Positions 1 through 64,000 of a DNA stretch of 64,000 nucleotides are shown piece after piece. The first letter of the stretch is position 1. Each line of letters begins with the position of its first letter. The translations under genes were made by a program, and so were the position numbers. Location of the stretch: contig JAAOMT010000769.1 of NCBI GenBank assembly GCA_016748015.1, forward strand, positions 4,441-68,440, written 5' to 3'. The notes below the pieces were generated by a model. The model was not told the origin of the DNA and did no database searches. It saw only the letters and a program-made list of their open reading frames with translations. The stretch is from Geosiphon pyriformis uo1 (Eukaryota > Fungi > Glomeromycota).

Positions 1-2640
1 GTTTTTTTTTTATATAATTGGTTTTGGCAAATCAAATAAAAATTTGATTGTTTTTACAAATGTTCTTTTTGATGTCAATTATATTTTAGTGAGTATTATT
101 TTTTATTCAAAAATTTGATAAATGCTAAGTAGTTTTCTAAGTCCATTGTTGTATTTGGTTTTAATATATATTATTAATAATTAAATTTATTAGTTTTTAC
201 TGATTTGTTTTATTTTACTGAATAACCAATCGAAATAAAATATCTATGTTTTAATTGTTTGTTTTTTTGCAATATTTAATGTTATAATTAAATTCGTTTA
301 AATAAATAATTTAGTAAAAAAGTCTTTTGTGGTTTAGTTTTTTTTATATTTTTTAATTAAATAAAAGCTTAGTAATTGGTATATATATTAAATTTATTTT
401 ATTAAATATTTGTTTCAATAAATTATACAATTGCTAAGCATTTTTTTAGTTGTTATATAGTTTTTTTTTGCTTATTATAAGATTTAATTACCATAAACTA
501 TGACTCATTTTTTTTGTGACAAAATAGCATTAAAAAAACATTAAAGACATTAGTATAAAAATAAATAGTTTGTTAAAATTAAGTTGCTTTAAGATTGGTT
601 TAATAATTAGTTTTTTCTTAAAAATTTCAAATGCTTTTTGCTAAAAGATATTTCAATGATAATTGATATTTTTTTTTAAAAGCTAATTAAATAAATATGC
701 AATTTTAGAAAATTTTTTAATAGATGTTTAGTAATATAAAGTTAATCCAAGAAAAAATTATAGTTCTAAAATGTTTATTAATTGTTTAAGCTTTTGTACT
801 TTTTCGACTTTGGTTAATGTAAAAAAAATTTATCTTTTATTACAAAATAATTTAAAAACTGGATAAATTGTTTTTAAAGAATGATTTAATAGAATTGATT
901 TTGAATTTGGTATTTTTTAAAAGATTAAAAACTTTTTAAAAATGTTTTAAATATTTATTTTAAGTTTTTAAGTATATAATAATATTATCAAGATATACAA
1001 AACAAACTTTTGATGTTTTAATTCAAATATTTTGTTTATTAATCTCTAAAATATAAGTAAAATATTTGTTAATCTAAAAGATATTACTATAAATTCATAA
1101 GTTTTATATTTTATAATAAATACAGTTTTTTTTTGCTGATAAAATTTATTTTTATTTGCCGAAATTTAACAGTTAAATCAATTTTTGTAAAATATGCTAA
1201 GCTATTAAATTGATTAAAAGTATTATTATTAATTTTTAGTAAAAAATACATGTTTTTTTTAGTAATTGTATTTAATTAATAATAATAAACACAAAATTAT
1301 AATTTTTTTTTTCTTAGATATTATTATAACAAAAATATTCATTGATTCTTGGTTTTTTGTATAAATTTTAATTTTTTGATTTAATTTTTTTTTTGATAAA
1401 TTTATTATTTTGTTAATTTAATTAATAATATTTTAAATAAATAGACTGGATATTTTTGGTTTTATTTATATGTTTAATTATTAAGAATTAAATTTTAAAC
1501 ACTTTTTTTTAAATGTTTTTTATACTACTTTGCTTTTTTTATCTAGAATTAAGCTGACCGATTCTTAATCTTTAAATAAGAATAAACATAATTTGTATTT
1601 ATTATTAAGGAGTAAAAAAATAGTTGTATTAGTATTATATACAAAAACTATATTATTAATAAATTTTTTTTTTAAGTTGTTATTTGAATATCCTTTTAAA
1701 TATATTATAATAAATAGATTTTTCTATTAACATATATATTATCTAAAAATTTTTTATTATTATTAAAAATAGTAAAAATTAATTAGGTCTTTTTATCATC
1801 TTTTTTTTCTTTAAAATTATCAAAATTATTAAATTTATTATTATTATTGTAATGTAATTATTGTTGTTAAATTATTACAAAAAAAATAGTTTAATATTAG
1901 TATTTAATTGTAATTAATATGGCTTTACTACAAATTGTAAATTTATAAAATTTATAATCTAAAAAAGTTTTTACTTTTTTTAACTATTTAATTCCAAAAA
2001 TTATGGTATAATACTTTGCTTTTAATACTTTTATATCAATTTCAATATACATATTATTAATTTTACTAGACATAAATACAATATTTAGTTATTGCAAAGT
2101 AAAAAATAAACAAATAATTAACTAAATCTTATTTAATTTTAATATTTTGTATTATTGTGTCCTAAAAGATTTCATTTACAAAAAGTGTATTTTGTACATA
2201 ATTTTGTTTTTTTTTCAATAGCAAACTTATAATGTTTGGTTTCTAAGCATTTTTTATGTAATAATACTAATAGATTTCAATTTGCTCAAACTTATTTTCT
2301 TTATTGACATTATCAACTTAATTGTTCTTCAGAACTTAATCTTGATTTTGAAGTATAAGCACTACTTTTTTATGTTGGTTAATAAATTGTTTTAATCATA
2401 TTATTATCTTATTATAATTGTTATGTTTAATAGCATACTAAACAGTCTGTTATATGAGTTTTTACATTTCATTCTATTTTTGTTTTCTCTGTGTTATAAG
2501 ATATAAAACATTAGTAATGATTTTAAATATAGTTAAAAAATTTGGAATTACTATTTTATTAGAAAAATTTTTTGTAGTTTCTTAATTTACAAAGCAAAAA
2601 GCTTTAATAATTAAATTATTGTTTTTTTTTTATTAGTATA
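1..2640 (-). mobile_element. Degenerate Ty3/Gypsy LTR-retrotransposon pol relic (protease-RT-RNase H), heavily C>T/G>A mutated
   Basis: Minus-strand translation gives eroded RT motifs FTKIDL (~1170-1190) and YLDN (984-995, from YLDD), plus remnants of FLGL..YY..FI.NFSKIA and KAFE.LK..L...PIL. Many stops and frameshifts. Confidence 0.75.
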
Positions 2641-2786
2641 CTATTAAAAAACTTCTTTCTTTCCTTCATCCAAAATTCCCAAAAAAGAGTCAAAAGTTTT
2701 TTTGAAAGAAGTTTTTTACCATTCAGTACGATAAATCAAAACCGTTTTTCGATTACGAGGCCACTGTTGGCTCTGTTATTGCTGTT

Positions 2787-4577
2787 ATAAAAAAGACTGC
2801 TAAAGTTTCTGGTTCTAAAAGTGGTTTTAAAGTGGTTGTATCAAGAAAAAAGAGGAAGGGAGGTGTGTTGGCAGAGGGTGTTGATAACGGAAGGGTTGCT
2901 GTTGAAGTTCCTGGTGTTTGTTCATGGAGTTCGGAGACTGGAGATACTACTGAGTCTGAAAGTGTTGATATGGAAGAGGAGTGTCTGGTGGAGAAAACCA
3001 GCTTTGATTATGGTGAAGGTGGAGCTCTGGCTGGTGGAGATTATGATCAGATGCCCACAAGTTCGAAGGTTAAAACCAAAAAGGCATTGAGCAAGTCATT
3101 GGGGAAAATTGACTTCTCAAAAGATGGTAGTGATGATGGTGTTCTCTCGGATGCTTCTCTTGAGCTCCCTCCTTCTGTGAGAAATTTGGTCAATGTTTCA
3201 GTCAGGAAATCATTCGCATTGAATATTGGCTTGGATAAAGTGGCCGGCAAATCTTCTCAGGAAAAACTTGTGGTGGTAAGGAAGTTGTTTTCTGGAATCA
3301 ATGGTTTTGGGGGGGCATCTACCCCCTCAAAATTCTCAGGGATCATCAGGGCGACATTCACTTCCAAATCAAGTCTAATGAAAGCTACTGATAAAGCTGC
3401 AAATGTGAAGATCTTAGTAAACGCCGATCTCAAAAAAGCATCTGGGCGATCAAATTGGGCTGTGGTCGTAAAAGAAATTCTGGTTGGAACATTGTCTAAG
3501 GCTGTGCGTGCTGCACTATCCAAGTTTGGAGTTATTAGGACGATCAAGATGCAGTTAATCAGGCTGTGGCAGAAGGCGGTGGTGAAATTTGAACAATTGG
3601 ATCAGGCTGATTTGGCTGCAGCTGAGTGGTCCATCTTAATCAGGAAAGATGCTGTGCGTATGGCTAGGGCTGATTCAGACAAGGAAGCATGGGATGTTAG
3701 GGACCGACATAGGGTGCTGCTCTATACGTTGCCGATGGGAACCAATGCTCATGATATCTGGGACTTTATTAGATCTGTGGGTGGGAAAACGTGCATCATT
3801 GATCGTCTTTCTGTTACGTATTGGGCCAGGTGTGCTGTTGTTTGTTTTGACTCTGCTGAATCATTGGATGCTGCAGTGGGAACCACGCCAGTACTCAGGA
3901 ACACTAATCTCCGCTGGTCTTGCCTTATTTCTGCTAAATGCGCCAAGTGTGAGAAATTGGGTCACATGTCATTGGGTTGTGCAGTTGGTGGGAAATTGTC
4001 TTCTAGTAGTTCACTGCGTAGGGTTTTCTCAGATACGGATAAAAGCAGGCTGGCAACCATCTATGCCAAACGCTCGGCTCCGGTTGCCCATCCAGTCTCT
4101 TTTGGTGGTCTCTCTTGGGCAAAGGTTGCTTGCGAGTCTTTTTTGCTCCCCCTCTCTGGTCAGAATGTTGTGGTAACAAATGGCTCCTCTTCAGAGATAA
4201 AGCCGTCCCAACCGGTTACGATGGAAGTCAATGATAGGTTTGCCGCTCTTGAGTGCAGTCTCGCCAGCCTTGCAGAGCAAGTTGGTAAGCTGGTTAAGAG
4301 GTTGGATGCATTCGGGCCAACGGTTTCCCAGTCTAGCCCTGGATGTCAGCCGTTGATAACCTCTTCATTACAGGATCAAGAGGCAGATGTAGTGATGAGT
4401 GAGGGTTTGAATGTGTCCACTAGTGGTGAGAATGTCGCAGGAGCGGTGTCTTTTGATATGTCTTCGGTGTCTAAGCTGGAAAACAGCATAAAGTGTCTAA
4501 TGGAAACAGTTCTGGGCCTTTCGGCCAAAGTGGACAGTTTAGGTGCGCTTTCGGTATCTCTACCTCTTACTCAATGA
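2787..4577 (+). CDS. LINE ORF1 (gag-like nucleic-acid chaperone, CCHC knuckle); start codon mutated ATG>ATA
   Basis: Open frame 2832-4577 with CAKCEKLGHMSLGC and a coiled-coil-like C-terminus. The in-frame ATA at 2787 aligns with the ATG at 35652 in LINE B. Confidence 0.8.
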   Translation: MKKTAKVSGSKSGFKVVVSRKKRKGGVLAEGVDNGRVAVEVPGVCSWSSETGDTTESESVDMEEECLVEKTSFDYGEGGALAGGDYDQMPTSSKVKTKKALSKSLGKIDFSKDGSDDGVLSDASLELPPSVRNLVNVSVRKSFALNIGLDKVAGKSSQEKLVVVRKLFSGINGFGGASTPSKFSGIIRATFTSKSSLMKATDKAANVKILVNADLKKASGRSNWAVVVKEILVGTLSKAVRAALSKFGVIRTIKMQLIRLWQKAVVKFEQLDQADLAAAEWSILIRKDAVRMARADSDKEAWDVRDRHRVLLYTLPMGTNAHDIWDFIRSVGGKTCIIDRLSVTYWARCAVVCFDSAESLDAAVGTTPVLRNTNLRWSCLISAKCAKCEKLGHMSLGCAVGGKLSSSSSLRRVFSDTDKSRLATIYAKRSAPVAHPVSFGGLSWAKVACESFLLPLSGQNVVVTNGSSSEIKPSQPVTMEVNDRFAALECSLASLAEQVGKLVKRLDAFGPTVSQSSPGCQPLITSSLQDQEADVVMSEGLNVSTSGENVAGAVSFDMSSVSKLENSIKCLMETVLGLSAKVDSLGALSVSLPLTQ

Positions 4578-7500
4578 GCAGTTTAGTCTGGAAAGTTGCT
4601 ACGTGCAATGTCAGGGGCATGAACAATCCCGCTAAGCAAGAAGACATTATTAGGTGGCATAAGGAAATGAACAATTTAGTCTCTATCATTACTGAAACAA
4701 AATTAAAGAGTAGGGTTCGTCCGTGGATTGCAGACAAGTTTGATGGTGTCCGAGTGTTCACTTCTGGTTTGGACTCTGGTCACTTGGGTGCGGGTGTTGC
4801 TGTTATCATGAACGATTCTTTGGCTCATCATGTGTGCAAGGTTTCTGAGGTGCTTGGTTGGCTCCTTTCCATTAAATTACTTTTTAAGAGTAAACTTTCT
4901 GTGTTGATTTTGGGGCTTTATGCTGATGCTTCTTCAGTGGTTTGGTTTTTTCAAGCTGGTGAAATCAATTCTCTCATTGCAAAGACTGTCAACAAATCTT
5001 CTTTCATTATTCTCGGTGGCAATTTTAATGAAGACGGCTCTCATAAATGTGCAAGTTTCAAAAAATGCTTTGATTTGGGTCTGGTCAATTCTTTAGTTGG
5101 CAGCCCGGCTGCAAAAATGCCCACTTGGGAAAATTCTAGGGGTGTTAAGAAAACAATTGATTACGTGTTTGTCTCCTCAAGTCTTGTCAATGCAATAGTG
5201 CATCGTGAGGTTTTGAATGTCAGTGAGCATTTTGACACAGACCATCAAGCTGTTTCAGTGGATTTGGGTCTGGGTGGGCTCTTGGATATGCGTTTGAATT
5301 CTCTTCGCAAGCAAGCGAATAAAGATCATTGGAAGTTTGACATCAAAAGTGCCAATGAAGCTAAGTGGTTGGAGTTCAGGGATGCCTCAGCTGCTAATGT
5401 CTCTATGTTCTCGGATGCTTTCGGTGTGGCAGTAAAATTTTCAGATGTGGACGCTATGTGGGACATTGTTCACAAGATTATGGTTCTTTCAGCAGGTGGT
5501 ACATTTAAGAAAAAATGGTTCAAAGATTTTGATGGCATGTTCACCAAGAATTCTTCTAGGATTCACAAGCTGGAGCTGCTGGTTTCTAAGTTGGTCAAGG
5601 CTTCACGTTTGGCTTCTAGTAATGGTTTTGCCTCTTTGTTGGAGGTGTGGCACAGACTCGACTCCCCTGGTGCATCAGTGGTTAAGTCTCTGTTTCTTTC
5701 AGGTTCTAATTTTGATCTTATTCGTTTTGCACTGGCCAAAGCTAGAAAATCATACTGCTCCTTCAAGTTAGTGAAATCCAAGCGTGCTGAGGAATCCTCA
5801 ATCAAGCAAGCTATTGGTAAGAGAATGGAGAGTTTTGAGCTGAACAAGGGTCACACCATTAGGAGTGTTTTGGAGTGTCCTCTTCGCAAAGTGGTCCTGG
5901 ATCATTTGGTTGTAGAAGATGAGTTGATTTTAGAGCCTGATTTGGTTAAGTCTAAGGTGGACGAAATTATGGAGAGATGGACCAGAAAACGTGAAGTGGT
6001 GTCTGACTTATCTGAGGATTGAACCCATCAATATCAGCCTCTGGATTACGTATTCGATGGTGCTTTCTCTGATGTCATGTGTTTGATTAGTTTTGATGAG
6101 TTGTTAGCTGTTGTTAAGAATCTTCTTGATGGAAAAGCGGCTGGTCTTTCTGGTATCTCCAATGAATTATGGAAACATTGTGACAAATCTGTTTTGGATA
6201 TGCTTTTGGTGCTCTTGAATTTCTGTTTGGTTGGCGAGTCGGTCCCTGGGCCTTGGAGAGAAGCTTGGGTTTTGATGATTCCTAAACCATATAAATGGGA
6301 GGGAGTTCTCACGAACACCCATCCTATAGCTTTAATTAAAACGGCCTGCAAGATTCTCTCCAAGATCCTTTCGGATAGGATCTTTCTGGCTTGCAGCACT
6401 TTTGATGTTCTTTGTGGGGACAATTTTTTGGTTTTGAAGGGTATGATGACTCAATTTTCCATTTTTGCTATCAGTTCTGTGGTTGAGGATGCCTTGGAAA
6501 AGAACCGTAAACTTTGGCTGGTTTTACAGGACATGTGCAAGGCTTATAACTCAGTTGGTTGGGAACATCTTAGGAGGAGTCTAGTCAGGATCAAAATGTG
6601 TGACAGGTTTATTAAATTTTTTGGCAGTATTCACAATGGTCGCGTCAACAAAGTGATGACCGACTTTGGCTTAACTGATGGGTATTGTGTCCACGATAGG
6701 CTGGATCAAGGGGAAGTTTTCTCGCCTCTTCTCTGGCGTATTTTTTATGATTCACTTTTGTGTAAGGTCAAGAGACAGGATAGTGTGTATGGCTACAGAT
6801 TGAATTCTCATTTCATATTAAGGACTGGCCAGGTGGATCCTCGAGCTGGGCTGTCTTCATTTCTTGCTGCCGGTGCTTTTGTTGATGATACTATCTGGAT
6901 TGGTAGCAGCCAGGCTGCTACACAATGCATCCTTGATGTTGCTAGCGAGTTTTTTAGGTTTAATGATATTTCTATAAACAATGACAAAACGGTGGCCATC
7001 CCCATCAATTGCCGGGTGCTGGATCCTTATTTGACTATTAGTGGTGCACTTATTTCCATTGCCAAGAGAGGGGAATCTCATCGCTATTTGGGTATTTTTT
7101 TGTCTTCTGAGGGTCTTTCGAAGCCCAGCTTGGCTAAGGCCCAGGCTGATGTATGGTTCTTTGCAAATCTTGTTTTAAGAAAGGCAATTTCGGACAAACA
7201 GTATGCATATTTGGTGTCTGCAGTTCTTTTCCCTATCATCAGCTACAGGACTCAGTTCAGTTTTGTTTCTGTTGGTGTTTGTAGTAAATGGGATGCTCTG
7301 GTTCGCAAGGTCTTAAAGTCCAAGTCTGGGTTGCCATGTGATTTTCCCAGTGATGTATTTCATCACCTCTCTTTGTACAATTTAAAAACTTTCGAAAAGA
7401 TACAGGCTGAGAGTAAATCGGCCTCCGTTGTTGCTTTCGCGAATTCTACTGGTGTCTTGGGTTGCTTGTTTTCTCATAGATCTCATGACCTCCAGGTTTT

Positions 7501-9262
7501 CAGCTGGCGTCTTTGTCATCCTTTGCTGTTTCCGGTTCATGTTGGTATCAGTCCCTTGGATAATTTTTTGGTGGGTGTGGTTTGCATTTTTTCTGGGTGT
7601 GATTTGTCTTTGGAAGGCCCTCTGGATTGTGTTTTTCGTCGTCGGTGTGGTACTCCTATGTCTTTGGTTCTTGGTGAATCCTGTTTTTTCAAGTGCATCT
7701 CTTTGCTCAGGCATTATGGAATTGCTTTCGTGGAACAGCTTCATAACCATAATGGTGATGTTTTCAGTTGAGGTACCTTCAAACACTGGAAGAGACTAGA
7801 CCCTCATGGCCCAGTCTCTTTCTGGTTTGATTTTTCTGTTTGCTTTCTTGGTGGTGTTGTTCTTCTTTCCTCAAGTTCTTCTTTGGTAGATGGTCAAGCT
7901 GTGTCTGATATTCGTCTTTCTCATAATTTTGGTGTGATTCGTGACACTTTGCCAACCATTGATGCTGCCCGCCTTTCTGTGTATACGGATGGGTCTCTTT
8001 CTGGTCTGGGCACTGCTGACATGAGAGCAGATGCTGCCACTTTTTTTGAGGATGTTAACTTGGGTTTGGGTGTTGGGGTGTCTGGTTTGGTTTCTTCTAC
8101 TCTGATGAAACTGCAGGCCATAGCTTTGGTCCTTGAATGTGTTCCTTTTTCTCGTTTGATTGACTTGTTCTCGGATAGCCAGACTGCTTTAGATGCATGT
8201 AGGTCGGAGTCTTTGCTAGTTTGTCTGGATTTCAGAAACTGCTGTTGGATCAAGCGTTATCATATTGCCACTGTCATTCGTCAAAAGAATTTGGATGTGA
8301 ATTGGGTTAAGGTGAAAGGTCATTCAGGTGTCTCAGGCAACGAGCATGCTGATGCGCTTGCCAAGGGTGCTGCTCGCTCTGCTTGGCACCTACTTCATTT
8401 AGTCAGTGAACGTTTTCTATGTGCTGGTGGCACAGCAGTTTCTGGTAATTCTAGACACTTTGTTCGTGATGTTTTCCAGTCGTTTCACCAAGCTCGTTGG
8501 GAGATTGGAGAGGGTTCTTGTGTTATGGATGATAGTTTGCGTGCTGATATCAATTGGTCTATGTCTTCTATGGTGTGGCACCCCGATTCTCACTTGGCAT
8601 CCAGTTTTACCAGTATGCGCATGGCGGGATGTCGTACTTACTTTATGAAGGCTCTTCATCATCGGCTTCTTGTTGCTGTGCGCAAGCATTTATATGACAG
8701 GAGTTACCCCAGTGTGGTCTGTCTGTTTTGTGGTGATGTTGAGACCTCAGATCATGTCTTTTTGTGTCCTCAGGATGCCGTTGGCCATGCTCGTTTGTTG
8801 GGCGCACATGCTTCAACTTGGGAGGCTCTTTCTGGCCTTTCTCACTCTTCTTCATGTGTCTTACAGGCCTTAGTTTCTTGTGTTTCTGAGATTGGAGTTA
8901 GTGTTGCTCTGTGTAAGGGTTTTGTTTTTGATAAATGGTTTTGTGAGTCTATTTCAGTCTTTAAAGATTCTAGGGAGGGTGCTAAGAGGATTGTAAGCTT
9001 TGTGTGTAAGTTTTGTTTAGCATTTTGGAATGATGTTTGGTTGGTCCGGGCCAGACACCGAGCATTTATGGAGAAGCATAGTTTGATTCCAAGTGATGGC
9101 TCCATTCCTGCTTCGGTTTCTGGTTTGCCTAAGGTGCTTTTGGCTGGTGTGGTCAGATTGCTGGAGGTGGCTGAGGCATTTGGTGTTGGTTTTGGGTTTC
9201 GTAAATTTTGTCCATTTTTTTCAGGTATTGGAGATTCAGTTTCTGTGCATATAAGTGTATAG
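4574..9262 (+). pseudogene. LINE ORF2: AP-endonuclease, reverse transcriptase, RNase H, C-terminal Cys/His knuckle; two in-frame TGA stops
   Basis: Motifs TCNVRG, ETK, GNFN(GDFN), IDY, TDH (APE); FVDD (RT); YTDGS...KVKGHSGVSGNEHADALAK (RNase H); CLFCGDVETSDHVFLC. ORF pieces 4493/6077/7883 share one frame and are broken only by TGA at 6020 and 7769. Confidence 0.92.
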
Positions 9263-11700
9263 TGTAATCCTGACTGGCTCGAGTGACTGGTGACGTGTAG
9301 AAAGCGCATGATTCGCACCTAGTTTAGATCATTTGTATGATGTATAGCACTAGGTCGCATTTGGATCTCACTCGTTAAAATATAAAAAAAAAAAAATACT
9401 ATTACAAAAGTATTATTTGAATATTAAATTCCACAATTTTTGAATATAATATTACTTAAAAATAATAGCAATAAACAATACTATAAGATATATTAAATAA
9501 ACATAAATAAAAATAAGAAACAGAATTAATAATTATAATAAAATATGAATATTTGCTGTTTTTTGATCATAGATTTGTGACTTTCTATATTTTTTTAATG
9601 TATTTTTATTGACTTTAGCAACTATTAATTTTAATAAAATTTGTTTTATATTATATACATCCTTAATAAACTCACTTATTATATTAAGACCAAAATTCTA
9701 AATATTAAAATGTTGTTAGATAAATAACTTAAAAAAGTACATTAGGAAATAAATTTTTTTATTTTATTATAAATATTAATATTCAATGATAATTAACTTA
9801 CAATAAAGTATAGGCATTATATCATTTCTAAATATTCTATAAATAAGATATAAAACATAAGATATTAAGTTATTTATTTGTTAATCTCAAAAAAAATGTT
9901 TATGGTCAATTAATATAATTTTTATACAAGATAAGAATGTATGATATTCAAAAAAATAATTTTATTTTATCTTATTTTTAAGTTTTACATCTAATATATC
10001 AGCAAAATTACAAACTGCTATTTGCTAAAAGGATGTATTTAATAATATTATTAAGACTTTTAATACAAAAAGTAATTTGAATTTCTGCAATAAATATTTT
10101 TGATGTAAATACATAGACTATTGCTTATTAATTAGAATAAAGAGCTCTCATTAAGTAATTTTTAATATTAACATATATTTTAGTAAGCTGTAACTATTGT
10201 TTATAAAAAGATTTTTTACATAAACTATTGTAACATAAAAAAAAATTATAAACAAAACTTTTATATTAATTATAAAGCTTTAACTTGAGATTTCATAATA
10301 AGTTTTCATTAATGTAAAAAATACAATAAATTTGATAAGTTGTTTTGTATACTTAAGCAACTACTATATCTGCTGTAAAATTAATATCAGTAATAAACAT
10401 TAATAATTTTGTTATTGTTGCTTTTTTTGTGTATTCTAGAATCTATTTATACAATTTAGCAGTTTTATTTAATATAAGGACTTGTGCAATAAAATGGAAT
10501 TTAGTGTTATTGTCTACAATAAAAAAGAGAAAAAATAATATTTGATAGTGATTAATTTTTGCTGTATTGTTATTTAGAACAATATTATAGTACTTTAACC
10601 AAAAAACAACTTGTGCAGAAGACTTCTAAAATATACAGATAAGTCAATTTTTATCAATTTTAAATTTTACAACTTATTTGGAATCATTTAATTTGCAATT
10701 TATAAGAGTTGTCAACAAGCAGAATGTATTGTGCTTTTTATTGCTATAAACTTTAAATCTTTATATTGTATTCATAAAGTCACAATTAAGAATAAATATT
10801 GTTAAAAATTTTACTTTTAATAATTTTCTTTGAATAATAATTGATAAATTTGCACATTTTGTATAAAATTAGATCTTTTAAAGAATGTTATCTGAAATTT
10901 TTTAATACATCAAAACATATTTTCTAGTGTTAGAATATAATAAATAATTGTGTGTATTATTAAGAGTAGTATGAGTTATTTTGTGTAAATTTTTAGTGCA
11001 GTTAACATTAGTATATTAACTATATTCTTAATGTTTTGATTTGGTGTTCTGATAATTTTAAACATTGATCTTTTTTTTTGGTTTATATTGGTCACCAAAT
11101 TCATATCCAAAAATACAATATTTAATATTGCTATCTGGATGTTATTTTAATTTCTTTTAAATAACTCTAAATCTTTGTTGTTTACTATAGATTTTTATAA
11201 TTATATTGATGTTTTTTTATGTTTCAAAAACATAATTGGTGCAAAATTTTATAGCTAAATAAATATAAGAAAATCAAACACTAAATATGATTAAAATTAT
11301 AACTAAAAATTTTATCTCTATTTATAAATACTTGGTTATTTAATTGGTATAAATTTTTATTGATGTAATTATGAAATTGATTGGCCAGCTTTACATTAAA
11401 AATAAATTTTAAATTAGAATAGAAATAACTTTAATCTTTTAATACATGATTTTTTATTAGACATATATATATATCTTTCTTTAAAAGCAAACTGGTTATT
11501 TCTTTTTGTTCTGTATTTATATTAAAATATTAATCTTAATACAATATATAATATATAGAGTATTATATTTAAAATTGCTATTATACTATTAATCACAGTA
11601 CTAATTAGTATATTTAAGTGAATATTATCTAGAATAATTTGAAGAGTCAGATTTTGTATAATTTATTGCCTTTAATACTTTAGAATCTATAGTTTATACT

Positions 11701-12660
11701 TGATATTACTAGATATTTTTGGTCTCTTTTTTTAAATATTGTTAATGTTTGTTTACTGTGAATTTATGTTTTCTAAAAGCTAGTAAACTTCTAATAACTG
11801 AATTTATCTTTAAATTATTTCCTATAATTTAAACTGCTAAGCTTATAAGTAAAATGATCAATTTTGTATCAGTTACTTTATATAGTTATATTGTAGTAAA
11901 TATCAACTTTTTTCCAGAAATTGCTTGTTTGAAAGCTCATTAAAATATGTAGTTATTTTGCTGTAAAAATCAACTCTTTTACAGAAATCTTGTCTATAGA
12001 CTACTTTAATAATTTTAATAAAAAAATATAAAAATATAAAAAAAATAGAATTTTGTTAAGAGAATCGTTTTTTGGTCCAGACTTAAAGTTACTAACAAAT
12101 TACTAAAATTAATAACTAATTAATTTTAAAACATTAGTTAAATTTCAGAAAAATTTTAATATATAAATAGTTAAAAAATTTGATTTTTAAGTATTTAATA
12201 TTTATATTATTTTTTGTAAAGCTAATTAATGTAAATTATAAGTAAAATATAATGAAAAATATATTTTCTTAAAGAAAAAAGCTTTTTTTTATACAATTTG
12301 TTGTAATATTAGTTTATAAACTTGAACTTTCTTTTTTTTCTATGATTTCAATGAACTAAAGATATATTTTGACAAACTAAAAATATATTTCAATGAATTA
12401 CAAGTTATTTTGATGAACTATTAACTATTTTGGTAAATTATCTATTATTTTTACAAATTTTTACAAATTTTAGTGAATTCTTAAATATTATATAGTTTAG
12501 AGTATTGTATAATTTGATCATCCTAATTTCTTTTGTATAAATTGGATTATTAATTAAATAATAAGTAATAATTTGAAATAATATTAATATATGCTAATTA
12601 ATGATAGAAATTATAAGAGTAATTTTATGCTAGTTAATAGCTAAAATTCTATTGATAACA
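11701..12660. repeat. ~960-bp LTR-like segment (TG...CA) present only in the left arm; related to ~14090-14750
   Basis: Begins tgatattac and ends ttgataaca; absent at the matching site ~47345. Internal blocks align directly with 14090-14750. No clean TSD. Confidence 0.4.
12346..12450. repeat. Degenerate ~21-bp minisatellite (tttcaatgaactaaagatata-like)
   Basis: About 5 imperfect tandem units visible. Confidence 0.55.
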
Positions 12661-12908
12661 CTAGTACACAAATTTCTATGCTTATATTTATAATATATAA
12701 GTTTTTTTGGTGATTTAAATACTATTTAAAACAAAAAAAACTTTTTGCTATGCAAGAATGAAAGCAGTTACACCAAAATTTTGATGTGTTTTTGTACTAC
12801 AATATACAGATGGCATACATCAAATTCAAAAGCTATATAATATAATATATGTAATTATTTTTAATTAATAAAAATAATTAATATTACATAATTTAAAACA
12901 GATTATGA

Positions 12909-12946
12909 CGTCGATCACTGCGCCATATATGGCGCAGTGATCGACG
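12909..12946. repeat. Perfect 38-bp palindrome CGTCGATCACTGCGCCATATATGGCGCAGTGATCGACG
   Basis: Equal to its own reverse complement over 38 nt. Confidence 0.97.
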
Positions 12947-12957
12947 AAACAAATAAA

Positions 12958-12989
12958 GTCACGTGTCACAATATTAAATCACGTGATTT
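12958..12989. promoter_or_regulatory. Two CACGTG E-box motifs (gtcacgtg; aaatcacgtgattt) next to the palindrome
   Basis: The motifs are present in the sequence; function is inferred only. One intact copy remains in the other arm (47041-47046). Confidence 0.4.
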
Positions 12990-15900
12990 TCCGAGGTTGT
13001 TACAACTAAATTAATCTTTAATAGTTTATTAACTTTTTTTTAATTGTATTTAAGAAATATTAAACTATAATATTAACTGATAAATTACTATTTAATACTA
13101 AATTTATAAAATATCTAACTATTTGTGTTTTACAAATAAGAGAAATAATATTATTACTAAAAATCAATATTATTTTATTAAAAACATTAATTAATCTTTG
13201 AATATTTTTTTGGATATTAAAGATTTTTAAAAGTTTTTTCAAAATTATGAATAAATTATAAATTGATCAAATATAATATAAACAGATGTTTTTATTAGAT
13301 CTTTATATACTGAATAAGAATTAAATTTTTAAATAATTTTTAATAGTTTTGGTTTTAATAAATTTTTGAATATTTTTAAAGCAGTAATATTAGAATTCAG
13401 ATTAAAATTTATTTTTTGTTTTTTAAATCTGATGTAACTTGATAGTTTGTTATTAATTTTTTGTAATTTTATGTTATTATTAATTAAATTAAAACTAAAC
13501 AAAAATTTTTTTTTTATTTTTAAAATATATGTTTATTAATTTAAAAACTTATATTTTGTTGTTTTAATTAAAAAAATTTTTTTAAAGAAGTTTACATAAG
13601 CTTAACTGTTGTTAATTTTATTATTAATTTAATTGTTATTTCTTATAATTAAAGAAAACATAAGTGAATTATTACAATTTTATGCTAAATAATCAGTGTT
13701 TTTATATTAATAACAGACTAAAAAATCTTAATTTTTAGATTTTAAATTATATTAAAACTATTGTAATTAATTATAATAAGATTAATATTAAAGTTTTAAA
13801 AATTTTTGGATTTTTTGTATTGTTTTAATTAATAGTTTTAAAAATTAAGCAAGATTTACTATTAGCCAATTTATAAATTATTTATTAAAATTCTGATAAT
13901 TATTGAAAAAAAAACATATTTTTTAAATGTTGTTACTAAAAGTTTTTTTATTCTTTTTTGATATTATTAATATTTGTTTTATTATTAATTCTGCTATTAA
14001 TAAAAGTTCTGATAAGCTAATTTTTTTTAAAGTATCTTTTTATACTTTAAATTATATGTGCTGTTAAATTTATAATAGAATGGCCAATTTTATGATAAAA
14101 ATTGATTTTTTACAGAAAAATCTTATCTGTAAGCTTTTTTAAATATGTGTAATTATTTTGCTATAAAATTTAACTTTTCTACAAAAAATTTTGACTTTTA
14201 ATTACTAAATAATATAAAAAAATAAACTAAAGAAAAAAAATAAAAAATGTGCTAAAAAAATTATTTTAAATTTAGGCTTAGAAGTTATTAACAATTACTA
14301 AAATTAATAATTAATTAATTTTAAAAGTTTAATAAAAAAAATAAGTTTTAAGTAATAATTAAAAGATTTAAGTTTTTTAATTTGAATTTTATTTGAATTA
14401 ATTTATAAAAAAAATAACTTAAGTTTAAGTAAAGATTGATTTTAACTAAAATATATTTTCTTAAAAAAAAAGCTTTTTTTTTATACAACTTGTTATAATA
14501 CTATTCTATAATTTAACATTTTTTTTTTAATATTTTAGCAAATTTTGAATATTATATAGTTTAGTGTATTGCATAATTTAATCATTATAATTTGATTATA
14601 TTTGTGTTCTATATAAATCATATTATTAATTGAATAAAAATTTAGATAATTTAAAAAGATAAAAAGTAATAAATTAAAATAATAATATATGCTAATTAAT
14701 AATAGAAATTATACAAATAATTTTATATTAAATAATATCTTAAATTTTGGTTAGTGTGATAAATAATTATTTAAGTATTAGAATAAATAACAAATTTATA
14801 ACTTAATACTTAATAGATAATTATAAAAATATATTTTGAAGATCTTTATATTCTAAAAGTTTTGGTTAAAGTTTTTTGTATAATAAACAAAAATTTAATA
14901 GCAAATAATTAGTAATACTTAGTATTTAATTTTTCAATATAATAACTGACTTATTCTGGTAAATGTATCTTTCTGGTAAGTAATTTTTACTATTTATTTT
15001 ATGCTTTGTTTTAATGTTTTTTAACAAATAATTTTTGATGTTATAATTTTAGTGCTTTTTTTAAACAATTTTAGTAAACACAACTAAAATAAAGAAAACA
15101 AAAAAAATTAAAAAATTAGTATTCTGTTAATAGCTATAATCAAGAGTTATTGTTCTAATATAATTAAATTTTAATTATTATTAACATAAATTATTGATAG
15201 AATAAAAAATAGAAAATAATTCAATTAAGTGATAATGATAACATAAATTAAATAGTAATTGATATTTTATTGATAAATAAATAATTTTACTTTAAGTAAT
15301 AGCAATTGTATTTTTTAATAAATACTTATTTAATATACTTTATAAAAACTAATAATTATACAAATCAAAAAAAAATAAATAAATAAATAGTAAAAAATAA
15401 ACAAAAGAATATATTATTGTATTCATCTAAATATAATTTAAGTATAAATGTTTTTCTATAGTTTTAAAAGATTTTGCTTATATATTCTTAAAAAAAAATC
15501 AAAGATTAAGTTAGTAATTATATTAATGATTTGTTTAATAATCAAGTTAATAATTAAGTCATTAATCAAGTTAATAATTATAGTAATAACTAGTTTTAAA
15601 AATAAAATGACTAATTAATAATATTAGTAATTAATACATATGATTAATTATGGCTAAGTAAATAAATAAAAACTAAAAAGTAAAAGATTTATTCATAACA
15701 ATACTTTTTAAAAATAATATTTCTATAAATTTAATTATACAAATTGACTAAAAAAATTACAAAAAAGTTAAATTAATATATCAAATTTACAAATAGATTT
15801 GTTATATTTTCAATTAATGAAATTGAAACATAATTTAAACAAAACAAAATAAATCTTAAAAGTTAGATATTTTATAGTTTAGTTTGTTAATAAATATAAT

Positions 15901-17956
15901 TTTAATTTTTTATTTTGTTAAATATATACGTTTTATTATAAATAAAAGATTTTATTATAAAATAATATTTTTTAGAATTATTAAAATTTAATATTTAATC
16001 TAATAAATACAGAGAAACTTCTTTAAAATTATAAAAATTTTATATAAATATTTAATCAAAAAATTAATTGTCTAAATTAAAATTAAGTTCTTTTTTCAAA
16101 AGATAAAACTTTATAATTTGATACTTAAATATCATTTTTTCAGAATATTAAATTTAAATAATTTATTGTATTGAAAGATTTATTTTTTATAAAAAACATT
16201 TCGATTAAAGATCTAATTTTAATTTATTATAATTATAAAAATATATAAATTCAAGATTTTTTATTAATATTATTTTTATTATAATTTTGTTAATTTATTA
16301 ATTTTATTTATTGTAATTGTCAATTAAATAATATGTAAAATTCATATTTTGGTAAAAACAGAATTTTTAATATTATTCAATAAAAACAAAAAAAATATTA
16401 TTAATATTATTTATAATTTATATATATTATAATTAAAACTGAAATTTTTATTAATATATTAAACAATATTTTTGGTAATGCATAATATATTGTAAAAAAA
16501 AACTATATATTTCTGTAAATTGTACTTTATAAAGCTAAATATATTATATAATATATTAATACTTTAACTAAAAATGTTGATCAAAAAAAATTTGTTATAA
16601 TTTAGTATTCTAATAATTACATTAAGTTTAAGTTTGTTAACTGCTTAATTGTTGATTTGTAAACTTATTTAATAAAGATTCTACATAAAAAACTTTTAAT
16701 AATTACAAAAAATAATTATAAAATTTCAAATATTTAAATATAATATGACAAAATAAAAATATTATATTATATATTTTAAATACTATTGTCAAAAAGAAAA
16801 AATTTTGTTTTGTCTTGTTGTTTAATAAGATTTAAATTGCTTTTATAATTTTTAATGTGGTTTAAAATCAATATATTTAAATTTTTACTGATTATTTATA
16901 GATAATTGACCAAAAAAAATAATAGTATTTATTCTTAAAAAATACTTAAAGATTAAAAATAGTTAATAAAAATAAAGTGTAAATTAATGTAATTGGTCTT
17001 AAAATCATAGTTGCTAATTTTTCAAAAAAATCCAAAAATAGAAAAATAATTGGTAATTGGTAATAAAAATAATACAGCTGTTATAATTTTTTCAAAAAAT
17101 ATTAAACTGATTTTAATTAAAGTATTAATTTTAATATTTATGTAATGTATTATAACTATTGATATCTTAACTATTATATTTATTATTTTAAAGTTTAACT
17201 GTAAAGTTATTGGTTAAATTTTGAATAATTTATACATGTATTTATTAATAATGATTAAACACAAATATAAATTGTGTATTTTTTATAACTTAATCCAATT
17301 AAGACCCTATTATTCAAAATTAATAAGATTTAAACAAAAGATAAGTTTGGTTACCTAGATTTAAAACATAAAATAGGATATATATTGGCTTTTGCGAATC
17401 TATAAGTTTTAAAAATATCACATTTTTAATCATTTTTTTTTAATTTATTACCACTTTCACAATTTGACAAAACAGCATTATTATTGAAAGTTAAACTGTT
17501 TTTTCTTTTTTCTTTTTAATTTAATTAAAGCCACATTTGTTTACAAAGTATTATGATAGGGGTCTTATGATTAAATCTTATGGTATTTTTATGCTCCACA
17601 CGAAGGCTAATTTGGTTTATCATTGTTGTTGTTGTTGTTATTGTTGTTCCGCAAAGAAATTGAACTAGTTATTTAACCAACAATACAATGAGACAATAGG
17701 AAACTTTTTCAGTATTTTGTGTACTATAGCAACTTAAATTTGTTCATAGTTAAACCTATTTAGTATAATGAATAAGGTTTAATAGATTGATTTATTTCTT
17801 CTATGCGAACATAGTAAGAAACAACATAAATAAGAACTCGTTTTTAAACAAATAATTTTCTAAATGTACTATCAAATAAACCTTTAAAGAAACCCTCTTT
17901 GAATAATAACTTATTCACTTTTTATCCTTCTTTATCCTTTGTTCTTTATCCACATC

Positions 17957-19526
17957 ATGGAATACAAAGAAATTAATAGATATCGTCCATATGTTCAAGA
18001 TTGCAACGAATGTAAACGGTGTCAAAGGAGTATTAAAAATAATAAAGATTATAATTTGTGTGCGGCATGCTGGTTCATATTTTTTGAAAAACATTATAAA
18101 GACTTTTCAAGCGGCAATAAAGTAGTTGATGAGATAACTAAAAATCCAAATAATGATAATCGTGTATTCAATTACTATGAATGGATTCCATGGGAGCGTT
18201 TGTCGAATATCAATAAAATTGCTCAAGGAGGGTTCGGTATAATTTATAAAGCAACCCTAATTGATAGATTACTTGATCCCTGGAATATAAAACATCATGG
18301 TGAAATGGAATATAAAAGAGAAAGAATAGGCACAGAAGTAGCAATAAAAATTATAAAAACAAACAGTGAAGAATTGTTTAAAGAGGTAAACAAAGTATTA
18401 TTATTTATATCTATATATAAAATTAATTCATATTTATCTATTATTTATTTACTGTATATTTTCTATTTACTTTTATACACTGTGTTGATAGTTAAATATT
18501 TAAAACACTCGAGTATGGAATTGTGATGGAGTTTGCCGAGCATGGAGACATGTGAAAATATTTATCAATAAATTTCCATTCTACGGGTTGGAAATATAAA
18601 TTAATGATCGCACGTCATATAGCTTATGGACTTTCTTCAATTCATGACTCCGGTATGGTTCATCGTGACTTACACTCGGGCAACATAATACAATATAATG
18701 AACGATGGGTAGATATTGGAGACCTCGGATTATGTCAACCTATAAACAATAAAGCAACAACAACAGAGGAAAAAAAGATATATGGAGTGATTCCATACAT
18801 TCCACCAGAAGTTTTAAGAGGAGAAAAATTTACAACAGCTGGTGATATTTATAGTTTTAGCATGTTATTATGGGAATTAGCAACAGGAAAGCCTCCTTTT
18901 CATGATTGCTCTCATGACGCCATTCTTATAATGGCTATTTTAAATGGTCAAAGACCTGAAATAACCTCCCCACTTATTCCACCTTGTATTGCTGAAATAA
19001 TTGTAAAGTGTTGGGATGTTAATCCTGAGAATCGTCCTACTGCCAGAGAAGTTGTAAATAAGTTGGAGAAATTAGTGGCAGTAATTCCGAGTTTTTAGAA
19101 TCAGAAAATACGTATTTGAGATGTTAAAGAACGACTCTACAACAAAACCTTTAGGAAGATTTTCAAAATATATTCAATTTCTTAAAAAAGCAAAGAAACG
19201 CGACGAGATAGCAAAACCCTCGACGACAACAAAGATAAACATTCATCGAGGAGCAGTTTATACAAGTCGTCTTTTAACTGCACAAATGGTTGATTTTTCA
19301 AAAGGTTAGTTTATCTATTTTTTGTATTGATTAATTCATTGATTTAATTATTATACAATAGATTAATATTTTACTTTAATTTACTTTACTTCTTAAAAGA
19401 ATTAGTTTACTTGCCTGAAAGTAAGAAATTACATCTATCATTAATCATTAATCATTAATGAAATTTATCCTTTTATTTAACGCTTATTTCTTTCATTATC
19501 TATTATATTTAGACGGCTCTTCATAG
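17957..19526 (+). pseudogene. TKL-like Ser/Thr/Tyr protein kinase pseudogene (K1) with Cys-rich N-terminus
   Basis: GGFG, VAIK, HRDLHSGN, DLG and GVIPYIPPE motifs. Intron 18386-18491. ~70-nt deletion at the start of exon 2 relative to the paralogues, a CGA>TGA stop near 18553 and a C-terminal frameshift. Confidence 0.85.
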
Positions 19527-20669
19527 ATGTAGAAAGTAATTTCTTAAAGACGGAATTTGTATATTATTTATATTGTTTCTCTATGTTAACAAATCACCTA
19601 AATTAAAGTTAATCATAAATTTCTATTAATTGGTGAATGATTTACCTCCCTAAACTTTCAGATCATTCAAAATTTCTTATTATTTTTTAAAAACACAAGT
19701 ACTTAATTAAAAATAAATTAAATTTGAATATTACATTTTTTAAGTTGTCAATAAATAAAATTATTGAAATAACATAAATAAATAATGGTAAGTCAATTAT
19801 ATATTTTATTGGAATTTAAAAATGGTAGATAAAATTTATTTTATCAATTTATGCAAATATGTTATTTTGTAACATTTTTGAAAAATTATATTTTCAAAAA
19901 AAGAAAATACTGAAAATGCGATACAGATTATATATAAATACGTAAATTTTTAAACCCATTTGGTTTTTTAAAGTAATAAATTTTTTTATATTAAACTTAA
20001 AATTTTTTTTATTTTTTTATTTAATTGATTTCTTAAAAAATAACTATAATTTACCTAAGATAAATCAGTACTCGAAAGTTTAATCTAATAAAGAAAATTT
20101 AAAAAAGAAATAGCTTGTACTAAAAATTTATCAATTGTTGATAAAACTTTCACATCTAAATCATAATATAATTTGTAAAAAATACCAATTTTTAGGAATG
20201 ATTCAAGAATAATTTTTATAATAATTTGATAAATCAACAAAAATATGTATTTAAAATATTTCAGATAATATAATTATTATTTTAAAACATAATAAATCTT
20301 TATCTAAAATAATTCTTTATGAAAAGATCAAATTTAATATATAGAGTTCAACATAATTATTTATTTAGTACAATTTTAATCTATTAAGAATCATCTAAAT
20401 ATAATAGATAGTAAAAAATTATATTTACATATTTATATTTTAACTTTCTAAAATACTTCATACCTTTTAAAGGAGAAACAAAAGGTTTTTGAATATCTAA
20501 ACTATTTAATTTAATGATTTTATAAATTAATAATTAACTAAATAAAAAATCTTAATAATATTAAAGCTATTATGAATAAAAAATTTCAAATAAAAACAAA
20601 ATTATGAATAAACAATAATAATTATAAATAAAAATCCAAAAATATTAATCAATATTAATCAAATTAAGT

Positions 20670-20739
20670 NNNNNNNNNNNNNNNNNNNNNNNNNNNNNNN
20701 NNNNNNNNNNNNNNNNNNNNNNNNNNNNNNNNNNNNNNN
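20670..20739. other. Assembly gap (N run)
   Basis: Ns; its right edge mirrors the left edge of the gap at 32162. Confidence 1.
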
Positions 20740-22459
20740 TTTAATCATTTATAATAATTGCAAACATTTTTTTAATAACAAAGATTTTAATTATTATTTT
20801 ATTTTTGTATTTTATTTTAAAATAATTTATATATCATATTAATGAAATTATTTTTAAAATGATCCAAGTTTTTAATTTGGGTTTAAAATATAAAATATAA
20901 AATCTTAATTGTAATAAATACAATCATTAAAATAAAAAATTAAATTATTAAAAAATTTTGACCAAACTCTAATGGTTTTTTTATACCAAATTTTTAGCCA
21001 AAAATAAATATGAAATTTTTTACTTAAAAATTTATAATAAATTTTTCTATTTTTAAATATAGTAACTAAATTAAATGTGCATTTATTTAATACTAACTAT
21101 TTATTTTAAATGTAAATTCTTGATGCAAAAACTTAGTTGAAATGTTTTATTTTTTAAGTTACTAATAAAATATTTTTTGACTTTATAAAACAAAATATTT
21201 TAAATTGTGAAAAAAATCTTTTTTTTAAAATGTTTATTATTATATTATAATTTTGATTAAATATTTTTATATATAAAATTCAATCATAATAAATTTCAAA
21301 AATTAAAAATTTTTATAAATTATAAATTCAATAATAGTTTTAATATTTTTGTTTGACCAAAATTTAAAAAATGCTTTATAAAATAACTTGAAAAGTATTT
21401 GAATAATTATTATAATTTGGCAATATTATCAAGTATTTTAATTGAATTTTAAAAAGAGGTTCTTTTTAATTATAAAGTTTTTTTAAACAACTAGTTTTCG
21501 AAAAAATTTACTAAAAAGCAAATATTATGCAAATAAAATAATACAGTAAGTATTTAAATTTTAATAAATAAATATTTTTAAACAATAATATTTTTTTTAT
21601 CATGCATACATGAGTGAAGCCCAACCATTGACTATTTATGAATCAACGCTACACTACACTATCTCAAGGGGTTTCCTTATGCTCATCGCGCACATTATTT
21701 TTATGATATTTAATTTTGAAATTTTATATAATGGTTTTTGTATGAAAAATAAATTTACATATTTAATTATTGTGTATTTTTTTTATATTTAAAATTATTT
21801 TATCTAATTATTTGATATAAATCAAGCTGTTTTTATTTTATTTTATTTTATAAAGATATTATTACTTTTTATTTACACAGAGTTTTTGATTAAAATTTTA
21901 ATAACTATTATTTTAATTAACCTGTTTCAATAAAAAACATTTATTTGTTTAAAAATTTTAATTTGTGGGAATGATTGCAATTCTTTTTTTATTAAGAATT
22001 ATAATTGTTTTGTCTTATATTGAAATTAATTTTTTTTTTATAAAAAATATAAAAAAAGGACGAATATATATAAATTAGAGTTCAATTACGCCTCAATAAT
22101 TTCTTGTGACATCATGTTTACTGTTGTTCCATATATGAAAGATTTTTGGCTTATCAATATTTACCCATAATATTAACCAGACGAAAACCTCGATAATATT
22201 CCAATCACAAATGTTTTCATTCGGTTTTATAAAGATAAGAACTAGAATCTGAGGCATATGGGGTGGATGATAAATTTTTATACTTTGGGCTTCCTATTGT
22301 TCGTTTATAAAATCATTTCATTAATCAGAGTGATAATAAAAGTTATAACAAAATTGATGCTTTATTATTTCGCCTCCTAGAGAACAAATCAAATTGACCA
22401 ATTAAAAATTCATATTACCCTAACAAGAAAATGTTGGATAAGGCTACATTCAATAAGGC

Positions 22460-22461
<2 letters not shown>

Positions 22462-22493
<32 letters not shown>

Positions 22494-22508
22494 CATCATC
22501 ATCATAAT
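22462..22508. repeat. (AAT)n(CAT)n microsatellite in the 3' UTR region of the UBA gene
   Basis: Direct read. Confidence 0.85.
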
Positions 22509-22548
22509 AGTATAATCCCAATAATTTACATGGAAATTTATCCTATAA

Positions 22549-24152
22549 TTATCCAACATTATCTAACAAGTAATTGGTTGCTTTCTCTAAATTATAATCA
22601 TATTTTTCCAGGGCATCAATCGCTTCTTCCCTTGAAAATCCCATGTTTAAGGTAAGCTGTTTCAATACTTCAGAATCTTCCTTATCTTCAAAACTTTCTG
22701 AATGATCATTAATCACACTAGGTATGGGTGTTGTTGACCTTGATTTTGGTAATTCTTCCTTTGGTGGCCTACTAGGGGGTGGTAAGGTGTAGGAAGAATG
22801 AGAAGCACTACGGCCACGTACAATTGTTCGTGTGGATGATGAAGATAATGAGTTCGAGGAAGGAAGATAGTGTAAAGGGGACTGTAATTGTAATGATGAG
22901 CTAGGGCTGGAAGGATTGCTGATTGTTTTCAAGTTAGGTGTTGAATTAGAATAAGGCACGGCTTTATTTGGATGGATATGAGAGGGTGGGTTATAGACTA
23001 CAGGTGATAGTGTGGTTCCTGCATAACTTTGGTGTGACGGTATCTGTTGTTGAGGGATACTCGATCGTATTTCAATATTGGAAGAGTGTGGAATCATAAT
23101 TTTATGGCTGTTTCCATTAGCTGGCTTAGCAATATCAAGGGGGTTCATTGGTATCGATATAAGTTTGGGTCCAATTAAACTCTCTTGCACAACCGGGAAA
23201 TCATTTTCAAAAGTTTTTGAATCCCATGGATTTAAAGATGAATCTTGCTCGAACTCGTTGTAAAGCAGTTCTTGTGAAGATTTCCCCTAGAAAATAATAT
23301 TTTTATTACAAATTGCTTATCAAAGAATAAGGGAAATGACAAACCAAGTAAAATTCGATTAATACCTCCGTTGCGTCTACCTCTTTTAATTTTAAGCGCT
23401 CAATAACATGATTGGGCAAATCATCAGATGCTGAATACCCATTTTCCCCATCTTTCGCTATGTTCTTTACGATATTGTAATTATTCTCAATTGGGTTGTT
23501 AAGCCGGTGAATTGAATTCGAAGCTGGAATTGGTGTGAGAATTCGGCAATTTGTGTCAAGATAACCAGGGGCAATTTTGCGAGCCTCCAACTTCTGTTTG
23601 TGAATACGTTCCTCTTGCAAAGCTCTTACTTGTTCTGCGCGTGTGGCGGATAATGAAACGGCTTCAAGCCGTTCACGCTCTAACTGGGTGATAACATACC
23701 TTTCAAGGCGAAAATCATAGGATTGCTTTAAAATGTTTAAGATATCCAGTCAGACTCTAAATCAAGAATCTGATTCCATAAAGTCAATTGACAATGACTC
23801 ACGACTGGTTGTAGATCACCAAGAATGGTTTTCAACTCTGGTGGGAGCGTCACCTAATAGACCAAAAGAATTAAATTGAAGGTTTTGAAAGTGCAATTTA
23901 GCACCTTTTATGAAAACTAACCGGCTTGAGCGAAGAAAATTGCGGAGCTAAAATCAACGGTACGTCCTGTACAGCAGAGTAAATTGAGGAAACTACTTCG
24001 GATGGCAGGAAGGTTCAATTAGAGTGGAATTAAGTCAAAATGAAACTGTTCATAACATCACCGAGAAACTGAGATGCTCTTGCTTAACTCGTAAACGAGA
24101 GTCCACCTTACAATAGGAAGCAAGAAAAGTTTTACTTACAGTGATCATACAT
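22549..24152 (-). CDS. UBAP1-like protein (N-terminal UMA-like domain, C-terminal UBA), multi-exon; putative ESCRT-I subunit
   Basis: Spliced N-terminus ...VQDVPLILAPQFSSLKPVTLPPELKTILGDLQPVSYDFRLERYVI resembles the UBAP1 UMA signature (DVP...V.LP...YDF.LE). C-terminal MGFSREEAIDALEKYDYNLEKATNYLL is a UBA domain. Start at 24152 is tentative (short first exon MYDH, gtaagt donor). Confidence 0.75.
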
Positions 24153-24693
24153 AACCCGAAGAAAGTATTGATTAAGAGACAGGGTTGACAACGTTTTTGC
24201 AGTGACCATTAAATTAGATGTGCAACAGTACATCAGCCTATCAGCTATCGGCGCTACTATTCCATAGTCATAAAGCTGATGATTAATTAAAAGAAATCCT
24301 CATAAGAGTATTTTCACTTGATTGAAGAATCTTGACTAAATAGCATAGAAACTGCAAAATTTGAATGTGATATTGAATGCGGTAATTCCATGTACAATTA
24401 ATGGGTTATTTTGTCATCTTCATTGAAGGCGGGAAGCCTATTCGTAATAGAGGATGAATAGAGCTTCCTCGTTATGACTGGTTTAATATCCACATCCGAT
24501 TTATCTTCAAATCATTTACTATTCATTATTAACTGATAAGTGAGATTGTGATTCCCACAAAATTTTTTCAACATCACAAAAATATTAATCGACCAATCAT
24601 GAAACTTTAGGAATCACGGGTATTAAAAAATCATTTTCGTTTTCTCTTTAGGCTGTTCATTCTCTACAAAACCGGCAAATCGCTTGAATTCCA

Positions 24694-25693
24694 ATGTAAG
24701 TGAGCTAGTCATCGTTTTAAATTTCTACTGGCAAGAATCTGTTATATTTTAAAGGAACAGCACTGCTTCCTTTCTACGTTGAGAAATTGGTTAAGTCAAT
24801 ACGCTTTTTATGTTCTGGTTTTGAACAAGGCCGAACCTCAGGAGCCAGAAAAGATTGGCAGCCAGCGTGCTAAGCTGTGGCAAGAGAAAAGTTTGGCTTG
24901 ATCCGAATGAAGTGAATGAAATTTCAAACGCAAACTCTCGTGAGTTAAATATTTACTTCCTGGCAAAATCTTTTGATTGCCATTGTTCAACTAGTCGGTC
25001 AAGCTAAAAAAATGGTTGGACATATTAATTATTCTCTTATATTGGTTTCCCCAGGCCAAAACATCCGTAAACTTGTAAAGGATGGTTTCATAATCAAAAA
25101 ACCTCAAGTCATCCATTCGCGGTTTCGAGTTCGGGAAAAGTTAGAGGCCAAGCGTAAAGGTCGTCATACTGGCCCCGGTAAGAGAAAAGGTACTGCGAAC
25201 GCACGTATGCCTCATGCTGTTTTATGGATGAGGAGACAGCGGGTCTTGAGACGTTTGTTGAGAAAATATCGAGAGTCTGGAAAGATTGATAAGCATTTGT
25301 AAGATTCACATCAACCTTGTTTTTAAATTAAACTAAATAGCTTAGTAAAGAATAATAATTTTATAAATTCCCCCTTAGATATCATCAGTTGTATATGAAG
25401 GCCAAAGGTAATGTTTTCAAAAATAAGCGTGTACTAATGGAATACATTCATAAAGCCAAGGCCGAAAAAGCCCGTACTAAACTTCTCGCGTATGTATCTT
25501 TTAATCATTCCATTTAATTTCCCAAGCTTTTGAAGCTTACTAATTTTGTGTTACTTGGAACAGTGATCAAGCTGAAGCACATCGTCAAAAGACAAAAGCA
25601 GCGCGTGAGCGTCGGGCTCAACGTGTCGCAGACAAGAAAGCTGCTTTGCTCGGTATCGAGGTAGGGGAGGAGGATGTCCCAGAAGAAAAGTAG
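24694..25693 (+). CDS. RPL19: 60S ribosomal protein L19 (eL19), 5 exons
   Basis: AT|gtaagt intron within the start codon, then [28 protein letters not shown]; [20 protein letters not shown]; [21 protein letters not shown]; stop TAG 25691-25693. Confidence 0.97.
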
Positions 25694-26294
25694 CAAAGCA
25701 GAAGTCAACTGTTACTAGTTATGACCAATGATTAAAAGCCACACATGGTAAAAAAGTGCTTATTATGGTTGAGCTATCTACATTCATAATAAATTCGAAT
25801 GTGCTTTTCATTCTAGTTATCACTAGCATTGATTCCATAGATTTTTTTTGAACGAATTTTACTTTCTCATTATATTTAACATTTTTGACTTCAAATGGCT
25901 GATAATATAAATCACTGTTTTGCCAATTTGCGATGTACAATAATATGAATTGATAATAGTATGCCTAATAGTTAAGCCATTTTGCGAATTTTAGCTACAC
26001 GACTGGCACAAGAAAAAAGTGGTATCTGAGGCGTTGATAAGATATATCCATTTCCTAATAGCTATGAGAAATATAACCACATAAACGAAAAGTATTGTAA
26101 GCCTATTGATAGACAAGATATCAAAGACATCAGCTAAGGTTTGAAAGGAACCGACTACAGCAAAAAATGCCAATCTTGACTTATTGAAATTGCGACCACA
26201 ACTTAAAACCCCAATACACACAAATAATATACAAATTGAGAAATTATTAACATTGAAATAAGCTGCCTGTCATCCCTTCAAGACCGTTCTTATT

Positions 26295-28061
26295 CTAGAA
26301 TGCCATAGCATTAACTTGTGTAGGGGTTTCCTCTTCATATGCTTGGTTTTCTGAAATAAGCTCAGATTGCTTATGAATTTCATAATCAGAAGCGTCATCA
26401 ATTTCTTGAGTTCCATGAGTTTCTGTATCAGAAACATACTGATCTTCATGACTCTCATTACCAGAAACTGTTTCTTGAACTTCATGAGGGTCGACATCTG
26501 AATTAACGGCCGAAAGATGAGGATTACCGACTTCATGAGAAGCATGAAAATCTTCATCCAAAGCATGCTCATGGAACTCTTCCTCGTGGGCTTCCCCGGG
26601 GTCTACAACAGAATCTTTTTCATGCGAGGTTTGGGAAGTTTTTTCTTCATTTTCCGAGTCTTTACCATGTAAATCATTATCATGAGATGGGTCATCATCG
26701 AATGCTGGTTTTAATGAACCCTCAGACTCGTCATTAGCAGCGATCTTAACTATTGGTTTAGCTTTAGTTTTCGCATCTTTGGCTTGGTCTAAATTTGACT
26801 TCTTAGGCAAGGTCTTGGTCAATGGCGTTGACTTTTTGACCTCGGTTTTGGGTGCTTCTTTTTTAATGGTTGAGGTTTTGGATTGAGTGGGACCAGCTCT
26901 TAAGACGTTGGATGCATGGGTGACTGTCTTGGGCCTTCGCTCACCAGTTAAGCCGACGGTAGGTTTGGTGGCAGATGTTCCTGACTTTGGAGCAGAAACT
27001 TTAGGAACAGGACGCGTTGTACCAGTTTTACTGGTGGGTTTTGGTTTTTCGGCTTCCCCAGCTGAGGATGACTTACTCTTATCAACGAAGGCGCCAGAAG
27101 TTGAAGTTTTAGTTTTATCAGCCGAAGTAGTACGTGAATGAGTCGCAGGACGAGTTGAAGCGGTTGTCTTGTTTAAAGTGGCTGAACTTGTCTTGCTGAC
27201 AGTAGCTGATGAAGTGACAGTTGTTACAGTTTTAGCACTGCTTGGGGACTTAGCGCGAGAAGATATTGAAGGCGTCTTAGTTGAACTTTGTGAGCCTGTG
27301 GAAGAAGTGCTCGATTTTTTGGCATGAGTTGCAGTTACACGATTACCAGAAGTAGCTGAAGAATTGGATGATGACTTTAGGCCAGTCGTTGTGGGCGGTT
27401 TCTTCACAGTTGGGACGGGATTCGGAGGTTTTTTTCCAACTTTCTTAACTTCTACTGCGCTTGATGGCTTGCTGGATTCTTTTACAGGGGCTGCAGAAGG
27501 CTTAAGTTCAGATTCAGCAGCCTCATTAGCTTGTTCATCATTTTCAATTTCGGCCTCGTTGGTTTGTTCTTCAATTTTGATTTCAGTTCTGTTGGATGGC
27601 TCTTCGGGAAGAATGAGTGACTCTTCAGATACCTTTACAATTTCTATATGATCTGCAACAAGGACCTGTTCGGATGTATTAAAGGTGGTTTCACTGTCTT
27701 CACTTGATTCTAGTTTTTTCTCGATTATTTCAGGAAGCTGAATCTCAATTGAAGTAATTTCCAGCTCTGGAGTGAGCTCTTTGTGTGTTGCTCCGTTTCC
27801 ATTTAAATTGTCGAAATTTATAGCAGCAGTGGTATTTTCAACCTCGTGGCCTGAACTCACACTCGTCCTTCTATCAACCCATGCCTGTCCCTCTTTCGTT
27901 ATATTTACCGTTGTGTTCGGTTGGTCAAACTGACCAGGCGCAAGATTTATTTTACCAGGGCTGCGAGGTCTTGGGGCAGGGTGAGTTTGGTCAGTACCGT
28001 CTTCAAAACGGTTTATAAGAGAAGCCACTGGTGCGAGCTTACTATGGTCTGGAATTACCAT
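26295..28061 (-). CDS. 588-aa low-complexity, probably disordered protein (acidic / basic S-T-K-rich / acidic His-rich blocks)
   Basis: Long uninterrupted ORF in GC-richer DNA. A tttttag acceptor lies directly before the ATG, so an upstream exon is possible. Confidence 0.75.
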   Translation of the reverse strand: MVIPDHSKLAPVASLINRFEDGTDQTHPAPRPRSPGKINLAPGQFDQPNTTVNITKEGQAWVDRRTSVSSGHEVENTTAAINFDNLNGNGATHKELTPELEITSIEIQLPEIIEKKLESSEDSETTFNTSEQVLVADHIEIVKVSEESLILPEEPSNRTEIKIEEQTNEAEIENDEQANEAAESELKPSAAPVKESSKPSSAVEVKKVGKKPPNPVPTVKKPPTTTGLKSSSNSSATSGNRVTATHAKKSSTSSTGSQSSTKTPSISSRAKSPSSAKTVTTVTSSATVSKTSSATLNKTTASTRPATHSRTTSADKTKTSTSGAFVDKSKSSSAGEAEKPKPTSKTGTTRPVPKVSAPKSGTSATKPTVGLTGERRPKTVTHASNVLRAGPTQSKTSTIKKEAPKTEVKKSTPLTKTLPKKSNLDQAKDAKTKAKPIVKIAANDESEGSLKPAFDDDPSHDNDLHGKDSENEEKTSQTSHEKDSVVDPGEAHEEEFHEHALDEDFHASHEVGNPHLSAVNSDVDPHEVQETVSGNESHEDQYVSDTETHGTQEIDDASDYEIHKQSELISENQAYEEETPTQVNAMAF

Positions 28062-28603
28062 CTAAAAAAATTAAAAGCGAGCACTTGTTAAAATATTCGT
28101 TCGTTTTCTAGTCACAAGAATTCATAAGTTGTTGTTACGCGTACATTGGTTTTATTGAAAATGTGGTTTTGTTTAAACCCGAGATTGGCCGTTAATAAAA
28201 GAAGTTTTGGGGCGTCAATTTGGTCACTCTCTAAATAAAGCGCAACGTCATTAGGAAGTAATAACAATAATAAAAATTGGTTTTTTTTGCTGACTAGCAA
28301 ATGATTAAGGCAAATCCAATCAAGGAGTTCCATGTGATTGACATAAATGATATCATCATGTGGCATCACCGCCAAGTTCCTTACGGTAGCTGTATATGTA
28401 TCTGCTCCTTAGGATTCTCCCACCCGCCATCGACCTTGAATTGGAAAGGCTTTGCTAAGCTTTATAACTATCACACGCTCCTTCACCAATTCAGCTATTC
28501 GTTTTTATAATTGATACAGTTCTCGTGCCGCACACGTTTTAAGCAGTTTAACGAAGTTATTTTATCTACAGGGGTCTAGAAAAACTCGAGACTTTTTACA
28601 TAG

Positions 28604-30143
28604 ATTTCTGCATTTCGCGGGATGGTTTTCTTTACGATTGTGACGGCTTGCGTAAATCTTTTTAGGTCTATTTTGACAGCGATTCTTTATCCATTCACCT
28701 CACAAGCTGCTATAGCCAACAACCAGTCGCAACGGTTGCGAGCTCAGGAGCCACGCGCCGCGGCAGCTCAGTTTAAAAGAGATTTTGAGGAAAAGTATGG
28801 AACTCTACACCCTGATTTTTTTGAAGGTGGCTACTTACAGGTGCAAAATTTTTACAGTTTTATTTTTTTCTAAAAGGTAATTCATAAAATTAACTTTAAA
28901 TTAGGCTTTAGAACAAGCTAAAAGTGAATTACGGTTTTTGATGGTGATACTGCAAACGGACGAACATGACAACACAGAGAAATTCAATAAGTGAGCGAAG
29001 GAAATACATGGTGGATTTTCATTGGATTGTCTGAGCTATTACTCAATCAACAGAATTACTTTAACAGCGAGACATTAACTTCACAAATCCTAATATCATT
29101 TCTGCGCGAGAATAATGTATTGGTGTGGGCAGGAAATATCAAAGATGCCGAAGCGTATACAGGTATGCAGGAAAATCTTGTCATTATTTTTAAACTCACT
29201 TTTCTTGTAAATCTTGAAAATGCTGACTGGCTCGGTTTTACATAGTGAATAACAAATTAGAGGCTACTACTTATCCTTTTGCAGGTATTATTGTACTCCA
29301 AACACCTCAGTCTGGTACAGGAGTAAGTGGGAAGATGGTACTTGTCGATCGTATCGAAGGTAATCAGGACATATTTTGAGTTTTTATCATTTGGGCAATT
29401 CAACTTCAGTTTCATCTTTGCCCTGAAAAAAAAAAAGGATTTTCAACGCCCGACACACTGATCGCACATCTTACCAATCAAATTAATCTACATGATTCGG
29501 GGCTGCAACTCATTCGAAACGAGCGCACAGAAAGAGATTCTGCTCGGCAGATTCGAGAACAACAAGATTATGCATACCTTGCATCATTGCAGGCTGATCA
29601 AGAAAAAGAAAGGAAAGCGCGTGAAACTGCAGAAGCACAAAGATTAGCAGAAGAGCATGCTCGAAAAAAAGAAGCAGAGTTTAAATCGTTGTCCGAAAAG
29701 AAAGAAATTTGGAGAAGATGGGCTTTAAATCAATTGCCTGATGAACCCATCACAAGTGAAAAGAATATTGCTAGGCTGGTATTCAAACTTCGTAATGGGG
29801 AGAGACTTATACGGAACTTCAGAGGAAACGAATCCGTTGAGGTTGATGCTGTGTGATGAAATGACACATTTTTAAAAATTCAAAAACGTCACTCATTGCA
29901 TTTTTTCAACAGGCCATTTATACTTTTGTCGACACGTATCATCTTCGAACGGAATTGACTTCTACATCCCCCTCATCGCCACCGAATAATTATGTTCATA
30001 CCTTTGATTTCTTGCTTGTTTCTCCATACCCTCGTACCATCCATCACCCAGATAGCCAAAAAACGATTAAAGAAGAGCCAGGACTTTGGCCAAGTGCCCA
30101 GTTGCACGTTGAAGGACTTGTAGAAGAATCAGAGGAAGAGTAA
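28604..30143 (+). CDS. UBX-domain Cdc48/p97 adaptor (FAF2/Ubx2-Ubx3 type: hydrophobic segment, UAS, coiled coil, UBX), multi-exon; 5' end uncertain
   Basis: FEEKYGTLHPDFFEGGY..AL..AK..LRFLMVIL, NNVLVWAGN, LEATTYPF (UAS); RQIREQQD.AY..SLQADQEKER; FKLRNGERLIRNF and FLLVSPYPRT (UBX). GT-AG introns. Confidence 0.88.
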
Positions 30144-32161
30144 AGGTAAATGATTATTGGCCTCCTAAAAACATTTTTCTTTGTGTTGTGGCTTATGAAA
30201 GATAAATTTGACTCCTCGAAGATATAAGGTTTATGATAAATGTTAAACGAGAAATCAAATATCATTATAAGTCAACGTGAAAGTTAATGAAATAAAGTTT
30301 ATCTGTCTTTGCCATATTTCTATAACTGATAAGAATATAAGCGTAAACTTGATTTCTAAAACCAAAGAAAATTTATGCTTAAAATAAAGCGTGAAACGTG
30401 ACTCGGATGATATTATTTTTTCTATTATATATTGGATGATGCTACAAAGTTCTCACCAATTAGATCTTGAAGATAAAAATACATGATACTTTAGTTCGAG
30501 CCAATAAAAAGGACTGCATTGGTCGATCAAGAACATTGTTTATTTTAATTACTCTCAATCATAGATGGCATTAAACAAAACCATCAACATATGTCAATAT
30601 TTAATTAATTTTTATAAAAATAAGACACTTATTTTTACTTATTAATCGATTAAATAAAATTTATTTTAAAATCTTTATGCATTAACATTTTTCAAAAAAT
30701 ATTGGCACTAACATATAAAAAATAAAACTGAATATATTAATTGGTTTATTTTATTACTTTCTCGTTAATTGCATATTGCATGACATATTTTAATATTAAG
30801 CTTTTTTAAAATTATTTTCTAAGGATAAATCTAAAAACATTTATTATAGATTATTTTGCGAATCTTTAAATTGTAATATGAACATTAATTTTAGGAAATT
30901 GAGCAAAAACAAACTCTTGCTAACACACAAAATTCTCAATTAATAATTATTTTTATGTTAATAAAATATTTAGGTTGACTATTTGAATAATTATCTTTTA
31001 AAAGAAACTTACCCAAATAATTTAAATATAACTAAGAATATTTTACCAGCAGTTTTAAGATACATAATTATTTTAATTTCCAAAAATAATCTATGAATAA
31101 ATATTGAAAACGCGCTTATTTTACAATTCATTTTTTTTTAAAACATTCTTTTACTTTATTATAATAATTACACAAACCATCTATTAAAAATGATTTAAAT
31201 AATTGATATTGAAAAGAAAATATTTTTTGCAATGTGTTTAACTATAATTGTTTAACGGAAAAAGTATTTAAATGTCAATAATATTTATAAGAAAATGATT
31301 TGCACGAATTTTAATTTAAATGACATAAATTTATCGATGCCAATGTTTGTGAAAAATGAAAATTCTTAATGGTTAAGGATTTTCTTTCAAGGCTAATTTT
31401 TTTCTGGACATATTAAGCTGTAAGCTTCTTAATTATTAGAATACTCCCCTCTGAATATCACTATACTTAATATGGGTACACAACCTGAAACCATCAAGCT
31501 ACATTTTTCCTAAGTTTAGAATTTTTAGCTTTTCTATTTTCAAGAGAAAAAAAACTTTTGTTTTTATCGGATTATCTATTTGGAGTTTCAACATATTTGC
31601 CGATTAGTTAACCAGTTTCTTTCATTTTAATTATAGCAATTCACCAAATTTATAAAAATCATAAAAATTAAAATAAAATGACATTTGAAAAATATGTATA
31701 GAATTTCTCATTTTATAAAATGAAGTTCGCATTAATTAATGTATACATTTTCTTGAAAGTTTTTGTTTTTTAAATAATAAATAGTTGGTATTAAATAAAT
31801 GCACATTTAATTTACTTACTATATTTAAAAATCTAAATTGGTTTAAAAATAGAAAAATTTATTATAAATTTTTTTAAGTAAAAAATTTCATATTTATTTT
31901 TGGCTAAAAAGTTAGTATAAAAAAACCATTAGAGTTTGGTCAAAATTTTTTAATAATTTAATTTTTTATTTTAATGATTGTATTTATTACAATTAAGATT
32001 TTATATTTTATATTTTAAACCCAAATTAAAAACTTGGATCATTTTAAAAATAATTTCATTAATATGATATATAAATTATTTTAAAATAAAATACAAAAAT
32101 AAAATAATAATTAAAATCTTTGTTATTAAAAAAATGTTTGCAATTATTATAAATGATTAAA

Positions 32162-32406
32162 NNNNNNNNNNNNNNNNNNNNNNNNNNNNNNNNNNNNNNN
32201 NNNNNNNNNNNNNNNNNNNNNNNNNNNNNNNNNNNNNNNNNNNNNNNNNNNNNNNNNNNNNNNNNNNNNNNNNNNNNNNNNNNNNNNNNNNNNNNNNNNN
32301 NNNNNNNNNNNNNNNNNNNNNNNNNNNNNNNNNNNNNNNNNNNNNNNNNNNNNNNNNNNNNNNNNNNNNNNNNNNNNNNNNNNNNNNNNNNNNNNNNNNN
32401 NNNNNN
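32162..32406. other. Assembly gap (N run)
   Basis: Ns. Confidence 1.
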
Positions 32407-33358
32407 AGTTTAGATATTCAAAAACCTTTTGTTTCTCCTTTAAAAGGTATGAAGTATTTTAGAAAGTTAAAATATAAATATGTAAATATAATTTTTTACT
32501 ATTTATTATATTTAGATGATTCTTAATAAATTAAAATTGTACTAAATAAATAATTATGTTGAACTCTATATATTAAATTTGATCTTTTCATAAAGAATTA
32601 TTTTAGATAAAGATTTATTATGTTTTAAAATAATAATTATATTATCTGAAATATTTTAAATACATATTTTTGTTGATTTATCAAATTATTATAAAGATTA
32701 TTCTTGAATTATTCCTAAAAATTGGTATTTTTTACAAATTATATTATGATTTAGATGTGAAAGTTTTATTAATAATTGATAAATTTTTAGTACAAGCTAT
32801 TTCTTTTTTTAAATTTTCTTTATTAGATTAAACTTTTGAGTACTGATTTATCTTAGGTAAATTATAGTTATTTTTTTACCTTTATATTAAGAAATCAATT
32901 AAATAAAAAATAATAAAATTTTTAAGTTTAATATAAAAAAATTTATTACTTTAAAAAACCAAATGGGCATTTTCAATATTTTTTTTTTTTGAAAATATAA
33001 TTTTTCAAAAATGTTACAAAATAACATATTTGCATAAATTGATAAAATAAATTTTATTTACCATTTTAAATTCCAATAAAATATATAATTGACTTACCAT
33101 TATTTATTTATGTTATTTCAACAATTTTATTTATTGACAACTTAAAAAATGTAATATTCAAATTTAATTTATTTTTAATTAAGTACTTGTGTTTTTAAAA
33201 AATAATAAGAAATTTTGAATGATCTGAAAGTTTAGGGAGATAAATTATTCACCAATTAATAGAAATTTATGATTAACTTTAATTTAGGTGATTTGTTAAC
33301 ATAGAGAAACAATATAAATAATATACAAATTCCATCTTTAAGAAATTACTTTCTATAT

Positions 33359-34986
33359 CTATGAAGAACTGTCTAAATATAATAAATAATAAAAGAAATA
33401 AGCATTAAATAAAAGGATAAATTTTATTAATGATTAATGATTAATGATAGATGTAATTTCTTACTTTCAGGCAAGTAAACTAATTCTTTTAAGAAATAAA
33501 GTAGATTAAAGTAAATTATTAATCTATTGTATAATAATTAAATCAATGAATTAATCAATACAAAAAATAGATAAACTAACCTTTTGAAAAATCAACTATT
33601 TGTGCAGTTAAAAGATAATTTGTATAAAATGCTCCTGAATGAATGTTTATCTTTATTGTTGAAGGTTTTGTTATCTCATTGCGTTTCTTGGTTATTTTAA
33701 AGATTTCAATATATTTTGAAAATTTTCTTAAAAATTTTGTTGTCAAGTTGTTTTTTAGAATTTTTTTTACGTATTTATCTAATTTTAAAAACTTGGAATT
33801 TGTGTCACTAAATTCCTTCAACTTCTTGTAAACTTCTATTGCAGTAGGACAATTCTCAAGATTAATATTCTAACATTTTACAATTATTTTAGCAATACAA
33901 GGTGAAATAAGTAAGAAGGTAATTTCAGATCTTTAACTATTTAAAATAGCTATTATAAGAATGGTGTCATAAAAGCAATTATGAAAAGAAGACTTTCCTG
34001 TTGCTAATTCTCATAATAACATTTTATAACTATAAATATTACCAGCTGTTGTAAATTTTTCTCCTCTTAAAACTTCTGATAGAATATATGAAATCACTCT
34101 ATATATTATTTTTTTCTCTGTTGTTGTTGCTTTATTGTTTATAGGTTGACATAATCTGAAGTTTCCAATATCTACCTATTGTTCATTATGTTGTAAGATA
34201 TTGTCCGAGTGTAAGTTATGATAAACCATACTGGAATTATGAATTGAAAAAAGTCCATAAGCTATATAAAATGTGATTATTAATTTATATTTTCAACCTG
34301 TAGAATAGAAATTTGTTGATAAATATTTTCACATGTCTCTATGCTTAGCAAACTCTATCACAATTCTATACTTAAATGTTTCAGGATTTTATATAATCCC
34401 CAATATTAAAAAGATATAACTTAAATATATACTTAACAAATATACCACTTTGAATATTTAACTATTAACACAATATATAAAAGTAAATAAATAAATAAAT
34501 AATAGATAAATATGAATTAATTTTATATATAAATATAAATAATAATATTTTGTTTATCTTTTTAAACAATTCTTCACTGTTTGTTTTTATAATTTTTATT
34601 GCTACTTCTGTGCCTATTTTTTCTTTTTTATATTCCATTTCACCATGATGTTTTATATTCTAAAGATCAAGTAATCTATAAATTAAGGTTGCTTTATAAA
34701 TTATACTAAACCCTTCTTAAGCAATTTTATTAATATTTGACAAATGCTCCTATGAAATTCATTCATAGTAATTGAATACACGATTATTATTATTTGGATT
34801 TTTAATTATCTTATCAACTACTTTATTACCACTTGAAAAGTCTGTATAAAGTTTTTCAAAAAATATAAACCAGCATGCCATACATAAATTATAATCTTTA
34901 TTATTTTTAATACTTCTTTAAAACTATTTACATTTGTTGTAATCATGAACATATGGATAATATTTATTAATTTTTTTGTATTCCAT
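33359..34986 (-). pseudogene. Kinase pseudogene K2, inverted copy of K1, heavily C>T/G>A mutated
   Basis: Reverse complement aligns to 17957-19526 with many stops. It keeps the exon-2 segment deleted in K1. Confidence 0.88.
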
Positions 34987-35505
34987 AATGTGAATAAAGA
35001 ACAATGAATAAAAAAGAATAAAAAGTAAATAAATGATTATTCAAAGAGAGTCTCTTTAAAGATTTATTTAATAATATATTTAGAAAATTATTTGTTTAAA
35101 GATGAGTTCTTATTTATGTTGTTTCTTCTATGTTCTCATAGAAGAAACAAATCAATTTTTTAAACCTTATTTATTATACTAAATAGGTTTAACTATGAAC
35201 AAATTTAAATTGCTATATTATACAAAATACTGAAAAATTTTCCAATTGTCTTATAAGACCCCTATCATAATACTTTGTAAACAAATATGGCTTTAATTAA
35301 ATTAAAAAAAAAAGAAAAAACAGTTTAACTTTTAATAATAATGCTGTTTTGTCAAATTGTGAAAGTGATAATAAATTAAAAAAAATGATTAAAAATATGA
35401 TATTTTTAAAACTTATAGATTCCAATATATATCCTATTTTATGTTTTAAATCTAGGTAACTAAACTTATCTTTTTGTTTAAATCTTATTAATTTGAATAA
35501 TAGGG

Positions 35506-38500
35506 GATAAAAAAAACCTCTTTCTCTCCTTCGTCCAAAATTCCCAAAAAAGAGTCAAAAGTTTTTTCAAAAGAAGTTTTTTACCATTCAGTATGATAAA
35601 TCAAAACTGTTCTTTGATTACGAGACCACTGTTGGCTCTGTTATTGCTGTTATGAAAAAGACTATTAAAGTTTCTGGTTCTGAGAGTGGTTTCAAGGTGG
35701 TTGCATTGAATAAGAAGAAGAAGGAAGGTGTATTGGCAGAGAGTATTGATAATAAAAGGGTTGCTGCTAAAGCTCTTGGTGCTCGTTCATGAAGTTCTAA
35801 AACAGGTAACACTACTGAGTCTGAGAGTATTGACATGGAGGAGGAATGCTTAGTTGAAGAAACCAGTGTTGACTATGGTGAGAGTGGTGCTTTCATGGAA
35901 GAGGATCCTAATCAAATGCCAAAGAGTTTGCATGTAAAAACCAAAAAGGTGTTAGAGAAGCCTCTGGGTGTAATTGATTATGGTACTGTCAATACAGATG
36001 ATGATGTGTTAGATGATTTCTTTCTTCTCTCACCTCCTCTACCTATCAAACTGTCCATGCAAGTGCCTGTTCGAAAATTCTTTGCTTTAAATATTGATCT
36101 TGTGACTGTCATTGGGAAATCTTCTCAGGAAAAATTAAGTTTTATCAGGAAAATTTTTTCAAGTGTGAATGGTTTTGGGAGGGCTTCTACCTCTTCAAAA
36201 TTTGGTAGAATTATTTATGCAACTTTCACTTCAGAAAAGGCAATGATAGCTGCTGAGAAGTTGGCAAATGATTGTGGTATTGTGGTAAACACTAATCTCA
36301 AGCGCCCTGGCAATATTCATACAAATCGGGATATTGTGTTAAAAAAAATTTCTGTGGGAACATTAATAGAGGCTGTGTGCACAGCTGTGTCTGAATTTGG
36401 GATTATTAAGAAGATCAGAATGCAGTTGGTGGAATTGTGGCAGAAAGCAATTGTCGAGATGAAAAATCAAAATCAGGCTGATCTCTTGGTAAACAAATAG
36501 TCTATTCTTATTGAGAAAGATGCAGTTTGTGTGGCCAGAGCTGATGTGGATAAACAAACATGGAATTCTAGAGACAGATTTAGGGCATTGCTTTACACTC
36601 TTCCCGTGGGTACAAATGCTTATAATCTGTGAGATTTTTTGGATTTGGTGGGTGAGAAAACATGCATCATTGATCGCAATCCTGTTGACTACACTTGTGA
36701 CACTGCACTTCTGTGGGTTTTGGGTCTGAGGATGTCTTATTGCAGGCTATAGCTAATATGCCTATTATAAAAGGTGTACATCTCCACTAGTCGTGTTTGT
36801 CTACTGTCTTGTGTTTCTCTTGCAATTCTCTTGGTCATACATCTTTGGTTTGTAAGTTGAATGGTGAGTCTTTAGGTCCTAAGAGCAAGAGAACCCCTCT
36901 CTCGGCTCAGGATCAGTTTAGATTGACAAAGATTTATGAGAAAAAGTCTGCACCCGTTTCCCATCCTATGGCTTTTGGTGGTAAGATTTGGGCTTTGGTA
37001 GTTGGCTCTCCTTCTTCAAACACATCTTGTGGATATGATTCCCAACTTGGTTCTATTGGTATTGGTAAACCTCTCCCTCCTGTGGTGAATAATTTGGAAA
37101 AACAGTTGGTTACTATTAAAAACAGTCTTGTCAGCTTCACAGAACAAATTGGTAAGTTGGCTAAGAAGTTGGATTCATTCACGCTGGCAGTTTCCCAGCC
37201 TAGCCCTGGATGTCAGCTGCCAGTAATCTTCCCATCACAGGATCAGGTGGGTGATATAATAATGAGAGAGAGCTCGGGTGAAGCCACTTATGGCAAAACT
37301 GCTATGCTTGTGGATCTGTCTGTGTCCTCCCAAGTAATCAAGCTAGAAACTATGTTGGAGGGTCTTTCAGCCTCTGTTCTAAGCTTGTCTGCTCACTTTG
37401 ATGGTTTGGTTCTGGCTGACAGTGTGCTTCCTTAACTCTCTTCTCAATGACCAATCTTTATCTGGAAAATTGCCATGTGTAACATTAGAGATATGAACAA
37501 TCCTGCCAAACAGAACGATATTGTTTAATAACACAAAGATATGAACAATTTGATTTTGATTTTTATGGAGATGAAGTTGAGAAATAAGACTTATCTGTGG
37601 TTGGCTAACAAGTTTGACGGTGTTCACATGTTCTCTTCTGGTTTGAATTCTGGCTATGTTGGTGCTGGCATCACAATTGTGTTGAACAGTTCTTTGGTTA
37701 AGCATGTTTGTAAGGTTTCTAAGGTTCCGGTTTGACTTCTGTGTATCAGACTTCTTTTCAGAAACAAACTCTCAGTTTCTATTTTGGGGCTTTACACTAG
37801 TGTCTCGTCAGCTGTTTGATTTTTTCAGGCTGGCGAGATTAATTTTTTAATTGCAAAGGCTGTTAATGAATCTTCTTTTGTTGTTCTTGGTGGTGATTTC
37901 AACAAGAATGGTTCTCATAGATGTGCCAGCTTCAGAAAATGTTTTGAGTTGGGCCTGGTCAACTTTCTGTGTAGAAGCTCATTTGTGAAGACACTGACTT
38001 GGTGCAACTCTTGTGGTGTCAATAAAACAATTGATTATGTTTTTATCTCTTTTAATTTGGTTGGTGTGGTGGTGGATTGCAGTATAGCTAGTGTTGAGGA
38101 CTTTTTCAACACTAATCACAGGGCTGTTTCTGTTTTTGTGGGCTTGAATGGCCTGCTTGATGTCTGGTTAAATTTAAAACGCAAGCAAGCAAATAAGGAT
38201 CATTGGAAGTATGATATCAAAAATGTCAATGAGTTTAAGTGGTCTGAATTTGGAGAGGCCACAGCTGTTAACACTTGTATATTCTCAGATGCTTTTGTTG
38301 TGGCTAAGTGGTATTTGGATTTGGATGCAATGTGAAATATTGTTCACAAAGTTTTGGTTCTTTTGGCTGATGGAACTTTCAGAAGAAAATGATTTAAGTG
38401 CTTTGATAGTGTTTTTAATAAAGTGTCTTCCAGATTTCATAAACTGGAGCTACTTGTGTCTAAACTGGTTAAAGCTTCTCATCTAGTTTCTGGTGAAGAC

Positions 38501-41500
38501 TTTGCTTTTTTGTTGGATACTTGGGACAGACTTGATTCTGTGGGTGCTTCTTCAGTGAAGTCTTTATTTTTTGCTGGCTCCGGTTTTGATGCTGTCTATT
38601 CTGAGCTGGCTAAGACTAGAAAGTTTTACTGCTCTGTTAAATTGAGAGAATCTAAACATGCCAAAGCTTCTCATATAAGACAGGCTATTGAGAGGAGGAT
38701 GGAGAGTTTTGAGGTAGACAAGGGTCATACTATCTGGAGTGTTTTGGAGAGGCCATTTTGGAAGGTGGTATTGGATTATCTGATTGTGGGTGAGGATTTG
38801 GTCTTAGAGCCTGAGTTGGTTAAATCTAAGATGGATGTGATTATGGAGAGTTGGACTCAGAAGTGTGTAGTGGTGCCTGACATTTCTAGTAATTGGAAAT
38901 GACAATTCCAGCCTTTGGATCATGTCTTTAATGGTGCCTTTACCAACATTATGTGCTCAATTAGTTTTGATGAAATGTTTGGGGTTATTTTCAATTTGCC
39001 CAAGGGGAAAGCAGCTGGTCTTTCTGGTATACTTAATGAATTTTAGAAACATTGTGATAAGTCAGTTTTAGATATGCTTTTGGTACTCTTGAACTTTTGC
39101 TTAGTTAGTGAGGCAATACCTGGTCCTTGAAGGGAGGCTTGGGTTTCAATGATTCTTAAACCTTATAAGTGGGAGAGTGTTCTTACAAATATTTGTCCCA
39201 TTGCTCTGATTGAAACAGCTCGCAAAATACTTTTCAAGATTCTTTCGGACTGGATCTCTTCAGCTTGTAGTGCTTTTAATGTTCTTTGTGAGGACAATTT
39301 TTCTGTTTTGAAAGATACAATTACGCAATTACCCATTTTTGCTATCAGTTCTGTAATTGAGGATGCCTTAGAGAAGAACCAGAAATTGTGGCTGGTGTTG
39401 CAAAATATGTGGAAGGCTTATGATTCTGTTGGTTGGAAGCATCTTAGGAGGAGTCTGGTCAGGATCAAGATGTGTGATAGGTTTATTAGATTCTTTGGTA
39501 ACATCCATAATGGCCATATTAACAGAGTGATGATGGATTTTGGATTGACTGATGGTTATCATGTTCATGATGGTTTGGATCAGAGTGAGATTTTCTCACC
39601 TCTTCTTTGGCATATATTTTATGATTCACTCTTGTGTAAGATCAAATGACAAGAGAGTATGTGTGGTTACAGGTTGATTTCTCATTTTGTTGTCAGAACC
39701 AGCCGCGTGGAATCTCAGAGTGAGCTGTTATCATTTCTGGCTGCTGGTGCTTTTGTTAATAATACAATTTGGGTTGGTAGCAGCTGGACTACTACTCAAT
39801 ATATTCTGGATATTGCTAGTGACTTTTTCAGGCCTAATAACATTTCAATTAACAATGACAAGACTGTGGCCATTCCCATCAACTGTAGAGTTGCAAACCC
39901 AGTTTTGACTGTTTGTGGCTTACTTATTTCTATCGCTAAAAAGGGTGTACCTCATTGTTATCTGAGTATATTTGTGTTTTTCAAGATCTAGCCTGGCTAA
40001 AGCACATTTGGATGTTCGGTTTTTTGTTAATCTCGTACTTAGAAAGGCGATTTTGGATAAGCAGTTTGCTTATTTGGTGTTTTTGGTTCTCTTTCCTATT
40101 ATCAGCTACAGAACTCAGTTCAGTTTTGTTCCTTTTAGTGTATATAATAAATGGGATGCTTTGATTTGCAAGGACTTGAAATTTAAATCTGGGCTGCTGC
40201 TAGATTTTCCCAATGATCCACTTCATCATCCTTTCTTGTACAATTTAAAAACTTTTGAGCAAATTCAGGCTGAGAGCAAGTCGGCTTCTGTCATTGCTTT
40301 TGTGAATTCTGTTGGTGTTTTGAGTCATCTGTTTGTTCACCGGTCTCATAACTTCCAGGTTCTCAGCTGGCACCCCCATCACCCTCTATTGCTTCTGGTC
40401 CATATTAGTGTCAGCTCTTCGAATAACTTTCTGGCAGGTGTGGTTTGTGTTTTTTCTGGATGTAATTTATCTCTAGGTGGCTCTCTGGCTAGTGCTTTTC
40501 ATCTTTGGGGTGGTACTCCTATGTTCTTGGTTCTTGGTAAAAAAGTTTTTTTTAAATAAGTCTCTTTCCTCAGATGTTATGGTATTGCCTTTGTAGAACA
40601 GCTTCATAGCTGGGATAGTGAAATTTTTGATTGGAAGACTTTCAAGCATTGGAAGAGACTGGATCCCTGTGGCCCAGTTTTCTCGTGGTTTGATCTCTCT
40701 GTTTATTTTCTTGGTGGTGCTGCTTCTTCTTCTGTTTGCTCTTCTCATGTGGAATTTTGTGGTTCTTTGGATGTTCATTGGTCTTTTGGTTTTGGTGCTG
40801 TCTGCAACAGTCTGTTGAATGCTGGTGTCACCCATCTTTCTGTGTATATGGATGGGTTTCTGAGTAACTTGGGTACTATTGACATGAAGGCTGGTGCTGC
40901 TGTTTTTTTTGAAGACATTAATTTGAGTCTGGGTGTGGGGGTGTCTGGTTTGGTCTCTTCTACCTTGGTGGAGTTGCAGGCCATTGCTTTGGCTCTTGAG
41001 TGTGTTCCTTCTTTCTGTGTGGTCGACTTGTTCTCAAACAGCCAGGGGGCTCTGGATGCATACAAGTTGGAGTCTTTATTGATTGAACCTGATTACAAAA
41101 ATCATTGTTGGATCAAGTGTTATCACATTGTCAATGTCATTCGTCACAAAAATTTGGATGTAAATTGGATTAAGATTAAAGATCATTCAGGCATTTCAGG
41201 CAATGAGCGTGCTGATGCATTAGCTAGAGATGCTGCTTTCTCTGCTTGGTGTCTGCCCCATTTAGTCAATGAGAAGTTTATTAAGACTGGTATTGATGCA
41301 GTTTCTGGTAATTTTAGACACTTTGTTCATGATGTTTTTAGGTTAATCTATTATGCACATTGAGAGGTTGGTTCCAGTTTCCAGGTTGTTCCAGCTAATT
41401 TGCATGCTGATATTGATTGGCTGAGATCTTTTCTGGTTTGGCACCCGCACTCTCACTTGGCTTCGAGTTTCACTAGTGCATGAACTGCTGACTTTCAAAC

Positions 41501-42257
41501 ATACTTTATGAAGACTCTTTACTATCAGCTCCCTGTTGTTGTGCAGAAGTGCTTATATGATAGGAGTTATCCCAATGTGGTGTGTTTGTTTTGTGGTGAC
41601 ATTGAGGTCTTGGACCATATTTTTTCTTGTTCATTTGAGACTGTTGGTTATGCTCAGCTGTTAGATAATCATGCATTGGCTTGAGAGGTGCACTCTGGTT
41701 TGGTTTGGTCTTCTTTGTGTGTCTCACAATTGCTGTCCACTTGTGTTGCTGATGCTGTAGTTGGTACAGTTCTGTGTAAAGGCTTTGTTTTCAGTGGTTG
41801 GTTTTGTAAATCAGTTTTGGTTTTTAAGGATTTCAAGATTGTGACTTTGGTCATTGTAAATTTCATGTGTGCATTCTGTCTCTCTTTTCGGGATGATATT
41901 TGGCTGGTCCGTGCTAAACACTGGGCTTATATGGAAAAAAATGGACTTATTCTATATGATAGTTCTGTTCCAGTTTCAGTTTTTGGTTCTACTTTGTTGT
42001 TTTCTCCTAGTGTAATCAGATTGTTGGGTATTGCTGAGGCTTTTGGTGTTGGTTTCAGATTTCGCAAGTTCTGTTTGTTTTTTTCAGGTATTGATGATAT
42101 AGTCTCTATTCATATAGGTGCTTAGTGTTGTTTTGGTTGGTCTGAGTGGCTGGTTACGTGTGGAAAATACATGATTCACTTCTAGTTTAGATCATTTGAA
42201 TAATGTATAGTACTAGGTTATATTTAGATTTCACTCATTAAACGTAATAAAAAAAAA
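35506..42257 (+). mobile_element. Full-length but degenerate LINE B (same family as LINE A, different subfamily), poly(A), 10-bp TSD
   Basis: TSD aataataggg at 35496-35505 and 42258-42267; empty site at ~17300-17315 (reverse complement gaataatagggtct). ORF1 ~35652-37450 and ORF2 37447-42125, both with many stops; APE, RT and RNase H remnants. Confidence 0.95.
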
Positions 42258-45200
42258 AATAATAGGGTCTTAATTGGATTAAGTTATAAAAAATACACAA
42301 TTTATATTTGTGTTTAATTATTATTAATAAATACATGTATAAATTATTCAAAATTTAACCAATAACTTTACAGTTAAATTTTAAAAATATAATTTTAATA
42401 GTTAAAATATCAATAGTTATAATACAATACATAAATAATAAAATTAATTATACACTTTAATTAAAATCAGTTTAATATTTTTTGAAAAAATTATAACAGC
42501 TGTATTATTTTTATTACCAATTTTAAATTATTTTCTATTTTTGAATTTTTTTGAAAAATTAGCAGCTATAATTTTAAGACCAATTACATTAATTTACACT
42601 TTATTTTTATTAACTATTTTTAATCTTTAAGTATTTTTTAAGAATAAATATTATTATTTTTTTGGTTAATTATCTATAAATGATCAGTAAAAATTTAAAT
42701 ATATTGATTTTAAACCACATTAAAAATTATAAAAACAATTTAAATTTTATTAAACAACAAAACAAAACAAAACATTTTTTAAGAAAAAAATGTAAATTGC
42801 TTTAGTATAAACTTTTGCTTTTTAAAACTTTTATAAATTTATTTATCAAATTTTAAAATTTGCCATATCTTTATTAAAGTAAAATTTTTATTGTAAATTC
42901 ATTTTTATATTAAACAGTTATGGTTATCAAAATTTAAAAGATAACAAAAAAGTTTTTTTATTACTCATTATTAATTATGACAAAAATAAAAAAAATTAAA
43001 AATATTTGTTGTTTTATTGTATTTTATAGTTTTTTTTTTGATTTAATTTTTTATTTATAAATTTACTGTAATAAATTTCAATAGCATCTTTTAACTTTAA
43101 CAATAAAGAGTAAAAATTAACTACAAAACACCAAATTTCTTTATAAATTTATAAAATATTTATTATAAAATAATTTATTTTTATTAAACATATTTATATA
43201 TTTATAAATATTAATACTTATAAAATTATTACTAATAATTAAAATTTTTTATATTTAACTTTTAATTTCAAATTAATATTATATTTATAATTTATTAAAA
43301 AATTTTAAACAAAAAAAACAATTTTGAGTTTTTTATTCTATTAAAATTAAACAAATAAACTAACTTTTTAATCCAATCTTTAAAAACAAAGTTTTTAGTA
43401 ATAATTATATAATATTTATAAGACTTTAAATTAGTAAGTAAAATATTAATTACAAGTTTTTAAGTATTTATATTTTTTTATTTATATTTTTTTTGACAAT
43501 AGTATTTAAAATATTTTTATTTTGTCATATTATATTTGAATATTTAAAATTATATAATTATTTTTTGTAATTATTAAAAGTTTTTTATGTAGAATCTTTA
43601 TTAAATAAGTTTACAAATTAACAATTAAGCAGTTAACAAACTTAAACTTAATATAATTATTAGAATACTAAATTATAACAAATCTTTTTTAATTAACATA
43701 TTTAGTTAAAGTATTAATATATTATATAATATATTTAGCTTTTATAAAGTACAATTTACAAAAATATATAGTTTTTTTTACAATATACAATGCATTACCA
43801 AAAATATTGTTTAATATATTAATAAAAATTTCAGTTTTATTTATAATATATATAAATTATAAATAATATTAATATTGTTTTTTTTGTTTTTATTGAATAA
43901 TATTAAAAATTGTGGTTTTACCAAAATATGAATTTTACATATTATTTAATTGACAATTACAATAAATAAAATTAATAAATTAACAAAATTATAATAAAAA
44001 TAATATTAATAAAAAATCTTGAATTTATATATTTTTTATAATTATAATAAATTAATATTAGATCTTTAGTCGAAATGTTTTTTATAAAAAATAAATCTTT
44101 CAATATAATAAATTATTTAAATTTAATATTCTGAAAAATGATATTTAAGTATCAAATTATAAAGTTTTATTTTTTGAAAAAAGAACTTAATTTTAATTTA
44201 GACAATTAATTTTTTGAAATAAATAAATAAAATTCAACTGTAATAAGTAATTTTTGTGTTAATTAAAAAAACTCGAATAGAAAGATAAAACAATATTTAT
44301 TCTTAAATAATTAATATAAATAAATTTAATATTTAGCTTCTTTAAATTAAAAGCTCAATATATCATATAAAATAAATAATACTTTATTTATTTTATTAAG
44401 TTCTTAATACAGTTAATGATGATCTAAATATTTAATTAGATATTTATATAAAATTTTTATAATTCTAAAGAAGTTTTTCTGTATTTATTAGATTAAATAT
44501 TAAATTTTAATAATTCTAAAAAATATTATTTTATAATAAAGTTTTTTATTTATAATAAAACGTATATATTTAACAAATAAAAAATTAAAATTATTTTTAT
44601 TAACAAATTAAACTATAAAATATTTAACTTTTAATATTTATTTTGTTTTGTTTAAATTATGTTTCAATTTCATTAATTGAAAATATAACAAATCTATTTG
44701 TAAATTTGATATATTAATTTAATTTTTTTTAGTTAATTTGTATAATTAATTTATAGAAATATTATTTTTAAAAAGTTTTGTTATGAATAAATCTTTTATT
44801 TTTATTTATTTACTTAGCTATAATTAATTATATATATTAGTTACTAATATCATTAATTAGCCATTTTATTTTTAAAACTTGTTATTGCTATAATTATTAA
44901 CTTGATTAATAACTTAATTATTGACTTAGTTATTAATTTAGTCATTAACCTAATCAATAACTTGATTATTAAACAAATCATTAATGTAATTACTAACTTA
45001 ATCTTTAATTTTTTTTTGAGAATATATAAACAAGATTTTTTAAAACTGTAAAAAAACATTTATACTTAAATTATAGATCAATACAATAATATCAATTCTT
45101 TTATTTATTTTTTACTATTTATTTATTTATTTTTTTTAATTTGTATAATTATTAATTTTTATAAATATATTAAATAAATATTTATTTAAAAATACAATTG

Positions 45201-47059
45201 CTATTATTTAAAGTAAAATTATCTATTTATTAATAAATTATTAATTACTATTTAATTTATGTTATTATTATCACTTAATTGAATTATTTTCTATTCTTTG
45301 TTCTATCAATAATTTGTGCTAATAATAATTAATATTTAATTATATTAGAACAATAGCTCTTGATTATAGCTATTAACAGAATACTTATTTTTTAATTTAG
45401 TTGTGTTTACTAAAATTGATTAAAAAAAGCACTAAAATTATAACATTAAAAATTATTTATTAAAAAACATTAAAACAAAGCATAAAATAAATAATAAAAA
45501 TTACTTATTAAAAAGATATATTTATTAGAATAAATTAGTTATTAAACTGAAAAGTTAGATACTATAATAAATTGTATAAAAAAAAAGCTTTCTTTTTAAA
45601 AAAATATATTTTAATTAGAATGAATCTTTATTTAAACTTAAGTTATTTTTTTTATAAATCAATTCAAATAAAATTTAAATTAAAAAACATAAATCTTTTA
45701 ATTATTACTTAAATTTATTTTTTCTTATTAAATTTTAAAATTAATTAACTATTAATTTTAGTAATTATTAATAACTTCTAAGCCTAAATTTAAAATAATT
45801 TTTTAACCCATTTTTTATTTTTATAGCAAAATAATTACACATATTTTAAAAAGCTTACAGATAAAATTTTTCTGTAAAAAAATCAACTTTTATCACAAAA
45901 TTAGCCATTTTATTATAAATTCAACAGAATATATAATCTTAAGTATAAAAAAATACTTTTAAAAAAATTAGCTTATTAGAAATTCACAAACTTTTATTAA
46001 TAACAGATTACAATAAAACAAATATTAATAATATTAATAAAAAGTAAAAAAACTTTTGGTAACAGCATTTAAAAAATATGTTTTTGTTTTTTCTTTAATA
46101 ATTATTATATTATTTACTATTTATGTTCGGAATTTTATAAATAATTTATAAATTGGCTAATAGTAAATCTTGTTTAATTTTTAGAATTATTAGTTAAAGC
46201 AATACAAAAAATCCAAAAACCTTTAATATTAATCTTATTATAATTAATTATAATAGCTTTAATATAATTTAAAACCTAAAAATTAAGATTTTTTAGTCTG
46301 TTATCAATATAAAAACATTGGCTATTTGACATAAAATTGTAATAATTTACTAATGTTTTCTTTAATTATAAGAAATAACAATTAAATTAATAATAAAATT
46401 AATAATAGTTAAGCTTTTAATTCAAATACAAATTAGGCTTATATAAACTTTTTTAAAAAAATTTTTTTAAAAATATAAGTTTTTAAATTAATAAACATAT
46501 CTTTTAAAAATAAAAATACAAGCCAAAAAAAAAAGTTTTTTTGTTTAGTTTTAATTTAATTAATAATAACATAGAATTACAAAAAACTAATAGCAAACTA
46601 TTAAGTTATATCAGATTTAAAAAACAGAAAATAAATTTCAATCTGAATTTTAATACTACTACTTTAAAAATATTCAAAAATTTATCAAAATTAAAACTAT
46701 CAAAAATTATTCAAAAATTAAATTTTTATTTAATAGTTAATGATCTAATAAAAACACCTGTTTATATTATTTTTGATCACTTTATAATTTATTCACAATT
46801 CTGAAAAAACTTTCAAAAATTTTTAATATTCAAAAAATATATCCAAAGATTAACAAATGTTTTTAATAAAATAATATTTCTCTTATTTGTAAAACACAAA
46901 TATTTAGATATTTTATAAATTGATATTAAATACAATTAGAAAAAAAGTTAATAAACTATTAAGAATTAATTTAGTTATAACAACTTATTACAAAAAAAAT
47001 TTGTAACAACTTCGAAAAAGCATGTGATTTAATATTTTGACACGTGACTTTATTTGTTT

Positions 47060-47097
47060 CGTCGATCACTGCGCCATATATGGCGCAGTGATCAACG
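47060..47097. repeat. Second copy of the 38-bp palindrome (37/38 match)
   Basis: cgtcgatcactgcgccatatatggcgcagtgatcaacg. Confidence 0.95.
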
Positions 47098-49649
47098 TCT
47101 CAATTTGTTTTAAATTATGTAATATTAATTATTTTTATTAGTTAAAAATAATTACATATATTATATTATATAGTTTTTGAATTTGATATATATTATTTGT
47201 ATATTATAGTACAAAAACACATCAAAATTTTTGGTGTAACTGCTTTTATTCTTGCACAACAAAAAGTTTTTTTTGTTTAAACAGTACATAAGTTACAAGA
47301 AAAACTTATATATTATGAATATAAACATAAAAATTTGTGTACTAAATATAAACTATAAATTTTAAAGTGTTAAAGACAACAAGTTACACAAAATTTAATT
47401 CTTCAAACTATTTTAGATAATATTCACTTAAATATATTAATTATAATTATAATTGTAATTAATAGTATAATAGCAATTTTAAATATAATCATTTATATGT
47501 TATGTATTGTATTAAGATTAATATTTTAGTATAAATACAAGACAAAAAAATAACCAGTTTGCTTTTAGAGAAAAGTATATATATATTTCCAATAAAAAAT
47601 TATGTATTAAAAGATTAAAGTTATTTCTATCCTAATTTAGAATATATTTTTAATGTAAAACTGGTTAATCAATTCCAGAATTATGTCAATAAAAACCTAT
47701 TTCAATTAAATAATTAAGTGCTTATAAATAAATATAAGATCTTTGGTTATAATTTTAATCATATTTAGTGTCAAATTTTTTTAAATTTATTTAGCTATAA
47801 AATTTTGCACCAGTTATGTTTTTGAAACATAAAAAAATATCAATATAATTATAAAGACTTATAATAAACAACAAAAATTTGAAGTTATTTAAAAGAAATT
47901 AGAATAATATTCAGATGACAGCATTAAATATTGCACTTTTGGATGTAAATTTGGTGACCAATATAAACTAAAAAAAAAGATTAATGTTTAAAATTATTAA
48001 AATACCAAATTAAAACATTAAGAATATAGTTGGCATATCAATATTAACTGCACTAAAAACTTACATAAAATAACTCATATTATTTTTAACAATACACATA
48101 ATTATTTATTATATCTTAACATTAGAAAATATGCTTTGATATATTAAAAAATTTCAGATAATATTCTTTAAAAAATTTAATTTTTAACAGAATATACAAA
48201 TTTATTAATTACCATTCATAAAAAATTATTAAAAGTAAAATTTCTAATAGCATCTATTTTTAATTGTAACTTTATGAATGCATTACAAAGATTTAAAGTT
48301 TATGACAATAAAAAACACAATATATTTTACTTGTTAACAACTCTTATAAATTGCAAATCAAATAATTTTAAATAGGTTATAAAATTTAAAATTAATAAAA
48401 ATTGGCTTACTTGTATATTTTGAATGTCTTCTGTACAAGTTGTTCTTTGGTTAAAGTATTATAATATTGTTCTAAATGACAATACAGCAAAGACTAATTA
48501 TTATTAGATGTCATTTTCTCTTTTTTTTATTGTAGACAATAACACAAAATTTTATTTCATTGTACAAGCTCTTATATTAAATGAAACTGCTAAATTGTAT
48601 AAATAGATTTTAAAATGCACAAAAAAAGCAATAATAACAGAACCATTAAGGTTTATTACTAATATTAATTCTATAATAGATACAATAATTGCTTAAGTAT
48701 ACAAAACAATTTATTAAATTCATTGTATTTTTTACATTAAAAAAAACCTATCAAAATAACTTAAATCAAAGCTTCACAATCAATATAAAAGCTTTGTTTA
48801 TGAATTTTTTTTATGTTACAATAGTTTATGTAAAAAAATTTTTATAAACAATGATTACAACTTACTAAAATATATGTTAATACTAAAAATTATCTATTAA
48901 GAGCTTTTTATTTCAGTTGACAAATAATAGTCTATGTATTTATATTAAAATATTTATTACAGAAATTCAAACTATTTCTTACATTAAAGATCTTAATAAT
49001 ATTATTAAATACATGCTTTTAGCAAATAGCAGTTTGTGATTTTGTTAATACATTAGATATAAACTGGAAAATAAGACAAAATAAAGTTATTTTTTTTGAA
49101 TATTATATACTTTTATTTTGTATAAAAATCATATTAGTTGACCACGATTTTTTTTCTGAGATTAACAAATAAATAATTCAATACTTTATATCTTATATCT
49201 TATTTATAAAACATTTAAAAATGGCAAAATATTTATACTTTATTATAAGTTAATTATTATTGAATATTAATACTTATATTAATAATAAAATTTATTTCTT
49301 AATATATTTTTTTAAATTATTTATCTAACAACATTTTGATATTTAGGATTTTAATTTTAATATAATAAATAATTTTATTAAAAATGTATATAATATAAAA
49401 CAAATTTTATTGAAATTAATAGTTGCTAAAATCAATAAAAAAACATTAAAAAAGTGTAGAAAGTCACAAACCTATGACCAAAAAACAGCAAATATTTATA
49501 TTTTATTATAATTATTAATTCTGTTTCTTATTTTTATTCATGTTTATTTAATATATCTTATAGTATTATTTATTGCTATTATTTTTAAGTGATGTTATAT
49601 TCAAAAATTGTGAAATTTTACATTCAAATAATACTTTTGTAATAGTATA

Positions 49650-52473
49650 CTAATAAAAAAAAGACAATAATTTAATTATTAAAGCTTTTTGCTTTGTAAA
49701 TTAAGAGACTACAAAAATTTTTTCTAATAAAATAGTAATTCCAAATTTTTTAACTATACCTAAAACCATTACTAATGTTTTATATCTTATAACACAAAGA
49801 AAACAAAAATAGAATAAAATGTAAAAACTCACATAACAGGCTGTTTAGTATGCTATTAAACATAACAATTATAATAAGATAATAATATGATTAAAGCAAT
49901 TTATTAACCAACATAAAAAAGTAGTGCTTATATTTCAAAATCAAGACTAAGTTCTGGAGAACAATTAAGTTGATAATGTCAATAAAAAAAATAAGTTTGA
50001 GCAAATTGAAATCTATTAGTATTATTACATAAAGAATGCTTAAAAACCAAACATTATAAGTTTGCTATTGAAAAAAAAACAAAATTATGTACAAAATACA
50101 CTTTTTGTAAATGTAATCTTTTAGGATACAATAATACAAAATATTAAAATTAAATAAGATTTAGTCAATTATTTGTTTATTTTTTACTTTGCAATAACTA
50201 AATATTGCATTTATTTCTAGTAAAATTAATAATATGTATATTAAAATTGATATAAAAGTATTAAAAGCAAAGTATTATACCATAATTTTTGGAATTAAAT
50301 AGTTAAAAAAAGTAAAATTTTTTTTAGATTATAAATTTTATAAATTTACAATTTGTAGTAAAGCCATATTAATTACAATTGAATACTAATATTAAACTAT
50401 TTTTTTTGTAATAATTTAACAACAATAATTACACTACAATAATAATAATAAATTTAATAATTTTGATAATTTTAAAGAAAAAAAAGATGGTAAAAAGACC
50501 TAATTAATTTTTACTATTTTTAATAATAATAAAAAACTTTTAGATAATATATATGTTAATAATCAAATATTGATTGTTAATAGAAAAATCTATTTATTAT
50601 AATATATTTAAAAGGATATTCAAATAACAACTTAAAAAAAAATTTATTAATAATATAGTTTTTGTATATAATACTAATACAACTATTTTTTTACTCCTTA
50701 ATAATAAATACAAATTATGTTTATTATTATTTAAAGATTAAGAATCGGTCAGCTTAATTCTAGATAAAAAAAGCAAAGTAGTATAAAAAACATTTAAAAA
50801 AAAGTGTTTAAAATTTAATTCTTAATAATTAAACATATAAATAAAACCAAAAATATCCAGTCTATTTATTTAAAATATTATTAATTAAATTAACAAAATA
50901 ATAAATTTATCAAAAAAAAAATTAAATCAAAAAATTAAAATTTATACAAAAAACCAAGAATCAATGAATATTTTTGTTATAATAATATCTAAGAAAAAAA
51001 AAATTATAATTTTGTGTTTATTATTATTAATTAAATACAATTACTAAAAAAAACATGTATTTTTTACTAAAAATTAATAATAATACTTTTAATCAATTTA
51101 ATAGCTTAGCATATTTTACAAAAATTGATTTAACTGTTAAATTTNNNNNNNNNNNNNNNNNNNNNNNNNNNNNNNNNNNNNNNNNNNNNNNNNNNNNNNN
51201 NNNNNNNNNNNNAACGAATTTAATTATAACATTAAATATTGCAAAAAAACAAACAATTAAAACATAGATATTTTATTTCGATTGGTTATTCAGTAAAATA
51301 AAACAAATCAGTAAAAACTAATAAATTTAATTATTAATAATATATATTAAAACCAAATACAACAATGGACTTAGAAAACTACTTAGCATTTATCAAATTT
51401 TTGAATAAAAAATAATACTCACTAAAATATAATTGACATCAAAAAGAACATTTGTAAAAACAATCAAATTTTTATTTGATTTGCCAAAACCAATTATATA
51501 AAAAAAAAACCAAAAAAATCTTAATTAATTACAAAAAATTATTTAATTTAAAAAAAGAGAAATCAGGATTTATAATATACATACCGATTTTTTAACAGAA
51601 CATTTCAGAAAAACAAAAACTATTTAAAAAACATTAACACAATATTATTGGTTAATATTAAAAAAAGATATAACAAAATACATTATAACTTATCATATTT
51701 GCTAATAAAAAATAAATCTAATCGAAAAGAAAACATTTATTCCATATTTGTTAATTAATCTTTTAACAGAATTGAAATTAATGTTGTAAACTACTTAACA
51801 ATAACCTTTAATAAAAATAAAAATATTATAATAGTAACTAATTGCTATTTCAATAGCCAATTTTATCTATGAAAAATTATATATAGATGTAAATATTTTT
51901 AAGAATTACTTTCAAATAGAAAAAAAGCTTTTTTTAGCTTATTAATAAAAAAACTATTAAAGAAACTTGAAATATATCACAAATTTTTTTCTTTTTATTA
52001 TTTACAAATTAATAGATTAATAAAATATTTTAACTGAATACTTTATAAAACTTTAGCAAAAACTAGTAAAAAAATAAATCTATAGGACAAAGTTTTGTTT
52101 TCAGCTTTTTTTGTTTATAGAACAGTAAATTATAACATAACTGATTATGAACTTTTTTATTTATTTTATAAATATATAATAATATTATCTATTAAAACTA
52201 ATATTGAAACAATACTCTTTAAAGAAATAACAAAATTAAGTTATAAAAACTTTTTACAATAAAAATTTAGAACAATTTTAGACTTTTTAATAAAAACACA
52301 AATAATTGTTTATAAAAAAATAAAAACATTTCAAGAAAAACTTAAAAAAAAGAAAATCAAAACAATATTTTTAGTAACAAATTTTTAAGTTAATAAAAAA
52401 ATTATTCATAATTAACAAAATATTAAACAATAAATTTTATATATTGCAGAATTAATATAAAACAATATTTAAT
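49650..52473 (+). mobile_element. Degenerate Ty3/Gypsy pol relic (protease, RT start, integrase)
   Basis: Protease tail IDIKVLKAKYYTIIFGIK*LKKVK (~50245-50315); RT FCVYY..LNTITKKNMYFL.KINN...FTKIDL (~51010-51135); integrase HHCC remnant IHTDFLTEHFRKTKTI*K...YYW...KDITKYI.TYHIC (~51577-51702); core remnants FNRIEINVV, YYLQINRLIKYFN*ILYKTLAK and AFFVYRT. Confidence 0.85.
51145..51212. other. Assembly gap (68 N, although the mirror arm has ~860 bp here, 299-1161)
   Basis: The flanks match 1162 and 298 on the reverse complement. Confidence 0.95.
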
Positions 52474-52531
52474 CTGTCTCTTATACACATCTAATTGTTT
52501 TATGGAATATGAAGATGTGTATAAGAGACAG
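52474..52531. other. Nextera/Tn5 mosaic-end adapter pair (library artefact)
   Basis: CTGTCTCTTATACACATCT at 52474-52492 and AGATGTGTATAAGAGACAG at 52513-52531, both exact. Confidence 0.97.
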
Positions 52532-52699
52532 GAGAAGTGAAGTGGATAATAAAACTGATACCAAAGTAAGAGAAGAATCTACCTTATAATTTACAAGGGG
52601 TATAAAACGAGAAATGGAACAAAACTTTTTTATCGAAAGTCTGAAAATTGTTTTATGGAATATGATGTGTATTTATATCTGTTTTGTAAAGGTTATCAT

Positions 52700-54280
52700 A
52701 TATGAGAAAATTTAACATTGCACAAAACAATTTGCACACATCAATCGACTTCTTATGATAATGGAATTGGTACTTCACAAGATCAAAGAAAAGCATATGA
52801 GCTCTATTCAAAAGCTGCAGAGACAGGTAAGATAAAGGTACAATAAAATCTTGCACTTTGTTATGCTAATGAAGAAGGAACGACAAAATTTTTTTAAACT
52901 CTATTCATCAAAAGCTGCAGAGACGAGACATTTAAAGGCACAATTCAATCTTGCACTTTGTTATAACAATGAAGAAGGAACAAAAAAAATCAGAAAAATC
53001 ATTTGAACTCTATTCAAAAGCAGCAGAGGCAGTGATACAAATGCACAATACAATCTTGCACTTTGTTATGCTAATGAATGGGGAATGACAAAAAATTCAG
53101 AAAAAGCATTTGAACTCTATTCAAAAGCAGCAGAGGCAGTGATACATATGCACAATACAATCTTGCACTTTATTATGCTAATGGATGGGGAACGACAAAA
53201 AATTCAGAAAAAGCATTTGAACTTTATTCAAAAGCTGCAGAGGCAGGAAGTTTAGTCACAAAAATAGTTCATGGTACATATTACTGAAAACAAATAGAAA
53301 TAACAAAAGATCTGGAAATCCGAGTCTACAAAGGAGTATCGAAATATATTATCGAAATGGATGGGGAACAGTAAAAAATTTCAAAGAAACATTTGAATTC
53401 TATTTAAAACAGCAGAGGTGGGAAATCAAAACGCACAATATAACCTTGGATGGTGTCAGGAAAATGTATAGGGAATCACAAAAAACCTAGCAAAGCATTT
53501 GAACTCTATTTAAAAACAGTGGAAGTAAATGACCTATGTGATTTTTCTGATTTGAATTTCCATGACTTTACTTTAATGAATCCAGACAATCTGGAATATA
53601 TTATTTTACAATTCCAAAATCGAAGCTTTAAATACCCAGATAATTTAAGAGTAGAACTTTTAGATTTTGAAACTTTCTTTCATCAGCTTTCAGATGAATT
53701 CAAATGTTTTAAATGTGGCAACCTGGGGCATAATCATTAATGGATCTGCTATATGTCCATTTTGTGAATTTTCATGATTATCAAAGATTTGGAACAAGCA
53801 GAAATGATAATATTGATCCATATATATAATATACACAGTGTAGTTCTGAAAACTGCGGAGGCGGCCTGAGATTGATTTCTTCTAACGAGATTATATATTT
53901 AAATCAGGTAGAAGCGGGAGTATTTGGTATTTTTAAAGAAGATGGATGAGGACAAGAAAATTCAAAAGTATGAACGAACTGGGGTTACAAAAGTTAAAGT
54001 ATCTTAAAAATAGTCAAAATATAAAATATATTAATTCAGATGAGGTATTTCCTTTTAAGAAATCTATGTAATTTTTATTATCCCTATTTCTTTTCTAACA
54101 CTAAAAATTGTATTTTTATAGTTTATTGCGCATCATAAAAATGCCGCTTGCAAATACATCCTTGAATGCTATGGAATAACTAAAGATGTTACAACCGATG
54201 GATTTGTTATGGTTTTACCATTTGGGGAACACGGGAACCTCAGAGCTTTTCTCAAAATGAACGAAAACACTCTTACTTCG
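52700..54280 (+). pseudogene. Sel1-repeat + truncated kinase pseudogene
   Basis: About 7 Sel1-like units ([33 protein letters not shown]) with frameshifts; CFKCG...CPFC; kinase N-lobe ILECYGITKD...FVMVLPFGEHGNLRAFL, cut off at ~54280. Confidence 0.85.
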
Positions 54281-54307
54281 TCATATTGTTGCCTAAATGA
54301 GCTGTGT

Positions 54308-56997
54308 ACAATTTCTTTTTATAACAACAGCAACAACAACAATAACAGCAATAAGATGATTTAGGCTTCGTTTGAAGCATAAAATATACCGTATTGCTAA
54401 AAATTCTTTGTGCACCAAAAACAGAGAAGTTTATTAACAACCGATTTTAATTCTTTAGATATTACTCTAACCTTCTTTTATGCTTATTCCTATTTATTAA
54501 TGTAGAAGAAAATTTGGGGTAAAACCAATCTTAAGTTAAATCAATAGTATAATAACGATATTATTTACTATTAACAAGATTAAAGAAATTAATAAACACG
54601 CTTATTTTATCATTGATATTGCATTTAATACTATTGATAAACAAGTGGATTAAAGTTTCGTATTGTTCTTAAAATCCGATTTGCCAATCTAGAAAAATAC
54701 ACTTTTGTTCATGATCTTGAAGATGTAAATTGAATGTTTGCTATGGATGCTTGAATTAATGTTTTTCATTTGGATGTTGATAAATGAAAATTTATTTTTC
54801 AGCTATAAAGAGAATCATAGTGTTTGCACCTGAGTTATTATGTCTAAAATTGTTTCATATTATTGTTCTAATACTCTTTCAAGTGACCTTTGTTAGAAAT
54901 ATACATGATAAGAATTAAATGCATAAATGCCAAAGCAATATATTGAAATGTTTCTAAGAAACCATCATTTTCAGTTCAGTAGATTTACTAATTGTATAGC
55001 CTCAGTTTTGTAGACTTCACTGTAATAATTAATATAATCTGCCCTACAAACTCTTTCTTAAGACTTGGATCCAAAAAAATATTTTATAAAAATATATTTC
55101 AATAAATTTAATACTAATTTATATTAAATCAAATTATACGATTTCAAAAAGTTATTTCTAAATTATAATTAAAACATAAATTATTGTTAATCCGAGAAAA
55201 ACGCTACAAAAAAATAAAAACTGGCATGTATTATACTTATTTCATTCATTTTAAATGCTTTCTTGAGATTTTTTACACAAAGAGTAATAATAAATTGTTT
55301 TTAGACGAGATTTTGAATCTAAAAAATATTCATAGTTTGAATAAAAAATAAAAATAAATAGTTTATTGTTTTAAAAATCGTTTTTTCAAACCCTTTATTA
55401 AAATAATTTTTGAAAACAATTTTTTAAAAGCAGAGATTATATTTATGTTTTTTTTATATTTACATAGTTTTAAAAATTAATTAGCAATATTATTCTTTAA
55501 TAAACAGGTTGCAGTAAGTATAGTACACAAAGATGTTACACAAATATTTTGTTTCATTGTCATGTTATCTAAAAAAGTAGCTTGACTTTTTTCTGAATCA
55601 AACATTTATTGAATGAGCTGAATATGCACAGACTCTCTCCAATATAAATGAGCTGTGAAAAAACTGCAATACACTGGATGCTATAAAAATTAAAATATTT
55701 ATTTAAAAAATAAAATAATATTTGTTATTTTAAGAAATATATTTTATTTACTTTTGGCCATGTAAAATCTGTTCATAATAATCAGAGGCTCATTTTTTTT
55801 TGCTTGACATCAACATTAAATAAATACGAATTAATTAATTATTCAAATTATTTTGAGAAATATTTTAATTTATTTATTTAATTAAATAAAGTAAGAAACT
55901 TTCACACTAATCTTAGAACAATAAAAAGCTATAAAGCTGATTTTCGAAATAATTTTAGCATTTTTTTTGGTAATTCCTTTTTTTTTGAAATTTTTCAAGA
56001 AACTCAATAATTAATTTCTTTATTAATTAATTAAATAATTTTTAAGATAATTTTTTTGCAATTAATAATATAATTCGCATGTACTTTCAATAATATTTAC
56101 AAAATATTGTGATTTTGATAATTTCATTTGATATTTAAGAAAACAAAATAATATTTAAAAATTACCAATAACTATATATTCAATAATTGAAAAATGACAG
56201 ATTTTTATTGCATGAAATTTGTTAAAATAAACTATAATTCTTAAATAAATAAATAAAACATAAATTTAAGCCTTTTTATTATTACTCATTTGTTTAGATA
56301 TTTTTTGACTTTATAAGCAACATTTATTATAACATCAAAAAACAAAAAAAAATTGTTAATTTGATACCTTTTTAGTAAAAGCAACATTGTCAAGTATAAT
56401 CAATAAAAGTGCTTTTCGCACTTTTAATGAGAATATTTTTGTGAATCCAAGTTTTTAAGTGAAGTTTGTAGCGCGGATTATCTTAATTCTTACAGTAAAG
56501 TCTATATGACTAAAAAAAACGGCATGCAAAACTGAGGCTATAAAATTGGTAAATCTACTGAACCTAATGGTTTCTTAGAACCATTTCAACAAATTGCTTT
56601 AGCATTTATGCATTTCATTCTTATCATGTATATTCCTAACAAAGATCACTTGAAAGAGTATGATGAACGATAATGTGAATCTATTTTTAAACATAATAAC
56701 TCGGGTGCAAACACCATGATTCTCTTATAGGTGAACAATAATTTTCATTATCAACATCCAAGTGAAAAACATTAATTCAAGTATCCATAGCATACATTTA
56801 ATTTATATCTCAAAGATTATGAACAAAAGTGTATCTTTCTATGTTGGCAAATCGGATTTTAAGAATAAAAGCGGTTGTTAATAAACTTTTCTGTTTTGGT
56901 GCACAAAGAATTTTTAATGATTTTTAGCAATATGGTATCTTTTCTGCTTCACACGAAGCCTAATTCGTGTTATTGTTATTGTTCTACAAAGAAATTA
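54308..56997. repeat. Inverted repeat pair (~54308-55011 / ~56527-56997) with ~1.5 kb spacer
   Basis: E.g. tatagcctcagttttg (~55000) vs caaaactgaggctata (56527), and aaaatccgatttgccaa vs ttggcaaatcggatttt. The left copy has a ~210-bp insert (~54455-54665). Confidence 0.88.
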
Positions 56998-57222
56998 AAT
57001 ACCTATTTAGCATGATTTGTAGCGAATCACAGTCTGATGAATAAGGTTAATAAATCGATTGTTTAGACTATGCGAACATAGAGAAACAATATTAATAAGA
57101 ACTCGCATTTTAGACAAATTATTTTCTAAAGGTATTCTCAAATAAAGCTTTTAAAAAGAAACCTTTTTCGAATAATAACCTATTTACTTTTTATCCTTTA
57201 TCCTTTGCTCTTTATCCAAATC

Positions 57223-58790
57223 ATGGAAAACAAAGAAATTAATAAATATCGTCCAGAAGTTCATGATTGCAACGAGTGTGAAAAATGTCAAGAGAGTATT
57301 AAAAATAATAATAATAATTATTGTAGTGCATGCCAATTCATATTTTTTGAAAAACTTTACAAAGACTTTTCAAGTGGCAATCAAATAGTTGATGAAACAA
57401 TTAAGAATCCAATGTATATTCCACCTAATGAAGATGAACATAGAATATATAATGGTGAATTGAATTACTATGAATGGATTCCATGGGAACGGTTGTCGAA
57501 TATCAACGAAATTGCTAAAGGAGGGTTCGGTATAATCTATAAAGCAACCCTAATTGATGGATTAATTGATGTAAGAAGTATAAAGCATCATGGTTCAATG
57601 GAACATGAAAGAAAGGGAGGGAAGAAAGTAGCTATAAAAATTATAAAAATGGACAGTGAAGAAGTGTTCAAAGAGGTAAACAAACTATTATTATTTACAT
57701 TTATATTTATATATTAATTTTTATTTCTTCACTGTATATTATCTATTTACTTTTTACACTATTTGTAGTTAAATATTCAAAGAGCTATGTTTATTAAGAA
57801 TCGGTCTTTAAGTGCTCTTGTCTCTAAAATGTATGGGATTACGCAAAACGCTGCAACACTCGAGTATGGTATTGTTATGGAGTTTGCCGAACATGGAGAC
57901 ATGCGAAAATATTTATCAAAAAATTTTCATTCTATGAGTTGGGAATATAAATTATTCATCGCGCGTTTTATAGCTTCTGGACTTGATTCAATTCATTCTT
58001 CTGGTATGGTTCATCGTGACCTACACTCGGGCAACATCCTACAATATAAATCTTTTTACTTTAATGCACGAATTTGCGACCTCGGATTATGTCAACCTAC
58101 CAACACAAACCATGAAGCAACAACAACAGAGGAAAAAAAGATATATGGAGTGATTCCATACATTCCACCAGAAGTTTTAAGAGGAGAAAAGTTTACATTG
58201 GCCGGTGATATTTATAGTTTTGCCATGTTATTATGGGAATTAGCAACAGGAAAGCCTCCTTTTCATGATCGTTCTCATGATCACTTTCTTATAATGGATA
58301 TTTTAAATGGTCAAAGACCTAAGATTACTTCCCCACTTATTCCACTTTGTATTGCCGAAATAATTGAAAAGTGTTGGGATGCTAATCCTGAGAATCGTCC
58401 TAGTGTGAAAGAAGTTCGACAGAAGTTGGTTAAACTTGAGGATAATAATTTCGAGTTTTTAGAATCAGATAAATACGTGAAAGAAATGGTAAAGAACGAT
58501 TCTACAACAACAACAACAACAACAAAAAGCATTCATCCAGGAGCAGTTTATACAAGTCGTGTTTTGACTGCAAAGATCGTTGATTTTTCAAAAGGTTAGT
58601 TTATATTGATTAATTCATTGATTTAATCATTATACAGTATATTACAATTTTCTATCCATTATACTTTATAAAAGAATTAGTGTTTTTGCCTGAAGGTAAG
58701 AAGTTACATTAATCATTAATCATTAATGCAACTTATTTTCTTGTTTAACGGTATTTCTTTTATTATAAATTATATTTAGATGACTTTTAA
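57223..58790 (+). CDS. Intact TKL-like protein kinase (K3), 4 exons: 57223-57675, 57769-58594, 58675-58695, 58780-58790
   Basis: AKGGFG, VAIK, HRDLHSGN, CDLG, GVIPYIPPE, DIYSF and CWDANPENRP motifs. The frame is preserved across GT-AG introns. Confidence 0.9.
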
Positions 58791-60920
58791 TACATCTAGA
58801 AAAGGATTTCTTAAAGGCGGAGTTTGATTTATATTATTTATATACTAACAAATCAATTAATAGAAATCATTTACCCTTTCATCAAACTATTATAAAATAA
58901 TCAAAATCAATATAGACATCAGAGATATTTGAAATTTAAACGTGATTTTGACGTCTAAAAAAGTTCTATTGTCCTTCTTTTAATCACCGAAAATTACTTC
59001 ATAAATTTATTTTATTAATAATTAAACGTCGGTAGCTTTATCCCTAAACTTTCGGATCATTAAAAATCTCTTATCAAATTAGCCCTAATTTATCATCTTT
59101 AGAATTATTCCTCGGGCATTACAATATCATTTAAAAAAAATAATATTTGATGTTTCAGTTAAAAATTTTCAAGTTATTGTTTCACTTTTATCTCAAGAAA
59201 TTAATTAAATTATAGTTTTTAAAAAGCCAAATGGGTTTAAGAATTTTCACTGGTTTTTGATTATTTATATGATCTTTTAAAAATTCAGTATTTTTAAAAA
59301 ATGTTACAAAATAACATATGTGCAATTAATTAATTAAGAGAGTTTAGACTTGAGAATTTAATGTGCATAAATTGATTATTAACTTTTATTTTTTATAGAT
59401 TTGATATAAAAGCTAATAATTTAAATCTTAAATCTAATAAAGAAGTTCTTTGATTGTTAAATATATTGTTAATAAAGTAAAATATGTAGTGCTGCTTAAA
59501 AATTTTGTTGTTTTTTCAAATGAACATAATAGATAGATAAGCTTTTCAACTTTTTTTATTTATTTAAAATCAAAAATAAAATAGTTAATTTATTCCTATT
59601 TTGATAAATTTTTCAATTATTTTTACATTGTATTGCTTTATACAATGCCTTAATTAAGTGTTTCAAATTAATAAGTTTTTTCAAAACTTTTAAAATTAAG
59701 CTTTACTAAGTGGTAACATCTTAAATTGGTACAAAAATTCTTTTGTTAGATTTAAAGCTCTTTAATTTAAAAAAATGAGCCTAATATTTATTATAATAAA
59801 TAAGAAATAAATTATGAGCTTTATACAGGTAAAAAAAAATTTAATATTAAAACAATTATTTAAACTATTCGAAATTGTAAGGTAAATAGTATATGTAAAA
59901 CAAAAAATAAATTTGATATTTATATCTTGAAATACTTTAAAAATTTTGTATTATTGTTTATAGCTCTGTGAATAATTTTATTATATAAATTAATTATCTT
60001 TTTATTAAATATATACAAAAGTTTTATGACAATATTTTTTTTAAATAATCATATAGTATTTTTTTAATTGTAAATAAGACTTTATATAATTAAAAATTTT
60101 TGGTTAACTAATAAATTGTAATACCAATATATAATTAGTAAAAACAGTTTAATAATTGATAATAAAATGGCTTTTTTTATAATATTATTAAGTAATTTAA
60201 CTAGTTATTATCTTGTAAATTTAATATTTTATCAAATAAGTAATTTAATTATTATATTATAAAATAGTTTATAATTAAGATATAGTAAATAACAAAATGT
60301 TTTTAAATTTCATGTTTTCTAATAATACAAATAACTATAAATTATTTATAATAAATTTAAGCAATTAAAAATTAATATATTCTTGTTTTATTACAAAAAA
60401 GACTTAATCTTATTCTATAATTGTTGTATGTTGTCTATTGAAGTGGTTTTAGTTTTTAGGTAAAATAGTTTTGTTTTTTTATAATCAAATATACTTTGCA
60501 AAATAATAAGCATAAGATAATAAAGTATTAAAAAATAAAATTGTGAATATTTAATAATACTATATATTCAAATTTTTTTATTTTTATTGTATTTAAACTA
60601 ATAATAAATTTAACTAATATTAACTCTTATTTTATTTTATTATTTAATTATAATTTATTGGCTTATAAGTTAATATTGTACTTTGGTAAATAATTTTAAA
60701 AGTTTTAATAAATTTGAAGTTTTAACAATTAAGTTGTAATAATTAATAATATTTAGTGGTTGATTTTTTTGACATATTAACGAGTTTATTTTGGTGTTTA
60801 TTACTTTTTTGATATGTATTTTAATATTTAACAAGTTAATTTTATGTTTATTTTTGTATTTTTTACCAGACAATTTTTAATATTGTAATTTTAATGTTTT
60901 TTGTAATTAAATATTATATA

Positions 60921-60950
60921 CAACAAAACAAAACAAAACAAAACAAAAAT
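60921..60950. repeat. (CAAAA)n microsatellite
   Basis: Direct read. Confidence 0.75.
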
Positions 60951-62944
60951 AAATAAAATAATAATAATAAATAAAAAATTAATATTTTGTTAATAACTAT
61001 AATCAAAACTATTGTTTTAGTGCTGTTAGATTCTTTAAATAGGTGTTATTAGTATTAGTTTTTTTTAATAAACTAAGTATTAATAATAAGTAATTTCAAC
61101 AAAATAAATATAAGTTCATGAAATTTGAAATTAAATATTGAATAATAACTTTAATTTTATTAAAATAGACTTTATTTTAAGTACTAAATTTTTTAATTGC
61201 TGAAAATACTTAATAAAAATCAAATTTTAATGATAAAAAATTTTTTTTTTGCTTTTAATATTACTGCTATATATATACATAAATCTTTGTAATATAAAAT
61301 TCCTAAATATTTTAGTGATTTTTACACTTTTTGAGTTATTGCTAGAATTTTTAATATTATATTATCTACTAACTTTTAATATTTAATTGGTTATTTATTC
61401 TATATATTTTTTCTTTATTATTTTATAAATAATACTGGTTAAAAATTTTTAAGTAATTAACAAATAAAGTTTTAACTAGTTAGAAGCATTAATTTAAACA
61501 CTTCAGAAAAATAGTGTTTTTTTTAAAATTTTTTAAATAATTTACATTAAATTATACTTAATGTATAAAAAATTGTGCTTGGTGGTTTGTAAACAAAGAT
61601 AAGGCAAAATATAATAATTATAATTATAATTTGACAAGATCATTTTGTAAAGAATACTTTGTATGATTTTTTTTGTAATTCTTATAGTGAAAATTGATTA
61701 TTTTAAATTCCAATAAAAAATATATATATATAATCATATTTTAATAAAAACTTAATTAAAAAATAAATTAAACTTGATAATCAATTTTCTTTAAATACTC
61801 TGTTTTTAATTAATTTAGAAATATAATTGATTGAAAAAAAATATAAAAAGAAATTAACAGATATTTTTTCAATTTTAAACCCTATTTTTTTAATTATTTT
61901 TTTTCTAAAAATCAATTTTTTTACTTGATTTCTAAAATTATTAAATATTAGTTTTTTTACCATTTAATTGAAAATTAATTAATCATATTTTGAAATCAAA
62001 TACTTGCAATTTATTAAAATTTATTATTAAAATTTAGAATTCATATAGTTATTATATTTTTTAAATTAAATTATTATTAAAAATACTTGTATTTGCATTT
62101 TTTTGAAAATTTTTGTATTAACATCTTTAAAATTTTGATGAAAAAAGTTAATAAAAAAATATTTAGAATATGATAAAACCTGCTTTTAAATACCAGAATC
62201 TCAAATTAATCATAATAAAATTAGTCAAAAATTATAAATATTTTAATATACAAAGTGATGTTTATTGCCATTTATGATTTTCAAATTATCAAGCGTTTAT
62301 GAATTTACAAGCTTATAATTTACTTAATTTTATTTTAAGATAAATCAGTATTCGAAATTTCAACTTAATAAATAAAATTTTAAAAAAGAATTTGTTTTTA
62401 TTAGAATTTATCAATTATTGATAAAACTTGAATCATTCTCAAATATTAGTATTTTTAAAAATATATTTTTATTTAGATTTGAAAGAAATATTTTTAACGT
62501 ATATAAATTAATCTAATAAATATTTCTAATAAAAATAAAAATAATTTAAAACATAATAAACGTTATCTAAAATATATCCCTGTTAAAAAGATCAAATTCA
62601 ATCTCATTATAGAATTATTTAAAATAATATGCTTATTACATAAAGAGATGACATGATTATTTTTTTAGTATCTAAATATAATCGATAATAAAAATTATAC
62701 TTTACATGGTTAAATTTAAATTTCTAACTTCATATCTTTAGGGAGAACCCTAAATTTTTTAAATTATAGAAATCGAAACCCAAAGTATGAATTATTGTAA
62801 TATAAATGAGAATATGTGAAATAAATTCATCGAAATCAAACTTTAATAAGAAAAAAATTGAATCAAGATTTAGATAAAAAAAATTGATTGATTAACCTTT
62901 GCTCACCTAACTAAGATGAAGATATTAAAGCATAGAATGGTTAT

Positions 62945-64000
62945 TTAAATTACTATAAATGGTTTCCATGGAAATTTTTGTCGAATATCAACGAAATTAC
63001 TAGAGAAAGATACCCTTATTAAAGGATTAATAAATCTGATAAGTATAAAACATCATTGTTCAATGTAATATAAAATAAGAGGAGATTCAGAACTAGCAAT
63101 AAAAATTATGCCAACGAACGGTTCAAAAGTGTTTAAAGAGGTAAACAAAGTATCAGTATTTATACTATATTTAATTTATATTTACCTATTATTTATTTGC
63201 TGTATATTATTTTTTATTTATATTATCTGTTTACTTTTATACACTGTTAATAGTAAAATGTTCAAAGGGCTATGTTTAATAACAGCAATTCAAGTTGTAT
63301 ATCTTCAAAATTTGGGGTTATGCAAAACGTTAAAACACTCGAGAATGGAATTGTGATGGAGTTTGCCGAACATGGAGACATGCGAAAATATTTATCATTC
63401 TACGAGTCGGTCTATTAAATTAAGGATCGCATCAAATATAGCTACTGGACTTTTTTCAATTCATTCTTCTGGTATGGTTCATCTTGACCTACACACTACA
63501 ATTGACTACTTATGAGGCAAATACCAGTAAACCATGAAGGAACAAAAACAGGAAAAGCAAAAAAGAAAAAAAATATTTATGGAGTGATTCCATACATTCC
63601 ACCAGAAGTTTTAAGAGGAGAAAAGTTTACATTGGCCGGTGATATTTATATTTTTTCCATGTTACTATGGAAATTAGCAACAGGAAAGACTTCTTTTTAT
63701 GATCTTTCTCATGATCACATTATTATAATTGATATTTTAAATGGTCAAAGACCTGAAATTACCTCCACTTATTCCACTTTCTATTGCCAAAATAATTGTA
63801 GAGTGTTGGCATGTTAATTATAAAAACCGTCTTAATGCCAAGGAAGTTGAATAGAAGTTGTTGGGACTTGCGGGTTCAGAGTCCGAGTTTTTAGAATCAG
63901 CTAAATACGTGTTTGAAATGTTAAAGAACGGCACAACAATAACAACAACAACGCCAACGCGCATTCATCCAGGAGCAGTTTATACAAGTCCTGTTTTAAG
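62945..64000 (+). pseudogene. Kinase pseudogene K4 (5'-truncated, internal deletions, frameshifts; runs off window)
   Basis: YYKWFPW, KEV|gtaaac donor, MEFAEHGDMRKY and GVIPYIPPEVLRGE; the catalytic-loop-to-DLG segment is deleted. Confidence 0.85.

Follow-up and report, generated by a model that had tools for sequence, protein, structure and literature searches.

A large inverted repeat around a gene-bearing core in Geosiphon pyriformis nuclear DNA, probably an old segmental duplication

Geosiphon pyriformis is an early-diverging, mycorrhiza-related fungus. In a stretch of 64,000 nucleotides of its nuclear DNA (the window in what follows; part of scaffold C434) two long arms of opposite orientation enclose a block of genes, which raises the question whether the arms are real neighbours on one chromosome or a product of scaffolding, and what sort of structure they form if they are real. 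In our judgement the locus is quite probably a genuine and old inverted segmental duplication, i.e. a large palindrome with a spacer; in kind it is a known structure, an ordinary inverted segmental duplication. The earlier note on this DNA had given a fold-back or inverted duplication as its alternative reading, and it is this reading that the evidence favours.

Extent of the two arms

Self-comparison by BLASTN (permissive scoring gave AT-rich noise alone and another scheme was used instead) recovered reverse-complementary arms at window positions 1-21109 and 31775-51510, with a core of 10.7 kb between them. The inverted chain is collinear and covers both arms whole, in agreement with what had been described before, and the arm-to-arm alignment comprises ~11.5 kb at an identity of 92% overall and 79-100% by block. 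From the outside inwards, the inverted BLASTN block pairs were: 1-298 with 51510-51213 (100%), 1162-2651 with 51144-49635 (96.5%), 9396-11701 with 49648-47344 (86%), 12662-14500 with 47344-45560 (79%), 14920-16066 with 45564-44425 (87%), 16049-16775 with 44225-43498 (95.8%), 16797-17314 with 42780-42258 (94%), 17305-17568 with 35505-35253 (93%) and 17688-20503 with 35254-32407 (88%), followed next to the core by 20740-21110 with 32161-31769 (93%, with an 18-bp indel and the first 247 bp identical). DNA searches against the own genome showed the arms to be a patchwork of unrelated repeats and unique DNA; the arm segment 19575-20503 has exactly two copies in the assembly, and so have the inner 371 bp.

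The repeat is larger than the limits of 1 and 51510 that had been proposed for it. Scaffold positions 1-714, which are separated from the window by a 3726-N gap immediately to its left, match window 52600-53418 in inverted orientation (91-97%). The left arm (1-21109 by the inverted BLASTN chain) continues leftwards past this gap, the inverted repeat extends as far as the left end of scaffold C434, and the right arm, as matched within the scaffold, spans 31775-53418. Further outwards, scaffold C394 (6.2 kb) begins with 590 bp that share 98% identity with 54504-55092, and its terminal part finds its match at the right end of C434. From its collinearity, C394 looks like the outward continuation of the left arm at the left end of C434, where in reverse complement it would be joined to the scaffold start over ~1.1 kb of high-copy repeat, and the homology of the right arm probably reaches, via C394, at least 55092. 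The leftward extension of the self-comparison, proposed earlier as the way to the outer end, confirmed the inverted chain; as the repeat reaches the left end of the scaffold and has C394 as its apparent continuation, no outer boundary was found up to that end and in C394. Telomere repeats were not found, and a telomere-associated duplication was rejected.

Insertions, kinase copies and divergence of the arms

Each arm carries one LINE that is missing from the other. In the left LINE (2652-9395, + strand), which is tailed by poly(A) and flanked by the target-site duplication TACTATTA, the coding region falls into four open stretches and shows the Pfam domains Exo_endo_phos, RVT_1 and RNase_H. 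A target-site duplication (TAATAGGG) and a poly(A) tail are likewise present in the right LINE (35506-42257, + strand); this element has decayed further than the left one, and it was assigned by its homology to that copy (73-82% identity), the domain scan having covered the left LINE. Both elements can be classed as non-LTR retrotransposons, by the endonuclease and reverse transcriptase of the left copy and by the poly(A) tail and target-site duplication of both. For each LINE the empty target site is intact in the opposite arm, which together with the tails and the target-site duplications means that the two were inserted independently and after the duplication, and therefore that the arms are two distinct stretches of DNA with separate histories. 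The earlier statement that this is not a simple duplicated contig stands, and so does the description of a true inverted duplication with diverged arms, independent LINE insertions and a unique, gene-bearing core.

The left LINE splits a dispersed repeat, 'TE A', of which the first part lies at 2053-2651 and the main body at 9396-13000, and which has dozens of copies in the genome (80-86% identity in own-genome DNA searches), 13 of which were compared with it. A 960-bp segment (11702-12661) is present on the left only; other TE A copies carry it at the corresponding place, in either orientation. A second segment that the right arm lacks measures 419 bp.

The arms also contain two copies of a tyrosine-kinase-like protein kinase gene. 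The left copy (17939-19309, + strand) has open exons (Pfam PK_Tyr_Ser-Thr, E 4.8e-32), whereas the right copy (33576-35254, - strand) is a pseudogene, because it contains 10 in-frame stops and frameshifting insertions of 59 bp and 1 bp. The differences of the right copy comprise 165 changes from G:C to A:T vs 12 in the opposite direction.

The divergence between the arms forms a mosaic: both ends differ by 0-2% and the middle by 6-13%. The more similar zones are the ~1.8 kb nearest the core and the arm outward of about window 9550, and transversions are correspondingly distributed (8/2158 at the arm ends, 114/5100 between them; p = 3e-10 by Fisher's test). Within one transposon copy, the two arms share ~85% of their departures from the family consensus up to ~9600 vs only ~50% between 9600 and 11700, with the total divergence from the consensus equal in both zones, at about 13%. 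The majority consensus of the family was rejected as an ancestor, being itself AT-shifted (16% GC), and therefore only counts of shared versus private changes were used. Perfect tracts measure 247, 166 and 117 bp near the core, and further out there are two more, of 418 and 298 bp; those of at least 247 bp each abut an assembly gap, so that part of the very high identity could stem from the assembler having placed one collapsed sequence in both arms. We infer that the mosaic fits patchy gene conversion between the arms, with assembly cross-talk next to the gaps as a possible alternative.

An inverted segmental duplication would account for these observations as follows: a single event would have placed an inverted copy of tens of kb of transposon-rich DNA, with one member of a kinase gene family in it, on the far side of the 10.7-kb gene block; the arms would then have diverged by the gain of one LINE each, by smaller insertions and deletions and by decay of the right kinase to a pseudogene, with transition-dominated C-to-T change weighing heavily on segments of multi-copy families and with patchy arm-to-arm conversion keeping the arm ends more alike than the middle. 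The locus supplies a dated pair of paralogous stretches, in which the ageing of duplicated DNA can be seen: each received its own LINE, one kinase copy was lost, and repeated segments decayed strongly by C-to-T change.

The core and its junctions with the arms

The core (21110-31774; 10,665 bp) has a GC content of 33-39%, that of the arms outside the LINEs being 13-22%. The part of it that was searched against the assembly (21100-24000) has no second copy there, just weak low-complexity matches elsewhere, and a contig search by protein returned no independent contigs encoding a core protein. The genes in it are: a gene for a UBA-domain protein (22552-23749, - strand; at least 2 exons; Pfam UBA, E 2e-8); the intron-split RPL19 gene for ribosomal protein L19e (24825-25690, + strand), with Pfam matches on three exons (Ribosomal_L19e, E 1.5e-19; Ribosomal_L19e_C, E 2.4e-23 and 1.4e-8) and a last stretch, 25544-25690, that was assigned by eye alone; G9A89_002599 (26295-28061, - strand), a low-complexity hypothetical protein (main exon 588 aa; deposited model 662 aa) that is 100% identical to a database protein named for Geosiphon pyriformis and that matched no Pfam family; and, tentatively, a possible gene of the UAS/UBX type (FAF1-like; 28604-30140, + strand), with a Pfam UBX match below the curated cut-off (E 0.013) and a weak match to the FAF1 UAS domain structure among PDB sequences (E 0.44). 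The description of the core as a 'housekeeping island' is borne out only in part: RPL19 is clearly housekeeping, and the rest are the UBA-domain protein, the low-complexity hypothetical protein and the weak UBX-like match.

Both junctions between arm and core lie within one gap-free contig (20740-32161), which carries the inner 371 bp of the arm at each end, as had been noted before together with the ~18-bp indel. By alignment, the two inner copies differ by 4 substitutions, one 2-bp indel and one 18-bp indel (near 21048/31860), and both end at the same homologous base; linkage on one molecule beyond these 371 bp is by scaffolding across gaps. For the assembly of Geosiphon a 'k-mer binning' approach was used (PMC9453076). 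The gap in the left arm (20670-20739; 70 N) lies 371 bp from the core, and that in the right arm (32162-32406; 245 N) lies opposite left-arm positions 20504-20739, where 166 read letters and 70 N add up to 236 vs 245 N; the order, orientation and size of the inner gaps agree. The outer gaps disagree in size with the other arm: that at 51145-51212 (68 N) faces 299-1161 in the left arm, where 863 bases have been read, and must therefore be too small, unless the right arm has suffered a deletion, and the 3726-N gap faces only 1089 bp in the right arm. The flanks of every gap are collinear with the other arm, and none of the gaps is spanned by a gene.

These junctions bear on the reading in which the left arm and C394 are a second haplotype or a paralogue that was misjoined head-to-head to the core during assembly or scaffolding. 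Such a misjoin could be suspected from the left arm, which stops at the scaffold end and meets the core contig across a gap, from C394, a short separate scaffold that resembles an alternative haplotype piece in that it corresponds to the right flank with divergence and with few insertions, and from the disagreeing sizes of the outer gaps. We nevertheless regard it as unlikely, because the gap-free contig joins two distinguishable arm copies to the core and because the arm segments searched next to the core have two copies each: the left junction lies inside this contig, the ends stop at the same homologous base, and the assembly holds just two inner-arm copies, of which the core needs one at each end. 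The agreement in size of the inner gaps also speaks against a misjoin, an inverted haplotype on the wrong side would be expected to conflict with paired reads, and alleles in these fungi would not be as far apart as the 6-13% seen over kilobases, co-existing nuclear genotypes being expected to differ far less. A fold-back sequencing chimera was rejected, since the arms differ by transposon insertions and the spacer is genic and 10.7 kb long. The locus matters chiefly for annotation and assembly: it is a fragile place in a short-read scaffold, and C394 is suggested to belong at the left end of C434.

Core inversion and comparison with known systems

If the locus is an inverted segmental duplication, crossovers within the arm homology could invert the core; the substrate is present as perfect inverted tracts on either side of it, and from the sequence inversion by recombination between the arms is plausible. 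It is quite unlikely that the segment is actively invertible, with a core that flips often and occurs in both orientations among nuclei like the isomers of plastids. The long identical or near-identical inverted tracts that flank the core and the mosaic of coalescence times, which suggests arm-to-arm exchange, are in favour of such flipping, as are the rare spacer inversions reported for a human Y palindrome (PMC3723533). The assembly, however, shows the core in a single orientation, the arms are for most of their length 79-90% identical and thus a poor substrate, the core genes (RPL19, the UBA protein, the hypothetical protein and the UBX-like gene) suggest no orientation-dependent switch, and the defining features of the plastid inverted repeat are absent. 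With the latter the locus shares geometry only, i.e. two inverted copies around a single-copy region; unlike it, the locus is nuclear, contains LINEs and spliced genes, has diverged arms and is not part of a circular organelle genome. No Rfam family and no tRNA was found in the window, and the plastid analogy drawn earlier does not hold for a nuclear stretch that lacks rRNA and tRNA and contains LINEs and intron-split genes.

The palindromes of mammalian X and Y chromosomes have inverted multi-kb arms, a unique spacer and signs of arm-to-arm exchange (PMC3723533, PMC8327919, PMC8600007). The present locus is like them in its inverted multi-kb arms, its unique spacer, the presence in the arms of a gene from a multi-copy family, possible signs of arm exchange and the possibility of spacer inversion, and the arms of the mammalian palindromes are >99% identical through frequent conversion vs 92% overall, in a mosaic of 79-100%, here. 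Arm identity of this sex-chromosome type was not found, only the end tracts reaching 98-100%. Also unlike in the mammalian palindromes, the gene in one arm is dead, the arms are mostly transposon debris and the host is a multinucleate fungus without sex chromosomes.

Long inverted repeats in fungi, for example in Candida albicans, can mediate inversions by homologous recombination. As in that mostly clonal fungus, kb-scale inverted repeats here flank unique genes; compared with it, the arms are much longer and mostly too diverged to be a good substrate. Sexuality is debated in the lineage of Geosiphon, and no sexual cycle is known in Geosiphon itself; if conversion or inversion does occur here, recombination could conveniently be followed at this locus, both within nuclei and between them. 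An improbable extension of the same idea is that large palindromes form a genome-wide class in Geosiphon, with arms that are still converting and gene-bearing spacers that occur in both orientations among co-existing nuclei, which would make them a source of structural variation in this fungus.

It is very improbable that the arms belong to a centromere built on inverted repeats, as in fission yeast or Candida tropicalis, or are the terminal inverted repeats of a giant foldback-type mobile element: the geometry, a core between long, AT-rich and transposon-filled inverted repeats, fits, and inverted-repeat centromeres are known in fungi (PMC7292649), but the duplication runs off both scaffolds, with no outer ends or flanking target-site duplication definable, the arms consist of unrelated repeats mixed with unique DNA, the genome holds no second copy of the core portion that was searched, and the core is not gene-free, being GC-richer and containing intron-split, housekeeping-type genes such as RPL19, besides which it has at least two or three further genes.

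Geometry, content and extent of the inverted repeat

Self-comparison of the window yielded ten collinear inverted blocks that pair 1-21110 with 51510-31769. Some ~11.5 kb are alignable between the arms, with 92% identity over aligned pairs (79-100% by block), and homology breaks off abruptly, at 21109/21110 in the left arm and at ~31775 in the right, which is the same homologous arm base, so that the core measures 10,665 bp; the inverted repeat around a core of ~10.7 kb that was proposed in an earlier note was thus recovered almost exactly. The window occupies positions 4441-68440 of the nuclear scaffold C434 (84,656 bp), in an assembly of 128 Mb and 792 scaffolds; the figures reported for the Geosiphon pyriformis genome are 129 Mb, 795 scaffolds and 64% repeats (PMC9453076). 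The GC content of the window is 25.7%, with 33-39% in the core versus 13-22% in the non-LINE parts of the arms; the CpG ratio is near-normal in the core and CpG is strongly depleted in the right arm. A search of the window for tRNAs, Rfam families and telomere repeats recovered none.

The core contains four genes, if a possible UAS/UBX-type gene is counted: a UBA-domain protein gene on the minus strand (Pfam, E 2e-8), an intron-split RPL19 on the plus strand (three exons matched, E 1.5e-19, 2.4e-23 and 1.4e-8), a gene at 26295-28061 on the minus strand for the low-complexity hypothetical protein G9A89_002599 (588-aa ORF, 100% identical to the deposited Geosiphon pyriformis protein) and, on the plus strand, the possible UAS/UBX-type gene, with weak matches to UBX (E 0.013) and to a FAF1 UAS structure (E 0.44). 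The left arm comprises, from its outer end: a dispersed family (1 to ~2063; other copies 70-81%), one copy of the dispersed repeat family TE A that is split by the left LINE (2053-2651 and 9396 to ~13000; dozens of copies, 80-86%), sequence with matches confined to the two arms (~13000-17300 and 19575-21109) and a member of a tyrosine-kinase-like kinase family (17300 to ~19500; Pfam E 4.8e-32; many copies at 73-88%). Apart from the kinase, the only ORF of at least 60 aa in 12600-21100 is one of exactly 60 aa. No further assembly copies were found of the core part 21100-24000 or of the non-dispersed arm segments. Beyond the right arm, on its right-hand side, the plus strand carries two more diverged kinase copies at 57031-58843 and 63006-63997, with 73-85% identity to those in the arms, and the palindrome therefore sits in a local kinase gene cluster.

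Across every gap, order and orientation match those of the other arm, and no gene in the window spans a gap. The inner gaps are mutually consistent, the left one (20504-20739; 166 letters and 70 N, 236 in all) lying opposite 245 N on the right. The gap of 68 N at 51145-51212 faces 863 read bases in the left arm, and the gap of 3726 N directly left of the window faces just 1089 bp of the right arm; the sizes of both are therefore unreliable, or the arms carry indels there. The bounds of 1 and 51510 that had been set for the repeat did not hold, since positions 1-714 of C434, beyond the 3726-N gap, match 52600-53418 in inverted orientation (91-97%), so that the left arm reaches the scaffold end. 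This end falls within a tandem array (52808-53246, units of ~100-107 bp) that is itself part of a repeat with dozens of genome matches (72-83%).

The left copy is probably continued by the reverse complement of C394, a separate short scaffold (6,231 bp), as judged from sequence collinearity. The opening 590 bp of C394 are 98% identical to 54504-55092, its final 2.1 kb match those of C434 at 92% identity, and its whole length is collinear with 54504-55092 and the last 6 kb of C434; missing from it, but found on the right side, are a dispersed repeat of 2.3 kb and ~19 kb made up of two more kinase copies and repeats. Both scaffolds end at the identical homologous base. The ~1.1 kb between the break points (53419-54503) is largely high-copy repeat and thereby a natural stopping place for an assembler. 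If C394 is the continuation, the duplication spans to both ends of the assembled sequence.

Separate histories of the two arms

The left LINE (2652-9395) and the right LINE (35506-42257) both have poly(A) at the 3' end, together with a target-site duplication (TACTATTA and TAATAGGG, respectively), and each has an uninterrupted empty site in the opposite arm, which bears out the earlier claim of independent LINE insertions. They are just 73-82% identical and, both being on the plus strand, have opposite orientations relative to their own arms. Segments specific to the left arm measure 960, 419 and 119 bp, and those specific to the right arm ~200 and 717 bp. The kinase exons are open in the left copy; the right copy is interrupted by 10 in-frame stops and by insertions of 59 bp and 1 bp. 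Within the kinase block (17688-19309 versus 33576-35254), 165 sites have G/C in the left copy where the right one has A/T, with 12 in the reverse direction, and half of the CpG cytosines (37/73) were hit. LINEs, specific segments and kinase state all mark the arms as distinct stretches of DNA, each with its own history.

It is improbable, on an argument drawn from the assembly sequence itself, that this structure arose as a misjoin or haplotype artefact. The inner 371 bp of the arm are present at either end of the gap-free contig 20740-32161, and these two copies, which have the same end base, differ by two indels (18 bp and 2 bp) and four substitutions at 125 bp or less from the core; because the copies are distinguishable, the left arm/core junction is a distinct, read-derived adjacency. 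The assembly has just two copies of the inner arm, one being required on either side of the core, and the sizes of the inner gaps agree. The 6-13% divergence and the differing transposon insertions also look non-allelic, set against the low within-isolate variation that is known for these fungi in general rather than for Geosiphon.

Mosaic divergence between the arms

Substitution divergence varies along the arms: 0-2% in 1-2651, 13% in 9396-11701, 11% in 12662-14500, 6% in 14920-16066, 4% and 2% in the following two blocks, 8% over the kinase block and 1% in the last 371 bp. The change near the kinase is marked, with 203 mismatches versus 1435 matches in the gene part (to ~19330) and 26 versus 1110 in the 1.2 kb from there core-ward to the gap (~98% identical). 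The differences are mostly transitions (267, with 36 transversions, in TE A, 9396-11701 versus 47344-49648), and cytosine changes are seen in every dinucleotide context. Hypermutation of repeats was ruled out as the full cause of the mosaic, because transversions alone are heterogeneous too (8/2158 at the arm ends versus 114/5100 in the middle; p = 3e-10).

The TE A copy of each arm was set against 13 further family members. Both are ~13% from the family consensus throughout, and the fraction of these differences that is common to both arms is ~85% up to ~9600 and ~50% over 9600-11700, which points to one ancestral copy with two coalescence times along its length. We read the outer part of the arm as the product of gene conversion between the arms or of later re-copying, and by analogy the inner 1.8 kb may be read likewise. 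The perfect tracts of at least 247 bp all adjoin assembly gaps: the assembler may have broken at identical copies, which is harmless, or it may have reused a single sequence for both arms, by which identity would be inflated.

Structural kind and origin, and decay of TE A

The locus belongs to an already known structural kind, the closest one known: large palindromes, also called inverted segmental duplications with a spacer. It has their geometry, but its arms fall short of the >99% identity of the sex-chromosome type. A plastid-type inverted repeat, an inverted-repeat centromere and a mobile element were all rejected. A single inverted-duplication event would have put a copy of the kinase-bearing flank across the core, after which the copies would have decayed independently, with exchange persisting at the arm ends. 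The content of the core gives no hint, in any of its four genes, that orientation matters. Crossing over within the near-identical tracts would flip the core, either by itself or together with the inner arm; such inversions have been reported, as rare events, in a human Y palindrome (PMC3723533).

The ~960-bp segment of the left arm (11702-12661) occupies the same position in many TE A copies, facing either way with respect to the host element (e.g. C701:183193-184148 and C649:65381-66291), and is missing from some, the right arm included; the left-arm copy shows neither a terminal inverted repeat nor a clear target-site duplication. Transitions have reached saturation in the TE A family, whose copies (loci L008-L020) have 16-18% GC, with one at 23% (L017), CpG is almost gone, and cytosines are altered alike in CA, CC and CT contexts. 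RIP signatures were undetected in Gigaspora margarita and in Mucoromycotina (PMC8647823), and the C-to-T decay of Geosiphon repeats, by methylation-driven deamination or a RIP-like process, may merit an analysis of its own.

Follow-up and report, generated by a model that had tools for sequence, protein, structure and literature searches.

Sequence organization of the window

The window analyzed here, a stretch of 64,000 nucleotides, derives from the genome of Geosiphon pyriformis, an AT-rich assembly of 128.3 Mb in 792 contigs, which carries Sel1-like repeats and kinases and whose nearest named proteins are those of Glomeromycotina. The window is dominated by a giant inverted duplication, the arms of which (1-21110 and 31769-51510) surround a unique gene block of 10.6 kb. 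Two ORFs of this block, a ribosomal-protein L19-like one at 24973-25302 and a UBA-like one near 22549-23620, were both named by eye. A Sel1-like repeat array and more kinase paralogues, typical expanded families of arbuscular mycorrhizal fungi (AMF), are found at 52732-53516, 57205-58599 and 62900-64000.

The arms have diverged unevenly. Identity is 96-100% at 1-2651 and 86% at 9396-11701, within the same transposon, which may reflect recent conversion or a collapsed assembly close to the gap of N at 51145-51212. In the duplicated kinase segment (17688-20503 vs 32407-35254) decay is one-sided, the LINE-adjoining arm having lost 165 C/G and the other 12. The LINE copies themselves (2651-9396 and 35511-42258) are about 71% identical and were inserted separately, one in each arm; a short TSD and a poly(A) tail mark the first, and CpG depletion is stronger in the second.

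Positions 12909-12946, the sequence of interest, form a perfect palindrome of 38 bp, which is the longest without N among the window palindromes listed and has a mirror copy matching at 37 of 38 positions (47060-47097). Nine CpGs are contained in the interval 12906-12996 (at 12909, 12912, 12921, 12933, 12942, 12945, 12962, 12982 and 12992) and seven in the mirror copy, against only three others in the rest of the region 10001-17000. Two CACGTG boxes (E-boxes), starting at 12960 and 12980, fit the bHLH/Cbf1 consensus, the CDEI motif RTCACRTG being matched at 12958-12965 and 12978-12985; the mirror copy retains one intact CACGTG (47041) and one CATGTG. On all these points a preliminary description of the region, made from the sequence alone, was confirmed. 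Its suggestion that the palindrome could underlie the inverted duplication found no support, since the palindrome is located mid-arm, with 8 kb separating it from the inner end and 13 kb or more from the outer one, and thus at neither the axis nor a junction.

The features relevant to the analysis are listed below.

2053..13017, minus strand: MULE copy a, whole extent, without the last ~145 bp; split by a LINE (2651-9396) and by a 960-bp insert (11702-12661)
46963..50233, plus strand: MULE copy b, uninterrupted; same insertion as copy a, duplicated; 3' end truncated as in copy a
12997..13017, minus strand: 5' TIR of copy a, inner sub-repeat deleted by slippage; terminus 13017
46963..46992, plus strand: 5' TIR of copy b, 30 bp, contig position C434:51403-51432; terminus 46963
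10302..10568, minus strand: decayed transposase DDE domain of copy a (PF10551, 32.4 bits; tblastn)
48469..48747, plus strand: decayed transposase DDE domain of copy b (PF10551, 42.3 bits; tblastn)
12909..12946, no strand: perfect 38-bp palindrome, a collapsed 63-bp hairpin
47060..47097, no strand: mirror palindrome, 37/38, with a perfect 30-bp core
12960..12965, no strand: inner E-box CACGTG, CpG kept in 14/20 copies
12980..12985, no strand: outer E-box CACGTG, adjoining the TIR, CpG kept in 16/20 copies
12893..12996, ends approximate, minus strand: decay-protected subterminal block, putative transposase promoter; element positions ~25-150, defined by C/G loss vs context
12764..12792, approximate, minus strand: second short protected patch, element positions ~253-277; loss 0.07 vs 0.47 expected, 7 sites
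13018..13600, right end approximate, no strand: flank repeat, target of the MULE insertion, unrelated, high-copy, CpG-free and decayed; not part of the element

The palindrome block is the 5' end of a dead MULE

The block containing the palindrome is the front (5') end of a dead Mutator-type DNA transposon (MULE), dispersed in Geosiphon pyriformis. The preliminary description had stated that no transposable element terminus explains the block; this is not the case, as the 5' TIR of a MULE ends at 13017, with the block 20-110 bp inside this end. A genome-wide search for the palindrome core pattern, a search which had been proposed at that stage, detected seven near-identical places on six contigs, two of them on one contig, all within one transposon family and tied to this MULE; an assembly artefact is therefore very unlikely. 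When aligned, the copies show a common terminus, followed by unrelated flanks, and are dispersed. In the window, a DNA search revealed that, a few bases beyond the E-boxes on their right side, family similarity gives way to an unrelated second repeat. Elements of the family measure about 3.4 kb (for example, C446:93964-97353) and are present in about 30 copies; 30 of their 3' TIRs were detected genome-wide as short pattern matches.

The transposase domain PF10551 (MULE DDE) scored over the cut-off of 27.6 bits in both window copies, as well as in many other copies. The closest proteins are the FAR1-MULE transposases of Diversispora, Rhizophagus, Dentiscutata and Cetraspora, all Glomeromycotina. 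By tblastn and protein comparison, identity to the closest intact relative (P0002) is 48-51% for the window copies and 70% for the inferred ancestor. The N-terminus of the transposase aligns with the FAR1-bearing protein P0040, and a relative of its C-terminal part, P0122, has SWIM-like cysteines. No intact transposase copy was seen, all copies examined carrying stops. Among the catalytic residues, the first D is kept in copy b and the second in copy a; the C of the CxxH motif is kept and its H is read as Y, the E of copy a is read as K, and the W is lost, changes which fit a C-to-T/G-to-A decay.

Both ends are visible in an internally deleted copy (L043), where the TIR is a 30-bp imperfect repeat, identical at 26 of 30 positions between the ends. 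A TSD of 9 bp was recognized in four copies, located on contigs C634 (9/9), C649 (8/9), C647 (8/9) and C607 (9/9, with one extra base); the comparison excludes the window copies, the 3' end of which is deleted. For C634 and C649, the left flank was predicted from the right flank, and each prediction gave a single genomic match, at the expected place. A 10-bp register had failed at the predicted places, and the 9-bp register then matched. The criteria applied for MULEs are a TSD of 8-11 bp and a TIR of 14-500 bp (PMC6446971). The shared terminus, the MULE transposase, the TIR and the TSD together identify the block as the 5' subterminal region, upstream of the transposase. A Helitron or Helentron 3' hairpin was rejected in view of the DDE transposase, the TIRs and the 9-bp TSDs of the element; a reading of the block as an LTR end was also rejected. 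Ten bases in the flank of a 3' end at C708:95766-95791 are shared with the 5' flank of the C634 copy, probably by chance in AT-rich DNA, as the C634 copy has its own TSD.

The family is new, within a known superfamily. It is a dead, short-TIR family, which was amplified in one burst and then eroded by the C-to-T decay of the host; a phylogeny of the copies built from transversions was star-like and uninformative. Loci L025 and L043 gave no matches in Rfam, and no paper on this MULE family or on the protection of AMF transposons by E-boxes was found in the literature covered, which included few subscription papers.

The two window copies derive from one insertion, later duplicated, because the flanks, the ~145-bp 3' truncation, two private transversions and one variant of the TIR are common to both. 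C/G positions were lost almost independently in the two copies (a shared fraction of 0.30 against an expected 0.23, as in unrelated pairs), so most of the decay postdates the duplication. Copy a is interrupted at 11702-12661 by a 960-bp AT-rich insertion with short inverted ends. The 5' TIR of both copies (12997-13017 and 46963-46992) carries bases typical of the 3' TIR, which suggests conversion between the element ends before the duplication.

The 5' block escapes C-to-T decay

Decay was evaluated against ancestral states inferred from the copies themselves, body statistics being referred to the first 1.9 kb of the element. In the body, 48% of ancestral C are read as T and 50% of G as A, while every other change is at or below 1%. 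No context is spared, TpC and CpG being affected most, and only 5 of 268 body CpGs are intact (4 of 241 when sites are defined by the outgroup). In contrast, the 11 CpG sites of the terminal ~135 bp are intact in 140 of 173 cases, and in 124 of 154 after removal of duplicated insertions. At element positions 1-150 the loss of C/G is 0.09-0.19, where 0.49-0.61 would be expected from context; it is lowest in the bins covering 53-102 bp, and the expectation is regained from ~150 bp. As CpG sites of the same copy are not independent and ancestral states come from the copies, p-values overstate certainty, but the effect size is unaffected. The shielding is real, family-wide and far beyond chance, being observed in 17-20 independent insertions and not just in the two window arms. 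The block is thus part of a transposable element, but, contrary to an alternative considered in advance, not an ordinary one decaying like its flanks. A second protected patch (12764-12792), about 100 bp further downstream, is possibly a transcription start or another bound site.

A passive effect, in which decay fades near repeat ends or beside ordinary chromatin and no specific cis element is required, is unlikely as the whole explanation, but leaves some trace in the data. The 3' ends, viewed as short pattern matches plus one locus, keep 220 of 330 C/G in their TIR (0.67, hand count), compared to 0.5 in the body; part of the 5' protection is therefore a general end effect. The outer bases of the 5' TIR track the flank, 28 of 45 being kept beside CpG-free flanks and 45 of 50 beside CpG-rich ones (about 0.6 vs 0.9, hand tally), and retention in the block itself shows a weak positive trend with flank CpG content (rho 0.43, p 0.09). 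However, block C/G are kept at 0.84 in nine copies whose flanks are decayed and CpG-free, and at 0.89 in eight copies with CpG-rich flanks, and the window copies, which lie inside a fully decayed repeat, kept 8/8 and 6/8 in the block. In addition, protection peaks inside the TIR rather than at the edge and stops sharply at ~150 bp, and an equally deep CpG, 58 bp inside the 3' end, is kept in only 6 of 19 cases (Fisher p 2.5e-5 vs the 5' block, for this one site).

The palindrome is a collapsed, unstable hairpin

The palindrome block folds with a z-score of -8.7 relative to 200 dinucleotide shuffles. Comparison of 21 copies revealed 10 with a long form of the hairpin, 7 with a short one, including both window copies, 1 with half of it and 3 with none. 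In the long form, a 63-bp hairpin, a 3-base loop and two additional CACGTG boxes are flanked by two 12-bp self-palindromic units; the short form has lost the 25 bp between these direct units, and with them the two additional boxes, leaving a loop-less perfect 38-mer. The perfect 38-bp palindrome is hence the product of slippage deletion from a longer hairpin and has no unique role. Half and complete losses of the hairpin run through short microhomologies. The deletion of the TIR sub-repeat, which distinguishes copy a from copy b, cuts across the hairpin classes, indicating that slippage recurs after insertion. Matching changes in both arms were found in three copies (C446, C588 and C647), a sign of arm-to-arm template switching. 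Altogether, this is the behaviour of an unstable hairpin, not of a selected chromosomal site. A nested CACTA/CMC mini-element with a CACTG...CAGTG core was rejected, since all seven pattern matches are in the MULE and the hairpin losses are microhomology deletions, none being a precise excision. No homologous hairpin was found in the Diversispora and Rhizophagus relatives, and the exact palindrome had no match in the JGI metagenomes.

The hairpin might itself shield the block, if extrusion of a cruciform excluded nucleosomes or the methyltransferase, or if template switching between the arms repaired mismatches. The very stable fold (z between -7 and -9), the copying between arms documented by the concerted changes and the position of the minimum of C/G loss would all suit this explanation, which had also been proposed in the preliminary description. 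It is nevertheless improbable: copies missing all or half of the hairpin (n=3) keep 15 of 16 CpGs, CpG retention is no higher with the long hairpin (74/98) than with the short one (35/40), and protection reaches 50 bp beyond the hairpin, while copying between arms homogenizes them without favouring C. Hairpin-less copies, such as those on C683, C779 and C607, are few, and the loss of the hairpin there may postdate most of the decay.

A putative E-box-bound promoter

As the hairpin is probably not responsible, the flank not mainly and the end effect not alone, the protection would depend on something intrinsic to the block. Because it is found across independent insertions, a protein-bound cis element is the best inference; this part of the preliminary interpretation, which had proposed a shielded, protein-bound or cruciform-forming site, holds, whereas its cruciform part is disfavoured. 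We would give an even chance to the reading that the block is the transposase promoter and that a host bHLH factor occupies its cluster of E-boxes and thereby excludes methylation. In this mechanism the two to four CACGTG boxes would bind a Cbf1/USF-like host factor, and the bound factor would keep the block open and unmethylated, allowing its cytosines to escape deamination at every landing site of the element. The CpG island would then be a mutational footprint of protein binding, rather than the outcome of selection on each copy.

A host bHLH factor is suggested by the number of E-boxes, by their location in a MULE promoter region, by the presence of CACGTG in Rhizophagus and by what is known of CpG methylation in AMF. 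MULE ends carry the transposase promoter (PMC6446971). Transposable elements of AMF are CpG-methylated (PMC8647823), and these fungi retain DNMT1, DNMT5, DIM-2 and RID (PMC8298701). At four Rhizophagus MULE loci, two of one family, CACGTG is located 130-890 bp upstream of the called gene. Several observations speak against the E-boxes: CpGs between and beyond the boxes are as well protected as those within them, the copy of Diversispora epigaea has CATGTG at the corresponding places, and CACGTG shows no enrichment among the surviving CpGs of the other decayed repeats examined (0 of 51). None of the copies compared lacks the E-boxes while retaining the rest of the block.

It is distinctly unlikely that the block is bound instead by a transposase-derived or element-family protein, such as a FAR1-type zinc finger or a VANC-like anti-silencing factor, recognizing subterminal motifs and keeping them unmethylated. 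The transposase of this MULE does have a FAR1-type N-terminus, and plant FHY3/FAR1 bind CACGCGC, a similar motif to which papers on these proteins are linked. Furthermore, VANDAL MULEs demethylate themselves via VANC (PMC6446971), and subterminal repeats are common in MULEs (PMC5225508). Yet, given the stops in all copies examined, such a binder would need to persist elsewhere; a second ORF was not seen; and binding sites would be expected at both ends, but the 3' end, as seen in L043, is without CACGTG and less protected.

A selected chromosomal element (a point-centromere CDEI-like site, an origin, an insulator or a resolvase site), which would also drive the inverted duplication, is very improbable and was not supported when proposed roles of this kind were examined, because, despite the RTCACRTG match, the long palindrome and the conservation, the block holds a constant place within one dispersed MULE and scatters with the transposon, its palindrome or hairpin is deleted or collapsed in half of the copies, and it lies at neither the axis nor the ends of the duplication (inner ends 21110 and 31769). 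A point centromere was rejected specifically, as the site is always in a MULE end, occurs twice on one contig and has lost the hairpin in several copies; so was a resolvase or telomere-resolution site, the palindrome being mid-arm and the junctions at 21110 and 31769 and at or beyond window positions 1 and 51510.

The sequence of the block is in itself that of an ordinary MULE end; what is noteworthy is its sharp, flank-independent escape from a very strong C-to-T decay. The escape argues that decay depends on the local state of chromatin or methylation and that a short cis element is able to stop it; with about 20 copies, some of them carrying natural deletions, the family provides replicates and controls for testing such a local block. 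Beyond the E-box-bound promoter, we tentatively propose, at somewhat less than even chance, that a transposon-borne, position-independent element of ~130 bp may repel DNA methylation even in fully decayed heterochromatic repeats, and that C-to-T decay could serve as a natural footprinting assay for protein-bound cis elements. If true, such an assay would suit a group of fungi for which genetic tools are scarce. The escape of the block also points to CpG islands of decayed repeats as places to search for regulatory motifs of arbuscular mycorrhizal fungi and their relatives.

Comparison with known systems

Known systems close to the block are Cbf1/CDEI and USF-type E-box sites and factor-protected unmethylated islands. 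The block has in common with them the RTCACRTG core, tandem boxes and local survival of CpGs; unlike the Cbf1/CDEI sites, it resides on a transposon, in about 20 dispersed copies and with no centromere context, and its binding is predicted. The TIR promoters of maize MuDR and the VANDAL/VANC system of Arabidopsis (PMC6446971) are similar in placing a promoter at the element end and in the local escape from methylation. The TIR described here, however, is just 30 bp, with the protected block inside it, a VANC-like second ORF is not seen, and protection has outlived the activity of the element.

The decay itself resembles RIP or methylation-driven decay of fungal repeats, being made up almost purely of C-to-T and G-to-A changes on both strands (0.48 and 0.50, others ≤0.01). 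Unlike RIP, it affects all contexts, CpG and TpC most, and is not CpA-specific. RIP signatures have been reported to be absent in Gigaspora margarita (PMC8647823).

The closest elements are the FAR1-MULE-SWIM transposons of Glomeromycotina, represented by D. epigaea PQFF01000086.1 (L057) and a Logan contig (L058). They share the MULE DDE domain, FAR1-type and SWIM fingers, TIRs starting with GG and a 9-bp TSD, and have 69-74% nucleotide identity with the inferred Geosiphon ancestor and a homologous TIR. They differ in that the relatives seen are without the 63-bp hairpin, and the Geosiphon family is far more C-to-T eroded, so that the 5' block is conspicuous there as a CpG island. In the D. 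epigaea element, the TIR, 55 bp long, is homologous and the coding part is ~73% identical; no TSD was seen in this copy. Over L057:995-6050, a nucleotide identity of ~73% with the inferred ancestor is retained despite the deep split of the hosts, which could reflect either horizontal transfer or slow evolution.

Two further structures were observed in Rhizophagus. In one MULE family, a different, near-perfect GC-rich hairpin of 70 bp directly follows the transposase gene (L061:6576-6645 and L064:6098-6167). In addition, a small TIR element (L059:2092-2691) contains three extended E-boxes, nearly identical to the Geosiphon ones.
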